From contig JAIRWS010000045.1 in NCBI GenBank assembly GCA_031268855.1, positions 1 through 43,348 of the forward strand: a DNA stretch of 43,348 bases, written 5' to 3'. The notes under the pieces are model-generated. The model searched no databases. It had not been told where the DNA came from and saw nothing but the letters and a program-made list of their open reading frames with translations. Source of the stretch: Candidatus Margulisiibacteriota bacterium (GTDB lineage Bacteria > Margulisbacteria > Termititenacia > Termititenacales > Termititenacaceae). The translations under genes were made by a program, and so were the position numbers. This document shows positions 1 through 43,348 of this stretch, piece after piece (position 1 is the stretch's first letter; the number at the start of each line of letters is the position of its first letter).

Positions 1-2
1 CC

Positions 3-515
3 AAACAGGATAAATTGACCGACGCGCAGCTGGCCTTGCTGGCTTCACTGAAGACGCTGGCTTTTTTCCCGAAAGGCACAATACTGCCTTTTAGCTCCGC
101 CGCCTGGGACGAAGCCAGTTCGGAATTCAAAACAATCTGGAAAATCTGCGACGGTTCGGACGGCAGAACCATCAATCTGGCTGGTAAATTTTTGCGCGGC
201 GGTAGATACGCTGAGTATGGCCAGACCGGCGGCACGGATACTACAGAGGTACCGTATCACAATCATGGCGTGACCGATAATGGACATGGACATCCAGTGC
301 CTTTCACAATGTCGAATGCTTACAGTGGCGATAACTATGAAGAAACTCCGATTGGTAGAGGTAGACGTGGTGAGTGGTCAGGAAATTGGGGACGCACCGT
401 CACAATTTATGCCGAAAACGCAAAAACAGACATTTCCGTGGACTATGCCGGTTCACAGACAGCTGACAATCGCCCCGCCTTTTGCACTGTGATCTTTATT
501 GAAAAAATACAGTGA
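3..515 (+). CDS. phage tail-collar domain / tail-fibre-like protein (probably 5'-partial; frame open to window edge, first start-like codon TTG at 15)
   Basis: Track ORF 15..515, with no in-frame stop between nt 3 and 15. The translation shows the tail-collar (MdpB-like) pattern FPKGTILPFS..W..ICDGSDGRTINLAGKFLRG..GQTGG..EVPYHNHG..GHGH and a C-terminal NRPAFCTVIFIEK. Confidence 0.7.
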   Translation, partial: KQDKLTDAQLALLASLKTLAFFPKGTILPFSSAAWDEASSEFKTIWKICDGSDGRTINLAGKFLRGGRYAEYGQTGGTDTTEVPYHNHGVTDNGHGHPVPFTMSNAYSGDNYEETPIGRGRRGEWSGNWGRTVTIYAENAKTDISVDYAGSQTADNRPAFCTVIFIEKIQ

Positions 516-630
516 GTTTATTTTTTAATAGTATCTATAGAATATATTATGTCCTTGTATAGTGGCTGTTAGTTTGCCCGGTCACTGAGCGAAGTCGAAG
601 TGACCGATAGACAGCGATTATGTCGGTTCG

Positions 631-702
631 CCAGCGTATCCGTAGGATACTCCGTTCACCGACCGGACACTTAGATGCTTTACCAGCGTATCTGTAGGAT
701 AC
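631..702. repeat. two copies of a 20-nt element carrying a 6-bp-arm palindrome (ccagcGTATCCgtaGGATAC / ccagcGTATCTgtaGGATAC), 52 bp apart
   Basis: Read directly at 631..650 and 683..702. They are embedded in a hairpin-rich non-coding stretch (ggtcact-N12-agtgacc at 580..605; cttcgga-tagc-tccgaag at 738..755) just upstream of the truncated PIN ORF. Confidence 0.6.
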
Positions 703-762
703 GGGCTCACCCGTCCCAGACCGCTCAGCAACCAAGGCTTCGGATAGCTCCGAAGTGTCCTC

Positions 763-1002
763 ATGGCAAGGGTTTTTGTGAAATATCCGGCGACAAAAAA
801 ATGGTTTTCACCAACGATAATGCTTGTCACGGAACAGGCTGTAAATTTATACAGACGGTTGCGCAAGAGAGGAGCCACTATCCGCGCCTCGGCGGATTGT
901 CTCATTGCGGCGTATGCTCTGCTGGCGGATATCCCTATTCTGCATAAGGATCGAGATTTTAAGCAAATTGCCCAAAATAGCGCTTTAAGAATATATAAAT
1001 AA
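763..1002 (+). pseudogene. 5'-truncated PIN-domain (VapC-like) toxin remnant
   Basis: The 79-aa ORF ends with the typical PIN C-terminal half (ASADCLIAAYALLADIPILHKDRDFKQIA). The N-terminal ~50 aa carrying the first acidic residues are absent: the same frame upstream has stops at 745 and 643. No antitoxin ORF lies upstream. Confidence 0.6.
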
Positions 1003-1023
1003 ATTTTATCAGATGGGCTATAG

Positions 1024-1290
1024 TCATTGTCTGTTTGTAATTTACATAATAGAATACAGTAGTATCTTTCCCCGATAGCTAACAACGCCCGCTTAACGCG
1101 GCCGTTGTTTCAGGTAACGTAGCGTAGTTATTGTTAATTTGTAAATTAGGTAATAAAATAAAACAACTTTCATTCCCCGATAGCTAACAGCGTCCGCTGA
1201 CGCGGCCACTGTTTCGTGTTACGGATTGTAGTTATTGTTAGTTTGTAATATAGGTTATAGAATACTGTGGTGTACATTCCCCGATAGCTC
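1024..1290 (+). repeat. three tandem ~105-bp units, each a promoter-like element plus the first 12 nt of tRNA-Asn (tccccgatagct at 1069, 1174, 1278); the third unit is the real gene
   Basis: Direct reading. Units A and B are roughly 80% identical by eye. In A and B the tRNA body is replaced by an imperfect hairpin (aacaacgcccgc-ttaac-gcggccgttgtt in A; aacagcgtccgc..gcggccactgtt in B). Confidence 0.85.
1235..1263 (+). promoter_or_regulatory. candidate sigma-70 promoter of tRNA-Asn (-35 TTGTTA, 17-nt spacer, -10 TAGAAT)
   Basis: Hexamers at 1235..1240 and 1258..1263; the tRNA starts 14 nt after the -10. The same architecture is repeated upstream (TTGTTA-17-TAAAAT and TTGTCT-17-TAGAAT) in the two duplicated units. 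Confidence 0.45.
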
Positions 1291-1350
1291 AGTCGGTAGA
1301 GCAAATGACTGTTAATCATTGGGTCGTAGGTTCGAGTCCTACTCGGGGAG
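1278..1350 (+). tRNA. tRNA-Asn (anticodon GTT), 73 nt, no encoded CCA
   Basis: Manual cloverleaf: acceptor tccccga/tcgggga, D arm gctc-agtcggta-gagc, anticodon arm aatga-ctGTTaa-tcatt, variable gggtc, T arm gtagg-ttcgagt-cctac, discriminator g. The gactGTTaatc loop matches bacterial tRNA-Asn. Confidence 0.93.
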
Positions 1351-1666
1351 CTTGGCATTAATACCAGCCGAAATATTGCTCGGGCGAAAATAGTGTTTTC
1401 AAAACTGATGGACCACGAGTGAGCGTAGCGAACGAAGTCGTCCTACTCGGGGAGCTTGGCATTAATAACAGCCGAAATGTTGCTCGGGCGAAAATAGTGT
1501 TTCCAAAGCTGATGGACCACGAGTGAGCGCAGCGAACGAAGTCGTCCTACTCGGGGAGCTTGGCATTAATACCAGCCGAAATATTGCTCGGGCGAAAATA
1601 GTGTTTTCAAAACTGATGGACCACGAGTGAGCGCAGCGAACGAAGTCGTCCTACTCGGGGAGCCAT
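1337..1666 (+). repeat. tandem repeat with an exact 104-bp period, 3 full copies plus a partial 4th, each starting with the last 15 nt of tRNA-Asn (tcctactcggggagc)
   Basis: Copies start at 1337, 1441, 1545 and 1649. Copies 1 and 3 differ at 1 nt, and copy 2 differs from copy 3 at 4 nt. Copies 1-3 continue with cttggcatta, and only the 4th continues with cca. Confidence 0.9.
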
Positions 1667-1760
1667 ATATGACAGCAGACGAAACTTGTCCGGTGGTGTC
1701 GGCAAAACCATTTTCATTACCCTATAAGATTTCGATAATCAGTGATATTCTTATACTCGG

Positions 1761-2765
1761 ATGACAAACAAATTAGCCAGAAATTATATTGTCGAAATCA
1801 AGCAGATACTCACACAGGCCAGAGCGCAAGCCTATACCGCTGTAAATTCCGCTATGGTGCAGGCGTATTGGTTAATCGGCAAGCGGATTATCGAGGAAGA
1901 ACAGCACGGCAAGAAGCGCGCCAATTATGGCGAAGAAGTATTATTGACACTTTCTAAAGAATTGACCAAAGAATTTGGCAAGGGGTTCGCTATTTCAAAT
2001 ATAAGGGATATACGTCAGTTTTATCTGACATTTCCAAATCGCCACGCACTGCGTGGTGATTTGGGCTGGACACATTATAGATTTTTAATGCGTATTGATA
2101 ATGTCGGCGCCCGTCAGTTTTATATGAGCGAATGCGTAAAGTCCAGATGGAGTACCAGACAATTAGAACGTCAGATAAACACTCATTTTTATGAAAGGCT
2201 ATTATCCAGCCGTGATAAAAAGGCAGTCTCTAAAGAAATAATGAGAGTTGAACAACCTGCTCGGCCCAAGGATTTTATTCGCAGTCCGTATGTTTTGGAG
2301 TTTTTAGACGTTTCTCCTGCGCCTAATTTATATGAAAAAGATTTAGAAACAGCCATCATAGATCACTTGCAATCATTCTTGTTGGAATTAGGCAGAGGTT
2401 TCTCTTTTGTGGCCAGACAAAAACGTATATCTTTTGATGGGCGAGATTTCTATATCGACCTCGTATTTTATCATTACATTTTAAAATGCTTTGTGTTGGT
2501 GGACTTGAAAATGGACGATTTGACGCATCAGGATTTAGGGCAAATGCAGATGTATGTAAATTATTTCAGCAGGGAATTAAGACAGGAAGGCGATAATCCG
2601 CCGATTGGTTTAATTTTGTGTGCTGATAAAAGCGAAGCGGTAGTCAAGTATACTTTGCCGAAAGACAACAAACAAATATTTGCTTCTAAATATATGCTTT
2701 ATTTACCGACTGAAAAAGAATTGATAAAAGAAATAGCACGCCAAAAAAAGATTTTACATTTATAA
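1761..2765 (+). CDS. DUF1016 / YhcG-family PD-(D/E)XK nuclease-domain protein
   Basis: 334-aa ORF. The N-terminal pattern (IKQILTQARAQAYTAVNSAMVQAYWLIGKRIIEEEQHG..RANYGEEVL..LSKELTKEFGKGF) and the C-terminal restriction-endonuclease-like core (YIDLVFYHYILKCFVLVDLK) are characteristic of the YhcG family. Confidence 0.85.
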   Translation: MTNKLARNYIVEIKQILTQARAQAYTAVNSAMVQAYWLIGKRIIEEEQHGKKRANYGEEVLLTLSKELTKEFGKGFAISNIRDIRQFYLTFPNRHALRGDLGWTHYRFLMRIDNVGARQFYMSECVKSRWSTRQLERQINTHFYERLLSSRDKKAVSKEIMRVEQPARPKDFIRSPYVLEFLDVSPAPNLYEKDLETAIIDHLQSFLLELGRGFSFVARQKRISFDGRDFYIDLVFYHYILKCFVLVDLKMDDLTHQDLGQMQMYVNYFSRELRQEGDNPPIGLILCADKSEAVVKYTLPKDNKQIFASKYMLYLPTEKELIKEIARQKKILHL

Positions 2766-2887
2766 ATCGTAAAAATTGTACTCTTGGGCTGTTTTTTTCC
2801 GCGTTTGGATGGCCGCCTGAAAGCCAGTGGCGATAAAAACGGCTGGGCGTGTTACAACTTTTAGCGATACTTTGCTTGGTATTATTT

Positions 2888-2901
2888 TCGGGGAGCTTGG
2901 C
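2888..2901 (+). repeat. additional 14-nt copy of the tRNA-Asn 3' end plus downstream junction (tcggggagcttggc); att-like direct repeat
   Basis: Identical to 1343..1356, 1447..1460 and 1551..1564. Together with those copies it brackets the DUF1016 gene. Confidence 0.6.
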
Positions 2902-2960
2902 GTTCGATACTTACCCTATTCTTTCCTAAAAATAGTGTATAATAAATTCCAAGAGGGAAT

Positions 2961-3224
2961 ATGACAGGTTATAATCCGGTAAGTTTTAAATACTTAACAG
3001 GCTGGGGGGATGTCGACCTGTCGGCGGCGCCAGTCGCGCAGGCCGCCACTATCGAGGACATTTTCAAGGCTTTGAAAAAATTTTCCGCCAAAGAAAGAGA
3101 GTACTTTCGGGATAAATGGCGCGAGGCCTATCGTTTTTACGCCAGCGTGCTGCTGGAGAGTGATGACGCGGAAGCCGCCTGCGGTGATGAATACTTGCAA
3201 AAAATCGAAAGGGAATTGAGTTAA
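2961..3224 (+). CDS. hypothetical protein (87 aa), directly abutting the downstream sigma factor gene
   Basis: ATG is preceded by agaggga, and the stop TAA at 3222..3224 is followed directly by the ATG of the next gene. No recognisable motif. Confidence 0.5.
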   Translation: MTGYNPVSFKYLTGWGDVDLSAAPVAQAATIEDIFKALKKFSAKEREYFRDKWREAYRFYASVLLESDDAEAACGDEYLQKIERELS

Positions 3225-3860
3225 ATGACAGAGGCGGCGCGGGTGGAAGAAATCTGGAAAAAGGTCAAAAAAACGGTTGATAAAGACATTAAAAAACACC
3301 TGACCGAAAAATATTCCGACCAGATACTTAAAAAATACAACAGCAAGATAAATTATCTCATCAACAAATATTTTTCTTCGCTGCCGACGCATGTGGTCAA
3401 TACCGAGGGCGACGATATCGCCAATGTCGCGCGCATTGAGTTTTTTGAGACGCTCAAAGTCTGGGATCCCGAGCGCAACGAGGACGTCTGGCCGCTGGCC
3501 TATTCGCGCATCAGCGGAGCTATGCGCGACCAGATCCGTTATATCACCAAGGCTTCGCCGACGCGGCTCTACAATTGGGTAACTGACGCGTCCAATATTT
3601 ATCTGGCCGTCGAGCAGGATAATAGTTTTGAAAACAAAATCGAATCCGGCGTGGTTTTAAACGAAGCTCTGCAAAAACTCGACCGCAAAGAAAAATTTAT
3701 CATTATCAGCCGTTTCAAGCACGATAAGACTTTCAAAGAGATCGGCGAAGCGATCGGCATTTCCGAATCGCAGACCACCCGTATTTATAAACAGGTGATC
3801 GAAAAACTGCGCAAGCTGATTGCGGAAAAAGGAGTTTACAAATCGTCCTCGCCTATTTAG
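3225..3860 (+). CDS. sigma-70 family RNA polymerase sigma factor (group 3/4-like, regions 2 and 4)
   Basis: Region 2-like DDIANVARIEFFETLKVWDPERNEDVWPLAYSRISGAMRDQIRYI. Region 4 HTH LDRKEKFIIISRFKHDKTFKEIGEAIGISESQTTRIYKQVIEKLRKL. Confidence 0.85.
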   Translation: MTEAARVEEIWKKVKKTVDKDIKKHLTEKYSDQILKKYNSKINYLINKYFSSLPTHVVNTEGDDIANVARIEFFETLKVWDPERNEDVWPLAYSRISGAMRDQIRYITKASPTRLYNWVTDASNIYLAVEQDNSFENKIESGVVLNEALQKLDRKEKFIIISRFKHDKTFKEIGEAIGISESQTTRIYKQVIEKLRKLIAEKGVYKSSSPI

Positions 3861-4888
3861 ACACTTTTCTGGCCGCGCTGCTCACCTCTCTGGCCGCCGT
3901 CTGGCCGGTCAAAAAGCTGGCCATTTATTCCAACGCGATCGATTGTCCCAGCCAGCGCAAAATTCACGCGCGCCCCACGCCGAAGCTCGGCGGGCTGGCG
4001 ATCTTTCTCGGTATTATCGCCGCGCTGGGTGTCAGCCGGATTTTTTACGGCAATATTTTCAGCCACGAAATGATCGTCATCCTGAGCGGCGGCCTGCTGA
4101 CCGTGGCGCTGGGTTTTGTCGATGATATTTATTCTTTGCCGTGGTCGGTCAAGCTTCTCGGCCAAACCGTTATCGCTGTCCTGGTGGTGTGTTGCGGCAT
4201 TGAGATCAATTACCTCAAACACCTCCTGTCCCTGCAAATAATCGAGCTTGGCGTTTTCAGCAAAATCCTTTCGGTTTTTTGGATCTTGGTGGTCATGAAC
4301 ATCATCAATCTGATCGACGGTCTGGACGGGCTGGCCAGCGGCATCGCGCTGATCTCGGCTTTCGCGCTCTTTATTATTTCTCTCCTGACCGATCAGCCGC
4401 ACGTGGTTTTTTTGCTGCTCGCGCTTTGCGGCGCCACGGCCGGTTTTCTGCGTTTCAATTTTCACCCCGCTTCGATCTTTTTAGGCGACACCGGCTCGCT
4501 GCTGCTGGGCTATTTGCTGGCGGTCTGTTCGATCACTGGCGTGCTCAAGAGCGCGACAATTATCGCGCTGGGCATACCGCTGCTCTCGCTGCTGATCCCG
4601 CTGGCCGACACGGCGCTGGCTATTGTCCGCCGGCTCAAAAACCGTGTGAATATTTTCCTGCCCGACCGCGGGCATCTGCATCATATTCTGCTAAATTATT
4701 ACAAAGACAGCCAGCGCGAAGTAGTGGCGCTGCTGTATTCCGCTTCAGTCGCGCTCAATCTAGCCGCCGTGCTGCTTTCCGTAACTTCCGGAATATACTC
4801 TTACTTGTGGTTTCTAGTTATAATTGTGGTATTACTGATCGCGGCCTTGCGGCTGAAAAAAAGGATCTTATGGCCAGAGTCAAAATAA
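3842..4888 (+). CDS. glycosyltransferase family 4 (WecA/TagO/MraY-like) undecaprenyl-phosphate HexNAc-1-phosphate transferase; start uncertain (canonical-ATG ORF is 4070..4888)
   Basis: Motifs NIINLIDGLDGLASG and FNFHPASIFLGDTGSLLLGY. The same frame upstream of 4070 encodes the conserved N-terminus (PSQRKIHARPTPKLGGLAIFLG) but has no ATG/GTG/TTG back to the in-frame stop at 3788. ATC at 3842 lies 7 nt after AAGGAG. Confidence 0.75.
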   Translation: MVLAYLDTFLAALLTSLAAVWPVKKLAIYSNAIDCPSQRKIHARPTPKLGGLAIFLGIIAALGVSRIFYGNIFSHEMIVILSGGLLTVALGFVDDIYSLPWSVKLLGQTVIAVLVVCCGIEINYLKHLLSLQIIELGVFSKILSVFWILVVMNIINLIDGLDGLASGIALISAFALFIISLLTDQPHVVFLLLALCGATAGFLRFNFHPASIFLGDTGSLLLGYLLAVCSITGVLKSATIIALGIPLLSLLIPLADTALAIVRRLKNRVNIFLPDRGHLHHILLNYYKDSQREVVALLYSASVALNLAAVLLSVTSGIYSYLWFLVIIVVLLIAALRLKKRILWPESK

Positions 4889-6120
4889 TCGGCGAACAGC
4901 CTTTGTACGGCGCGGTTAATATTTCCGGCGCCAAAAATTCCGCGCTGCCGATCATGGCCGCCACGGCGCTGCTGGACGGCGAGAGTTTAATTACCAATGT
5001 GCCCGAATTAACCGACATTACGACTATGGTGCGTATGCTGCGCTCGATCAACATCGTCGCCGAACAAAACGGCAACAATATCCGTGTTTACAATAAAAAA
5101 CAAATCAAGCATTTGATCCCCTATGAGCTCGTCACGAAAATGCGGGCTTCGTTTTTTATCGCGGGGCCGATTTTGGCCAGAGTCGGCATGGTGCGCGTGC
5201 CAATGCCGGGCGGCTGCGCGATCGGTTCGCGGCCGGTAGATATTCATCTCAAGGGCTTTGAGGCTCTGGGCGCTAAAGTCCGGCTGGAACACGGCTTCAT
5301 TGAGATCCGCTGCCCCCAACTCAAGGGCGCGCCTGTGGATTTTTCTTTTCCCAGCGTGGGCGCCACGGAAAATATTATGATGGCCGCCACGCTGGCCGAA
5401 GGCACGACCACGCTCACCAACGCCGCGCAGGAGCCGGAGATCGTTGACCTGGCTGAGCTGCTCAATAAAGCTGGCGCCAAAATCAGCGGCGCGGGAACCT
5501 CGACAATCACGATCAAAGGCGTCAGCAAACTCTCCGGCGTAAAACATACGATCATTCCTGACCGCATCGAAGCCGGAACCATGCTGCTGGCCGGTTTGAT
5601 CACGCATGGCAAAGTCACAGTTCACAATGTGCGTCCGGCGGATATTTCCGCGCCGCTTTCCGCGCTGGCCAGCACTGGCGCCAAATTGACCATTAAAAAT
5701 AATTCTATCGAAGCGGCGGCCAGTGGCGTCTGCCGCAGCACCGACATCGTCACCAGTCCGCACCCGGGGTTTCCGACGGACATGCAGGCGCAGATCATGG
5801 CTTATCTAGCGCTGGCGGACGGCATGAGCACTATCCGCGAAACAATTTTTGAAAACCGTTTTATGCACACCAGCGAGCTGCAGCGCATGGGCGCCAATAT
5901 CCGCATCAAAGAAAGGATTGCTATAATTAAGGGTGTGCCCAAACTTTCTGGCGCAGAAGTCAAAGCCACCGATCTGCGCGCGGGCGCGGCGCTTTGGCTG
6001 GCTGGACTGGCGGCGCAGGGCGAGACGACGATCTATGATATTGAGCATATCGAACGCGGCTACGAAAAACTGACGGAAAAACTTTCGCGGCTGGGCGCGA
6101 AGATCAAGAGGATCAAATAA
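4870..6120 (+). CDS. murA: UDP-N-acetylglucosamine 1-carboxyvinyltransferase
   Basis: Starts MARVKIIGEQPLYGAVNISGAKNSALPIMAATALL (classic MurA N-terminus) and shows full-length similarity, including the GGCAIGSRPVDIHL loop. The longer track ORF from 4279 is an out-of-context extension overlapping the upstream gene. Confidence 0.93.
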   Translation: MARVKIIGEQPLYGAVNISGAKNSALPIMAATALLDGESLITNVPELTDITTMVRMLRSINIVAEQNGNNIRVYNKKQIKHLIPYELVTKMRASFFIAGPILARVGMVRVPMPGGCAIGSRPVDIHLKGFEALGAKVRLEHGFIEIRCPQLKGAPVDFSFPSVGATENIMMAATLAEGTTTLTNAAQEPEIVDLAELLNKAGAKISGAGTSTITIKGVSKLSGVKHTIIPDRIEAGTMLLAGLITHGKVTVHNVRPADISAPLSALASTGAKLTIKNNSIEAAASGVCRSTDIVTSPHPGFPTDMQAQIMAYLALADGMSTIRETIFENRFMHTSELQRMGANIRIKERIAIIKGVPKLSGAEVKATDLRAGAALWLAGLAAQGETTIYDIEHIERGYEKLTEKLSRLGAKIKRIK

Positions 6121-7544
6121 TGGCCTTTAAAAAAAATAAAGTTTGGCAGGATTTTTTACGCGAGACTGACACGGTCGAAAATCTGATCGGCCTGCTGTGG
6201 TTTGTCATATCTTCGGCGATCCTCGTTTGGCCGGTGCTGGCGGATTGGCAGTGGCCGCGCGCGCTGGCGCTGACTATCCTCAACGGCGCGGCGCTCGGAC
6301 TGATCGTCAACAAAATACTGACCATGCATGCGCGCAGTATTGTCTTTACGCGGCGGATCTTTATTTTGCTGGCTTTAATTTCCTGCGCGGCGCTGCTGGC
6401 CGCCAACTATCTGCTGCCGTTTAATCCATTTTTGGTGCCGGTCGCCGCGGCGGTGGCGATCTACGGTTTTGTCTACGGCAATCGCTCGGTGGCGATCTAT
6501 CTGACCGTTTATCTGGCTTTTGTGCTGGCTTTGCAAAATCCTGAAAACTGGTTTTATTTTTTTATAGTGTACACGTCTCAGGGTTTGTTTCTGATCCAAT
6601 TGTCCAGCAGCCGGCTGGAGCGCAACTCGCTGGCTTATTCGGCTTTGCTTAGCGCGCTGGCCGGCATCGGCACAATGTTTTTATTCTGCCTGCTCGGGCA
6701 AAGCGACTTTCACACTTTGCACGGCAACGCCGCGGCCATGCTGCTTTCGGCTCTAGCCTCGACAGTGATCATCATCGGTTTGCTGCCGTACATTGAGGAT
6801 ATTTTTTATATTGTCACGCCGACCAAACTGCTGGAGCTGGCCAGCCCCAATAATCCGCTGCTCAAACGGCTGCTGATGGAAGCGCCGGGCACGTATCATC
6901 ACTCGCTGACCGTCGCCAATCTGGCCGAGGCCGCCACAGAAGCCATAAAGGGGAATGCTCTGCTCTCCAGAGTCGGCGCATATTATCACGACATCGGCAA
7001 GATCAAACGGCCGCTTTTTTTCGTGGAAAATCAGCACGCTTTTGACAATCCGCACAATCAGCTCAACCCGCAGATGTCGGCGATCATCATTATTTCGCAC
7101 GTCAAAGACGGCGCGGCGCTGGGCAAAGAATACAAACTGCCGCGGCCGATCATCGATATTATTCAGCAGCATCACGGCGACAACGTCATGTCGTATTTTT
7201 TTCATACGTTTAAAGAAACCAATGAGAAAGCCGCCGAGAGCGAAAAAACCACGGTCAATGAAGATGATTTTCGTTATCATGGCCCCAAGCCGCGCACAAA
7301 AGAAGCCGCGATCATTATGCTGGCCGATTCCTGCGAAGCCGCGGTGCGCACGCTGGAAAAACCGACACCGTCGCGCGTCAATAACCTGATCAGCCGCATT
7401 ATCAAGGACAAGATCGACAACGGCCAGCTCGACGACAGTCCGCTGACTTTTCGGGAGATCAGCAAAATCCGCGCTTCTCTACAGCAGACCATCGGCAATA
7501 TGTTCCACAATAGAATCGCCTACAATGACCAAAGCAAAGACTAG
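6120..7544 (+). CDS. 7TM-receptor HD-domain phosphohydrolase (PgpH/YqfF-like, short form without a large extracellular domain)
   Basis: The N-terminal half is multi-pass hydrophobic. HD domain: GTYHHSLTVANLAEAA..RVGAYYHDIGKIKRPLFFVENQ..ISHVKDG. TAATG overlap with murA. Confidence 0.85.
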   Translation: MAFKKNKVWQDFLRETDTVENLIGLLWFVISSAILVWPVLADWQWPRALALTILNGAALGLIVNKILTMHARSIVFTRRIFILLALISCAALLAANYLLPFNPFLVPVAAAVAIYGFVYGNRSVAIYLTVYLAFVLALQNPENWFYFFIVYTSQGLFLIQLSSSRLERNSLAYSALLSALAGIGTMFLFCLLGQSDFHTLHGNAAAMLLSALASTVIIIGLLPYIEDIFYIVTPTKLLELASPNNPLLKRLLMEAPGTYHHSLTVANLAEAATEAIKGNALLSRVGAYYHDIGKIKRPLFFVENQHAFDNPHNQLNPQMSAIIIISHVKDGAALGKEYKLPRPIIDIIQQHHGDNVMSYFFHTFKETNEKAAESEKTTVNEDDFRYHGPKPRTKEAAIIMLADSCEAAVRTLEKPTPSRVNNLISRIIKDKIDNGQLDDSPLTFREISKIRASLQQTIGNMFHNRIAYNDQSKD

Positions 7545-7556
7545 CATATTTTAACC

Positions 7557-7961
7557 ATGCACTACCTAAACAAACTGGTTCAAGTAAAAATCGACCGCGC
7601 TATTGTCAGCGCTCTTTTGCGGAAAAGCGGTTTGTCGGAAGTTTCCGTCACGCTGTGCGACCAAGCCATGATCCAAAAATTAAACAAAAAATTCCGCGGG
7701 CAAAATCAACCGACGGATGTGCTGTCTTTTGACTGCGGGGACATTATTATCTGTCCGGCAGCCGCGGCGGCCAATGCCCGAAAATACCGCAATACTTTAG
7801 CCAAGGAGCTGCTCTACCTGCTCATTCACGGCCTTTGTCATCTGCAGGGGCATGACCACAGCACGCCGCGCGAAACCGCCCGTATGCAAAAAGCCGAGCA
7901 GCGCTACTTGGCGTATCTGCGCAAAAAATATAAAATAATAATTACGGGGAGAATCCAGTGA
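7557..7961 (+). CDS. ybeY: rRNA maturation endoribonuclease YbeY
   Basis: 134 aa with the zinc motif HGLCHLQGHDH and DVLSF upstream of it. Confidence 0.9.
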   Translation: MHYLNKLVQVKIDRAIVSALLRKSGLSEVSVTLCDQAMIQKLNKKFRGQNQPTDVLSFDCGDIIICPAAAAANARKYRNTLAKELLYLLIHGLCHLQGHDHSTPRETARMQKAEQRYLAYLRKKYKIIITGRIQ

Positions 7962-8332
7962 GCTCTAAAAACCGCCGTTTATGGCCCAGTCTGGCTTGTG
8001 CTATTCAGGGCATCCGCCAGGCGTTCCGGCAAGAAAGAAATCTGCGTATTCATTGCGCGGCGGCGGCGCTGGCGGCCGCGGCGGGGTTTATTTTTAAACT
8101 CTCCGCCGGTGAATGGGCGGTCTTGCTTTTGACGATCACACTGGTAATTTTTGCCGAGCTGCTCAATACCGCGCTGGAAGCCAGTGTCAATCTGGTTACC
8201 CGAAAACACCAGCCGGAAGCCAAACTGGCCAAAGACGCCGCGGCTGGCGCGGTTTTGCTCACAGCGCTCAACGCGGTCTTGATCGGCCTGCTGATTTTCG
8301 GGGCAAAAATTTGGGAGTTTTTCCGTCAATGA
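7958..8332 (+). CDS. dgkA: diacylglycerol kinase / undecaprenol kinase family (DgkA)
   Basis: 124 aa, three TM segments, motifs NLRIH, FAELLNTALE, AKDAAAGAVL. GTGA overlap with ybeY. Confidence 0.85.
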   Translation: MSSKNRRLWPSLACAIQGIRQAFRQERNLRIHCAAAALAAAAGFIFKLSAGEWAVLLLTITLVIFAELLNTALEASVNLVTRKHQPEAKLAKDAAAGAVLLTALNAVLIGLLIFGAKIWEFFRQ

Positions 8333-9357
8333 TTCTGGAAATTATTTTCAGCATTATTCTGCTCCTGGCTTCGGCTTTTTTTTCCTGTTCGGAAACCGCG
8401 CTGACTTCGCTGCCCAAGCATCAGGTCGGTTATCTTAAAAAGCGCAAAGTCAAAGGCGCCAAATCCGCGCTGTTTCTCAAAGAAAACCCGGGCATCATGC
8501 TGGCGACGATCTTGATCGGCAATAATTTCGTCAATATCATGCTGTCCGCGCTGGGCACGCTGATCACTTTAAAAATCCTGCGCAATTTCGGCATTGAGAA
8601 TGAGACCTACACGACGATCATCGCCACGCTGTGCGTCACTTTTATCGTGCTGGTCTTCGGCGAAGTCACACCCAAAAATGTCGGCCTGTCCAAAGCGCGG
8701 TATTTCGCGCTTTTTTCCAGCCGCATTATTGTTTTTCTGGCGCATCTTTTCAAACCGCTGGTTTTTAGCTTGAATAAATTTTCCAATCTGGTGATAACCC
8801 TGCTGGGCGGGCAGCCCCTCGGTAAAAACAGCCTGATGACCGAGGAAGAGCTGCTCTCGATCATCGACGCCGGGCAAGAAACCGGCGTGATCGAAAAAGA
8901 AGAAAAAAATATGCTGCGCGACGTGATCCGTTTTGGGGATTCTTTTGTGGGCGAAATCATGACGCCGCTCGATAATGTCATCTCGGTCAGCGCGACCGAC
9001 ACTATTGAAACCCTTTTTCGCCAAATCAAAAACCGCCTGCCGTCGCGCGTTCCAGTTTACAGCGGCAGCCACCGAAATATTATCGGTGTGCTCTATCTCA
9101 AAGACCTGCTGCAAAAAATTCATTACACGCTGAATTATGAACAGCAGCGGATCAATGAATTTAAAGACCTGATCCGGGCGCCTTACATCGTCTATATCGA
9201 CCAAAAAAGCGCTCAGGTCATGCGCTACATGCGCTTCCAGCATATTCACATTGCTATTGTGCAAAACCGCGATAAAAAAACCGTCGGTCTGGTGACTTTT
9301 GAGGATTTACTGGAAGAGATTGTCGGGGAGATACAGGACGAATACGAAAAAGGCTGA
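8329..9357 (+). CDS. CNNM/hemolysin-type DUF21 + CBS-pair membrane protein (no CorC_HlyC C-terminal domain)
   Basis: Start MILEIIFSIILLLASAFFSCSETALTSL (DUF21), then GEVTPK and a CBS pair (VGEIMTP..; IAIVQNRDKKTVGLVTFEDLLEEIVGEIQDE). ATGA overlap with dgkA. The track ORF from 8113 is an upstream extension. Confidence 0.85.
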   Translation: MILEIIFSIILLLASAFFSCSETALTSLPKHQVGYLKKRKVKGAKSALFLKENPGIMLATILIGNNFVNIMLSALGTLITLKILRNFGIENETYTTIIATLCVTFIVLVFGEVTPKNVGLSKARYFALFSSRIIVFLAHLFKPLVFSLNKFSNLVITLLGGQPLGKNSLMTEEELLSIIDAGQETGVIEKEEKNMLRDVIRFGDSFVGEIMTPLDNVISVSATDTIETLFRQIKNRLPSRVPVYSGSHRNIIGVLYLKDLLQKIHYTLNYEQQRINEFKDLIRAPYIVYIDQKSAQVMRYMRFQHIHIAIVQNRDKKTVGLVTFEDLLEEIVGEIQDEYEKG

Positions 9358-9382
9358 CAAATTTCGTGTTACAATTCCCCGC

Positions 9383-10384
9383 ATGACCCGCGTGGCGATC
9401 AACGGTTTTGGACGAATTGGCCGTAATTTTTTACGCATGGCCGTAAACCGCCCCGATATCGAAGTAGCGGCTGTCAATGACCTGACCAATGCGGCGACGC
9501 TGGCTTATCTGCTCAAGTATGATTCGCTACACCGGCGTTTTTCCGGAGAAGTGGATTTCACCGACGAGGCGCTGTTGGTCAACGGGCAAAAGATCCAGAT
9601 CCTGGCCCAGCGCGATCCGGCGCGTCTGCCCTGGCAAAAACTGGGCGTGGATATAGTGATCGAGTCGACCGGTCTTTTTACCAGCCGCGAGGACGCGCAA
9701 AAACATCTGTCTTCCGGCGCTAAAAAAGTCATCATCTCCGCGCCGGCCAAAAATGCGGACATCACTATAGTGCTCGGCGTCAATCAAGAAAAATATCAAG
9801 CCGCAGCGCAGCATATTATTTCCAGCGCGTCGCCGACCACACATTGCGCGGCGGTGCTGGCCAAAATCCTGCACGAAAATTATCAGATCATAAACGGCGT
9901 TATGACCGCCGTACATTCTTACACCAATGAGCAAAAAGTGCTGGATCTGCCGCACGAGGATATGCGGCAGGGACGCGCCGCCGCGCTGTCGATCATTCCC
10001 GTACAGAGCGGCGCGGAAAAAGCGCTCGGCTTGGTCTTGCCTGACCTCAAGGGGAAAATAGAGTGCGGGGCTTTGCGCGTGCCGACGCCCAATGTCGCGC
10101 TGGTCGAGCTGGTCGCGCAGCTGGAAAAACCGGCGTCCGGCGCAGACCTTAATGAATTGTACAAAATTCGCTCCGCGGCTCTGCCCGGGATCTTGAGCTA
10201 CACCGCGGAAAAAGTCGTGTCTGTCGATTTCATGTCCGACACTTCGTCCTGTGTTTTTGACACTTCGCTGACCGCTACCACCGGCCAGCTGGTCAAGCTC
10301 TCCGCCTGGTACGACAACGAATCCGGCTATTCCGCGCGGCTGGTCGAGCTGGTCGAGTTTTTAGCGGAAAAGGGAATTTCGTAA
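9383..10384 (+). CDS. glyceraldehyde-3-phosphate dehydrogenase homologue with the catalytic Cys replaced by Pro (possible pseudoenzyme or neofunctionalised paralogue)
   Basis: Starts MTRVAINGFGRIGRNFLR and resembles type I GAPDH over its full length (WYDNESGYS, RVPTPNV). The active-site box reads SSASPTTHCAAV instead of SNASCTTNCLAP (codon ccg at 9832..9834). Confidence 0.85.
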   Translation: MTRVAINGFGRIGRNFLRMAVNRPDIEVAAVNDLTNAATLAYLLKYDSLHRRFSGEVDFTDEALLVNGQKIQILAQRDPARLPWQKLGVDIVIESTGLFTSREDAQKHLSSGAKKVIISAPAKNADITIVLGVNQEKYQAAAQHIISSASPTTHCAAVLAKILHENYQIINGVMTAVHSYTNEQKVLDLPHEDMRQGRAAALSIIPVQSGAEKALGLVLPDLKGKIECGALRVPTPNVALVELVAQLEKPASGADLNELYKIRSAALPGILSYTAEKVVSVDFMSDTSSCVFDTSLTATTGQLVKLSAWYDNESGYSARLVELVEFLAEKGIS

Positions 10385-10408
10385 GTTAGGCAAAACTATC
10401 CGTTTAAC

Positions 10409-11797
10409 TTATTTATTTTTATTCTCCAAATGCCGTTCCAGACCGGAAACTATACCCTGCGCAAGTTTTTGCTGAAATTCCGGCGTGAGGACTAATTTTT
10501 CTTCTTTGGGATTGGACATAAACAGCGGCTCGATAAGCACGCCGGGCATAGTAGTATGATTGAGATTGTGCAGCATAGATTTGCGCAAGCCGCGGTCTTT
10601 TTGGCCGGTGATCTTGAGCAGCTCCTCATGCACTGCTTTGGCCAGCGCCTGATCCACCGGTTTGTAATAAAAAGTTTCCGCGCCGCTGGCGGTCTCATTG
10701 ACAAAAGAATTAAGATGCACGCTGACCAATAAATCGGCTTTGTTGCTCTCAGCAAACTGCGCCTGTTTGTCCAGCGACATGCCTTCGTCGCCTTCGCGGT
10801 TGAGCAAAGCCACCGCGCCTTTTTCACGCAGCAAAGCCTGCAGCCGTTTGGCAATCGCCAGTGTGAGGTCTTTTTCTTTGTGCCCGCGCTTGGAGATCGC
10901 GCCCGGATCGGAGCCGCCGTGCCCGGCAATGATCGCCACGCGCGCGCCTTTCAAAACCGAAACTTGCGGCGGCGCGGAAGCGGTCACCGCGGCCGCGGAT
11001 TTTGTCACAGACTGCACCGCTGGAGACACTGGCGAAACCGTAACAGCCGCCGTGCTTGCGGCAAAATTTTTTTCTGCCGCGGACGGCGTGACCAAAACCC
11101 GCAAAGTATACGGACTGTCCTGTGCCTGTTCATACGCGGCATAATTAGTATTCAGATCCAAAACCACCCGGGCCTGCAGCGGTTCCCAGGTAAACTGGCT
11201 GGCGCGCAGCCGCGCCGCCGGACCATAGGGTAAAGCGATCTCTTTATCTATACCCAGCGCTGTCGCCGGAAAATCCAGCGCCAGCCGTTCCGGCGCGGTG
11301 AAGCGGCTGACCTTATAATTGAGTGGCACATTGCCGGTCGAAAAAAAAGTCAAACGCAGACTGTTATCATCTTCCGAAACGATTTCCACCAGTCCCAGGC
11401 GCAGATTGCCAGTTGGCGGAGTTTTAGGCGGCGGCAGCGCGGTAAATTTCACAATAAAACTATTGCCGCCGTTTTCCCGAAAAACCGCGGGCTGCAATTT
11501 TTGGGCGGTTTTAAGCTGGATTTCCACCAATCCCGGATTGAGCGAGCGCTGATCGTAAACAATTGAAGTCAACAAATCGCCGGTAAAATACAGCCGCTGC
11601 GGATGCGGTATGTTTAAAACCGCGCCGGACAGCAACAAACGGTAGCCGCCAGCAGTTTGCTCAAAAGAAACTTGTAGCGGCGCGCTGCCGATCACGCTCA
11701 AGGTTTGTTTTTCCCAAACAATTGCGTTTATTAAAACGTCCGCCCGCAGGAAATTTAAGCAAACCCAAAAGGCCAAAAACAACTTTGACTTAAACAT
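10409..11797 (-). CDS. N-acetylmuramoyl-L-alanine amidase (Amidase_3) with N-terminal AMIN domains (AmiC-like)
   Basis: Signal peptide. AMIN-like repeats (..PERLALDFPATAL..). C-terminal catalytic domain VAIIAGHGGSDPGA..KEKDLTLAIAKRL..DLLVSVHLNSF..GAETFYY. Confidence 0.88.
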   Translation of the reverse strand: MFKSKLFLAFWVCLNFLRADVLINAIVWEKQTLSVIGSAPLQVSFEQTAGGYRLLLSGAVLNIPHPQRLYFTGDLLTSIVYDQRSLNPGLVEIQLKTAQKLQPAVFRENGGNSFIVKFTALPPPKTPPTGNLRLGLVEIVSEDDNSLRLTFFSTGNVPLNYKVSRFTAPERLALDFPATALGIDKEIALPYGPAARLRASQFTWEPLQARVVLDLNTNYAAYEQAQDSPYTLRVLVTPSAAEKNFAASTAAVTVSPVSPAVQSVTKSAAAVTASAPPQVSVLKGARVAIIAGHGGSDPGAISKRGHKEKDLTLAIAKRLQALLREKGAVALLNREGDEGMSLDKQAQFAESNKADLLVSVHLNSFVNETASGAETFYYKPVDQALAKAVHEELLKITGQKDRGLRKSMLHNLNHTTMPGVLIEPLFMSNPKEEKLVLTPEFQQKLAQGIVSGLERHLENKNK

Positions 11798-13545
11798 TAG
11801 AACTTATAAACCAGACCTCCGGAGATCTCCGACTGGGTCAGCTTGTCGTGATAATAATAACCTTCGCGGTCATAATCTTCGCCTTCGTATTCATAAAACA
11901 AAGAATTTTCCCGCGAGGCCACGCCGTTGAGATACCAGTACAGGTCGCCGAAAGATTGGCCAAAAGCCAGACGCAGGCTGTTTTTATTTTTGTCCAGCGT
12001 GTCCAGAGTATTTTTGCGCGTCTGATACCAGTGACTGATCGAAAATTTGCTGTTGTACGGCAGTTTGAATTCACCGAGAGACGCCACCAGATCCCAGCCA
12101 GACGAAGCGGAAGTATTGCCACCGAAAATATAACGCGCCCGCTCGTCGACGCGGGTGATCCGGTAGCCAAACCAATCCTGCCGGTAATTCAAGCCGGCTT
12201 CCGTGCGGTCAGTAGAATACTCCGCGGACGGCGACTCGTAACGCCAGGTCGAGAGATTATAAGCAGCCCATAGTCGCCGCCGCCAAAGCTCGATCTCATA
12301 CAACTGCGCGTTGATGCCGCTGGAGCGGAAATTGTCGCGGTAATTGCTGTAATACGAAACCGCTGGCCGGAAAAAAAGCACTTTGTCCAAACCTAAACGC
12401 AAGCGCAGACGCTCAACAATATAATCCGGATTGGTCAGCTTTTCCCGCTCGAAACGCTGCAAATAAGTCTCGTAAGAACCGCTCAAAGACAGCAACCGCA
12501 AAGGCCGCGCGCTGCCGTAAAAATACCAGCCGCGCATACCGGCATAATTGAAATAATCTGACAAAGCGCGGTAGTCCGGCGCGATGTCGCGGTAAGCGAT
12601 CTGCCAGCCGTATTTCTCCGTGTCGTAATGCAGCTCGGTGCGTGTGGCGCCAGCATGGTCTTTTTGCGACTCGGCCAATTCCACCACCGCCGCATAATCT
12701 GCCCATTGGTAACCGATCTCCGCGGAGTGCAAAGAATAGCTGCCCAGCAGATTGTCCGTTTCCGCCCGGCGCGAGGCTGTTAAATAACCAAGATTAAGAT
12801 TTTCCAGCGGCCGCCAGCTGAGCCGCGCGCCGCCGACCGACACTTCGCGGTCTTTGTCCGCGATATAATTTTCGCCGACTTCGCGTCCCCAAAAATTCCC
12901 CGGCCGCTGGCCGACAAAACCGTCCAGCGCTAGAGTCTGGCTAAAACTGTAACGGCCGGACGCGCCCTGCAGCTCAAGGTACGGCACGGCCAGCTCCGAG
13001 TAACGAACAGTAGTATCGCCGATCTCCACAAAACCGCCGCGGCCGGCCAAGCGCGCGGTCAGCAACTCGACCTCGCCAATGTCGTTGCCGTTAGCCGCGG
13101 CGTTGTGGCGGTAACGCGTGTAAAAATCCAGATCCAGAGCGCCGACCGCGGCGGAATATTTCAGTGAATTTAAGATCATTTTTTGGTTGACCGGCGTGGC
13201 GTTGACCGGATCAAATTTCAGATAAGCTTCCCACTGGCCGTTATTTTTGGCCAGGCGGCGCGCGGCCGCGGCTGTCGTTTGTTTACGGCCGTTAACCCGC
13301 ACGAACAAAATTTCCTGCCGGTCAGTCCAGTAAAAAAGCCGCGCTTCGCCGCGTTCTTTGGCCTGAATAAGCAGCGCGCCATCGGCCGTGAGCGACACCT
13401 CGACAACAGCCGGCGCGGCGTTGACAAAACGCGTTATTTTGGCCGACGGCCTAAAACTATAAGACGCTCCAGCGGTCAGCTCGATCTGCGCCGCGCCGGC
13501 TGCAGCGGCGAACAAAATCAAGGCCAGACAAAATTTTTTCATCAT
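11797..13545 (-). CDS. outer-membrane beta-barrel protein with an N-terminal pilus/secretin-N-like (T2SS-T3SS_pil_N-type) domain
   Basis: Signal peptide MMKKFCLALILFAAAAGAA. The N-terminal segment IELTAGASYSFRPSAKITRFVNAAPAVVEVSLTADGALLIQAKERGEARLFYW resembles the CpaC/RcpC N-domain pattern. The rest is rich in alternating aromatic residues and ends GGLVYKF (terminal Phe, OMP beta-signal). Confidence 0.6.
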   Translation of the reverse strand: MMKKFCLALILFAAAAGAAQIELTAGASYSFRPSAKITRFVNAAPAVVEVSLTADGALLIQAKERGEARLFYWTDRQEILFVRVNGRKQTTAAAARRLAKNNGQWEAYLKFDPVNATPVNQKMILNSLKYSAAVGALDLDFYTRYRHNAAANGNDIGEVELLTARLAGRGGFVEIGDTTVRYSELAVPYLELQGASGRYSFSQTLALDGFVGQRPGNFWGREVGENYIADKDREVSVGGARLSWRPLENLNLGYLTASRRAETDNLLGSYSLHSAEIGYQWADYAAVVELAESQKDHAGATRTELHYDTEKYGWQIAYRDIAPDYRALSDYFNYAGMRGWYFYGSARPLRLLSLSGSYETYLQRFEREKLTNPDYIVERLRLRLGLDKVLFFRPAVSYYSNYRDNFRSSGINAQLYEIELWRRRLWAAYNLSTWRYESPSAEYSTDRTEAGLNYRQDWFGYRITRVDERARYIFGGNTSASSGWDLVASLGEFKLPYNSKFSISHWYQTRKNTLDTLDKNKNSLRLAFGQSFGDLYWYLNGVASRENSLFYEYEGEDYDREGYYYHDKLTQSEISGGLVYKF

Positions 13546-14639
13546 TTGATCCTAATTATCTTTTCTTCCATCAGCGTATCCGCGTCGTTTTGTACGGTCA
13601 GCACGCAAACATATTCGCCCGCGGGAATAGACCCCGGCAAGCCGATCGGCCAGCTCACATTCAGCGTTTCGACCTTGCCGGGCTTGATCTGCTTGGCGTT
13701 GAACTCCACAGTTTTGACCCGCTGATTGGTCGCCGTATCGTAAATAGTGAGCGCCGGTTTGATCGTCATAGCTGCCGCAGCGGCAATATCACAGCGGATC
13801 TGCAAAGTATTTTTAGTCTGGTTGTGTTCCGGCTCAAATTTTTCTACCCAGAGTTTAGCGCCGGCCACCGCCTGCGCCGAGTCCGCGGTCAGCAATTGTC
13901 CGGTCTGCAACGCGCCATTGGCATCTTCCAGCATATACAGAATTTCCACACGCGCTTTACTGTCAACCGTAGTGCGGCGGTTAAAAACGCCAGTGTAGCG
14001 CGCCGTATCGTCTGGCAGCAAGCCGCGTGTAAAGAGCTCGACTTCTTCCAAAGCCTCGCCGTCGACGACCAGCGCCACAAAACCGTGCGCGCTGTTCCAG
14101 GCATTGCCGCTGTTGCGCAGGTTGATGTCGTAACTATACACGCCGTTTTGTTTGGCGGCTTTTAATCTCTGCGTGTCGAGAAAATCTTCCGTGTATTTTC
14201 TGGTCTTCTGATAAACCAGCGAGCCGACGCGCGCGCCATAATGGATATTGCCAGTGCCCGGCAGATCGGTCTCAAAAAAAATCACCGCTTGGTGTCCGCC
14301 AGCGGCGTCTTCCGGTGTGCGCAAAGTGAAAGAAAAGGGCAGCGTGGAATTGGCGGGCACCACGATGCTCTCCGCCTCCAGGGTCAGCCAATCCGCGCAG
14401 GAAAACCGCGAGCCGCCCGGCTCTAAAAATTCTTTACCGCCCTTGGCGGTGTGCAGCCAGTCATTAGTGTAGACAAGCAATTTTAGATCTGTGCTGTTGC
14501 GGTTCGTCAGATTGATCCTGTGCGTAACCGCCGAACCTCTGTCCGTCTCCAAAAAAATCGACGGGCGGTCGATAGAGATAGTGGTCAACGCGCTGGCCAG
14601 ACCGCACATCAACAGGATTGCCAAGAATAGTTTTTTCAA
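13542..14639 (-). CDS. secreted two-domain protein, predicted Ig-like/beta-sandwich (PapD- or DUF916-like pattern); function unknown
   Basis: Signal peptide MKKLFLAILLMCGLASA. Pattern VTHRINLTNRNSTDLKLLVYTNDW ... CADWLTLEAESIVVPANSTLPFSFTLRTPEDAAGGHQAVIFFE. 4-nt overlap with the OMP gene. Confidence 0.5.
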   Translation of the reverse strand: MKKLFLAILLMCGLASALTTISIDRPSIFLETDRGSAVTHRINLTNRNSTDLKLLVYTNDWLHTAKGGKEFLEPGGSRFSCADWLTLEAESIVVPANSTLPFSFTLRTPEDAAGGHQAVIFFETDLPGTGNIHYGARVGSLVYQKTRKYTEDFLDTQRLKAAKQNGVYSYDINLRNSGNAWNSAHGFVALVVDGEALEEVELFTRGLLPDDTARYTGVFNRRTTVDSKARVEILYMLEDANGALQTGQLLTADSAQAVAGAKLWVEKFEPEHNQTKNTLQIRCDIAAAAAMTIKPALTIYDTATNQRVKTVEFNAKQIKPGKVETLNVSWPIGLPGSIPAGEYVCVLTVQNDADTLMEEKIIRIK

Positions 14640-14663
14640 AATAAATTCCCCTTTCTATAATTT

Positions 14664-15140
14664 CTAAATTTCTTCCTCAACTTCAAACCAAATTTTAGTA
14701 TTGTAAACACCGTTGGGCTGCACGGACGGCACCCAGCGTAATGTTGTGCCCAGCAGCACCTCAACATCTCCTCCGGTCTGATAAGTTTTATCAATAGTCA
14801 AAACCGGCACCGGCCTGCCGTGATACGGCGCCCAGCTGTTAAACCCCGTAGAGCTTAGTCCGTTGGTTTTTTGTGGAGAATAAATCTGCCATTCCAAAAC
14901 GCTATCCTTGAAGCGCAGATCTTCCATAGACAGCGGCTCCTCCAGCCAAGCGTACACAGTCACGTCTTTGCCAGCCGTGCGGTTGATGACTTTAAATCTG
15001 ATCTGACCATCTTGTTCGCCGTAATAACCGTTGCCGACTTCCGCGTTAAAACGGACATCCCGCCGCGTCGGGTCAAAACTGATCTGAGCAGCGGCGCTTA
15101 AAACAGCGGCCAGCAAGATTAGAAAAAGCGCTTTTTTCAT
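14664..15140 (-). CDS. small secreted protein (158 aa), unknown function
   Basis: Signal peptide MKKALFLILLAAVLSAAAQ. Lies in an operon with neighbouring secreted proteins, with 17-24 nt gaps. Confidence 0.55.
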   Translation of the reverse strand: MKKALFLILLAAVLSAAAQISFDPTRRDVRFNAEVGNGYYGEQDGQIRFKVINRTAGKDVTVYAWLEEPLSMEDLRFKDSVLEWQIYSPQKTNGLSSTGFNSWAPYHGRPVPVLTIDKTYQTGGDVEVLLGTTLRWVPSVQPNGVYNTKIWFEVEEEI

Positions 15141-15157
15141 TGTGCAATCCCGCGGTT

Positions 15158-15706
15158 TTATTCGGTCAGAGTCAGCAGCACGCGTCCGGAATAATTGCCT
15201 TCCGGCATCGCGTCCGGTACTTTCACGCCAAAATTCAGCGGAACATACGTGCCTTCATAATTATTGAAACCGGCGTCGCCGCGCGCGGTGCTGGAATAAA
15301 CGATGTTCGGCCGGCTGAGCACTTTTTGCTCGGCCGCCACCAGATTGCCCGGCAGATTTTTGCCGTTGGGCGAACGCGCCGACAGCAGGCCGCGCACCAG
15401 CAGAGAGCCTTCCGGCAAGGTCAGCCCTTTGGCCAGATCGCTCAGAGGCTCGGTCTCCTCGACCTGCAAATACCATTGCCGGCCGCTGTTGGATTTACAG
15501 CCGGCCACGATCACGCCTGTCACCGGAAAATCTTTGCTGCCCGGCGCGAGCGAGCCGAGATCAAAAGCGCCGGCCGCCGGAAACGCGCTGGCATCCTGCA
15601 GCTCCAGCGTAAAAGTATTACCCACCACATTGACCTCCAGATTGACCGCTTCGGGATTAGCCGCCAGCAGACCGATCAACACGCCCAGCAGGATTATTTT
15701 GCGCAT
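15158..15706 (-). CDS. small secreted protein (182 aa), possible fimbrial/surface-fibre subunit
   Basis: Signal peptide MRKIILLGVLIGLLAA. The C-terminal motif PEGNYSGRVLLTLTE resembles the terminal strand of SCPU/DUF4402/WxL-type subunits (pattern recognition only). Confidence 0.5.
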   Translation of the reverse strand: MRKIILLGVLIGLLAANPEAVNLEVNVVGNTFTLELQDASAFPAAGAFDLGSLAPGSKDFPVTGVIVAGCKSNSGRQWYLQVEETEPLSDLAKGLTLPEGSLLVRGLLSARSPNGKNLPGNLVAAEQKVLSRPNIVYSSTARGDAGFNNYEGTYVPLNFGVKVPDAMPEGNYSGRVLLTLTE

Positions 15707-15724
15707 AAAAACTCCTTTGTTTTT

Positions 15725-16384
15725 TTATTTGGCCAATTTCACCAATTGCAAATTATCCAAACCGACATTCAAGCGGCCGGCTGGCGTATTGGACAGCGCA
15801 ATGATCTGTATATGCAGCAAACCGCCAGACCCTCCGGCCGTGCCGGCATCCCAGCGGTCATTGCCGATACCGGGGTTGACATCCACGAAACGGCTGAACG
15901 GAATTTCCACCGTGCGCCAGCCTTCCCAGTCCACGACGATCTCGTACTCTAATTGATCGTCTGACGTCGGCTTGAAATTTTTGTCCTGCTCGACCTGATA
16001 CGTGCCATTGTCGTCGTCAAAAAGCTGGATGCGCAGCGTGCCGCTGTTCAAACCTGAGCCGTAAATATCCAGCGCCAGAGCGTTGTACTCCGCGGCGCTT
16101 TTGCCAATATAAGCGCCCAGGCCGCCAACATAATAATTTTCCGCTTTGCCGGTCAACTGGAGATAGGCTTGGCCGCGGCGGCGGTCTTTAGACTCGGCAA
16201 TAATTGTCTCCAGCCGGTCGAATTTCCACCACTCCGGCGCGGCGCTGATATTGCCGTCATCAAAATTTTCGATGAGCAAAACCTTATCGTATTCCGAAGC
16301 CACGCCAGCCACAGGCTCAGCGGCCGACAGCAAAAATCCCATGCACAGAAAACAACCAGTTATCATGATAAAAGCTTTTTTCAT
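15725..16384 (-). CDS. secreted protein with a CBM11/galactose-binding-like domain pattern
   Basis: Signal peptide MKKAFIMITGCFLCMGFLLSA. Motifs LIENFDDGN..PEWWKFD, RIQLFDDDNG, DWEGWRTVEIPFSRF. First gene of the operon, with GGAGGG before the ATG. Confidence 0.5.
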   Translation of the reverse strand: MKKAFIMITGCFLCMGFLLSAAEPVAGVASEYDKVLLIENFDDGNISAAPEWWKFDRLETIIAESKDRRRGQAYLQLTGKAENYYVGGLGAYIGKSAAEYNALALDIYGSGLNSGTLRIQLFDDDNGTYQVEQDKNFKPTSDDQLEYEIVVDWEGWRTVEIPFSRFVDVNPGIGNDRWDAGTAGGSGGLLHIQIIALSNTPAGRLNVGLDNLQLVKLAK

Positions 16385-16470
16385 GCTAAACCCTCCACAG
16401 TTAGTATGAGTGACATTTTACTACAAATTACCTTGATTTACACCCTGTTTTTTGGCTACAATGCCATTTC

Positions 16471-17700
<1,230 letters not shown>

Positions 17701-17737
17701 TTTCCGCCAAACCCCGCAGCGGAACTGTTCCGGCCGT

Positions 17738-17986
17738 TTAATTGAGCCAGATAATTTTCTGCCCGCGCCAATCCAGCTCATATTTTTTCAGGCCGGAAAA
17801 ATCGCTGACCCTGTCCGCCTGGTTTAACTCGCTGCGGTTGAGGATAATTTCCTTCTCTTGATAATACTCTGTCGCTTCACGCAGACCGCGCGCGTAGCCG
17901 CGCTGCCAGAGCAGAAAAAAACTGAAGAGCAGCGCCAAAATCCCCAGCACGATAATCAATTCCAAATACGAATAGGCGTGTTTCAT
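17738..17986 (-). CDS. type IV pilin-like / pseudopilin protein (82 aa)
   Basis: From the internal ATG at 17986, which overlaps the upstream stop as ATGA: MKHA|YSYLELIIVLGILALLFS, with Glu at +5 after the predicted cleavage. The track ORF starts 4 codons earlier (17998). Confidence 0.6.
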   Translation of the reverse strand: MKHAYSYLELIIVLGILALLFSFFLLWQRGYARGLREATEYYQEKEIILNRSELNQADRVSDFSGLKKYELDWRGQKIIWLN

Positions 17987-18393
17987 TGCGGACTCCACGT
18001 GATCAAGCCGCTGCCGACAGTCACGGTCATTTTCGCGGCGGTCTGGCCGCGGCGGTAAAGATACAGCGTACCGGCAAAACGCGGATTGCCGTCAGCATTG
18101 AAGCCCAGACGCAGACTGGAAACCGTGAACGGTTTGGCCAGCGCAATTTCTTTTAAAACCCCGCGGCTGCTCTGCACGGTAAAGCCTTTTTCAAAAAACA
18201 ACAGATCAATATCGCGCTGCCGCGTTACAGCCTCTTGTTTAGCCCAAAGCAAATATTCTTCAATGACGCCCTGCTGAAAACGCAGTTCGGCTTTTTGCCG
18301 ATAATGCTCCAGTCCGGTCAAAGCCGCCGCGCCGATCAGCGCGATTATAAAAATCGTCAAACTCAACTCAACTAAAGTAAAGCCTTTACGCAT
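17983..18393 (-). CDS. prepilin-type N-terminal cleavage/methylation domain protein (GspH/FimT-like pseudopilin)
   Basis: MRKG|FTLVELSLTIFIIALIGAAAL is a canonical class III signal with Glu +5. Confidence 0.8.
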   Translation of the reverse strand: MRKGFTLVELSLTIFIIALIGAAALTGLEHYRQKAELRFQQGVIEEYLLWAKQEAVTRQRDIDLLFFEKGFTVQSSRGVLKEIALAKPFTVSSLRLGFNADGNPRFAGTLYLYRRGQTAAKMTVTVGSGLITWSPQ

Positions 18394-18856
18394 AAAAACT
18401 CTCGTACATTTTCAGCAGCGCGCCGCCCCAGTATTCCACAATGACAAACGCCGCCATGATAAACGGCGCAAACGGCAGGACGGCGTCTTTACTGACCCTG
18501 CGGCTGGCCAGCAGCCCCAGCGCAACCAGCATACCGAGAAAAAATGACAGGAATAAAAACAAAATATACCGCGCTGGTTCGAAATACAAAGCCGTGCCGA
18601 AAAAAAGCAAAAAATCCGCGCCGCCAAAAACCGGCCGGCGGTAATGAAATTTTTCCAGGCCTTTGATCAGCAAAAACAAGGCCAGCCAGATCAGCAGGTT
18701 GCCGAAAAATAAGCCGTGATAATTTTCCTGAAAATACAGCAGAGCAAGAAAACCTAAAGAACAAAAATACGGCACTTCTTGGCGTTTAAGATCTGTATAG
18801 ACCACCGCCCCAATAAAGCCAAACAAAAACAGTTTTGGCCAGAACGGCGCTAGCAT
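18386..18856 (-). CDS. prepilin peptidase, short A24 family (CpaA/PilD-like)
   Basis: 156 aa, polytopic, with Asp motifs VVYTDLKRQEVP and FGGADFLLF. Overlaps the pilin gene by 8 nt. Confidence 0.7.
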   Translation of the reverse strand: MLAPFWPKLFLFGFIGAVVYTDLKRQEVPYFCSLGFLALLYFQENYHGLFFGNLLIWLALFLLIKGLEKFHYRRPVFGGADFLLFFGTALYFEPARYILFLFLSFFLGMLVALGLLASRRVSKDAVLPFAPFIMAAFVIVEYWGGALLKMYESFYA

Positions 18857-18859
18857 GAT

Positions 18860-20455
18860 TTAAAACTTCACAATGCGCGCCTTATCCAGCAGGCCGTCGA
18901 TTTTGGAAATTTTGGCCAGCGTCGCGGCGTCAAGTTCATTGTCAATGTTGATCAGCATAATCGCTTTGCCGCCGATCTTTTCACGGCCAACCTGCAGTCC
19001 GGCAATATTGACCCTGGCTTCGCCAAGTATGCCGCCAAGCTGGCCGACCACGCCGGGTTTATCCTGATGGGAGAGCACTAGCAAAATGCCTTCCGGTATA
19101 GCCGACAGGGTGAAGCCGTCAACATTGATAATGCGCCCGCCGACCGAGGCAAACAATGAGCCGCAGATCGAGGCTTTGCCTTTTTTGGTGTTGACGACGA
19201 TCTCTATTTCATTGGCGTAATCGTGGACTTTTTCCGTGCGCGCGCTTTTCACTGTGATATTTTTTTCTTTGGCGATCAGCGGCGCGTTGACAAAATTGAC
19301 ATGGCCTTCGGGGTTTACGGCTTCCAGAATGCCTTTCAATATAATAGTGGACAGCGGCGACGGATCGACAGCGGCGATCTCTCCTTTATAATTGATCTCC
19401 ACTTCGGAAAAAGTGTCCTTGACCACCTGGCCGATAAAACGCCCCATTTTTTCCGCCAGACCGAGATAGGGCTTGACCGGCTCAAGCAGCGCGGGCTTCA
19501 TGGTCGGAATATTGACCGGCGCGGAAGCGCTGCCGCCCTGCAAAACCGTAACGATCTGCTGCGCCACATCCACCGCCACATTGATCTGCGCTTCGGCTGT
19601 CGACGCGCCAAGATGCGGCACGGCCACCAAAGTCGGTAATTCCCGCGTCAGCAGCGGCGACTCGATCGCTTTTTTCTCATCTTCAAATACGTCAATGGCC
19701 GCGCCGGCCACCTGCCCGCTGGCCAGAGCGTCAGCCAGATCAGCCTCGACGATAATGCCGCCGCGCGCGCAGTTGACGATGCGCACACCTTTTTTCATCA
19801 GGGCAAATTTTTCCTTGTTAATGAGGCCTTTGGTCTCATTTGTCTTGGGTATATGCAAAGTGAGAAAATCCGCCTCCTGCAAAACCTCATCAAGTTTTTT
19901 TATCTCGATGCCGTGACTCTCGGCGTATTCTTTGGTCACAAAAGGATCATAGGCCGCGACTTTCATGCCCAGAGCCAGACAGCATTTGGCGACATGCGAG
20001 CCGATCTTGCCCAGCCCTACCACGCCGAGCGTCTTACCGTATAATTCCACGCCTTGAAACAGCGAGCGATCCCATTTGTGATTTTTGACCAGCGTGTCGT
20101 AAGCCTGCGGTATCTTGCGCGCCATAGACAGCATCATCGCCAGCGTATGCTCGGCGGCGGCGATCGTATTGCCCTCGGGAGAATTCACAACAATAATGCC
20201 CTGCTCGGTCGCGGACGGCAGGTCAATATTGTCCACGCCAACTCCGGCGCGGCCGATAATTTTGAGTTTCTGTCCGGCCTTGATAATTTTGGGCGTGACT
20301 TTGGTTTCGCTGCGCACGATCAGCGCGTCGTATTCGGGAATAATTTTAACCAGCTCGTCTTCGGGCAGACCGGTTTTGAGGTCGACTTGCAGGCCGGCTT
20401 TTTCAAAAACCGCAATGCCGTCTTTGGATAATTTATCGCTTGCTAAAACTTTCAC
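18860..20455 (-). CDS. serA: D-3-phosphoglycerate dehydrogenase (long form with ASB and ACT domains)
   Basis: 531 aa. Motifs GRAGVGVDNIDL, GVVGLGKIGSHVA, NCARGGIIVE and HLGAST, plus a C-terminal ACT-like region. Confidence 0.92.
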   Translation of the reverse strand: MKVLASDKLSKDGIAVFEKAGLQVDLKTGLPEDELVKIIPEYDALIVRSETKVTPKIIKAGQKLKIIGRAGVGVDNIDLPSATEQGIIVVNSPEGNTIAAAEHTLAMMLSMARKIPQAYDTLVKNHKWDRSLFQGVELYGKTLGVVGLGKIGSHVAKCCLALGMKVAAYDPFVTKEYAESHGIEIKKLDEVLQEADFLTLHIPKTNETKGLINKEKFALMKKGVRIVNCARGGIIVEADLADALASGQVAGAAIDVFEDEKKAIESPLLTRELPTLVAVPHLGASTAEAQINVAVDVAQQIVTVLQGGSASAPVNIPTMKPALLEPVKPYLGLAEKMGRFIGQVVKDTFSEVEINYKGEIAAVDPSPLSTIILKGILEAVNPEGHVNFVNAPLIAKEKNITVKSARTEKVHDYANEIEIVVNTKKGKASICGSLFASVGGRIINVDGFTLSAIPEGILLVLSHQDKPGVVGQLGGILGEARVNIAGLQVGREKIGGKAIMLINIDNELDAATLAKISKIDGLLDKARIVKF

Positions 20456-20506
20456 TGCTCCGCACCTTCCCCGTACTGTTTCAACTTCACCAACAGCGCT
20501 CGAGGT

Positions 20507-21670
20507 TTATTTTTTGGCCAGAATATTCTGCGCGGCCTGCACGCCCTTGCCCCACTGAATGCCGGGCATACCCAGCTGGGACAACACTATTTCCAGACAG
20601 GCGATCACCGCCAGCACATCTTTGGGATCAATAAAACCCAGATGGCCGATGCGGAAAATCTGGCCTTTTAATTCGTCCTGACCGTTAGCCAGCGTGATAC
20701 CCCAATCGTCTTTCATTTTTTTGCGGATCTCGTCAGCGTCTAACCCGTCCGGCGGATACACCGCGGTCACCGCGCGCGAAGCCGTGTTGTCGTTTTCGTT
20801 GAGCAGTTTCAAGCCCAGCGAGCGTAGCGCGGAACGCACCGCTTTCATCAGTCGCTCGTGCCGCCCCAGGATAGATTCCAGTCCTTCCGCCGTCAGCAGA
20901 TCGACCGCCTCGACCAGCTGATAGATCAAACCGATCGCTGGCGTGTAGGGCGTCTGGCCTTCCGCCGCCTGCTTGAGCGCGGCTTTTAAACTTAGATAAA
21001 AATGCGGCAGATCGGAAGTTTCCAGAGCTTTTTTAGCTTTTTCCGAAACAGCCACGACAGCCAGCCCCGGCGGCAGCATGAAGGCTTTTTGCGAACCGGT
21101 AATGACCACGTCCAGCCCCCATTCGTCGATCTTGAGGTCAGAAGCCAAAAAACCGGAGATCGCGTCTACAATAATTAACGCGCCGTGAGCTTTGACGACT
21201 TTGGCTATCTCTTCGACATCGTTGAGCACGGCCGTCGAAGTTTCATTCATTTGAAAGAAAACGCCTTTGATCTTTTTCTCGGTGTCTTTGGCCAGCAGAG
21301 CCTTGACCGCCGATGGATCGACAGCCTGACCGTAAGCGTACTCCAGCGTTTCCACGTCGAGGCCGTAAGTTTTCGCCAGCTTGACCCAGCGTTTGCCGAA
21401 ATTGCCGACGGACGCGATCAACGCCCTGTCGCCCCTGCAGAAACAGCTCGCCACCGCCGCTTCCATGCCGCCTGTGCCGGAAGCGGACAAAACCACCACA
21501 TCATTTTTGGTCTGCAGGAGAACCTGCAATTTGGCGGTCAGATCCAGCATCAATTTTTTGAACGGGCCAGAACGATGGCTCATCATTTCTCTGGCGCCGG
21601 CCAAAGCCACCTGATTGGGCACGGGCGTCGGCCCGGGTATCATCAATAATTCGGAAACGTATTTCTTCAT
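20507..21670 (-). CDS. class V PLP-dependent aminotransferase (AGXT/serine-glyoxylate type; probably the phosphoserine aminotransferase partner of serA)
   Basis: MIPGPTPVP start and a PLP-lysine motif TGSQKAFMLPPG. Adjacent to and co-directional with serA. Confidence 0.8.
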   Translation of the reverse strand: MKKYVSELLMIPGPTPVPNQVALAGAREMMSHRSGPFKKLMLDLTAKLQVLLQTKNDVVVLSASGTGGMEAAVASCFCRGDRALIASVGNFGKRWVKLAKTYGLDVETLEYAYGQAVDPSAVKALLAKDTEKKIKGVFFQMNETSTAVLNDVEEIAKVVKAHGALIIVDAISGFLASDLKIDEWGLDVVITGSQKAFMLPPGLAVVAVSEKAKKALETSDLPHFYLSLKAALKQAAEGQTPYTPAIGLIYQLVEAVDLLTAEGLESILGRHERLMKAVRSALRSLGLKLLNENDNTASRAVTAVYPPDGLDADEIRKKMKDDWGITLANGQDELKGQIFRIGHLGFIDPKDVLAVIACLEIVLSQLGMPGIQWGKGVQAAQNILAKK

Positions 21671-21741
21671 GCTCAGCCTCCTAAAAAGGTCTAAAAAATC
21701 GGCTCATATCCTAGCATTAAAGGGCGGCGCAAGCAAACGGC

Positions 21742-22188
21742 TCAGTTTTCTTTCTCCGCCGATTTCAGCAAATAGATAATCAGCAGCGCCGCGCCGATAT
21801 CGATGAAAACATCCGCCAGATTAAAAGTCGGCCAGCGCGGCAGATTGATAAAATCAATCACATAGCCGTAAAAAATCCGGTCGATGAGATTGCCCAGCGC
21901 GCCGGCAAAAATAAAGATCAAGCCGTTGTACTGCAGCCGGCTGCGGCAGCGTTCTTTTTGCACATACCAGAGAATGACCAGCAGCACCAATGCCGCCAGC
22001 AAGATCAAAAACCAGCGCGCCGCCGGCAAAATGCCAAAAGCCGCGCCAGTATTTTCGCCATAAATTAATTTGAGCACGCCTGGCAGCAGCGTGATTTCCA
22101 GCCCGCTTTTTAGATAGATCAAGGCCAGCCTTTTAGCGGCAAAATCCAGCGCGGTCAAAAAAAATGAAGCGGTTAAAAAAAACAGCAT
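21742..22188 (-). CDS. lspA: lipoprotein signal peptidase II
   Basis: Motifs YGENTGAAFGIL, GALGNLIDRIFYGYVIDFI, WPTFNLADV. Confidence 0.9.
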   Translation of the reverse strand: MLFFLTASFFLTALDFAAKRLALIYLKSGLEITLLPGVLKLIYGENTGAAFGILPAARWFLILLAALVLLVILWYVQKERCRSRLQYNGLIFIFAGALGNLIDRIFYGYVIDFINLPRWPTFNLADVFIDIGAALLIIYLLKSAEKEN

Positions 22189-22502
22189 TATTTAACCAGC
22201 GCCAGTAAAACGCCGATCAACCGGCTGAAAAGACCAGTCACCGAGCGAACTTCGTTGAAATTGGACAAAATCCAGGCAGCCACCACGATCATGATCAGCA
22301 GGCCAAAACCAAAAAACAAACCACCGCAGAAATTCCAGAGCAGATAACCAAAACCAAAAGAGCGGCGCTCTAAATTTTTGTCCAGTGTAAGTTTCGACGT
22401 TTTTTTCTCGCCGTTGAAAGCGCTGATCACGTCTTCTTTGCCGGAGACAGCTTCTAGAATACTTTTACGCAGCTCATTGCGGCGCTGTGGAGTGTCGCTC
22501 AT
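22188..22502 (-). CDS. small membrane protein (104 aa), unknown function
   Basis: Hydrophilic N-terminus followed by two hydrophobic segments (FGFGYLLWNFCGGLFFGFGLLIMIVVAAWIL; LFSRLIGVLLALV). 1-nt overlap with lspA. Confidence 0.5.
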   Translation of the reverse strand: MSDTPQRRNELRKSILEAVSGKEDVISAFNGEKKTSKLTLDKNLERRSFGFGYLLWNFCGGLFFGFGLLIMIVVAAWILSNFNEVRSVTGLFSRLIGVLLALVK

Positions 22503-22524
22503 AATTTAACCCAATCCTTTATTT

Positions 22525-23793
22525 TTATTTGTTTTGCAGCGCGGCAATGCCGGGCAGTTCCCGGCCTTCCAAAAATTCCAAACTCGCGCCGCCGCCAGTG
22601 GAAATATGCGACATTCTGGCAGCCAGACCGGATTTATTGACCGCCGACACAGAGTCGCCGCCGCCGATAATCGTCAAAGCGCCGCTTTCCGCCACGGCTT
22701 TGGCCACCGCAAAAGTGCCTTTGGCGAAATTAGGAAATTCAAAAACACCCAGCGGACCGTTCCAGACCACGGTTTGCGCGCCCTGAAGCGCGGCGGTGAT
22801 CCGGGCGGCGGTCTGCGGCCCAATATCCAGACCTTCCATATCCGCCGGTATCTCTGTGCAGCTCACCACCCGGCTCGGCGCGTCATTGGCAAAATCAGCG
22901 GCGACCACAGTGTCTACCGGCAAAAGCAATCTCACATTTTGGGCTTTGGCGTCGGCCATGATCTTTTGAGCGGTGCCGATCTGCTCATCCTCGCACAAAG
23001 ATTTGCCGACCTCGTAGCCCAGCGCTTTAAAAAAAGTATAAGCCATGCCGCCACCGATAACCAGCGTGTCAACTTTGGTCAGGAGATTTTGCAGCACAGC
23101 GATCTTAGAGCCGACTTTCGCGCCACCGATGATCGCAACATACGGCCGCGCGGGGTTGTCTACGGCCTTGGTCAGATAGGTGATCTCTTTTTCCATAAGC
23201 AGTCCGGCCACAGCCGGCAAATAATGCGTGATGGTTTCCGTCGAAGCGTGCGCGCGGTGCGCCGTGCCGAACGCGTCATTGACGTACAGGTCGCCGTATT
23301 TGGCCAGTTCTTTGGCCATGACCTCGCGCTCGCCCGCCTCTTTGCTTGTTTCTTCAGGGTGAAAACGGGTGTTCTCCAGCATCAGTATCCCGCCATCCGG
23401 CAGGGCTTTGACCAGAGCGTCCGTCTCCACGCCAAAAGCCGCGGGCGCCAGCTGCACCGGCCGTCCCAGTAATTTGGCTAAATGCTCCGCCACCGGCCGC
23501 ATTTTATGTTTGCCCGCGCTGAAAGCTTTTTCGTCAAACGGCTTACCTTCTTTTTCCGCTTTTTCCCTGGCTTTTTTAAGGTCTTTTTTCGGATCACCGA
23601 GATGCGACATCAGCACCAGCGACTTGACGCCGTTGTCCAGCAAATATTTAATAGTCGGCAGCGCCGCCTGAATGCGCGTGTCATCCTGTATCACGCCGTC
23701 TTGCAGCGGCACATTGAAATCGACCCGCGCCAAAATTCTTTGGCCGGCCAGCTCATTTTTGCTCAAGTCTCTTACGGATTTTTTATTGTGCAC
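22525..23793 (-). CDS. pgk: phosphoglycerate kinase
   Basis: Motifs [18 protein letters not shown] and [10 protein letters not shown] place the start at GTG 23793 (GAGGAG 6 nt upstream; gives [11 protein letters not shown]..), because the ATG at 23889 would overlap the upstream gene and add a non-homologous 32-aa extension. Confidence 0.9.
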
Positions 23794-23834
23794 CAAAAAC
23801 TCCTCGCTTTGCTGTTCCAATAATAACACCCGTT

Positions 23835-24221
23835 TTAGACTTTTTTCAATGCGCCGCTTTCCGATATAATTTTTTCTCTGGCTTGCCAATCTATCGGCAG
23901 CAGTCTGCCGTCTTCAGCAATATGATAATACACATTAGAGCCGCGGCCAATTTCGATAACATCACCGCGGTAAACTACCCGGCCTTCATCGCTGATAGAA
24001 TCAACATCGTCGTTGTCTAAATAAAATATTTTCAGTTTATATCTTTCGCCGTTGATCGCTAAAGTCAGCGCAATATTTTTGTTATACTTGCAGTACATTC
24101 GTCCCGTGTAAACACCATCACACATGGGTTGACGGACAGCCTTGGTAACACTGAACCAGAATACCAATCCAGCCAGCAAAACAACCAGCATACCCCCAAA
24201 TAATTTTTTATTTATCGTCAT
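23835..24221 (-). CDS. membrane-anchored NlpE-N-terminal-like (lipocalin-like) domain protein
   Basis: Start at the second ATG (24221), 7 nt after AAAGGAGG: [23 protein letters not shown]. Then [27 protein letters not shown].., a paralogue pattern of the next gene. Confidence 0.55.
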
Positions 24222-24480
24222 AGTTTTGCCTCCTTTCATAACTTCGTTCGTAATTTTGCTAAATATTCGTCTTACCTCCTCTCAAATAGTTGTGAGTTTT
24301 TCATGCTAACATTTCAGATACAAAATTAGCAATACGGGGATTACTTTTGAGTAAGTTCCCTTGCCTCGGAAAGCCAGGATTTATTAACAGGGCAATAGGA
24401 TTATCAATATATAATGGGTTTTTATTCAGGATACACCGGGTCTGCTGGCGCAAGCCCGGCGTATTTAAACTGCGCGCACG

Positions 24481-24855
24481 TTATTGCCAGATTTCGTAAA
24501 GCGAATAATCCAGCTTTGATCTAATTCTTTTGCCCTGCGGGTCCAGCAGACGCAGCTCCTGGCTGCTGCGCGTCTCATACAAAGAATCGCCGATCTGCAA
24601 AACATTTTTGCGGACATAGACGAGCCGGCCCTGGGTCACGGTTGGAACTTTTTGCTTATTGACAAACTTGGCGCTCAAAGTATATTCGCCGTTTTTAATG
24701 TTGAGCGTCGTGGCAATGCCGCTGTCGTCCGCCGCCGGCAACACGCCGAAAAACACACCCACAGCATCCTGCTCAAGATTTTTGGCAAAATCCGCTTTGC
24801 AGCCCGTCAAAAAAACCAAAGCTAGAAGACAAAACAAAACCTTTCGTATAAACAT
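24481..24855 (-). CDS. lipoprotein with an NlpE-N-terminal-like domain (CXXC replaced)
   Basis: Start ATG 24855, 6 nt after AAGGAGGTG. Lipobox MFIRKVLFCLLALVFLTG|C. FFGVLPAADDSGIATTLNIKNGEYTL parallels the NlpE Y.G.LPCADC.GI...L.L motif. Confidence 0.65.
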   Translation of the reverse strand: MFIRKVLFCLLALVFLTGCKADFAKNLEQDAVGVFFGVLPAADDSGIATTLNIKNGEYTLSAKFVNKQKVPTVTQGRLVYVRKNVLQIGDSLYETRSSQELRLLDPQGKRIRSKLDYSLYEIWQ

Positions 24856-24882
24856 AAGAAGCACCTCCTTTCCAGTCTAAGT

Positions 24883-24912
24883 ATTATAACTCTTGGGAGG
24901 AGGGAATTACAA
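24883..24912 (-). promoter_or_regulatory. candidate sigma-70 promoter for the lipoprotein gene (-35 TTGTAA, 18-nt spacer, -10 TATAAT)
   Basis: Read on the minus strand: ttgtaa-ttccctcctcccaagagt-tataat, about 28 nt upstream of the ATG at 24855. Confidence 0.35.
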
Positions 24913-24985
24913 ATCAGCTGCCGCCCACCGGCCCGTCGCTGGCGCTTAACCTCTTCGGCAGGGAGAAACAAAGAAATATTTTGTT

Positions 24986-26044
24986 TTATAGTTTATTAAG
25001 CCTCTCTGACAAATCATTTATAATGCTTCTCATTTTCCCTTTTACAGCTTCAGGAAAGTTAAAATTTTCATAAAACCATTGAGCTTTTTCAGAATATTTT
25101 ATGGCAATTTCCAGATATTCTTTACATCTACTTATTTCTTTCACTACTAAATACTTGTAATGCTTAGCAAGAACTTCATATAAATAGGGATTATCTGGAT
25201 CGTATCCCAGCACTGTATTAATCTGCGCTACCCCATTCTTAATCTCTTCTAATGACTTCTCTTTTAGCAGCTCATCATGCTGTAACCCTACCGAATCCGC
25301 CAATAGTGCCCAAAAGTCAACTTTACGGCTATAAAACTTATTTTTATGCAACGCGCCCGGCACACCGTATTCTGTAGTGGGTTCCTTTATTTCCTCTCCG
25401 GCTACAGCAAAACAATGCACGCCTATTTCATTATCTTTTTTTGTCCAAGCAAGATAAAGTTCGGTGTGTTCTCTCAAGACAGACATGACCAGATAAAAAA
25501 GCAACGCTAACGGCTTGCAATCTGCTTGTTTATAGTATCCTGAATTGTCAAAGGTTGCGCCAGTTAATATTCGATGACAAAGTCCGGTAAAAGTTCTATT
25601 TTTAATATCATATTTTTCAATATATTCTTTCCGTTTTCCCATAAGAATACTATTATGATCCGCTAAGGTCATTCGTCCGTTTAAACGTCCTAAAACTTCA
25701 AAAACCACCTTAGCCTTTGGCTTGTTCGGATTCTTGGCAATAACTATTTCACAATTAATTTTCGCTAACTCAAGCACGTCCAGACAATTCACTACAGTCA
25801 GCCAATCTTTGGCTCCATCTGTTAACGCAAAAGCAACCACTACCGCTGAAGCATGTCCGATTTCTTTTTCTAAAATCGCAATAAATTGCCGAAATTTTTT
25901 TTCACCATATTCACTAAGAGAAAAATCACTCAAATATAATCCTTGTTCCTGGGCAATTTTTTTGACCACAGCTATCTGGTTTATTATTGCTGTATTGAAT
26001 ATCTCCCGCAAATGTTCATCTTCGGCAACGTTTTTCAAATACAT
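24986..26044 (-). CDS. hypothetical protein (352 aa), last gene of the AT-rich cluster
   Basis: Intact ORF with GAGG 9 nt before the ATG and AT-rich codon usage like the three genes upstream. No signal peptide and no motif I recognise. Confidence 0.6.
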   Translation of the reverse strand: MYLKNVAEDEHLREIFNTAIINQIAVVKKIAQEQGLYLSDFSLSEYGEKKFRQFIAILEKEIGHASAVVVAFALTDGAKDWLTVVNCLDVLELAKINCEIVIAKNPNKPKAKVVFEVLGRLNGRMTLADHNSILMGKRKEYIEKYDIKNRTFTGLCHRILTGATFDNSGYYKQADCKPLALLFYLVMSVLREHTELYLAWTKKDNEIGVHCFAVAGEEIKEPTTEYGVPGALHKNKFYSRKVDFWALLADSVGLQHDELLKEKSLEEIKNGVAQINTVLGYDPDNPYLYEVLAKHYKYLVVKEISRCKEYLEIAIKYSEKAQWFYENFNFPEAVKGKMRSIINDLSERLNKL

Positions 26045-26122
26045 ACCTGGTACCTCTACAAAGATATCGTCGGTTTTTAAGAAAAGTTGCGGGCTTTTCT
26101 TGGGGTATTCTTTAGTATTCTT

Positions 26123-28462
26123 TTAAGAATAGGCTTCAATCAAAGCCTCGAGAAAATCGCGGTCTATCGTCCACTGCAGCATAAATTCAGCAGGGCGCAG
26201 ATCTTGATTGACGCGCCAGACGGCCTGCGAGGTATTCCAGTCCATGTAGCCGCGCTTGAGCGGGATGAAAACTTCCAGCAAAGCGTCATTCTCCAGTGGA
26301 GAAAACTCCACACTTTTGATCTTTTCCGCTAATTTGCGGCCGTCCAGAAAAGTGATCGTTTGTAGCAACTCTTCCACCATCGGTTTGGCCGCCGGATATT
26401 TGCCGTTGACACACAAAATATCGATCTCTGGATACATTTCGGACTCCAATTGATCGCGCAGGGATTCCAGCTCATTTTTGATATATTGTTTACGCTCCTC
26501 GGTACCGGCTTCGGGATTATAATACTCGCCGATCAGCATGCCGGACTTGATCGAGCCGTAGCCGCTTTTGAGGAGCATTTCCTGCAAAGCCGCGATAAAG
26601 GGGTCTTTTTCACCGTCATAACTGATCGATATCTCATAGGGTTTGTTATGCATAATTTCCGTAAATCTGGCCTGTACTTTTTCCTGCACGGTTTCCGGCA
26701 TTTTCATCGCCGAGCAGGCCACGCGCACTGCCGCCGCGCTGTCCACTTCCGGCAAAAGCTGTATCAGCCCGATTTCTCTGGCACGGTCTACAATGTATTT
26801 CCGCAGAGAGTTTTTATATTTTTCTTCCTGACCTTTGGTAATTACTTTAAGTATCATTTGTTCCAGCGCAGAGGCTTCTTCATCTTGAGCCGCGCGAAAC
26901 TGTTCCCAGCCAGTTTTGGAAAACTGCTTAAGATAGGCCACAATATTGATCCAAAACGGAGGATATAGATACAGCTCTTCCAGCGGCTTAGCGTTTCTAC
27001 TATTCTGGTAAAGTTTATATACTTCTTTTTCTAGCATCTTATAGTTCGCTTTATGAATACCAATCTCATACACGGCTGTATAGATAATATTTAAAAGCTT
27101 AGTCAATAAAGCTTTGTATCTTTTCTGCAAGAAAGCGTAAATTTGATCTTTTTCTCTGCCTAACCGTTCAAAATCTACGGAACCATCTGTTTTAATAAAA
27201 TACAGAGCTAAACCTACTAACACATTACTCATCAAGCTCATAAACTCTTCTGTTTCATCAACAAACCAATTATCGGATATATAGACATATAAATCCCGTG
27301 AAGCTCGTTGAGTGTCCTTATCAGCTAATTCTGCAAAACGGGTAAACGCGCCCTTACGTGCGTCCCGCGCCGGCGCCCAATCCGCCAAGGCCTCAATTAA
27401 AACAGTGCCCACTCCTTCTCCCTCTGGAAAATTATTCCGAAAAGCATTATGAATCGGCTCCATATCTATAAAAGACACATGGTGCCCCATCTCGTGCCAG
27501 AGTATTCCGTCAATCATTTCCTCAATAAATAGTTCTTTAATATTCAGTACATCTGCAGTTTTCCGCGCACCGTAAAAAGTTAATGCTTTTTCTTTAATAC
27601 CTTCGCGCAGCGCGGAATTCACATGATGCAGCGCGTGTTTGCGTTCGGCTTTGGACTGGTCAAAGAATTTCTGCCATTTGTTAAAGAAGATAACCTCGCA
27701 GGCCTCACGGCGAATCATAGTTATATCTTTATAAACCTCTGCCGCCACGGACAAAACAAACTGTGGAGAACGGATATATTCTTTTTGGATGATACAAGCT
27801 TTATTTCCTAGTAAATCTTTCTCGTCTACTTCGCCAAAAATGTAACGCAGGCCGTATGGCCTGCTATGGGTATAAAACAAATAATAATCAACATCCAGCA
27901 AATCCAGAAAATCATTGATATAAGCAAAATCAATATTCGGATATTTACGGCCAAAAATATCCAATGCGTATTCTTTACGAACATAATTTAAATAAGCGTC
28001 GCCCGATTTACTGCCCTGCCGTTTGTCGCATTCGTCTAAGATTCTGCGGAAACGATCGGCATCAAATTGTGTGACCTCACGGTTATTGGGAATATTCAAA
28101 ATATTCCGGCAAAAAGAAATGGAAACTCTTTGCTCCCCCATAGGGCCAAAGTCTTTGCGTTTGTCCATGGATAAATAAATCAGCAAGGCTAGCTCTTTTA
28201 ACTCCCGGTAAAGATATTCTTTGACAAATTCTCGAATAGAATGAAGTTCTTCTGCTTGTTTATCGGGTTGTTTAATTCTTTTAGCAACCAGTTTCGTTAA
28301 TTGTCTATCTTCTAAAGAACGCGCGTCATCCTGAAGCGCGGCGCCGTATTTGACGCTAAACTGCTCATGCAGTTTTTTTAACTCGTTATCCGTCGATTTG
28401 CTGTATATAGATATTTCCACTAAGAACCCCTGAGTAATTTTAACACATTTAAATTTAAACAA
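26123..28462 (-). CDS. HExxH zinc-metallopeptidase-like protein (gluzincin/MA-clan pattern), 779 aa; start possibly GTG 28420
   Basis: ILWHEMGHHV (HEMGHH = 27479..27496) followed 29 residues after the second zinc-ligand His (H327) by LIEALADWAP (third-ligand Glu pattern). No signal peptide. The TTG at 28462 lies inside the T-tract of the upstream terminator, whereas GTG 28420 has AGGGG 6 nt upstream. Confidence 0.65.
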   Translation of the reverse strand: MFKFKCVKITQGFLVEISIYSKSTDNELKKLHEQFSVKYGAALQDDARSLEDRQLTKLVAKRIKQPDKQAEELHSIREFVKEYLYRELKELALLIYLSMDKRKDFGPMGEQRVSISFCRNILNIPNNREVTQFDADRFRRILDECDKRQGSKSGDAYLNYVRKEYALDIFGRKYPNIDFAYINDFLDLLDVDYYLFYTHSRPYGLRYIFGEVDEKDLLGNKACIIQKEYIRSPQFVLSVAAEVYKDITMIRREACEVIFFNKWQKFFDQSKAERKHALHHVNSALREGIKEKALTFYGARKTADVLNIKELFIEEMIDGILWHEMGHHVSFIDMEPIHNAFRNNFPEGEGVGTVLIEALADWAPARDARKGAFTRFAELADKDTQRASRDLYVYISDNWFVDETEEFMSLMSNVLVGLALYFIKTDGSVDFERLGREKDQIYAFLQKRYKALLTKLLNIIYTAVYEIGIHKANYKMLEKEVYKLYQNSRNAKPLEELYLYPPFWINIVAYLKQFSKTGWEQFRAAQDEEASALEQMILKVITKGQEEKYKNSLRKYIVDRAREIGLIQLLPEVDSAAAVRVACSAMKMPETVQEKVQARFTEIMHNKPYEISISYDGEKDPFIAALQEMLLKSGYGSIKSGMLIGEYYNPEAGTEERKQYIKNELESLRDQLESEMYPEIDILCVNGKYPAAKPMVEELLQTITFLDGRKLAEKIKSVEFSPLENDALLEVFIPLKRGYMDWNTSQAVWRVNQDLRPAEFMLQWTIDRDFLEALIEAYS

Positions 28463-28492
28463 AAGAAAGGGTGTCTTAAAAAGACACCCTTT
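28457..28492 (-). terminator. Rho-independent terminator/attenuator between the 181-aa gene and the HExxH gene
   Basis: On the minus strand there is a 12-bp perfect stem (aaagggtgtctt / aagacacccttt, 28466..28492) with a 3-nt loop, followed by cttttgttt. It is preceded by a T8 run. Confidence 0.6.
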
Positions 28493-28520
28493 AAAAAAAA
28501 GCCCTTAAACTTCTACAAAA

Positions 28521-29066
28521 TCAGTTAGGGTCTGCAACAGTACCTGCTGCGTCAGTCTCCACCTTATCTGCCATTGCCGCGGCGCTTGCAACATGGGCTT
28601 CTAAATCAACGCCAGCGAGCGGGTTGACGGCTGTTTCGTTGCGGACTTCTTGGGTAGCAACGGCTTCGCCGCTGGTAACCCTAAAACCACTACTACGGGT
28701 AGCAACCGCTCTTTCAGCCTCTATAAATCCCGCTTGCTCACGCCATGTTTTTACTGTATCAGCAGACGGAATCGGATCGCCAACACCTATAATCACATTA
28801 TAGTTTTTCAGCGCGACTAGTCCAAAACGTCCTAACTCTGTGTTATTGAGCATGCCATCTTGATTAACCAAGCTGCTAACATCCTTGCCTTCTTTTTCTA
28901 AAGCATCTAACAAAGCGATTACCTTAGCTTGGTTCTCAGTTGCCAGCGCTACTTGACCAAGAACATTCAACGCGTTAGCCGCAATTCCAACATTCGCGCT
29001 TATCCGGGCAAACGAAGCAAACCTCGCTGCCACATCTAAAAATTTTACAAATCCTTCTATTGCCAT
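28521..29066 (-). CDS. hypothetical protein (181 aa): helical N-terminal half and Ala/Thr/Val-rich C-terminal half
   Basis: Strong SD (AAGGAG 8 nt before the ATG), 140 nt downstream of the giant ORF stop. No signal peptide or recognisable motif. Confidence 0.6.
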   Translation of the reverse strand: MAIEGFVKFLDVAARFASFARISANVGIAANALNVLGQVALATENQAKVIALLDALEKEGKDVSSLVNQDGMLNNTELGRFGLVALKNYNVIIGVGDPIPSADTVKTWREQAGFIEAERAVATRSSGFRVTSGEAVATQEVRNETAVNPLAGVDLEAHVASAAAMADKVETDAAGTVADPN

Positions 29067-29206
29067 GATCTTTCTCCTTTATTTTTTATTTTTATTCTAA
29101 AACAAAATATATTGACTAACTAAAGTACTTCACCTCCGTTTAAATTAAAAATACTTTTTTTATCTTCATAATTATATCGTAAGTAACTCAAAATTGTTTC
29201 ATTTTT

Positions 29207-32200
29207 TTAGCTCTGGCCAGCGGGCAGTTTTAAGGCTTGTCCGGGGTGTATTATATAAGGTTCGCTAATATTATTAAGGCGAGCTATATCCTGCCAGCGC
29301 AAGCCAAACTTCTGGCCAATCCTAGACAGATTATCGCCGCTAACCACTGTGTACGTTTCCGGTCTTTCGATCGAAACCACAGTACGTACCCCATCTACAT
29401 AAAGCAGCAGATTATCCAAAAGCGTCTGGAGATAATCGGCGCAAGCAGACTGCTCTTCTTTGCCCGAATTTCGTAAACCAGCAACGGTCTGCTCTAAATG
29501 CCGTTTATTTGGATCGACAAAACGCATCCTAGAACTCACACAAGTTTGCACAAACTGGCGGGCAGGTTCGCCCATAGTTAAAAGCAAAGTCTGCATCAGC
29601 AGTGGCGAACGGATAACCAGAGACTCTATTTTCCAACGATAAGCCGGATTATCCACATATACCGCATAAAGACTGCCGGCCAGCTCTTGCACAGCTTCTG
29701 CGGATAGGCTGTCTGTTTTTTGTAGCAGCCAGCTTATAGACAATCCATAATCATCTCTATGTGCCATGATTTCATTTACGGTCGCTATATTGTTCAACAC
29801 CAAAAAGGCATCAAAGTCCTCTTCATGATAAGGAAATCGATTTTCATTGCGTTGTGCTATTGTCAAACGATTAAATTGTAAATTATTCCTGCTCGGCTTT
29901 TTGCCTTCCGCGAGCATAACCACACACTCAGCTAGCTGCCCGCTAAAAGATGTCCCTATTATTGTTCTCACAATATCAGCTTTATTAGCAGAAACTAAAT
30001 CAAACTGCTGAATTTGCCGCAAAATGCCGACTAGCTGCAGTGTATCCACAGCCGCCGTTCCGCAAACTGTATTTATGGCGCTAACTAAATCTTTATAAGC
30101 CAAATACACTTTTGTTATATCAGGCGGCTGGCCGAGATCTGTATAACCCAATCCTTTAAGCATATCTATTGTTTCGTTGGTATGCATTGCGGCATAATTT
30201 TTCTGAAAATATTGATAATCCAGCAAAACGTTTATGACCTCTGCGGCTTCCGCGTTTTCTGGTATCAAGCGCAGGGCAATCATCTGGCTGCGAATTTTAT
30301 TATAGTTATTGAGATCAGCCTGCCCGGGATTAAAAGAAGTTTCTTCCAGCGTAAACCGGCTGGCTATTGGGGTTTGGTTTCTGAGAAATTGAAAAGCAGA
30401 CCTGATTAACTCTTTGTTTTGCTGTTCTCCGGCATCATTTGCGAAACCCATGACAGAAAGCAAATAGTCTGAATCCGAATAAATATTGTTTAATAAATCT
30501 TTAGTCGTGTTAAATTTAGCAGATCTGCTCAAAACTGCCGACTGTTCTGCAGGAATCACACTACCGTTTAACGGCTCTTTAGCTCTGGCCGCAGCCTGCG
30601 CCGGAGTATCCGCTTGTTTCACTTCTATCGCGGCTTGATTGAGTATTCGAGGCGGAAGCATATCCAATGGAATATAAACAGGCTGATTAGACTGCAATAC
30701 GCTATCTATATTTAACCCATTTGTGTACAAAAATACATTTATTATTTCCGCTCTCTGCTCTTCCGGTACAGAAAAACCTCTCAAAAACAATTGCTCAATA
30801 TAATTCACCGCTTTCATTCCAGCCTGCTCTGGACTGACCATGCATCTTACTGAATAGCTGCGCAGAGTCCCTATCCTGTTTATATCATTAATCATTGCCC
30901 TATTAAGTATCGTGTTATCAATAAAATATTCCGTTGACATATTGACGCCGCCGCTCAGCCGCGCGGCAAAACCAATCTCACCATTTAGATATTTACGTAT
31001 ATTTTCCCTTTGAGCCGCTTTGTTAGCGCCGCTCCAATGAATAATTAAGGCAGAAATTATTTCTAGCATTTTCTTAGCTTCTGTTCTTCTTTTAGTTTCT
31101 TCATCGTTAAATTTCGCCAATTCATTCCTGTCAGCGGCAATTTCCGGCGGAGGAGTCGGCAGAGCAGAGTTAGCGAAAGCTGTCCAGGCATCTCTGCGGC
31201 TGGTGTTGCCGTCAATACATTCCAGCGCAATCAAAGTGCTCTCCATAAACAGCGCGGCGTTATCCGAGCCAGCTCTGGACAAACTCCAGTTGTCGCCAAG
31301 CTCGGCCATAGCCTGTGTATCCGTTGCCACAGAAAAAGTTCCCGACTGGCTCAATCTAAAATCAAAAAACTCTTGCAGCCGCTGGTTTGGATCGAGTCCT
31401 AATACATCCAATCCGTAAGAAACGTTTGTTCCCAAAAAGCCCACTGGCAAACGGCCAACTAAAATATTTCCAAAAAAATCCGCCAGCTCTCTTTGAGACA
31501 AGGGCGGATTAGCGCGAAGTTTTTCATCTGTTTGTTTTCTAATTTCCGCTAAAATAGCGTCGTTAGCATAGGACCTGCTATTGATTGTCGGGGATTGACT
31601 TCTTTCCAGAATCGCCCACGTCATAAAGCTATTAAACAATTCATTATTCGCGGCAAAAAGACCTACAGGCTGCTCTGTCCGTAGCAAATCCTTCATCGTC
31701 GGTTTTTGATTGGTAGAATTTAGTGGGTCAAGAGTATGCGGAATTTGCACTCTAGCACAACGCAATGTATTGGCGTCTACCGTAACGCCATATTTTGCCA
31801 TATTTCTAATAAATGCCGCATCGCTCGGCGCTTCAGTCCTGCCATGTGGGACCAGTTTTAACCACGCGGACCTGGCATAATCTCGGCCAATACCAGGAAT
31901 GATATTGGTCAGAAAATACCGATATTCATTTTTAGTTAAACTAGCAAAAGGGCGCACGGACTCCGAGCTGCCAGCTACTGTATCTGTTAAAAATCCTGCG
32001 CTGCCGACAGCTAATTGCGGATATTTAGCGCCAAAAAGCCGCATGGCATTGGACATTACAAATTCAAAAAATTTGGCTTTGCTCTGGACGCCTTCTGTTC
32101 CGGTGGTGACCACAGCATTGTCGCCGTCCTGCCCAAACATAGTAAGAGTGCCGACCAAATTCACCGTATCGCTGATTATCGGAACAGTATTATAAAAATT

Positions 32201-35200
32201 CCGCTGCGCATTTATATCGCCGCTACGCAAGGCGGCTATAAAATCTTCCCACATAGCGTCAAATGTTTCTTTGTCTGTCCAGCTTCTGACCACAAACCCT
32301 TCAACTATTTCCTGACGCTGGATATTTGGCACCATAGCGCACAAAGTTTCTCGTATGTCCGCCAAAAAACCCATATCCTCAAACCATCTGGCCACTTCAA
32401 ATTGCATCGGACGGACACCTTTAGAATATTTGATATCAAAAAACCTCCGCATCGTCATGGAACGATCCAGCGAGGCATAAATATTAGCCTGCATATCTTT
32501 TTCTAATGTGCGCGGCGCAAAAGCAGCCTCGGCAGAGCTGGCCAGCCAATTACCAACTTGCAGTCCCATCATAATCTGTCCGGCTACAGGCAATACTTTG
32601 CCGGTGTAACCCAGCAGTTTTGGCACAGTGTAAGTCAAGGAACGTATCAGCACCACACCGCTGGCAGTATGCATGGCATTGCGTGTTACTGTCGTTTTAA
32701 AGTTTAAAGAATCAAAATTACGATTGACCTCCTCCAGCGTTAAGGCTGGCGGCGGGGCAATGCCAAGCTCTTGATTTCTTGTTCTTTCTTCATCTATATC
32801 TTTAAAAGCTTTATTTCTGTTGGGTTCAAAATAAACTTTATCCATCACATAACCCAGTCCCATTACTGCTCCAACACCAGCAAAAGACCGCAAAAGGGAT
32901 ACAAGTTTCATCACGCCTTTGGACAACGGAGAAGGAATAATAGCCGACATTATCATACCGGGTATTTCAAAAGCCAGATTGGCAAGGCCTTCCGACATAC
33001 AGGCTAATGACAGCTCCGCCTGAAATTTCATTTGTTCATAGGGATCAGTGCTGGCTGCTCTAGCCAGACATTCTGGATTATTGATCGCTTTCAGCGGACC
33101 TTCCATAAAATAACCGCCCAGGAACAAAGCCGGAAAAGCAACCGCCAGATAACTGGCATAGCCTTTAGCATTTTTTCCCAGCGATTCTTTGAGGATTTTT
33201 AATTTGCCGCTCTCCTTATCCCGGAAAAGCAGCGCGCCTAATTCTGCCGGTTTTACAATGGCGTTCCCACCCAGCAAGTGATTGACCACGCTCAAAGAAA
33301 TATCCGTAGCCAGATCATCGCGGATAGAACACATAACACCGAAACCAGTATTGTCCGGTATACCGATCAGCCAGTTCGCCACACGCCGTTCAAACTCTCC
33401 TTCTTCAAGAGAAGAATTCCCCGCCCATTCTCCATTTGGCCTGATAAACGTGTTAAATGCCGACAGCGCTAATCCCAATATAAAAGCGCCTTGCGCGGCA
33501 TCGATGCGTCCCACAGCTTTGCTATAAAACTGACCCAATTTTCCCCTAAGATCCGGGCTCAATCTATCCAAATGCCGCTCTGCTATTTCTCTATGCAGGC
33601 GTTCGTATTCATCTTTCGCCGCCTGCAGATCACTAGCATATTTGTCCTTGACCGCCTGGCCGGCTGTTTCAGCTGGTTTATTGTTCTCCAGCAAGGTAAT
33701 CCTTTCCAGTAGCAAAGCCATAGCGGGAGATAAAACCGCTTGATTTAAACTTCTCAATGTTTCCGCATCGCTGGCATTGACATCTCTAATCAAGTTCCGA
33801 ATCTGATTCGTAACATCTTCTATTTCAGGATTTACACCTGCTGTTCTTTGACCAGGAACTTCTACGCGCAATATTTCCGCCGTGTCAGGGCGAATTTCTA
33901 CATTCAGCGGCCCCACAACATCAATGGCTGTCCGTCCTGCCAAAAGAAAATCGCTGGGATCATTTGATTTAGCATAGTTCGTCTCCAGCGTAATTAATTT
34001 CCAGCCGTCCGCCGCTCTGTAAAGAACATCCATGCGTCCATTAGTGATGTCCACTTCGCTGGCGCTTTCTCCGCCCGGGTGAATATGCGCTAAACGTCCG
34101 CCTATGGCATCGGCTATATTTTTGAACGCAGGTAGCGCCACACAGCTGTCTTTCCACTCTAAAGCCTGCAAGTCTTTAATAGCTGCATCGCTCAAATTTC
34201 TAAAAAGAGCGTCCACTCTCTCACCATAAAAGCCAATAATTGTGGTTTTTACCGCCTCAGCCGGATGCTCGGCGGCCTGCGCGGCTCTAAGCGTAGTATA
34301 TAGATCGGCCATTGTTCTGCCTTGAGGGAAATCAATTTCTCCAAGTTTCAATACTTTGCTGGCTTCCGGCTCGATAACGCGTTCTAATTGTTTATTTTTG
34401 TCATAAATCAAAATTACCGGAAGCTCTGTATTAGGATTTTTACGCGCTATTCCGTCCAGCTGAGAATTTCTGGCAGGAGGAACATCAGCCGGATTTGACG
34501 CGGCATTTCTATTAACATCCGCCGTATCCACATTGTTATACGCCCGCCAGGCTTCTTCTTCTGAAGAAAATCTCAGCTCGCGCCCATCCGCCGTGCTTAA
34601 AACGAAAACATCCCGATACTGCCTGCTTGCGACACGATCTCCCAAACGGCGCATACCGGCCGGAATAGGATTATCTTGCCTGCCGTGCACAGTCAAATTT
34701 CCATCGAAATTATATTTAGTAGTTCTTTGACCGCGTCGCACTCCCAACGCGCCAGCTTCTTTATTACCAATCAAATTATGATAAAAGGCGTTTAGAATTT
34801 CTTGACAATTACGCAAATACAGATCGAGAGCTGAGAGAGACCGCGCGTCTTGTTCGGCGCCTGATTCGTCCCCGGCAATACGGCTGGTTCCTCTTTCCTG
34901 CCGAAGTTTCAAGTAATTATCGCCCGCTTCTTCCAGCGCCGCTATATAGGCCCGCACATTGGCTCCGGTAACGCCCAGCGTGCCCAGATGGTCTAATCCT
35001 TCTCTAGGAACAATGTAACCATGCGCGTCAAAATATTTACTATTCACAAAATTTATATACTCATTATAAGACACCGGTATTTTTTCCGCGCCGAGTTTCA
35101 GATCTAACAATCTGGCTGTCTCCATCCGCAAAAAAGCTTCCCGGGGATTTACGCTTTCATTAAAAATATTTTTAGCCCTGGCCAGCATCTCCGCAGGAAT

Positions 35201-38200
35201 AGCTTTACCGAATTTAGCCGAATAGGCTTCGCTGACTATCCGGCCAAATTCTTCCGCCGAAGCAGGCATTTTATCCAGCGGCAAATCCAGACGAGTTAAA
35301 TCGCGCAGTTCGGATTGAAGATAGCTTTCTCTGGTAACTGTGGAGCTTTGTTCATAAATTCCTTTGCTCAACATTTCACGGATATCCTGCAAGCCCCTGT
35401 CCGCCGTAAAAGAATTATTTAACATACTAGCCATTCTGCGGACGATTTCTTGTCGTTCAATAACCTGCCGTGTCATTTCATCAGGCTGTATATTATTGAT
35501 TCCACTTTGATTGATATGGCTCATTGCTGCTCTGGCGATTGAAGACACCAAGCCAAGCTCTGTTCTGCTCCAAAGATGCTGCAAAGCCGCGACTTCGTCC
35601 GCAGTTAAACGTTGTCCGTCCGGCACAGACGGCGCGCTCATCTTGGCCAGCTCAGTTTGGAATTTCTCTACAAACTCATATTTTGCATCATTCGGCGCGG
35701 CGCCATCCATAAAAAGGTCGCTGATTTTTTCCCATTGCATATTTCCGCCGGTGTATGTCTTTATGGTGTCACGCAGAGCCGTAGAATCAACTTCTGCCGT
35801 ATAGCGGTCTCCATTGCGCGGCTTCGGCAACACGTCAGGCGAAATACCAACTCTTTTATAAAGGTCATCTGTAATACTCGACAAAACATAAACGCTGCCT
35901 CCGGCTGAAGCGCGGTCTACACGGTTCAAAGCTTGAATATAATCCGCCAATCCGCCAGCCGGTTTTTCATACATAATCATATCAAAGGCTTTTATCTCAA
36001 AAGTTTCCGTCTTACTTAGATCTCTCTGTCCAAACTCTTGAGCGTTTAGTTTTGACAATCCTTCTTGTTCGGCGCCGTCTCTTACCATTTCCAGACCGGC
36101 CAGCGATTCGGCCAGTTTTAGCTTGGCCTCCGCATCTTTAGTTTTATTATATTCACTCCGCGTATCAGCTATTAGCTTGTTTATGGTTTCTACGAGTGTC
36201 AGCGTTGAATTTCTGGGATTAGCCAGCACATCCTTTACTAATTGCGCCGCTTCGTTATAACTTTTGGCCGGAGACCAATCCACGCCTCTGCCGCCTAGAT
36301 TGGTCATCAACACAATCGCGCCCGCTTGTCTGGTCTTTCTAACTATAGCGCGCAGGGTTTTTGGATCTGCATCATGATCATATATGTATATTCCGTTCTT
36401 CTCTAATGTTTCTAGACCTTTCTGACTTATTTCTTCTATTCCTTTTTTATTTTTGGTTATTGCCTCCGGGCAAATCATTCTGACAATTTCAATTATTTTT
36501 TTCGGATCGGGACAATATACACCCATTGAATTAGCGTTAGTTGCCGTTCTATAAGTATTAATTAGTCTCTGAAATTCTGCATCTCTAGCCTCTCTTGTGG
36601 CAAAAACTTCATCATAAACATCCATTCGCGCTTCGGCGATTTTATTTACAGCCACTACATTTTTGTTATAAGGATCGTATGATGCGCCCGTTATTGACGC
36701 CGTGCCGGAAGCTCCAGCAAAATTTCCGTTAGAACTAATATAACGCAGCATAGTACTGACCAGCATAGAATCAGAATCCGACCGTGACACCACAAACAAA
36801 CCAGCTTTATCAATTAAGTTCGGGTGTCCATCTGGGGCCAGTTCTCTGGCTTCCAGCGCGCCCTGTAGTCCGCCGAAAAATTCAAAACCCCACTCGCGGT
36901 TGTACCGGCTGCCGAAATTTGCTTCATCGGTATACTTGCTCAATAATACTATGCCAGTCTGGCGGGTCTGTTGGTCAACATCAACTTTATAATCTGTGCC
37001 GTAACGCATATCATTGCGCACGCGCAAACTATGCACCAGCTGGGTTTCCACCAGAAAACGAAATTCCTCCATAGATAAAGCTGTTATGCCTTTTTTAGCG
37101 TTATATTTACCCAGCACTTTAGTGTCCAGCTCATTAGCCTTAATAAGCTCCGGCAAACGATTAGTAACAAAATCCGCCCATTTAGTAGCGTCCTCGACTT
37201 CCAAACGTCCGGCTAAATTAAGTTTTAGACCGCACTCGTTTAATTTTAAACCCTGCACAATCTTATCAATAGTAGTGCAGAAAAGGGCTTGCAAGGCAGA
37301 CGGTTTGCCGGAAATTTGCGATATTTTGTAAGGAGTCATCGCTTGTTTGGCGGTCAACACATCTATCTCATCGACAGAGAAGAACAATTTACTCATATCG
37401 CCAAAAACAGTTTTTAGTCCCATCAGTTCCGCGCTGCGGTCGGACAGCAGTTGAAAACCCAGAGAACGGTTTGACATATAGACAAAATCGCTTTTGGCAA
37501 AGGCATCCGCAGCATTGGCGGCGTTTCTATTGTCAAAATTAAAATGCTGAACCTTTACATCATAGCCAAGCATAACCTTAAAATAACCGCCGTGCTTCAG
37601 CACATCAGCTCTGCCATCTGACGCTAAAATCTCGCTGGATGTAACGATAATTGCTTTCTGGCCGGAGAAAATTTTTAACATGCCAGCCATCTGCAAAATA
37701 ATTGTCTTGCCTTCGCCGCAGGGAGCGTCCAAAATCTTGCCGTTGTTGATAACCAGCATACCAAGCGTCTGCATATTATTGACCCTGAATCCTATTTCAG
37801 ATCCCACTAAAATACCTGCTGGGTTTTTACCGGGACCGGCTTTATACATAATGTAATCGTCTAACGTGCGGGAAGGATTTTTGGCAAAAAACTCGTCCAT
37901 GTCGCTTATATCTACTTTAAATCTACTCCGCAGATCCACCGTGCCGTTCCTGTTTTTACTCCATTCAGCATTTAGATCAGAACGCCAGTAAGCCTCTCTA
38001 GACAACGCGATAAATTCCGCAATGCGCACCTGATCAGCAGGGTCATTAAAATCCGGAGGCCTCCGGCCGATCTCTGTTCTAATTCGCTCTACTGCGTCTA
38101 ATAACTCGCCGTTATTCATTTTGGCAAAACCAGGAACGACTCTTTCCTGCGTAACACCATTTATCTCATAAGTAATTCGCCCGCCCAGTTCATATACACC

Positions 38201-41200
38201 CACATTTCTGTTGGTTTGCGCATATTCTGACTTCTCTAATTGATAACGGTTTAGATTGGATTGAAAAGTTTCCATAACATTGAAAGTGCTAAGCGCGTCC
38301 CCTGAAAAATCCAGAACGCGCGTAGAATTTGTCTGCTGAAATTCCAAATTGGCCGGACGCAAGTAAGTTTCTATGGCCTGCCCTTTTATCACTTCAAAAA
38401 TTTCTTGCAGCTCTTTAGGAAAACCCTGCAAAACTCCAGAATCGTTCATCGACACCACATAATGCTTCCCGCCAAAATCAAAATGTAACCCTGGTTTTGT
38501 TGCCGCCGACGCGCCACCGTGAATGATCTTAACGTCGCTGGCTCCCTTGTTCTTTAAATTTGTAACAAAAGCCATCGTTGTGGTCGGAGCGGATTCAGTC
38601 AAAGCTCTAATATAGGAATCTGTTACCGCTCTCTGCAAATCAATCTGTGGGTCAGTTTTAATCTGTTTATCCAACCCATCAAAGAAAAGCCTGGCTCTTA
38701 TCGGATTAGTGTCGCCGCCCAAATCGTTATACACTTTTTGCCAATCATATTTGGCTTCTGTCAGGGCAGCGCGCGCCTGTTCTGGTGGCTCATAAACCGC
38801 TGGCTGCTTTGGAAAAAAATTCTCCACTCTTGCAGCAGCTTCATTAACAACTGTCTGCGCGCGCATAGTGTCATTGGTTTGAACAGCCTCGATAAAATCT
38901 CGTCCCATAACCAGGTTTAAAGCCGAAGTATCTGCATTGGGCAAACCAGAGGAGGCCCGCCATTCAAATATCGTCCGTCCCAGAGAAGGATCTATTTCTA
39001 TCGAGGATAATAAAGCTGTGCGGCCATTTTCTTCCACCTGCCAGAGACCGCCTTCGACTTTTTTGAAACGCGCGTCGCCTGAATTTTCCAGATACGCCGG
39101 TAGCATCTCGCCGAATAATTGCAGTGTGACTTCGTTTCCTGCCAGACGGTAAGCGTCAGTATTCCGGAGGAGCTCTGCCGCGGTGCTTTTTTCCGCGTCA
39201 TCAAGATTGGTTTCTGCATATTGATATAGGTCATTTAATGTCTTGATCTGTTCCAAGCCCAGACGGCTGCTATAATTATCTCCCAAACGGTTTTTCACGC
39301 CGCTTATTACATCCCTTATATTCACTTCTATATTGGTATAAAATTTTCCAGTGGCTGGATTTTGCGAAAAAGACACCCGTCCAGGCGTTTCCAGCACAGG
39401 CAGACTTTGATAACGCCCGCGCGGGTTAACTACAGCTGCATTGACTGTCTTATTAGACAAACGAAATGGCACATAGAAAGCAGCTAAAAAATTCCTGCCG
39501 ATTGCATGAAGTCCATATTTCACAACACTCAGTTTATATTTCCAGTTGGGAATGCTGGAGCCGTCCGGTGCCAATGTAGAGGGCATAGGGATTGGATTTT
39601 TAGACTCTACCGTATAAGACCTTCTAAAAAGTCTGCCGATAAGCGGTATTTGCGCAAGCAAGCGATGCTGCGGGCGAAGCTGCGTATAGGCTCCGTCCGT
39701 AAAGGCTTCAGTATTGCCATTGAGGCTATTCACAATTTCCCGTGAGGCGGCGGCCAGTCCTTCCGGCGTTTTTAACCAATTTCGGCGTTCTCTATTAGCA
39801 AAAATCCCATAGTTATTTCTTGTTTTGACCAATAGATACTCTAAATCAACATTGCCGTACAAACCTTTTAGATAATTACCAATGATGGTTTTAGCCGCTC
39901 CCATGCTTCTGGCTTCCACTTCAATATCGCGGCCGTCAACCATAAAAACAAATTTGCTGTTTTTGCCAACTACCGGAAGCGATTTTAGAACTATAGCACT
40001 GCGCTGAATGGAACTAGCCGTTATTTTTGTAAGCATATTTATATAAAAAACCGCGAATACATAATTGGAAATCGCGTCGGCAAGACCAGCTCCAATTGCT
40101 CCATTCTGAAACTCTTGCCTCGTCTCCATTGTCATCATGACAAACATATCGGGCGCATTCCAGGGCAAAAGCATACTCAAGGTATTCATAATTGTATTGA
40201 ACGCTTCCTCGCGCTTAGCCGGATCTCCTGATTGCAGTATCTCCAAAGCCGATTTCAAAATGCCAGCCATTGCGGCAAAAGGTGATGCTAAATTTGACAA
40301 TGACGTTAATCCGAAATCTTTAAGATGATTCCTATCATTTTGAACTAATTTAACTTTCTGCGCCGACTGATCAGAAATATATTCATGTACTTCCAGATTT
40401 GAAACGCCAAGCTCGTCAGCTAGATAAATACCAGGAGTCCGAGAAGCATCTGCGCGTTTTGCCAAATAATTTATATACTCCGCATATTCTTCATCGCCGG
40501 CCGTGCCGGCGGCTATAGCAAACATTGTATCGGCTGACTGCACTGGATAAAATTCGGTGAAAAAACTTTCCAGCCATTTAGCTTGAGCGTTTTGTTTTAT
40601 CCAAGCATCCTCATCTTGTATAAGTTGTTCTTTTTCCCCATCATATCGTCCCTCGAAATCAATTTGAGCGGCATTCCACGCTTTAGCTCGCGTCTCATGT
40701 GCCTCTCCTTCTTTTATATAGTGTGCGCTTTCCTCTCTATACCTGTCTCTGTCCAGTAATAATTTTCGTATCATCTCAAAAAACTCTTCACAAGCAAAAC
40801 CATAAGATTCTTTAGCCTCTAATTCAGCATCACTTACAAATTTGTCATCTAGAGAAATTTTCTCGTCATCTATAATAATGTCATCCAGAATTCGATATCC
40901 TCCGCGTTCTTTATCATAGATAAAAAAATTATAAAAATCGGCCAACGCTTTAGCCCCATCGGCAATGCCATACCTATCCTCAATATCAGCCACAACATCC
41001 GGGCTTTGTTCCCTTATCTGCGCCGTGAGCATATTGTAATAATAGTCATAACTGTCCGTTCCAATTGGTGGTAAAACTTTTATTGGTTCGGGCACTTCCA
41101 ATGTAAAAGGTTCTGGCTTATCATTTATATGGGCTTGGTACTCTTCGCTATTGACTAAATCAGTTGGCGTAGCTTCTCCTGTGTAAACAAAATCAGTCGG

Positions 41201-43342
41201 TATTCCCATGTTTTCCAACAGGAGCTTAATAGTAAGCGCATATTTAGTTAGTCCGCCTGGATTATTGACATCCTTAATATTATTGGCTGTTATAAAAAGT
41301 CCCAATGCTATCTGCGCATTCTGGCTGCCGGGATTATAAAGAGCCTCGTTTTCGGCGGCCGTACGCAGAACGTACAATTGTTTATAAAAGTCCAGATCAA
41401 ATCCTGGCACTCCGCGCATTCTGGCTTCCACAGAGGCGACATCCATGTTAAATTGCCTTTCGTTTCCGGGCGCATTTTCCTCTGTATCTATCAGCAATAT
41501 GCCTTCCGAGAATCTAATCATTCCCATCTCGACAATAGCTGTTTGGTCGTCTTCAACTTTAATACTTACCGATGTCCATTCCTTCCAGGCTATTTGTTTC
41601 AAAACCTGTTTTTGTTCATCAGTAAGTTTTCCGTTGTCCCAAATATCCGAACCCAAATCAGCGGGTTCCGGCAAATGGTAATTGCTCTGCACAGCAAGAA
41701 CATCCATTTTCAAATTATCGTCAGCTAATTCACCTTTTGTCGCCAGATATTCACACAAATAGGCTTTGAATAAAGTCAGCGGGCGCGGATCTGTGGTCTT
41801 GCCCAAATGACCGGTCGAAAAATCTGTTCCGGCAAAGTATTTATCATATACAAATTGAGTTAAGGCGTATAAATACCCTCTGGTTTTTTTTAATTGAGAG
41901 TACTTTTCATTCTCAAATAATTCCCGATCCTCCGTCGAAAAAGCTTTCTCTAACGCTGTGTAATCAAAAACAGGCTTGGCCGTATTACCGACTGTTTTAA
42001 AATCATTCCAGAATTTACTATCCTGCGGTTCGCCTAATATTGCTTGAAAAAACAATCCGTCTATTTTGGGTTCATAGACAGTACTCCTAGCTGTTTCAGA
42101 TAAAGCACTGACTGTATTTTCAGTTTGCCGCAAACCTGGAATATTCGGGAGATCAGCCGACGAGGAATGTAGTGTGGAATATTTTAATCCGAGAAGTCTG
42201 AACTCTGAATTATTTATCATACTTAGATTGCGCAGATAAACCCATTGCCTTACAACAATCTCCTGTTTCCGCAGAACATCCATTGCTTCAACTATTTCCT
42301 GCGGATATGAACCGTCTGCCGCAGGATAAATATTAAAACCATTGGTGTGATAATTTTGTCCTGGTTCGCTTTTTAAGTAATTACTGGCCGCTTCCAATTT
42401 TGCCCGCTCTTCAGCAGAAAATGTATTTGCGTAAGCTGCGCCATTTAATAAAGTGTCCAAAAATACTGTGGAGATGGAATCATTGCCTATTTCTGTCAGC
42501 ACTACCGTTTTAGCCTCTTCACTCGTCGCATTGCGGTATACTTCCGCCAAAATTAAACCTTTGAGATAAACCAACGGATATTTTTGATAAAGTTCAGGCG
42601 GAGCAACTACCATTTCAGACAAAACACTCATAGTTGCTTCATGGCTGTAACCAACATCCAGCACTTTTCCTTGAGAACTTCTTATTATTGCTGGATTTTG
42701 CCTCGTTACTACAATCATCCCTTCCGGCAGCTCCGCTAAACTTTCCACAAAAGCCCGAACAACTTCCGGCGTAACCTGCGCGTAAACAAACGCTTCTTTG
42801 ATATAATCACTGTTGCTAACAAAAGCTTCAGCAAAATCCCGCAGCAGCCGGATAGTGCTAATATCCCTGTCTCCGGCTAAAAACCTTACAGCGGCTTTAT
42901 CTTCAGCGCCGACAGCATCGCTCGGACGGCTGGCTCCCTGATTGTGGCTGGTTTCCATTGCTTCCGCCATACCCAAAATATACTTCTGCACGTTGGACAG
43001 ACTTTCATTAAGTAGAGCAAAAATCTCGTCATTGATTTTATCCAAACCGACGTTTTGAATATTTTTACCGTTGGCGGTTAATAATTCCTGCGCAAACCAA
43101 ACAAGCTCCGCATTATGAAAATCATTTTTCTGCAATAAAGCTCTTACTAAAATTGCGTTTTCCAAGGGACTAATTTCTTGACCATTATTAAGTTTGGCAA
43201 CAATTTGCGCTTGCACAACAGAGCCGGATAACAACGTATTTAAAACTCGTTCATATCTGGGCTTTTCTGCGGCAGAGATTTTGCCGTCATTAGCAAATCC
43301 ATTTATAGTTAAATCATACCGCGGCACCCTCAAATCTGACAT
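29207..43342 (-). CDS. giant multidomain protein (at least 4711 aa) with an internal SecA-like ATPase motor, a hydrophobic segment cluster and a C-terminal LysM domain
   Basis: Uninterrupted 14.1-kb ORF. The 6 nt between the ATG at 43342 and the window edge contain no stop, so the N-terminus may lie outside the window. SecA-like motifs occur at aa ~1840-2499, and LysM at aa 4664-4707 (YTVVSGDNLSRIGQKFGLRWQDIARLNNISEPYIIHPGQALKLP). Confidence 0.9.
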   Translation of the reverse strand: MSDLRVPRYDLTINGFANDGKISAAEKPRYERVLNTLLSGSVVQAQIVAKLNNGQEISPLENAILVRALLQKNDFHNAELVWFAQELLTANGKNIQNVGLDKINDEIFALLNESLSNVQKYILGMAEAMETSHNQGASRPSDAVGAEDKAAVRFLAGDRDISTIRLLRDFAEAFVSNSDYIKEAFVYAQVTPEVVRAFVESLAELPEGMIVVTRQNPAIIRSSQGKVLDVGYSHEATMSVLSEMVVAPPELYQKYPLVYLKGLILAEVYRNATSEEAKTVVLTEIGNDSISTVFLDTLLNGAAYANTFSAEERAKLEAASNYLKSEPGQNYHTNGFNIYPAADGSYPQEIVEAMDVLRKQEIVVRQWVYLRNLSMINNSEFRLLGLKYSTLHSSSADLPNIPGLRQTENTVSALSETARSTVYEPKIDGLFFQAILGEPQDSKFWNDFKTVGNTAKPVFDYTALEKAFSTEDRELFENEKYSQLKKTRGYLYALTQFVYDKYFAGTDFSTGHLGKTTDPRPLTLFKAYLCEYLATKGELADDNLKMDVLAVQSNYHLPEPADLGSDIWDNGKLTDEQKQVLKQIAWKEWTSVSIKVEDDQTAIVEMGMIRFSEGILLIDTEENAPGNERQFNMDVASVEARMRGVPGFDLDFYKQLYVLRTAAENEALYNPGSQNAQIALGLFITANNIKDVNNPGGLTKYALTIKLLLENMGIPTDFVYTGEATPTDLVNSEEYQAHINDKPEPFTLEVPEPIKVLPPIGTDSYDYYYNMLTAQIREQSPDVVADIEDRYGIADGAKALADFYNFFIYDKERGGYRILDDIIIDDEKISLDDKFVSDAELEAKESYGFACEEFFEMIRKLLLDRDRYREESAHYIKEGEAHETRAKAWNAAQIDFEGRYDGEKEQLIQDEDAWIKQNAQAKWLESFFTEFYPVQSADTMFAIAAGTAGDEEYAEYINYLAKRADASRTPGIYLADELGVSNLEVHEYISDQSAQKVKLVQNDRNHLKDFGLTSLSNLASPFAAMAGILKSALEILQSGDPAKREEAFNTIMNTLSMLLPWNAPDMFVMMTMETRQEFQNGAIGAGLADAISNYVFAVFYINMLTKITASSIQRSAIVLKSLPVVGKNSKFVFMVDGRDIEVEARSMGAAKTIIGNYLKGLYGNVDLEYLLVKTRNNYGIFANRERRNWLKTPEGLAAASREIVNSLNGNTEAFTDGAYTQLRPQHRLLAQIPLIGRLFRRSYTVESKNPIPMPSTLAPDGSSIPNWKYKLSVVKYGLHAIGRNFLAAFYVPFRLSNKTVNAAVVNPRGRYQSLPVLETPGRVSFSQNPATGKFYTNIEVNIRDVISGVKNRLGDNYSSRLGLEQIKTLNDLYQYAETNLDDAEKSTAAELLRNTDAYRLAGNEVTLQLFGEMLPAYLENSGDARFKKVEGGLWQVEENGRTALLSSIEIDPSLGRTIFEWRASSGLPNADTSALNLVMGRDFIEAVQTNDTMRAQTVVNEAAARVENFFPKQPAVYEPPEQARAALTEAKYDWQKVYNDLGGDTNPIRARLFFDGLDKQIKTDPQIDLQRAVTDSYIRALTESAPTTTMAFVTNLKNKGASDVKIIHGGASAATKPGLHFDFGGKHYVVSMNDSGVLQGFPKELQEIFEVIKGQAIETYLRPANLEFQQTNSTRVLDFSGDALSTFNVMETFQSNLNRYQLEKSEYAQTNRNVGVYELGGRITYEINGVTQERVVPGFAKMNNGELLDAVERIRTEIGRRPPDFNDPADQVRIAEFIALSREAYWRSDLNAEWSKNRNGTVDLRSRFKVDISDMDEFFAKNPSRTLDDYIMYKAGPGKNPAGILVGSEIGFRVNNMQTLGMLVINNGKILDAPCGEGKTIILQMAGMLKIFSGQKAIIVTSSEILASDGRADVLKHGGYFKVMLGYDVKVQHFNFDNRNAANAADAFAKSDFVYMSNRSLGFQLLSDRSAELMGLKTVFGDMSKLFFSVDEIDVLTAKQAMTPYKISQISGKPSALQALFCTTIDKIVQGLKLNECGLKLNLAGRLEVEDATKWADFVTNRLPELIKANELDTKVLGKYNAKKGITALSMEEFRFLVETQLVHSLRVRNDMRYGTDYKVDVDQQTRQTGIVLLSKYTDEANFGSRYNREWGFEFFGGLQGALEARELAPDGHPNLIDKAGLFVVSRSDSDSMLVSTMLRYISSNGNFAGASGTASITGASYDPYNKNVVAVNKIAEARMDVYDEVFATREARDAEFQRLINTYRTATNANSMGVYCPDPKKIIEIVRMICPEAITKNKKGIEEISQKGLETLEKNGIYIYDHDADPKTLRAIVRKTRQAGAIVLMTNLGGRGVDWSPAKSYNEAAQLVKDVLANPRNSTLTLVETINKLIADTRSEYNKTKDAEAKLKLAESLAGLEMVRDGAEQEGLSKLNAQEFGQRDLSKTETFEIKAFDMIMYEKPAGGLADYIQALNRVDRASAGGSVYVLSSITDDLYKRVGISPDVLPKPRNGDRYTAEVDSTALRDTIKTYTGGNMQWEKISDLFMDGAAPNDAKYEFVEKFQTELAKMSAPSVPDGQRLTADEVAALQHLWSRTELGLVSSIARAAMSHINQSGINNIQPDEMTRQVIERQEIVRRMASMLNNSFTADRGLQDIREMLSKGIYEQSSTVTRESYLQSELRDLTRLDLPLDKMPASAEEFGRIVSEAYSAKFGKAIPAEMLARAKNIFNESVNPREAFLRMETARLLDLKLGAEKIPVSYNEYINFVNSKYFDAHGYIVPREGLDHLGTLGVTGANVRAYIAALEEAGDNYLKLRQERGTSRIAGDESGAEQDARSLSALDLYLRNCQEILNAFYHNLIGNKEAGALGVRRGQRTTKYNFDGNLTVHGRQDNPIPAGMRRLGDRVASRQYRDVFVLSTADGRELRFSSEEEAWRAYNNVDTADVNRNAASNPADVPPARNSQLDGIARKNPNTELPVILIYDKNKQLERVIEPEASKVLKLGEIDFPQGRTMADLYTTLRAAQAAEHPAEAVKTTIIGFYGERVDALFRNLSDAAIKDLQALEWKDSCVALPAFKNIADAIGGRLAHIHPGGESASEVDITNGRMDVLYRAADGWKLITLETNYAKSNDPSDFLLAGRTAIDVVGPLNVEIRPDTAEILRVEVPGQRTAGVNPEIEDVTNQIRNLIRDVNASDAETLRSLNQAVLSPAMALLLERITLLENNKPAETAGQAVKDKYASDLQAAKDEYERLHREIAERHLDRLSPDLRGKLGQFYSKAVGRIDAAQGAFILGLALSAFNTFIRPNGEWAGNSSLEEGEFERRVANWLIGIPDNTGFGVMCSIRDDLATDISLSVVNHLLGGNAIVKPAELGALLFRDKESGKLKILKESLGKNAKGYASYLAVAFPALFLGGYFMEGPLKAINNPECLARAASTDPYEQMKFQAELSLACMSEGLANLAFEIPGMIMSAIIPSPLSKGVMKLVSLLRSFAGVGAVMGLGYVMDKVYFEPNRNKAFKDIDEERTRNQELGIAPPPALTLEEVNRNFDSLNFKTTVTRNAMHTASGVVLIRSLTYTVPKLLGYTGKVLPVAGQIMMGLQVGNWLASSAEAAFAPRTLEKDMQANIYASLDRSMTMRRFFDIKYSKGVRPMQFEVARWFEDMGFLADIRETLCAMVPNIQRQEIVEGFVVRSWTDKETFDAMWEDFIAALRSGDINAQRNFYNTVPIISDTVNLVGTLTMFGQDGDNAVVTTGTEGVQSKAKFFEFVMSNAMRLFGAKYPQLAVGSAGFLTDTVAGSSESVRPFASLTKNEYRYFLTNIIPGIGRDYARSAWLKLVPHGRTEAPSDAAFIRNMAKYGVTVDANTLRCARVQIPHTLDPLNSTNQKPTMKDLLRTEQPVGLFAANNELFNSFMTWAILERSQSPTINSRSYANDAILAEIRKQTDEKLRANPPLSQRELADFFGNILVGRLPVGFLGTNVSYGLDVLGLDPNQRLQEFFDFRLSQSGTFSVATDTQAMAELGDNWSLSRAGSDNAALFMESTLIALECIDGNTSRRDAWTAFANSALPTPPPEIAADRNELAKFNDEETKRRTEAKKMLEIISALIIHWSGANKAAQRENIRKYLNGEIGFAARLSGGVNMSTEYFIDNTILNRAMINDINRIGTLRSYSVRCMVSPEQAGMKAVNYIEQLFLRGFSVPEEQRAEIINVFLYTNGLNIDSVLQSNQPVYIPLDMLPPRILNQAAIEVKQADTPAQAAARAKEPLNGSVIPAEQSAVLSRSAKFNTTKDLLNNIYSDSDYLLSVMGFANDAGEQQNKELIRSAFQFLRNQTPIASRFTLEETSFNPGQADLNNYNKIRSQMIALRLIPENAEAAEVINVLLDYQYFQKNYAAMHTNETIDMLKGLGYTDLGQPPDITKVYLAYKDLVSAINTVCGTAAVDTLQLVGILRQIQQFDLVSANKADIVRTIIGTSFSGQLAECVVMLAEGKKPSRNNLQFNRLTIAQRNENRFPYHEEDFDAFLVLNNIATVNEIMAHRDDYGLSISWLLQKTDSLSAEAVQELAGSLYAVYVDNPAYRWKIESLVIRSPLLMQTLLLTMGEPARQFVQTCVSSRMRFVDPNKRHLEQTVAGLRNSGKEEQSACADYLQTLLDNLLLYVDGVRTVVSIERPETYTVVSGDNLSRIGQKFGLRWQDIARLNNISEPYIIHPGQALKLPAGQS

Positions 43343-43348
43343 AAAAAT

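What the first reader, a model, noticed from the sequence alone, without database searches (positions are those of the whole stretch)
24986..43348. AT-rich four-gene cluster dominated by a 4711-aa-plus ORF: candidate undescribed system
Seen in the sequence:
- Four co-directional minus-strand genes: giant ORF (29207..43342+), 181-aa gene, hairpin terminator, 779-aa HExxH gene, 352-aa gene.
- They share AT-rich codon usage that contrasts with the neighbouring core genes. Spot GC counts of single 60-nt lines were 27%, 30%, 42% and 50% inside the cluster, against 45%, 55% and 60% in the core. This is not a full computation.
- None of the four has a signal peptide. Only fragments are recognisable: a SecA-like motor, LysM and HExxH.

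Inference: I know of no characterised system that combines a SecA-type motor inside a giant LysM-terminated protein with a dedicated metallopeptidase-like partner. Three hypotheses fit:
- a self-contained translocation or cell-envelope-spanning machine;
- a giant delivered effector or polyvalent protein of a mobile element, with a processing protease and an immunity or chaperone partner;
- a cell-cell interaction or predation factor, as proposed for giant genes of some candidate phyla.
Basis: partly seen in the sequence, partly recalled or inferred. Interest (0 to 1): 0.88.

Follow-up and report, generated by a model that had tools for sequence, protein, structure and literature searches.

The report
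Giant SecA-motor protein gene cassette
A termite-gut Margulisbacterium (Termititenax-like) carries a conserved, uncharacterised four-gene cassette: a 4,711-residue non-repetitive protein with a built-in SecA-type motor and a peptidoglycan-binding tail, a hypervariable small protein, a novel-fold zinc-peptidase-like protein and a variable fourth protein. It is a distinct, syntenic variant of the recently noticed "giant proteins with SecA-like domains", and it probably acts at the cell envelope or between cells.

Summary
There are four co-directional minus-strand genes and a hairpin, and GC3 is 0.31-0.45 against 0.57-0.67 in the core. SecA-like, LysM and HExxH signatures are all confirmed.

Corrections:
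- The giant gene is complete at 4,711 aa; the ATG at 43342 matches homologue N-termini.
- The HExxH gene starts at the GTG at 28420 (765 aa).

The order giant, small gene, hairpin, ~765-aa zincin recurs in at least 8 independent loci of Margulisiibacteriota, mostly Ca. Termititenax. A homologous fourth gene follows in the Termititenax loci. No phage, plasmid or defence-system relatives were found.

The motor aligns with SecA across NBD1, PPXD and NBD2 (hhalign 99.9%) but lacks the two-helix finger, wing and C-terminal domains. An exhaustive search of 1.84 billion representatives found only about 10 giant relatives, of 3.5-5.3 kaa.

The zincin is 68-80% conserved. HExxH plus a downstream ExxxD are nearly invariant. 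Its pLDDT-92 model has no structural match. The giant (22-30% identity), the small protein and the fourth protein diverge far faster. A contig with a 100%-identical flank carries an unalignable allele.

Best reading (about 0.35): a membrane-embedded, SecA-motor-driven envelope or surface machine under diversifying selection. Giant SecA-domain proteins were noted in a 2023 preprint, so I call this a new variant of a known kind.

The parts
29207..43342 (-). Giant gene, complete, 4,711 aa, non-repetitive
   Evidence: ORF. The N-terminus aligns with full-length homologues P0070 and P0068. Collinear homology to P0068, P0070, P0071 and P0075 runs over the whole length at 22-29% identity. No internal protein or DNA repeats.
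40040..40291 (-). Hydrophobic region A (aa 1018-1101), about 700-800 aa before the motor
   Evidence: Kyte-Doolittle scan. A hydrophobic segment lies on this side of the motor in most homologues, with scores up to 2.2. No TM predictor was available.
35618..37879 (-). SecA-type motor (aa 1822-2575): NBD1, PPXD-like insert and NBD2. Walker A GEGKT at 37703-37717, Walker B DEID at 37361-37372, GGLQGALEARE at 36842-36874, TNLGGRG at 36284-36304.
   Evidence: Pfam SecA_DEAD 3e-16. NCBIfam SecA models reach 62 bits against cut-offs of 800+. PDB SecA chains score 1e-8. Motifs. hhalign of the giants' profile against 8 canonical SecA gives probability 99.9% and E 5e-34 over 633 columns, SecA positions 53-709 of 911.
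33962..34438 (-). Conserved domain with invariant E2973, H3086-x-H3088 and D3098: a candidate JAB/MPN-like metal site
   Evidence: Alignment A2. In the AF2 model (local pLDDT 60-84) HxH sits at a strand end and is followed by a helix. No support from a PDB profile search, Pfam or Foldseek. Inconclusive.
32846..33499 (-). Hydrophobic region B (aa 3282-3499), 4-5 Gly/Ala-rich hydrophobic helices. This is the best-conserved block of the family (IPxNTGFGVxCSIRD, EGLANLAFEIP, GVGAV).
   Evidence: The AF2 model is helical but low confidence.
29222..29353 (-). C-terminal LysM peptidoglycan-binding domain (aa 4664-4707)
   Evidence: Pfam LysM 3e-14, 53 bits against a cut-off of 20.9. PDB LysM chains also match. 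It is 68% identical to the LysM tail of the L005 giant.
29125..29206 (-). Conserved intergenic element after the giant's stop codon: a sigma-70-like promoter (-10 TATAAT at 29171-29176) and an invariant leader block TTTRAACGGAGGTGAAGTAC (29125-29144)
   Evidence: Aligned across 6 loci with long invariant runs, although the following ORF is hypervariable. No conserved RNA fold and no Rfam family. Its function as a promoter is inferred.
28521..29066 (-). Small hypervariable gene (181 aa): amphipathic Ala/Val/Asn-rich N-terminus and an acidic Ala/Val/Thr-rich tail
   Evidence: A small gene (110-186 aa) sits at this position in every cassette. BLAST finds no similarity among them, but N-terminal resemblance is visible in the MAFFT alignment.
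28466..28492 (-). Intrinsic-terminator-like hairpin (12-bp stem and T-run) between the small gene and the zincin gene
   Evidence: Conserved in 7 loci, with both-sides changes in 7 of 12 pairs.
26123..28420 (-). Conserved 765-aa HExxH protein (predicted gluzincin-like metallopeptidase of unmatched fold). HEMGH at 27482-27496, E343-ALAD at 27377-27394.
   Evidence: 66 homologues. H309, E310, G312, H313, E343 and D347 are nearly invariant. AF2 pLDDT 92.3 and pTM 0.83. No Foldseek match in PDB or BFVD. The GTG start is conserved.
24986..26044 (-). Variable fourth gene (352 aa): invariant Cys176 (25517-25519) and His210 (25415-25417), with a TPR-like C-terminal half
   Evidence: 7 Termititenax homologues at 24-49% identity. 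Invariant R, Y, C, L, Y, H, E and T. Weak TPR matches to designed TPR proteins at 1e-5. No peptidase profile hit.
24774..24890 (-). Flank (promoter and 5' end of the NlpE-like lipoprotein gene) marking the cassette boundary at 24890/24891
   Evidence: 100% nucleotide identity to L005:13784-13900, while the adjacent cassette is unalignable or about 80% identical.

Best explanation
Proposal. The cassette encodes an envelope-embedded machine built around one 4,711-aa polypeptide.

Shown:
- The giant contains a complete SecA-type ATPase motor (NBD1, preprotein-clamp-like insert, NBD2).
- The motor is flanked by two conserved hydrophobic regions, and the protein ends in a peptidoglycan-binding LysM domain.
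- A small hypervariable gene sits between a conserved promoter-like element and a conserved terminator hairpin.
- Next come a strongly conserved HExxH...ExxxD protein and a variable Cys/His-bearing, TPR-like protein.

Inferred:
- The hydrophobic regions anchor the giant in the cytoplasmic membrane, with the motor in the cytoplasm.
- The last ~1,200 residues, including LysM, lie in the periplasm bound to the wall.
- The motor lacks the SecY-docking two-helix finger. It is proposed to thread polypeptide in cis, either the giant's own C-terminal region or the abundantly made small protein, through the membrane.
- The zincin, and possibly the E-HxH-D domain and the Cys-His protein, would cleave or mature the products.
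- The exposed parts would mediate contact with other cells or with the wall. This would explain why everything except the zincin evolves extremely fast and why unrelated alleles occupy the same chromosomal site.
For: Motor:
- SecA-specific features are retained, not just a generic DEAD box. These are GEGKT, DEID..TPYKIS, GGLQGALEARE (SecA GLHQAIEAKE), GASGTA and TNLGGRG.
- hhalign gives 99.9% over SecA NBD1, PPXD and NBD2.

Membrane and wall contact:
- Hydrophobic regions lie on both sides of the motor in most giants examined.
- Region B is the most conserved block.
- LysM is well supported.

Linkage:
- Synteny holds in at least 8 loci across deep divergence.
- The neighbours are chromosomal housekeeping genes and differ between genomes.

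Expression signals:
- The promoter-like element and the covarying terminator bracket the small gene.

Rate contrast:
- The zincin is 68-80% identical, the giant 22-30%, the fourth gene 24-49%, and the small gene is not BLAST-detectable.
- A 100%-identical flank lies next to an unalignable cassette.

Precedent:
- The 2023 preprint proposes that SecA-like domains of giant proteins serve the giant's own export.
Against: - No transmembrane or signal-peptide predictor was available. In this protein the hydrophobic segments are only moderately hydrophobic (KD 1.3-1.5) and contain charges.
- The AF2 model of the membrane region is low confidence, pLDDT 52.6.
- No channel-forming partner (SecY-like) is in the cassette, and the two-helix finger, wing and C-terminal domains of SecA are not detected.
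- LysM is absent from several family members (P0068, P0073, P0074, P0076).
- The zincin family also occurs without giants (L003, L008, L016, L022, L023), so its role need not be tied to the giant.
- Peptidase activity is inferred from motifs only.
- There are no expression or localisation data.
Confidence: 0.35

Rival explanations
1. The giant is a delivered polymorphic effector or toxin. In this reading it is released or injected into neighbouring cells, such as the spirochaetes that Termititenax attaches to, or competitors. LysM and the C-terminal region bind the target wall. The moderately hydrophobic region B is a conditional membrane-insertion (translocation) module. The E-HxH-D domain or the zincin processes the protein, as in large AB-type toxins. 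The hypervariable small gene directly downstream is the immunity or chaperone partner.
For: - Divergence is extreme, and unalignable alleles sit at an identical chromosomal site. This is typical of conflict loci.
- The small gene immediately after the giant's variable C-terminus is hypervariable.
- The hydrophobic helices are of only moderate hydropathy and carry embedded charges.
- The domain order of enzymatic region, putative peptidase, hydrophobic region and binding domain resembles large clostridial toxins (my own knowledge).
- GC3 is lower than in the core genes.
Against: - No recognisable trafficking domain (PAAR, VgrG, Rhs, TPS, LXG, RTX, T1SS signal) and no toxin domain was found.
- A SecA-type ATPase needs ATP, so it makes little sense outside a cell.
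- The small gene has its own strong promoter-like element and a terminator, and is not arranged as a tightly coupled immunity gene.
- The whole giant is divergent, not just its C-terminal tip.
Confidence: 0.2
2. The cassette is a cytoplasmic conflict system: an anti-phage or anti-plasmid defence island, or the polyvalent protein of a degraded mobile element. The SF2-type motor would act on nucleic acid or on foreign proteins, and the peptidase-like proteins would be effectors.
For: - GC3 is low relative to the core, the cassette sits at different chromosomal sites in different genomes, and T. aidoneus has at least 2 copies.
- Alleles are replaced at the same site.
- Several peptidase-like motifs, a TPR region and an ATPase are common ingredients of defence systems and polyvalent proteins (my own knowledge).
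Against: - No PADLOC hit.
- No relatives in 50,697 phage records, 72,556 plasmids or IMG/VR.
- The called genes flanking the cassette in the other loci include no integrase, transposase or conjugation family.
- The motor keeps the SecA-specific clamp insert and motifs.
- LysM and the hydrophobic regions point to the envelope.
Confidence: 0.1
3. The four genes are not one system. The giant is an independent envelope protein, and the zincin with its neighbours is a separate housekeeping or stress module that happens to lie downstream.
For: - The zincin family occurs without giants, as tandem pairs, in Treponema, Leptospirales and Desulfobacteraceae, and in L003.
- A promoter-like element and a terminator separate the transcription units.
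- The fourth gene is replaced by unrelated genes in distant loci.
Against: - Adjacency and order of giant, small gene, hairpin and long-form zincin are kept in at least 8 loci, while everything around them changes.
- All four genes share the low GC3.
- In a very distant lineage another giant ORF again precedes the zincin.
Confidence: 0.1

Closest known systems
Giant bacterial proteins with divergent SecA DEAD and preprotein-binding domains and transmembrane regions (Omnitrophota 'Archaeovorin' and 'Dockerin-type' proteins, and some Actinobacteriota giants; West-Roberts et al., bioRxiv 10.1101/2023.11.21.568195)
   Same: - A SecA-type motor is embedded in a very large protein.
- The scaffold and wing domains of SecA are missing.
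- Hydrophobic, putatively transmembrane regions lie nearby.
- The motor is highly divergent and fast-evolving.
- A separate canonical secA exists in the genome (seen next to the cassette in L009).
- A role at the cell surface or cell wall has been proposed.
- No member has been studied experimentally.
   Different: - This protein is far smaller: 4.7 kaa against 30-85 kaa.
- It is non-repetitive and lacks the glycosyl-transferase, hydrolase, dockerin and beta-helix content.
- The exhaustive motor search found no giants longer than 5.3 kaa among its 150 best hits. These motors are therefore no closer to each other than to ordinary SecA.
- This family has a fixed partner set (small gene, hairpin, novel zincin) and in some members a LysM tail. 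The passages of that preprint that I read do not mention either.
SecA / SecA2 preprotein translocase ATPase
   Same: - NBD1, PPXD-like insert and NBD2 are all present, with Walker A/B, TPxxIS, GLHQAIEAKE-like, GxTGTA and TNMAGRGTD-like motifs.
- Like the accessory Sec system, this could be a dedicated SecA-type motor for one very large surface protein (analogy from my own knowledge).
   Different: - Whole-protein scores are 62 bits against NCBIfam cut-offs of 800-1,100.
- The two-helix finger, helical wing and C-terminal zinc-binding tail are not detected.
- The motor is embedded at residues 1822-2575 of a 4,711-aa protein.
- No SecY2 or Asp genes are in the cassette.
Gluzincin metallopeptidases (HExxH plus a downstream Glu, e.g. 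thermolysin M4, neprilysin M13 with ExxxD)
   Same: - HExxH lies in a long helix. A nearly invariant E343-x-x-x-D347 lies in a helix 30 residues further on.
- A beta-sheet subdomain precedes the active-site helix. The comparison of motifs rests on my own knowledge.
   Different: - No Pfam, NCBIfam or PHROG family.
- The PDB profile search gives only E 0.3 to fragilysin, around the motif.
- Foldseek finds no match to any PDB or BFVD structure despite pLDDT 92.
- The protein is 765 aa with large helical and alpha/beta extensions.
Polymorphic toxin / large AB-toxin loci
   Same: - Alleles are hypervariable and are replaced at one locus.
- A small variable gene lies directly downstream.
- The order of putative protease, hydrophobic module and binding domain is similar.
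   Different: - No known trafficking, toxin or immunity domain.
- An ATP-dependent SecA-type motor is present.
- Divergence covers the whole protein.

Membership tests
SecA (preprotein translocase ATPase) | DEAD-type NBD1 with Walker A and B | tested here: met
   Pfam SecA_DEAD 3e-16 (60 bits, cut-off 24.6). GEGKT at 1876 and VDEID at 1990.
SecA (preprotein translocase ATPase) | Preprotein cross-linking domain inserted in NBD1, followed by NBD2 | tested here: met
   Profile-profile alignment is continuous over SecA columns 53-709, including GLHQAIEAKE = GGLQGALEARE and TNMAGRGTD = TNLGGRGVD. The Pfam SecA_PP_bind model itself gave no hit.
SecA (preprotein translocase ATPase) | Helical scaffold with two-helix finger, helical wing domain, C-terminal tail; full-length equivalog score | tested here: not met
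   The alignment ends at SecA position 709 of 911 with low-confidence columns. NCBIfam SecA/SecA2 models reach 15-62 bits against cut-offs of 725-1,493.
Giant SecA-domain proteins (West-Roberts et al. 2023 preprint) | Divergent SecA DEAD / preprotein-binding domains without scaffold and wing, inside a very large ORF | tested here: met
   At 4,711 aa the protein is at the low end of what that study calls very large.
Giant SecA-domain proteins (West-Roberts et al. 2023 preprint) | Numerous transmembrane regions | tested here: inconclusive
   Hydrophobic regions lie on both sides of the motor in most family members. Hydropathy in this protein is only moderate, no TM predictor was available, and the AF2 model is low confidence.
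Giant SecA-domain proteins (West-Roberts et al. 2023 preprint) | Sequence relatedness of the motor to those of Omnitrophota/Actinobacteriota giants; carbohydrate-active and adhesion domains; nearby T2SS genes | tested here: not met
   The exhaustive phmmer search returned about 10 relatives of 3.5-5.3 kaa and then ordinary-size SecA proteins. There are no CAZy or adhesin domains. Pilus/T2SS-like genes in the window lie 6-17 kb away and are absent from the other loci.
LysM peptidoglycan-binding domain | Match to the LysM profile above the curated threshold | tested here: met
   53.1 bits against 20.9, covering aa 4664-4707 and profile positions 1-43 of 43.
Gluzincin metallopeptidase | Conserved HExxH and a third-ligand Glu (ExxxD) on a following helix | tested here: met
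   H309, E310, H313, E343 and D347 are conserved in at least 90% of 40 homologues. Both motifs lie in predicted helices.
Gluzincin metallopeptidase | Zincin fold or membership of a described peptidase family | tested here: not met
   No Pfam, NCBIfam or PHROG hit. The PDB profile gives E 0.3. Foldseek against PDB and BFVD finds nothing below E 0.1. Only the whole model could be searched, not single domains.
JAB/MPN (JAMM) metallopeptidase (giant aa 2969-3127) | E ... HxH ... S/xxD motif on the MPN fold | tested here: inconclusive
   E, HxH and D are invariant in 6 giants, and the model shows a strand-HxH-helix arrangement. The PDB profile, Pfam and Foldseek give no JAB match. Spacing is x6 rather than the usual x7.
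Papain-like / NlpC-P60 / transglutaminase-like Cys hydrolase (fourth gene) | Catalytic Cys at a helix start, His about 35-60 residues later, a third polar residue, and the family fold | tested here: inconclusive
   Cys176, His210 and a following Glu are invariant in 7 homologues.
Polymorphic toxin systems (T6SS/CDI/Rhs/LXG etc.) | Known N-terminal trafficking domain, C-terminal toxin domain, cognate immunity gene | tested here: not met
   No such Pfam domains in this giant or in P0074 and P0076. A variable small gene downstream is compatible with immunity but is untested.
Known anti-phage defence systems | Match to PADLOC models | tested here: not met
   No hit for any of the four proteins.
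Phage / plasmid / integrative element cargo | Relatives in phage, plasmid or viral contig collections; integrase or transfer genes nearby | tested here: not met
   Searches found only ordinary secA on megaplasmids. The flanks are housekeeping genes.

The most novel reading that the evidence does not exclude
The giant is a self-contained, SecYEG-independent protein translocase. One polypeptide would supply the ATPase motor with its polypeptide clamp, its own membrane conduit (hydrophobic regions A and B) and a wall anchor. Its dedicated substrate would be the over-expressed, hypervariable small protein, matured by a zinc peptidase of a previously unseen fold. That would make it a new kind of secretion or surface-display system, kept under diversifying selection in bacteria that live attached to other cells.
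Probability: 0.12. Interest if true: 0.85.

Novelty: new variant of a known kind. Interest (0 to 1): 0.6.

Why it matters
- Giant genes with SecA-like domains are a recently recognised and entirely untested class.
- This family is a compact version (14 kb, non-repetitive, about 10 known relatives) with a fixed partner set, so it is a far more tractable entry point than the 30-85 kaa Omnitrophota proteins.
- It ties the SecA-like motor to a peptidoglycan-binding tail, to a strongly conserved zinc-peptidase-like protein whose confident model matches no known structure, and to a small over-expressed hypervariable protein.
- It shows the population signature of a conflict or recognition locus: an identical flank next to unalignable alleles.
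- The closest relatives are Ca. Termititenax, described as attached to ectosymbiotic spirochaetes of termite-gut protists. The cassette is therefore a candidate determinant of that cell-cell association.

Tried and rejected
Homology searches:
- The search for homologous proteins with the whole giant timed out.
- With aa 1600-3000 and aa 2950-3750 it found nothing, not even the protein itself. That tool does not reach the giants.
- Exact-sequence look-ups of the 352-aa and 181-aa proteins failed.

JAB/MPN idea for aa 2969-3127:
- The motif and the local model topology fit.
- The PDB profile, Pfam and Foldseek gave no support, so it is kept only as a lead.

Papain/NlpC-P60 idea for the fourth gene:
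- Invariant Cys and His are present, but there is no profile hit.

Structure:
- Foldseek of the zincin model against PDB and BFVD found no match.
- AF2 of the giant's aa 2955-3705 with 6 sequences was too weak for the membrane part, pLDDT 52.6.

Intergenic regions:
- No Rfam family or conserved RNA fold in the leader.

Other checks:
- No internal repeats.
- Mobile-element origin: no phage, plasmid or IMG/VR relatives and no PADLOC hit.
- Chimeric contig rejected. The same GC contrast appears in independent assemblies, and there is a clean shared breakpoint.
- The Utami et al. 2019 Termititenax genome paper could not be read.
Full report
**1. The observation**

The window carries four co-directional minus-strand ORFs at 29207-43342, 28521-29066, 26123-28462 and 24986-26044.

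- The giant ORF has no stop up to the window edge.
- Its first ATG (43342) gives MSDLRVPRYD..., which aligns with the N-terminal Met of full-length homologues (P0070 MTDMRVPGYN..., P0068). The gene is therefore complete at 4,711 aa.
- Chance cannot give such an ORF; P(no stop) is about 1e-130.
- The protein has no internal repeats at protein or DNA level.
- Composition: core genes have GC3 0.57-0.67. The four genes have 0.41 (giant), 0.39, 0.45 and 0.31.
- The hairpin at 28466-28492 has a 12-bp stem and a T-run.
- Pfam finds SecA_DEAD (aa 1849-2116, 3e-16) and LysM (aa 4664-4707, 3e-14) in the giant, and nothing in the other three proteins. NCBIfam, PHROGs and PADLOC add nothing.
- HEMGH is present in the third protein.

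**2. Organism and context**

The rest of the window is ordinary chromosome: aroA, gap, an amidase, serA, lspA, pgk and an NlpE-like lipoprotein gene.

Homologues of the HExxH protein place the window in Candidatus Termititenax-like Margulisiibacteriota from termite guts. They are 68-80% identical to T. aidoneus, T. persephonae and termite MAGs. By the title of Utami et al. 2019, cited in PMC7228121, Termititenax cells are attached to ectosymbiotic spirochaetes of gut protists. I could not read that paper.

**3. The cassette is conserved**

The order giant gene, small gene (110-186 aa), ~765-aa HExxH gene recurs in the following loci:

| Locus | Giant | Note |
|---|---|---|
| L001 | 4,064 aa | no BLAST-level similarity to the window's giant |
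| L005 | at least 3,494 aa | LysM tail |
| L006 | 3,922 aa | T. aidoneus |
| L007 | 4,899 aa | |
| L010 | partial | second T. aidoneus copy |
| L029 | 5,138 aa | T. persephonae |
| L009 | 4,698 aa | zincin only 39% identical |
| L028 | 4,723 aa | zincin 51% identical; its motor is the most distant detectable |

- A homologous ~350-480-aa fourth gene follows in the Termititenax loci. In L003, L009 and L028 the gene at that position is unrelated.
- The neighbours differ every time: pgk/NlpE here, purH-nadA, aroC-grpE-dnaK, hpf-secA. None of the families listed for the called flanking genes is an integrase or a transfer gene.
- The low-GC3 contrast recurs in L001, L003, L006 and L007 but not in L009.
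- The zincin family is wider than the cassette. L003 has the long form without a giant. Short ~570-aa forms occur as tandem pairs in termite-gut Treponema, Leptospirales and Desulfobacteraceae MAGs.
- In a very distant relative (27% identity) another ORF of at least 2,685 aa with no domains precedes the zincin.

**4. The giant**

An exhaustive phmmer search with the motor against 1.84 billion representatives found only about 10 giant relatives of 3.5-5.3 kaa. After those came ordinary SecA proteins at E of about 1e-10. No 30-kaa-class proteins appeared among the best 150. Homology with P0068, P0070, P0071 and P0075 is collinear over the whole length at 22-29% identity.

The family profile aligns with canonical SecA at 99.9% probability (E 5e-34) over SecA positions 53-709 of 911. 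This covers NBD1, the preprotein cross-linking insert and NBD2. SecA hallmarks are retained:
- GEGKT
- VDEID..TPYKIS
- GGLQGALEARE, corresponding to SecA GLHQAIEAKE
- GASGTA
- TNLGGRGVD

The two-helix finger, wing and C-terminal tail are not covered, and whole-protein SecA scores are far below threshold.

Hydrophobic regions lie on both sides of the motor in most giants examined. In this protein they are aa 1018-1101 and aa 3282-3499. Region B holds the best-conserved motifs of the family.

Between the motor and region B lies a domain with invariant E, HxH and D residues. Its local model shows a strand-HxH-helix arrangement, which is JAB-like. Neither profile searches nor Foldseek support that assignment.

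LysM ends the protein. It is present in four of the eight giants compared (this protein, P0070, P0071 and P0075).

**5. The partners**

*The 765-aa protein*
- H309-E-x-x-H313 and E343-x-x-x-D347 are nearly invariant in 40 homologues.
- Its AlphaFold model is confident (pLDDT 92.3, pTM 0.83), and both motifs lie on helices that follow a beta subdomain.
- No PDB or BFVD structure matches; the best E-values are 0.8 and 0.1.
- I read it as a gluzincin-like metallopeptidase of undescribed architecture. The motif assignment is shown; the activity is inferred.

*The fourth protein*
- It has an invariant Cys, His and Glu and a TPR-like C-terminal half.
- There is no profile support for a peptidase fold.

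*The small proteins*
- They are unalignable by BLAST.
- They share an amphipathic N-terminus (e.g. GFVKFLD, NIFKVVD, GLFRVVD) and acidic Ala/Val/Thr-rich tails.

**6. Regulatory anatomy**

Directly after the giant's stop codon lies a conserved promoter-like element (TGAAAC...TATAAT) and an invariant block, TTTRAACGGAGGTGAAGTAC. Both are kept in 6 loci even though the following ORF is hypervariable. The block has no conserved fold and no Rfam family.

The hairpin after the small gene is kept in 7 loci with both-sides changes in 7 of 12 pairs. The zincin's GTG start and its GGGG ribosome-binding site follow. I infer that the small gene is transcribed strongly on its own, with attenuated read-through into the zincin gene.

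**7. Evolutionary signature**

- The zincin is 68-80% identical between cassettes. The giants are 22-30% identical, the fourth gene 24-49%, and the small gene is not detectable.
- Contig L005 ends with 117 nt that are 100% identical to window 24774-24890 (the NlpE promoter and signal peptide). Identity stops abruptly at 24890/24891.
- Beyond that point, the fourth gene and the giant are unalignable at DNA level, the zincin is 80% identical, and only the LysM tail (76%) and the intergenic signals match.
- The same chromosomal site in a near-identical genome therefore carries a very different allele. This is the pattern of loci under diversifying or frequency-dependent selection, with conserved segments as likely recombination anchors. 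Only 117 nt of flank were available, so this needs longer assemblies.

**8. Interpretation**

Best-supported reading (about 0.35): a membrane-embedded, SecA-motor-driven envelope machine.
- The motor sits in the cytoplasm.
- The hydrophobic regions sit in the membrane.
- The C-terminal ~1,200 aa, with LysM, sit at the wall.
- The motor exports the giant's own distal part and/or the abundant small protein.
- The zincin acts as a maturation peptidase.
- The exposed, fast-evolving parts mediate cell-cell or wall contact.

Rivals:
- A delivered polymorphic effector with protease and immunity partner (0.2).
- A cytoplasmic conflict or defence module (0.1). This is disfavoured by PADLOC, the phage, plasmid and IMG/VR searches, and the SecA-specific clamp.
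- Mere neighbours that are not one system (0.1). This is disfavoured by synteny.

**9. Comparison with what is known**

The closest precedent is the 2023 preprint on giant genes. It reports divergent SecA DEAD and preprotein-binding domains without scaffold or wing, next to transmembrane regions, in giant proteins of Omnitrophota and some Actinobacteriota. It proposes self-export and mentions Margulisbacteria only as rich in large genes.

This family shares that design principle but differs in several ways:
- It is not a close relative.
- It is about ten times smaller and non-repetitive.
- It lacks carbohydrate-active domains.
- It comes with a fixed partner set.

It is not SecA or SecA2, because defining domains and scores are not met. 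It belongs to no described peptidase, toxin or defence family. I therefore class it as a new variant of a known kind, with interest of about 0.6.

Noticed in passing
window 29125-29206 (- strand): Strongly conserved intergenic element directly after the giant's stop codon. It has a sigma-70-like promoter (-10 TATAAT at 29171-29176) and an invariant block TTTRAACGGAGGTGAAGTAC (29125-29144). It is kept in 6 loci, although the ORF that follows is hypervariable. No conserved RNA fold and no Rfam hit. The meaning of the second block is unknown.
   Followed up: partly
window 24774-24890 vs L005:13784-13900: 117 nt are 100% identical between two assemblies, with an abrupt loss of similarity at 24890/24891. 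The neighbouring cassette is a different allele: zincin 80% nt identity, giant about 22% aa identity. This suggests allele replacement at a fixed chromosomal site.
   Followed up: partly
window 1278-1351 and 1761-2765: A tRNA-Asn gene is followed by a low-GC (0.38) gene for a YhcG/DUF1016 PDDEXK nuclease. This looks like a small island next to the tRNA and seems unrelated to the cassette.
   Followed up: no
window 10409-13545 and 17983-18856: Envelope genes lie in the core region: an AMIN+Amidase_3 (AmiC-like) gene, a protein with a T2SS-T3SS_pil_N domain, a pseudopilin (N_methyl) and an A24 prepilin peptidase. They are 6-17 kb from the cassette, and no pilus/T2SS-type family is listed for the called genes around the other cassettes, so the link is probably coincidental.
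   Followed up: partly
window 23835-24239 and 24481-24864: Two tandem small genes that look like NlpE-N-domain lipoproteins or membrane proteins. The second has a lipobox (LTGC), and its real start is probably the ATG near 24858. The first has low GC (0.42), like the cassette. Only the second gave a Pfam NlpE hit.
   Followed up: no
window 43136-43342 (giant N-terminus): The public (JGI) gene call for this giant (P0067, 4,642 aa) starts 69 residues downstream of the ATG at 43342. Homologue N-termini support the longer 4,711-aa product.
   Followed up: yes
L009:13721-16036 and L009:16993-18501: In this distant cassette a second zincin paralogue (771 aa, 31% identity) follows the fourth gene. 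The organism's canonical secA lies just downstream, after hpf. This shows that the giant's motor is additional to the housekeeping SecA.
   Followed up: partly
L008:8252-11764; L023:5766-9242; L016:867-5135: Short (~570-690 aa) paralogues of the zincin occur as tandem pairs without any giant gene, in termite-gut Treponema, other Margulisiibacteriota and Leptospirales MAGs. One homologue (P0059, 1,350 aa) is fused to TPR repeats.
   Followed up: partly
L039:3-8057 (contig Ga0154521_141): An ORF of at least 2,685 aa with no Pfam domain and no BLAST similarity to the Termititenax giants lies upstream of a 396-aa ORF and a zincin homologue (27% identity). 'Giant gene next to this zincin' may be a broader pattern with unrelated giants.
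   Followed up: partly
L003:14438-19459: In the Termititenax-like locus that has the zincin but no giant, the downstream genes include TPR proteins, an Amidase_3 and a LysM-LysM-Peptidase_M23 protein. These are cell-wall remodelling functions near the zincin.
   Followed up: no

Follow-up and report, generated by a model that had tools for sequence, protein, structure and literature searches.

Giant proteins that carry an embedded SecA_DEAD domain beside predicted transmembrane (TM) regions have been described in Omnitrophota and Actinobacteriota (bioRxiv 10.1101/2023.11.21.568195; 10.64898/2026.06.07.730766), and their authors proposed that the motor serves self-export, with the neighbouring TM regions as its anchor (10.1101/2023.11.21.568195; 10.64898/2026.06.07.730766). 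The published sets comprise proteins of 10,000 aa or more, reaching > 30,000 aa (West-Roberts et al. 2023, 10.1101/2023.11.21.568195). How giant bacterial proteins devoid of a signal peptide come to lie in or across membranes, and what role their embedded SecA-like motors play, is a question raised for the Omnitrophota giants, which at 30-150 kaa are impractical to handle. ExeA/GspA-type proteins combine a cytoplasmic ATPase, a membrane span and a periplasmic peptidoglycan-binding domain; ExeA itself is of the AAA+ type and small, with a PG_binding_1 domain and a single clear TM helix.

In this work, we analyzed a giant ORF of a bacterium of the phylum Margulisiibacteriota, encoded in a stretch of 43,348 nucleotides (hereafter, the window). 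This ORF of 4,711 aa (29207..43342, minus strand) comprises a variable N-terminal third, a SecA-like ATPase, a hydrophobic helical module, a conserved C-terminal arm and a LysM domain. Residue numbers refer to the P0001 frame (29207..43348, minus strand), counted from window base 43348; the Met-based count is obtained by subtracting 2. The start is genuine, as confirmed by the homologue of Ca. T. aidoneus, which also begins with MSDLRVP. The first 60 aa are free of hydrophobic segments, in agreement with the original prediction that the protein has no N-terminal signal peptide. The SecA_DEAD-like nucleotide-binding domain extends over aa 1851-2118 (36995..37798, minus strand; Pfam PF07517, 60 bits; cut-off 24.6), and its motifs GxGKT, DEID and GGRGxD are present in the seven-sequence consensus. 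The canonical SecA is encoded separately, as an 820-aa frame on contig C129 (424 bits). The peptidoglycan-binding LysM in which the protein had been proposed to end was recovered above the gathering score at aa 4666-4709 (29222..29353, minus strand; Pfam PF01476, 53.1 bits; cut-off 20.9). A C-terminal LysM is present in seven of the nine relatives whose C-termini are known; the domain was detected in L013, P0006, P0010 (twice), P0011 and P0012, and P0009 ends in a LysM-like sequence, as judged by eye.

The locus thus shares with the Omnitrophota and Actinobacteriota giants a very long ORF mostly without recognisable domains, a divergent SecA DEAD-like motor embedded in it while the canonical SecA lies elsewhere in the genome, hydrophobic or predicted TM regions adjoining the motor, and cell-wall-related domains. 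In view of those published proteins, the opinion that membrane insertion or export of the C-terminal part would be unusual for a SecA-like protein was overstated. The differences are nevertheless considerable. The phylum is another one (Margulisiibacteriota, Ca. Termititenax lineage), and the protein, at 4.7 kaa versus 10-147 kaa, falls short of the published size class. Unlike the Omnitrophota giants, with their "numerous" TM helices, it has one compact cluster of marginal helices; its cell-wall module is a C-terminal LysM, and its gene belongs to a conserved cassette that also comprises a gene of 140-181 aa and one of 779 aa. Besides, among 1.84 billion representatives the hydrophobic module has sequence relatives in only about 10 proteins and is therefore not the TM region of the Omnitrophota proteins. 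As for ExeA/GspA, the chain order of ATPase, hydrophobic region and C-terminal peptidoglycan-binding domain is the same, and so is the topological logic on which the original prediction was built; however, the motor of the margulisbacterial protein is SecA-like, its hydrophobic region is a 340-aa module of several marginal helices, the LysM lies about 1,050 aa away, and no homology between ExeA/GspA and the giant protein was detected. The margulisbacterial family can be regarded as a compact 4.7-kaa version of the Omnitrophota giants, with a linear logic of motor, one marginal hydrophobic module and, in most members, a peptidoglycan-binding tip.

The hydrophobic segments belong to a conserved all-helical module at aa 3280-3620 (32489..33511, minus strand). 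This module is a conserved domain specific to a small family of giant Margulisbacteria proteins. Its identity across four full-length homologues is 34-38%, which places it among the family's best-conserved parts, and the ATPase block exceeds it only in the comparison with L009. In the nine-sequence alignment (A1), L3408, G3412, G3417 and G3491 are invariant, and the motifs NTGFGxxCSxRD, DPY[DE]Q and GVGAV are conserved. An exhaustive HMMER search (phmmer, query aa 2950-4149) of the 1.84 billion representatives returned about 10 proteins with the module, and all those examined were giant relatives from Ca. Termititenax or related Margulisiibacteriota. A word-indexed homologue search with aa 3150-3750 recovered only the protein itself, and one with a seven-sequence profile added a single relative (P0012); scans of metagenomes with degenerate peptide patterns yielded no relatives. 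The module had no match in Pfam, NCBIfam, PHROGs or a PDB sequence-profile search, the PHROG matches of the giant protein being confined to the ATPase and the LysM. The relatives are 4,750-5,300 aa long, apart from one of 2.4 kaa that may be a fragment. In every homologue the module follows the SecA-like ATPase and, where a C-terminal LysM is present, precedes it, an order that is retained in P0009, P0010 and P0012. A catalytic function of the module, suggested by the conserved Cys and Arg-Asp of NTGFGxxCSxRD, was discarded: both are lost in P0009, the Cys is lost in P0010 (where Arg-Asp is kept), and only Leu and Gly are invariant.

The five hydrophobic stretches originally listed were all found in the translation of 29207..43348 (minus strand), with coordinates agreeing to within 12 nt. 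Their clustering within some 320 aa was borne out as well: aa 3286-3605 rank 12th of 4,394 windows by mean hydropathy, the maximum being at aa 3287, and the glycine-rich character is evident from a Gly content of 9.7% versus 6.5% in the whole protein. Of the eight peaks of the protein with KD19 of at least 1.3, four fall inside the 340 aa of the module, where 0.58 would be expected from its length. Four peaks within 340 aa were also reached in 105 of 300 residue shuffles, but this test is uninformative because shuffling yields more hydrophobic peaks than are present in the native sequence.

Among these segments, S1 (GAFILGLALSAFNTFI, aa 3287-3302; 33443..33490, minus strand) has a KD19 of 1.50 and a dG of +1.26; in homologues its uncharged run measures just 0-19 aa and its flanks are charge-neutral. 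S2, noted originally as YLAVAFPALFLGGYF (aa 3400-3414; 33107..33151, minus strand), matches the translation and in full reads YASYLAVAFPALFLGGYFM (aa 3397-3415; 33104..33160, minus strand), with a dG of +0.54; it is followed by a conserved [E/D]-G whose Gly is invariant. S2 is the best TM candidate of the module. It is the segment of lowest dG in six of the eight homologues scanned (-0.37 to +1.6), the exceptions being P0009, with S4, and P0012, with S1; its dG is below 0 in two homologues (-0.37 and -0.19), and its substitutions across sequences 21-35% identical to that of the window are nearly all apolar or small. S4 (FAGVGAVMGLGYVM, aa 3489-3502; 32843..32884, minus strand) contains the GVGAV motif with an invariant Gly and has a dG of +1.09 (aa 3482-3506). 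The remaining segments are S3 (IPGMIMSAIIPSPL, aa 3462-3475; 32924..32965, minus strand; dG +3.3), which contains 2-4 prolines and comes after a conserved Glu, part of FE(I/V)P; S5 (VLPVAGQIMMGLQVGNWLASS, aa 3585-3605; 32534..32596, minus strand; mean KD 0.96, dG +3.6), whose interior carries Glu or Asp in most homologues; and a stretch absent from the original list, S4b (ASGVVLIRSLTYTVPKL, aa 3562-3578; 32615..32665, minus strand; dG +2.9), which has an Arg in its middle and is the weakly hydrophobic C-terminal end of a predicted helix at aa 3538-3578. With dG values of +2.9 to +3.6, a conserved Glu or Arg and several prolines, S3, S4b and S5 are poor TM candidates; among the five listed segments, such a Glu or Arg together with 2-4 prolines is found in two. 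Hydrophobic character is kept through sequence drift by S2 and partly by S1 and S4, and is not kept by S3 and S5.

A classical TM helix would be an apolar stretch of about 18-20 aa or more with KD19 of at least 1.6, Eisenberg <H>21 of at least 0.68 or dG_app of at most 0. None of these thresholds was reached in the window protein, with a maximal KD19 of 1.50, a maximal <H>21 of 0.62 and a minimal dG of +0.54, while membrane-protein controls from the same window gave 2.1-2.8, 0.77-0.89 and -3.9 to -1.2, respectively. The cluster contains no Eisenberg "initiator" (at least 0.68), and simple Hessa sums were +4 or more. Insertion energies were obtained with a position-dependent scan, whose parameters were validated on in-window controls only; in the window protein all were positive, and the segments ranged from +0.5 to +3.6 kcal/mol. 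The uncharged cores are mostly 11-20 aa long, in homologues often 11-16 aa, and their hydrophobic moments are low (0.09-0.19), without a polar face. The module helices are only marginal in hydrophobicity, and such borderline values are compatible with either a membrane crossing or an unusually greasy soluble core. Even so, the three lowest dG values of the 4,711-aa protein, those of S2 (+0.54), S4 (+1.09) and S1 (+1.26 kcal/mol), all lie in the cluster; they overlap with the weakest true TM helices found in the membrane-protein controls of the window (0.85-1.24) and are below the minima of all soluble enzymes of the window (1.6-4.3). The scanned homologues had no segment at or below 1.6 beyond the module and one N-terminal segment. 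In the genome, only five of 1,093 ORFs (at least 200 aa, no strong TM helix) contain at least three segments of at most 1.3 within 250 aa, and, apart from the giant ORF, three of these are apparently spurious antisense frames, so that a TM-like cluster in a non-membrane ORF is almost unique in this genome.

The flanking charges, summed over nine homologues as K/R versus D/E, alternate along the module. The N-flank of S2 has 19/5 and its C-flank 13/22; S3 has 2/15 and 16/0, the N-flank of S4 14/0, and S5 10/0 and 8/18. The loop between S3 and S4 is basic and free of acidic residues in all nine sequences. This positive-inside bias is compatible with an N-in/C-out orientation, although such a pattern is not specific to membrane proteins.

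AlphaFold2 modelling of aa 3275-3640 with five sequences produced an all-helical structure, its helices 30-52 aa long (pLDDT 68.6, pTM 0.67). All of them, S2 included, were packed in one bundle at medium confidence, a packing with which a soluble domain would also agree; the model neither bears out nor discards the buried soluble core that would count against the membrane-spanning proposal. A first model, of aa 3225-3775 with four sequences, was too poor (pLDDT 52.8) and its Foldseek matches were meaningless. With the model of pLDDT 68.6, Foldseek returned no match at E of 0.001 or less in PDB or BFVD. Its top neighbour was the SmhB pore (7a0g; E 0.044, probability 0.54, TM-score 0.16), followed by AhlB and MakA, ClyA-family tripartite toxins in pore and pre-pore forms, none of them significant. 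Similarity to phage tape-measure or ejection proteins was not found either: the best BFVD E value was 0.19, TM-scores were below 0.26 and no PHROG matched the module.

Taken together, the proposal of a membrane-spanning cluster holds in that no other TM-like feature lies between the motor and the LysM, that the cluster is conserved and that its charges fit N-in/C-out; it fails in that no segment satisfies the classical TM thresholds. We tentatively favor, at slightly less than an even chance, a membrane-association module of marginally hydrophobic, Gly/Ala-rich helices in which S2 spans the membrane N-in/C-out, the N-terminal part being cytoplasmic and the LysM arm periplasmic. S2 would cross the cytoplasmic membrane, possibly joined by a hairpin of S3 and S4; the first ~3,390 residues, SecA-like ATPase included, would remain in the cytoplasm, and the last ~1,100-1,300 residues, tipped by the LysM, would extend to the periplasmic peptidoglycan. 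As no module helix is hydrophobic enough for unaided insertion, insertion would need help, which might plausibly come from the protein's own SecA-type motor with SecYEG or YidC. The existence of the segments, the conservation of the module and of the domain order, the marginal hydrophobicity and the alternating flank charges are established here, whereas actual insertion in the membrane, how often the chain would cross it and what the motor does are inferred. The genome encodes TolC-like outer-membrane proteins and is thus probably diderm, in which case the peptidoglycan target of the protein would be periplasmic.

A more elaborate form of this arrangement, which we consider rather improbable, is a cis-acting inner-membrane autotransporter, in which the SecA-type motor would engage SecYEG and, with S2 as internal signal-anchor, thread its own LysM arm into the periplasm. 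The marginally hydrophobic S2 is preceded by basic residues and followed by acidic ones, from the conserved [E/D]-G onwards; the motor and the giant N-terminal part would remain tethered to the cytoplasmic face, and the arm of ~1,100-1,300 aa would be exported. If true, this would be a self-contained export for giants without a signal peptide and would provide a small testable model for those of Omnitrophota.

The genes downstream of the giant ORF, all on the minus strand, encode products of 181 aa (28521..29066; minimum dG 3.55), 779 aa (26123..28462; 1.44) and 352 aa (24986..26044; 2.04). These three genes (24986..29066) are co-conserved, and in none of their products was a signal peptide, a TM helix or a Pfam or PDB match found. 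The absence of export signals in the neighbours fits a cytoplasmic N-terminal part of the giant protein. In each of the four related loci the 779-aa gene immediately follows the giant gene and is 73-77% identical, and PGK is 80-86% identical, whereas the giant protein retains only about 25-35% identity between relatives.

The alternative that survives best, credible though on balance unlikely, is a soluble helical bundle without any TM helix, whose Gly/Ala-rich helices would form a tightly packed core or an interface, be it with a further domain of the giant chain, with the 181-aa or 779-aa partner, or with other copies of the protein. The protein would then be cytoplasmic or released whole, and its LysM would act only after release. 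The compact single domain modelled by AlphaFold2 argues for this, as do the short apolar cores broken by conserved Glu, Arg or Pro and the invariant glycines and leucine, typical of close helix packing. By classical hydropathy the segments lie in the range that soluble enzymes of the window occupy (aminotransferase, KD19 1.84 and <H> 0.58; SerA, 1.47 and 0.57), and the alternating charges could equally represent one basic and one acidic end of a bundle. Nonetheless, a comparable cluster (at most +1.3 kcal/mol) is hardly found in other non-membrane ORFs of the genome, and outside the module the giant proteins, although largely helical there too, have such segments at one N-terminal locus only. 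The cores without a polar face are likewise at odds with a soluble bundle, which moreover leaves unexplained how the widely conserved C-terminal LysM reaches peptidoglycan. Were the helices a soluble core after all, the lesson would be that TM calls in giant proteins can stem from marginal segments.

Less probable still is a module for conditional membrane insertion or pore formation in a protein that is exported or passed to a partner cell. It would be soluble at synthesis, with its helices shielded, and would enter a membrane once the LysM had docked on the target peptidoglycan, after the model of alpha-pore-forming toxins or of phage ejection and tape-measure proteins; for Ca. Termititenax the partner would be the ectosymbiotic spirochaete. 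Marginal hydrophobicity and Gly/Ala-rich helices, as seen here, are typical of segments that insert post-translationally, and the very fast evolution of the giant protein fits one that is exposed or faces conflict. The best, albeit non-significant, structural neighbours point the same way: like the ClyA-family toxins SmhB, AhlB and MakA, the module is modelled as an elongated bundle whose long helices are moderately hydrophobic at their ends. However, with E of at least 0.044, TM-scores of about 0.16, an rmsd of about 40 angstroms and no sequence similarity, structural relatedness is not established, and the module sits inside a 4,711-aa protein that carries an ATPase, unlike a free secreted toxin. 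Its hairpin loops are basic instead of apolar or acidic, the wrong sign for tip-first insertion, and an ATPase would be useless outside the cytoplasm. Furthermore, the protein has no secretion signal. A phage or T6SS context was rejected, as no gene for the T6SS sheath protein TssC was found in the 96%-complete genome and phage families are lacking nearby. Finally, a compositional accident of a very long, fast-evolving ORF, with no specific role, is scarcely credible, since the residue shuffles, which do not single out the clustering, are outweighed by the module's degree of identity, invariant glycines and motifs, and by a position between motor and C-terminal LysM (where present) kept in all relatives.

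Bacteria of the Ca. Termititenax type live attached to spirochaetes on termite-gut protists. In such a setting, a giant protein that binds peptidoglycan could act in cell-cell attachment.

A second hydrophobic locus was observed upstream of the ATPase, at aa 1089-1111 (40016..40084, minus strand), the only other TM-like locus of the family. It aligns with equivalents in two of the three other full-length homologues and is more hydrophobic in some of them than in the window protein, with a dG of -1.0 in Ca. T. aidoneus and of -0.77 in P0009, compared with +2.46. If both loci were simple TM helices, either the ATPase or a 1,000-aa N-terminus devoid of a signal peptide would be outside the cell; owing to this upstream locus, hydrophobic segments in the giant family need not be ordinary TM helices.

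The 4,711-aa giant protein is encoded on the minus strand by the sole enormous ORF of the window (29207..43342), whose start is genuine because the homologue of Ca. Termititenax aidoneus likewise opens with MSDLRVP. Residues are numbered from the translation that begins at base 43348; numbers relative to the initiator Met (43342) are lower by 2. The Pfam search of the protein returned SecA_DEAD (aa 1851-2118) and the expected C-terminal LysM (aa 4666-4709) and nothing else, and no hydrophobic region was found at its N-terminus, in line with the predicted absence of a signal peptide. All five peptides behind the original prediction of a membrane-spanning, glycine-rich cluster were located in the translation, at most 12 nt from the positions first assigned: S1 (aa 3287-3302, 33443..33490), S2 (aa 3400-3414, 33107..33151), S3 (aa 3462-3475, 32924..32965), S4 (aa 3489-3502, 32843..32884) and S5 (aa 3585-3605, 32534..32596), all on the minus strand. 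The stretch is indeed rich in glycine (9.7% vs 6.5% in the whole protein), corresponds to its most hydrophobic 320-aa window (rank 12 among 4,394, with the maximum at aa 3287) and holds four of its eight KD19 peaks of 1.3 or more, with 0.58 expected from length; that such a cluster is a compositional accident seems to us highly improbable.

The claim that these segments span the membrane held only in part. The KD19 maximum of the giant protein (1.50) lies below that of the membrane proteins of the window (2.1-2.8) and within the range of its soluble enzymes (1.1-1.84), and the Eisenberg <H>21 maximum (0.62) falls between those of soluble enzymes (0.42-0.58) and membrane proteins (0.77-0.89), no segment of the giant protein reaching 0.68. 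When nine homologues are compared, each segment is usually traversed by an uncharged stretch of 11-20 residues, S3 contains 2-4 prolines with a conserved Glu just before it, and S5 usually has a Glu or Asp inside, all of which we counted against TM helices. On the other side stands a position-dependent insertion scan of the Hessa-2007 type, validated only on the window's own proteins. In these controls it recovered seven segments in a 7TM-HD protein, four each in a CNNM protein and an A24 peptidase, one in each protein bearing a signal peptide or an anchor, and none in eight soluble enzymes (minimum 1.6-4.3). The three lowest dG values of the giant protein all fall in the cluster (S2 +0.54, S4 +1.09 and S1 +1.26 kcal/mol), on a par with the genuine TM helices that score weakest among the controls (0.85-1.24). 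S2 is also the lowest-dG segment of the module in six of the eight homologues scanned (-0.37 to +1.6), the exceptions being S4 in P0009 and S1 in P0012; outside the module, just one further locus at or below 1.6 was found in these homologues, an N-terminal segment. Besides, among the genome's 1,093 ORFs that are 200 aa or longer and have no strong TM helix, a span of 250 aa with at least three segments of 1.3 or less occurs in only five, and the segment cores lack a polar face (hydrophobic moments 0.09-0.19), both counted in favor of TM helices. Three of the four other ORFs with such clusters look like spurious antisense frames. Apparently the only other real one, an unannotated 636-aa ORF on the minus strand of contig C8 of the same genome, carries three segments of marginal hydrophobicity (dG 0.05-1.3), lacks any strong TM helix and may encode another marginally hydrophobic membrane protein.

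The flanking charges (K/R : D/E, summed over the nine homologues) alternate in the manner expected of an N-in/C-out orientation under the positive-inside rule: 19 : 5 before and 13 : 22 after S2, 2 : 15 and 16 : 0 around S3, 14 : 0 and 17 : 17 around S4, and 10 : 0 and 8 : 18 around S5, the S3-S4 loop being free of acidic residues in all nine. We favor, tentatively and with a little less than even confidence, the view that the module is specific to this family and associates with the membrane through its marginal helices. S2 would traverse the inner membrane in the N-in/C-out orientation, perhaps along with an S3/S4 hairpin; the SecA-like motor would remain in the cytoplasm and the LysM arm would extend to the periplasm. 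Insertion would depend on assistance, for which the protein's own SecA-type motor is a candidate. A second, conserved hydrophobic locus (aa 1089-1111, 40016..40084, minus strand), found about 1,000-1,430 aa from the N-terminus across the family, is weak in the window protein (dG +2.46) and of TM grade in Ca. T. aidoneus (-1.0) and P0009 (-0.77). Because it lies upstream of the ATPase, it is incompatible with a simple N-in topology: if it too were a simple TM helix, either the ATPase or an N-terminus of 1,000 aa that lacks a signal peptide would be placed outside the cell. A hydrophobic segment in this family therefore need not be an ordinary TM helix.

A soluble helical bundle, or a protein-protein interface, is a less probable reading of the module. 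It agrees with the sub-threshold hydropathy and with the AlphaFold2 model of aa 3275-3640 (five sequences; pLDDT 68.6, pTM 0.67), an all-helical bundle with helices of 30-52 residues of which the apolar parts are only ends or middles, which also counts against TM helices; the insertion energies and the lack of a polar face in the segment cores weigh against it. Searches of PDB and BFVD with this model and a poorer one (aa 3225-3775, four sequences) found no significant structural neighbours. The non-significant leads of the better model were, in PDB, the SmhB pore (E 0.044, probability 0.54, TM-score 0.16), a ClyA-family tripartite alpha-pore-forming toxin, followed by AhlB, MakA and assorted transporters, and in BFVD a best match of E 0.19. 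A module for conditional insertion or pore formation, in a protein that is exported or directed at a partner, appears unlikely; the pore matches would point to it were they significant.

The hydrophobic region is among the best-conserved parts of the protein, with about 34-38% identity over aa 3280-3800 vs 12-30% over most of the chain in four full-length proteins. Just L3408, G3412, G3417 and G3491 are invariant in the nine-sequence alignment, and most sequences share the motifs GAFxxGLxMS, NTGFGxxCSxRD, LFxxGxxx[ED]G, DPY[DE]Q, EGxxNxxFE(I/V)P and GVGAV. A catalytic role is unlikely, because not all sequences keep the Cys and the Arg-Asp. Within the 61 genomes sampled from the phylum, clear matches (E <= 1e-19) were confined to the window's genome and three of the same family (Ca. 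T. aidoneus, Ca. T. persephonae and a Margulisiibacteriota MAG), with one extra weak match in another family (E 0.008, 14.6 bits). An exhaustive phmmer search of 1.84 billion representative proteins with aa 2950-4149 matched 10 proteins, to which a profile search added only P0012, and no module relatives were found in Pfam, NCBIfam, PHROGs or PDB sequences; homologues of the region occur only in close relatives.

The order SecA-like ATPase, module, conserved arm of about 1,000 aa and LysM is kept in the family, as are the ATPase motifs GxGKT, DEID and GGRGxD. A C-terminal LysM is present in seven of the nine proteins with known C-termini (the window protein and six relatives, P0009 being judged by eye from its C-terminal sequence) and missing from P0003 and P0004. 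The 2,434-aa P0012 (24..7328 of L024, JGI 3300042652, contig Ga0466708_080816) starts straight at the motor (aa 35-1156), followed by the module from aa 1446 and the LysM at aa 2388-2430. It may represent the family in minimal form, or it may be an N-terminally truncated gene, as its frame runs open to the contig start. Its 71% identity to a fragment on contig C125 of the Ca. T. aidoneus genome implies at least two paralogues there.

The reasoning of the original prediction had already been published for another phylum: West-Roberts et al. (2023, bioRxiv 10.1101/2023.11.21.568195) described giant proteins of Omnitrophota and Actinobacteriota with divergent SecA DEAD and preprotein-binding domains, without the SecA scaffold and wing domains and with many predicted TM helices, and proposed that adjacent TM regions anchor a motor that exports the giant itself, cautioning that TM predictions differed from tool to tool. 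A 2026 catalogue reported TM helices or signal peptides in 94% of 916 long Omnitrophota proteins, "TM-only" being the commonest class (bioRxiv 10.64898/2026.06.07.730766). In contrast to those giants, the protein described here comes from termite-gut Margulisbacteria, is small, carries one compact, conserved and marginally hydrophobic module without sequence relatives elsewhere, ends in a C-terminal LysM, and is encoded in a conserved cassette with two further genes. It offers a tractable case in which to study how signal-less giant proteins come to lie in or across membranes.

The giant gene is followed by a 779-aa gene (26123..28462, minus strand), also found downstream of the giant genes at L009, L011-L014 and L024 and without Pfam or PDB sequence matches, and the two are always separated by a small gene of 140-181 aa with about 26% identity between loci. 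The insertion scan found no export signal in the neighbour proteins. Identity between genomes is only about 25-35% for the giant protein, compared with 73-77% for the 779-aa gene and 80-86% for PGK in the same genomes; the giant is therefore evolving unusually fast. The window is a whole contig of a 1.55-Mb, 96%-complete genome, which encodes a canonical SecA elsewhere; no T6SS sheath gene was found in it, and its envelope is probably of the diderm type, given three TolC-like genes. At 24000..43348, the G+C of the four-gene cassette (40-47%) is lower than the roughly 52-55% of the housekeeping part (pgk, serA, gap), which suggests an island or distinct codon usage. Finally, 8-19 kb from the giant gene, minus-strand genes at 10409..16384 and 18386..18856 for an AMIN-domain amidase, a T2SS-T3SS_pil_N (pilus N-terminal) protein, several proteins with a single anchor and an A24 prepilin peptidase have the appearance of an envelope cluster related to a pilus or secretin.

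Follow-up and report, generated by a model that had tools for sequence, protein, structure and literature searches.

SecA is usually regarded as a single essential housekeeping enzyme. The window analysed here, a stretch of 43,348 nt from a Candidatus Margulisiibacteriota bacterium, carries on its reverse strand a giant ORF, in the middle of which a sequence-only reading had placed a complete SecA-like motor, extending beyond a generic DEAD helicase and unlike housekeeping SecA in its setting. The locus raises the question of whether this module is indeed derived from SecA, and what such a motor would do inside a protein of this size. The database label of the giant ORF is only 'LysM peptidoglycan-binding domain-containing protein', and the current annotation overlooks the motor completely. 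The IMG call comprises 4,711 aa and the NCBI record MDR1452934.1 4,642 aa; residue 1 of the longer form aligns with residue 1 of the Ca. Termititenax persephonae homologue. That a 14-kb ORF stays unbroken suggests selection on the gene. The features discussed below are collected in Table 1.

Table 1. Positions in the window and residues of the giant protein for the features of the locus
Feature	Position	Strand	Residues	Basis or remark
Giant ORF	29207..43342	(-)		single intact reading frame, 4,711 aa
SecA-type motor, NBD1-PPXD-NBD1'-NBD2	35783..37825	(-)	1840-2520	Pfam, PDB, NCBIfam, hhalign, AlphaFold, Foldseek
NBD1, first part	37319..37795	(-)	1850-2008	hhalign on NBD1 alone, 99.7%, E=1.7e-26
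Walker A, GEGKT	37703-37717	(-)	1876-1880	
SecA-type extended Walker B, VDEIDVLTAKQAMTPYKIS; DEID	37361-37372 (DEID)	(-)	1991-1994 (DEID)	
PPXD-like insertion, motif II to motif III	36773..37318	(-)	2009-2190	hhalign on PPXD alone
Motif III, SGTA	36698..36709	(-)	2212-2215	within NFAGASGTAS, aa 2207-2216
NBD2	35846..36652	(-)	2231-2499	hhalign on NBD2 alone, 99.0%, E=6.9e-18; ends with the closing LSSITDDLYKRVG
Motif V, TNLGGRGVD	36278-36304	(-)		in NBD2
Motif VI, QALNRVDR	35912-35935	(-)		in NBD2
ALNRVDR...DDLYKRVG	35846-35932	(-)	2471-2499	in NBD2
LysM domain	29222..29353	(-)	4664-4707	C-terminal; Pfam PF01476, E=3e-14, 53 bits (threshold 20.9)
Upstream cluster of moderately hydrophobic segments	40007..40312	(-)	1011-1112	Kyte-Doolittle scan
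Downstream hydrophobic cluster, four to five conserved segments	32531..33517	(-)	3276-3604	alignment-averaged hydropathy
Small ORF	28521..29066	(-)		181 aa; directly downstream of giant gene, position conserved
~770-aa partner protein	26123..28462	(-)		putative zinc metallopeptidase, by motif
Fourth cassette gene	24986..26044	(-)		352 aa; homologue of 432-aa gene at equivalent position in locus L005, E=3.6e-15

A SecA-type motor in the middle of the giant protein

The Pfam SecA_DEAD profile matched the motor with E-values of 3e-16 to 4e-17, and a phmmer search of the PDB returned significant matches exclusively to SecA and SecA2, down to E=2e-11. The NCBIfam model PRK12904 aligned contiguously with the motor, aa 1851-2366 corresponding to model positions 76-498. 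When three of the giant modules were compared with nine SecAs by hhalign, a probability of 99.1% was obtained (E=9e-19). The comparison was also made domain by domain, with NBD1, PPXD, and NBD2 each alone and with mismatched domain pairs as controls, which reached 3% or less. All three domains gave positive matches. The PPXD deprived of its NBD flanks matched the SecA PPXD with a probability of 96.8% (E=2.8e-10, 57 columns), the significance by itself being limited to the C-terminal core (DYxV...GLxxAxEAxE), since the N-terminal half was not significant; Pfam SecA_PP_bind gave no match to the motor. The core signature reads GTDYKV..GIVLLSKYTDEANFGSRY..GGLQGALEARE in the motor and is kept in 9/9 giant modules, and the PPXD-like stretch pointed out beforehand corresponds to aa 2106-2168.

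The AlphaFold model of the motor showed a pLDDT of 78.9. Most 10-residue blocks of the insertion at aa 2009-2190 had a mean pLDDT of 82-97, the lowest being 68-69. An earlier model of aa 1821-2820, based on an alignment of 10 sequences, was discarded (pLDDT 37, pTM 0.25). A Foldseek search with the motor model placed SecA and SecA2 structures in the top 34 matches (3e-22 to 1e-12), followed by DinG and XPD at ~1e-9. Because the alignment supplied to AlphaFold included canonical SecAs, this fold match partly depends on the sequence evidence. By profile, sequence, and fold, the best matches were SecA and not a generic SF2 helicase, so that the refuting outcome named in the sequence-only reading did not occur. 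These results confirm that aa 1840-2520 constitute a SecA-type motor, and each motif named in the sequence-only reading lies where that reading had put it.

Features retained, lost, and conserved in the family

The motor is preceded by ~1,840 aa and followed by ~2,200 aa, and its NCBIfam scores of 53-62 bits are far under the curated cut-offs of 800-930 (TIGR00963, 53 against 800; PRK12904, 57 against 814; secA2 TIGR03714, 58 against 930). The earlier distinction from housekeeping SecA is upheld, and, with an identity of ~22% to SecA, the motor is by its sequence not a canonical SecA. Canonical SecA pushes its substrate using a two-helix finger and a scaffold, together with SecY. Neither finger nor scaffold was detectable in the giant protein, and SecY is not linked to the locus. 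The 450 aa following NBD2 gave an hhalign probability of 0.1% against the C-terminal region of 66 SecAs, Pfam SecA_SW and SEC-C had no matches in the giant protein, and a PDB search with aa 2521-4661 found nothing. Since scaffold, wing, and C-terminal domains are undetectable, the description of the motor as complete is valid for NBD1-PPXD-NBD2 only.

NBD2 carries a helical insertion of ~100 aa. Its arginine box (RVDRASAGG) had been called degenerate; the first Arg of LRGRSGR is indeed absent, but the degeneration is less than claimed because Q2470-x3-R2474-x2-R2477 retains the Q..R..R pattern of SecA QLRGRSGR. This pattern was seen in the window protein and its closest relatives. A further set of SecA-specific residues has been lost by the change of ERHESRR to EKPAGGL.

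Some eight relatives, 3.5-5.4 kaa in length, were found in Candidatus Termititenax and other MAGs. The long relatives were recovered by an exhaustive HMMER scan, whereas a word-indexed protein search missed them and even the window's own protein; no protein of >30 kaa was present among the 150 best relatives in the exhaustive scan. Tier-2 relatives have just the module in common with the giant protein. Although the homologues share no more than 24-43% identity, they retain GxGKT of Walker A, DExD of Walker B, SGT, and GRG. Within the 3,000-aa shared region, conservation is highest in the blocks that contain Walker A, Walker B, and motif VI and in a portion of the hydrophobic region. Among the relatives, P0014 deviates with GGQG in motif V and P0016 with a deletion at motif VI. 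This conservation makes it very likely that the motor is still catalytically competent. In a neighbour-joining (NJ) tree, the nine giant modules were set apart from 103 canonical SecAs as one bipartition with 100/100 bootstrap support, a grouping possibly inflated by long-branch attraction.

Flanking regions and the conserved gene cassette

Over its last ~53 aa, which include the LysM domain, the giant protein shares 68% identity with the C-terminus of the relative P0014, and LysM was found in P0018 too. LysM domains are normally extracytoplasmic. No signal peptide or other secretion signal was recognised in the giant protein. Two clusters of hydrophobic segments flank the motor, both only moderate (KD 1.0-1.5). 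Most relatives show peaks comparable to the upstream cluster before their SecA module. The downstream segments, ~750 aa from the motor, belong to the family's best-conserved blocks and are candidate membrane-spanning helices; in a rough estimate based on flanking charges, no consistent topology emerged. Pfam, NCBIfam, and PDB sequence searches with aa 1-1800 and 2521-4661 gave no significant match, and neither did those with the three cassette partners described below. The single sub-threshold match of these searches, to a PCu(A)C chaperone (E=0.004), was taken as noise.

The giant gene is followed, in a conserved order, by a small ORF, the gene of a ~770-aa HExxH protein, and that of a ~350-430-aa protein; this cassette is hitherto undescribed. 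ORFs of 121-181 aa occupy the position of the small ORF in the loci L002, L003, and L005, with weak similarity at the N-terminus only (E=6e-4, 0.016). The ~770-aa partner is 73%, 39%, and 49% identical to the syntenic ORFs of L002, L003, and L005, respectively, and its homologues are also present on the contigs of P0014, P0018, and P0019. The upstream ~900-aa genes of L002, L003, and L005 were left out of the cassette because they show no mutual similarity. The ~770-aa proteins have an invariant HEMGH (27482-27496 in the window) and a Glu 29 residues after the second His, which suggests a putative zinc metallopeptidase. Profile and per-member scans assigned this family to no Pfam family and gave no significant PDB match, so that the assignment rests on the invariant motif; the similarity to fragilysin around HExxH was non-significant (E=0.12). 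Treponema genomes also carry homologues of this partner, 47-56% identical in named records. The GC content of the giant gene and cassette is 41-44%, against 53% for the flanking core genes.

Proposed role and relation to known systems

With a probability of about 0.6, we propose that a divergent SecA-derived motor has been fused into a ~4.7-kaa protein and operates at the membrane by a three-step mechanism of export or insertion. The motor comprises a pair of RecA-like nucleotide-binding domains, the first of which carries the SecA-specific PPXD as an insertion; the scaffold, the two-helix finger, the wing, and the C-terminal tail, by which canonical SecA is coupled to SecY, have been lost or were never present. 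The PPXD clamp may open and close around an unfolded polypeptide as ATP is bound and hydrolysed where NBD1 and NBD2 meet, and the giant protein's own hydrophobic helices would keep the motor at the cytoplasmic membrane, replacing scaffold and wing. The motor would then drive export or membrane insertion, its substrate being extracytoplasmic regions of its own giant polypeptide, for instance the last ~1,100 aa including LysM, or the products of the conserved downstream cassette; the HExxH partner possibly processes the product. Homology, domain order, motif conservation, the absence of scaffold and wing, the family, and its synteny are shown directly by the analysis; ATPase activity, membrane topology, and the identity of the moved substrate are inferred from them. 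The protein is thus likely, though by inference, to use ATP for handling or exporting polypeptides at the membrane. A more elaborate version, in which the giant gene and the downstream genes form a self-contained, SecY-independent machine for self-export and installation, with processing by the metallopeptidase, a peptidoglycan-anchored surface structure for cell-cell attachment, and a partner gene exchanged with Treponema, is decidedly doubtful.

Ca. Termititenax are ectosymbionts on termite-gut spirochaetes. It is conceivable, although rather unlikely, that the giant protein is an effector or adhesin, exported whole by another system and acting on or in a partner cell, where the hydrophobic segments would enter the partner's membrane, LysM would bind its peptidoglycan, and the motor would work. 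The very fast evolution outside the motor, the tier-2 relatives sharing the module alone, the low GC content of gene and cassette, and the partner homologues in Treponema are all consistent with delivery, and the C-terminal domains of Amoebophilus effectors include SecA-like helicase-related ones (PMC3482391). However, the giant protein has no recognised secretion signal, T3SS, T4SS, and T6SS genes are absent from the window and the cassettes, and LysM equally fits anchoring to the producer's own wall. An ATPase, moreover, requires a supply of ATP, which fits the producer's cytoplasm.

The two other explanations concern the motor itself. A structural relic, in which the SecA-derived fold serves as a scaffold or interaction surface without ATP hydrolysis or polypeptide movement, would agree with the strong divergence from SecA, the loss of the SecA-specific residues, and the missing scaffold and wing. 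Nevertheless, the family conserves its catalytic motifs best of all despite its low overall identity, which is the opposite of what is expected for a dead ATPase and makes this explanation highly unlikely. The view that the motor is a generic SF2 helicase, DEAD-box or DinG/XPD, whose insertion is unrelated to SecA is essentially refuted. DinG and XPD have the same core of two RecA domains, also carry insertions in domain 1, and formed the second Foldseek tier, but their identity to the motor is 9-12%, they lack PPXD homology, and the E-values of SecA structures are better by over ten orders of magnitude (~1e-9 against 3e-22). The Pfam matches to DEAD (E=0.037) and Helicase_C (E=0.12) are weak and below the gathering scores (14.2 against 26 bits and 13 against 23.5 bits), whereas all significant sequence and profile matches are to SecA and the insertion by itself is homologous to the SecA PPXD. 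In addition, Pfam and PDB searches found no nucleic-acid-binding domain anywhere in the giant protein.

The proposed membrane-bound motor can be compared with several known systems. It shares with canonical SecA (B. subtilis 1tf5/1m6n, E. coli 2fsf; TIGR00963, PRK12904) the order NBD1, PPXD, NBD1', NBD2, as well as GEGKT, the extended Walker B (DExD...TP..IS), SGTA, GRGxD, Q..R..R, and the closing LS..DDL, and canonical SecA structures are its best fold matches. It differs from them in the absence of the helical scaffold, two-helix finger, wing, C-terminal linker, and zinc finger, in its low identity, in the NBD2 insertion, and in being embedded in a giant protein. The best single PDB sequence match, at E=2e-11, was accessory SecA2 (C. 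difficile 6t4h/6sxh; TIGR03714), which is likewise a specialised, non-housekeeping SecA derivative. SecA2, however, keeps the scaffold, is free-standing with ~780 aa, and partners with SecY or SecY2, and the motor is far from its curated cut-off. Amoebophilus effectors also contain a SecA-like NTPase module in large, fast-evolving symbiont proteins (Zhang et al. 2012, PMC3482391); as the 'SecA-like helicase-related' domain is merely listed there with no architecture given, this likeness is by description.

The closest parallel is found in the giant Omnitrophota and Actinobacteriota proteins covered by the preprint of West-Roberts et al. 2023 (bioRxiv 10.1101/2023.11.21.568195). Giant Omnitrophota proteins contain embedded SecA DEAD and preprotein-binding domains, without scaffold and wing, beside transmembrane regions, and self-export has been proposed for them. 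Because embedded motors without scaffold and wing have already been described in that preprint, the Margulisbacteria case joins a known class. Compared by description, both groups have a divergent PPXD motor without scaffold and wing inside a very large protein with hydrophobic regions, and modules that fall outside canonical SecA in phylogeny (NJ here). In contrast to the Omnitrophota giants, the host is a member of the Margulisbacteria, the proteins are of 3.5-5.4 kaa rather than >30 kaa, and the Margulisbacteria protein has no detectable glycosyl hydrolase, peptidase C39, or dockerin domains; it has a C-terminal LysM and a conserved cassette with the ~770-aa HExxH protein. Margulisbacteria add an independent lineage to the motors that have been freed of the SecY-coupling domains and fused into huge, apparently membrane-associated proteins. 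Its size of ~4.7 kaa, its modellable motor, and its conserved four-gene cassette make this family far more tractable than the >30-kaa Omnitrophota giants, and it could serve to test whether a SecA motor that lacks the two-helix finger can act in cis on the polypeptide to which it belongs.

SecA identity of the motor

The window takes up a whole contig (43,348 bp) from a Candidatus Margulisbacteria MAG and carries one uninterrupted giant ORF, whose product NCBI names only 'LysM peptidoglycan-binding domain-containing protein'. IMG calls it as 4,711 aa and NCBI as 4,642 aa, 69 codons later (window 43294-43342). Since residue 1 of the protein pairs with residue 1 of its Ca. Termititenax persephonae homologue in an N-terminal alignment, the annotated start of the 4,711-aa ORF is probably real, and this alignment favours the longer IMG call. 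A word-indexed protein search returned neither the giant protein nor any relative above 3 kaa; thus, such proteins are easily overlooked.

A sequence-only reading had placed a SecA-like NBD1-PPXD-NBD2 motor (two nucleotide-binding domains, with the preprotein-crosslinking domain inserted in the first) within this ORF, and the motifs it cited were each found once, exactly where it had located them. Pfam searching of the whole protein detected SecA_DEAD (E=3e-16; 4e-17 for aa 1800-2550), a C-terminal LysM (E=3e-14) and no other domain. All 23 phmmer matches among the PDB sequences were SecA or SecA2 (best E=2e-11). NCBIfam SecA models aligned contiguously with the module, scoring 53-62 bits where the curated cut-offs are 800-930; positions 76-498 of PRK12904 matched aa 1851-2366, in an alignment that crosses the PPXD and ends near motif V. 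When 1.84 billion representative proteins were scanned exhaustively with HMMER, a handful of giant relatives came up and after them ordinary SecAs only, many of which matched in one stretch including the PPXD (query ~50-455 to SecA ~76-450). A profile of three giant modules matched a profile of nine SecAs with 99.1% probability (E=9e-19, 476 aligned columns). Several independent searches indicate that the SecA likeness of the module exceeds chance.

The alignment was then split into NBD1, PPXD and NBD2, and giants and SecAs were realigned separately for profile comparison. Matching domains found each other with 99.7% (NBD1, E=1.7e-26), 96.8% (PPXD, E=2.8e-10) and 99.0% probability (NBD2, E=6.9e-18), whereas four mismatched control pairings gave 0.1-3.1% (E 0.014 or higher). 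The PPXD match comprised 57 columns of the C-terminal core (DYxV...IVDEFTGR...GLHQAIEAKE), a signature discernible in every giant module, for example as GLQYAIEAKE in the relative P0018. The PPXD-like insertion on which the earlier reading had hinged thus stands for this core, while the N-terminal half was not significant when taken alone.

Four relatives (tier 1: P0012 from Ca. T. persephonae, 5,138 aa; P0013, 5,298 aa; P0014, 3,494 aa; P0018 from Ca. T. aidoneus, 3,922 aa) align with the giant protein over ~aa 1570-4640, and tier 2 (P0016/P0161, P0017 and P0019; 4.7-5.4 kaa) shares only the motor with it. LysM was found in the window protein, P0014 and P0018, and was not found in P0012, P0017 and P0019. 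In a neighbour-joining tree of the motor core, the nine giant modules made one bipartition against 103 SecAs with 100/100 bootstrap support, for which long-branch attraction is possible; tier 1 was supported at 83/100.

The conserved cassette and its surroundings

Downstream (3') of the giant gene lie a small ORF, a gene for a ~770-aa protein and one for a ~350-430-aa protein, and this order is repeated in three compared loci (L002, L003, L005), beside tier-2 giants too. The ~770-aa gene at these loci is always two genes downstream of the giant gene with the SecA module; the family is duplicated in L003, and homologues occur on the contigs of P0014, P0018 and P0019. The ~770-aa proteins of the window and Ca. 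T. persephonae are 73% identical, against only 29% for the giant proteins. The ~770-aa family has an invariant HExxH and, 29 residues beyond its second His, a Glu; it gave no significant Pfam or PDB match. The small ORFs encode Ala-, Val- and Asn-rich products of 121-181 aa, and the copies are joined by weak N-terminal similarity only (E=6e-4 and 0.016).

Treponema genomes carry shorter homologues (540-590 aa) of the ~770-aa protein without a giant neighbour; among the matches listed, the named ones are 41-56% identical over ~70% of the window protein. In a Treponema locus (L004), two such homologues, next to each other, precede a 552-aa protein that weakly matches Peptidase_U49, and no giant gene was found near them. 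These homologues could reflect Margulisbacteria-spirochaete gene exchange or mis-binning.

Features of the window, the giant protein and the compared loci
Feature	Position	Strand	Remark
Giant ORF, 4,711 aa	window 29207-43342	-	
Upstream hydrophobic cluster	aa 1011-1112		hydropathy
NBD2 insertion	aa 2357-2455; window ~35978-36274		
Downstream hydrophobic cluster	aa 3276-3604		hydropathy; four to five conserved segments
Small ORF	window 28521-29066	-	position conserved directly after giant gene
Small-ORF copies	L003:20404-20769; L005:24456-24890; L002 about 18700-19260		
~770-aa protein gene	window 26123-28462	-	
~770-aa family copies	L002:19354-21576; L003:20883-23180 and 24603-26097; L005:24961-27288		
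Locus with two adjacent partner homologues	L004:8235-13381		Treponema sp. R80B11-R83G3, BDHF01000031
Pilus-like gene group	window 11797-18856	-	
tRNA-Asn(GTT)	window 1278-1351	+	low-GC first 4 kb
YhcG/DUF1016 PDDEXK nuclease gene	window 1761-2765	+	after tRNA-Asn; low-GC first 4 kb

The GC content is 41-44% across the giant gene and cassette (window 24000-43348) and ~53% in the adjoining housekeeping genes (4000-23900; murA, ybeY, gap, serA, pgk and others), with a sharp drop near 24 kb, where neither a tRNA gene nor a repeat was found; the first 4 kb are ~45%. The pilus-like group, 10-17 kb from the giant gene with housekeeping genes between, encodes a 582-aa T2SS-T3SS_pil_N protein, a pseudopilin with an N-terminal methylation motif, an A24 prepilin peptidase and several small secreted proteins without known domains, with an NtrC-type regulator interleaved on the + strand.

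Missing SecA parts, activity and alternative readings

When the 450 aa C-terminal to NBD2 in both tiers were compared with the C-terminal part of 66 SecAs, which includes scaffold, wing and IRA1, no similarity emerged (probability 0.1-1.9%), and Pfam SecA_SW and SEC-C gave no match in the giant protein. The protein as a whole therefore falls outside canonical SecA, even with a SecA-type motor. An insertion of ~100 aa, predicted to be helical and charge-rich, lies between motifs V and VI of NBD2 in the giant protein and all tier-1 relatives, where some SecAs have their variable subdomain.

A nucleic-acid helicase is a very improbable identity for the module. An AlphaFold model of aa 1840-2520 from a 58-sequence alignment (pLDDT 78.9, pTM 0.65; PPXD-like region 82-97 in most 10-residue blocks, lowest 68-69) was compared with the PDB by Foldseek. 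The top 34 structures were SecA or SecA2 chains (E=3e-22 to 1e-12, TM ~0.5 over 650-680 columns), ahead of DinG and XPD helicases (E ~1e-9), which agrees with the exclusively SecA phmmer matches. Since SecAs were present in the alignment, the fold match corroborates the sequence evidence and is not independent of it. The rest of the giant protein had no PDB match.

That the module is an inactive relic is also improbable, if less so. Relatives only 24-43% identical retain Walker A (GxGKT), Walker B (DExD), SGT and GRG, with deviations in P0014 (GGQG at motif V), P0019 (SGS at motif III) and P0016 (motif VI deletion). Across the ~3,000 aa shared by five aligned proteins, conservation is highest in the Walker A, Walker B and motif VI blocks and part of the hydrophobic region. 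The arginine box, earlier described as degenerate, in fact keeps Q2470, R2474 and R2477, and the Q..R..R pattern is present in the nearest relatives. A delivered effector or adhesin is the least unlikely of these alternatives, at perhaps one chance in five; SecA-like domains are listed in Amoebophilus effectors (Zhang et al. 2012, PMC3482391). With sequence, profile and fold evidence together, the SecA-motor interpretation held: the module is very probably (about 0.9) an NBD1-PPXD-NBD2 motor that derives from SecA, lacks scaffold and wing and is probably active.

Proposed role and known systems

In the most economical model, this motor, tethered to the membrane, would clamp polypeptides and translocate them; comparable hydropathy peaks flank it on both sides in most relatives. 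Its substrate may be the giant protein itself or the cassette products, and the C-terminal LysM would fix the product to peptidoglycan. Identity and mechanism taken jointly are somewhat favoured.

Divergent SecA DEAD and SecA preprotein-binding domains are reported from most giant proteins of Omnitrophota and from some of actinobacteria, without scaffold and wing, near transmembrane regions and in a separate clade, and export of the giant protein itself was suggested as their role (West-Roberts et al., bioRxiv 10.1101/2023.11.21.568195). Long Omnitrophota proteins also include a PF07517 architecture cluster (2026 preprint). Margulisbacteria are noted in the literature, including 10.1101/2023.11.21.568195, only for many very large, uncharacterised proteins, and we found no description of this giant family or its cassette. 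The Margulisbacteria giant joins these recently described embedded-SecA proteins, to which it adds a protein that is smaller and easier to study and a cassette of conserved partner genes.
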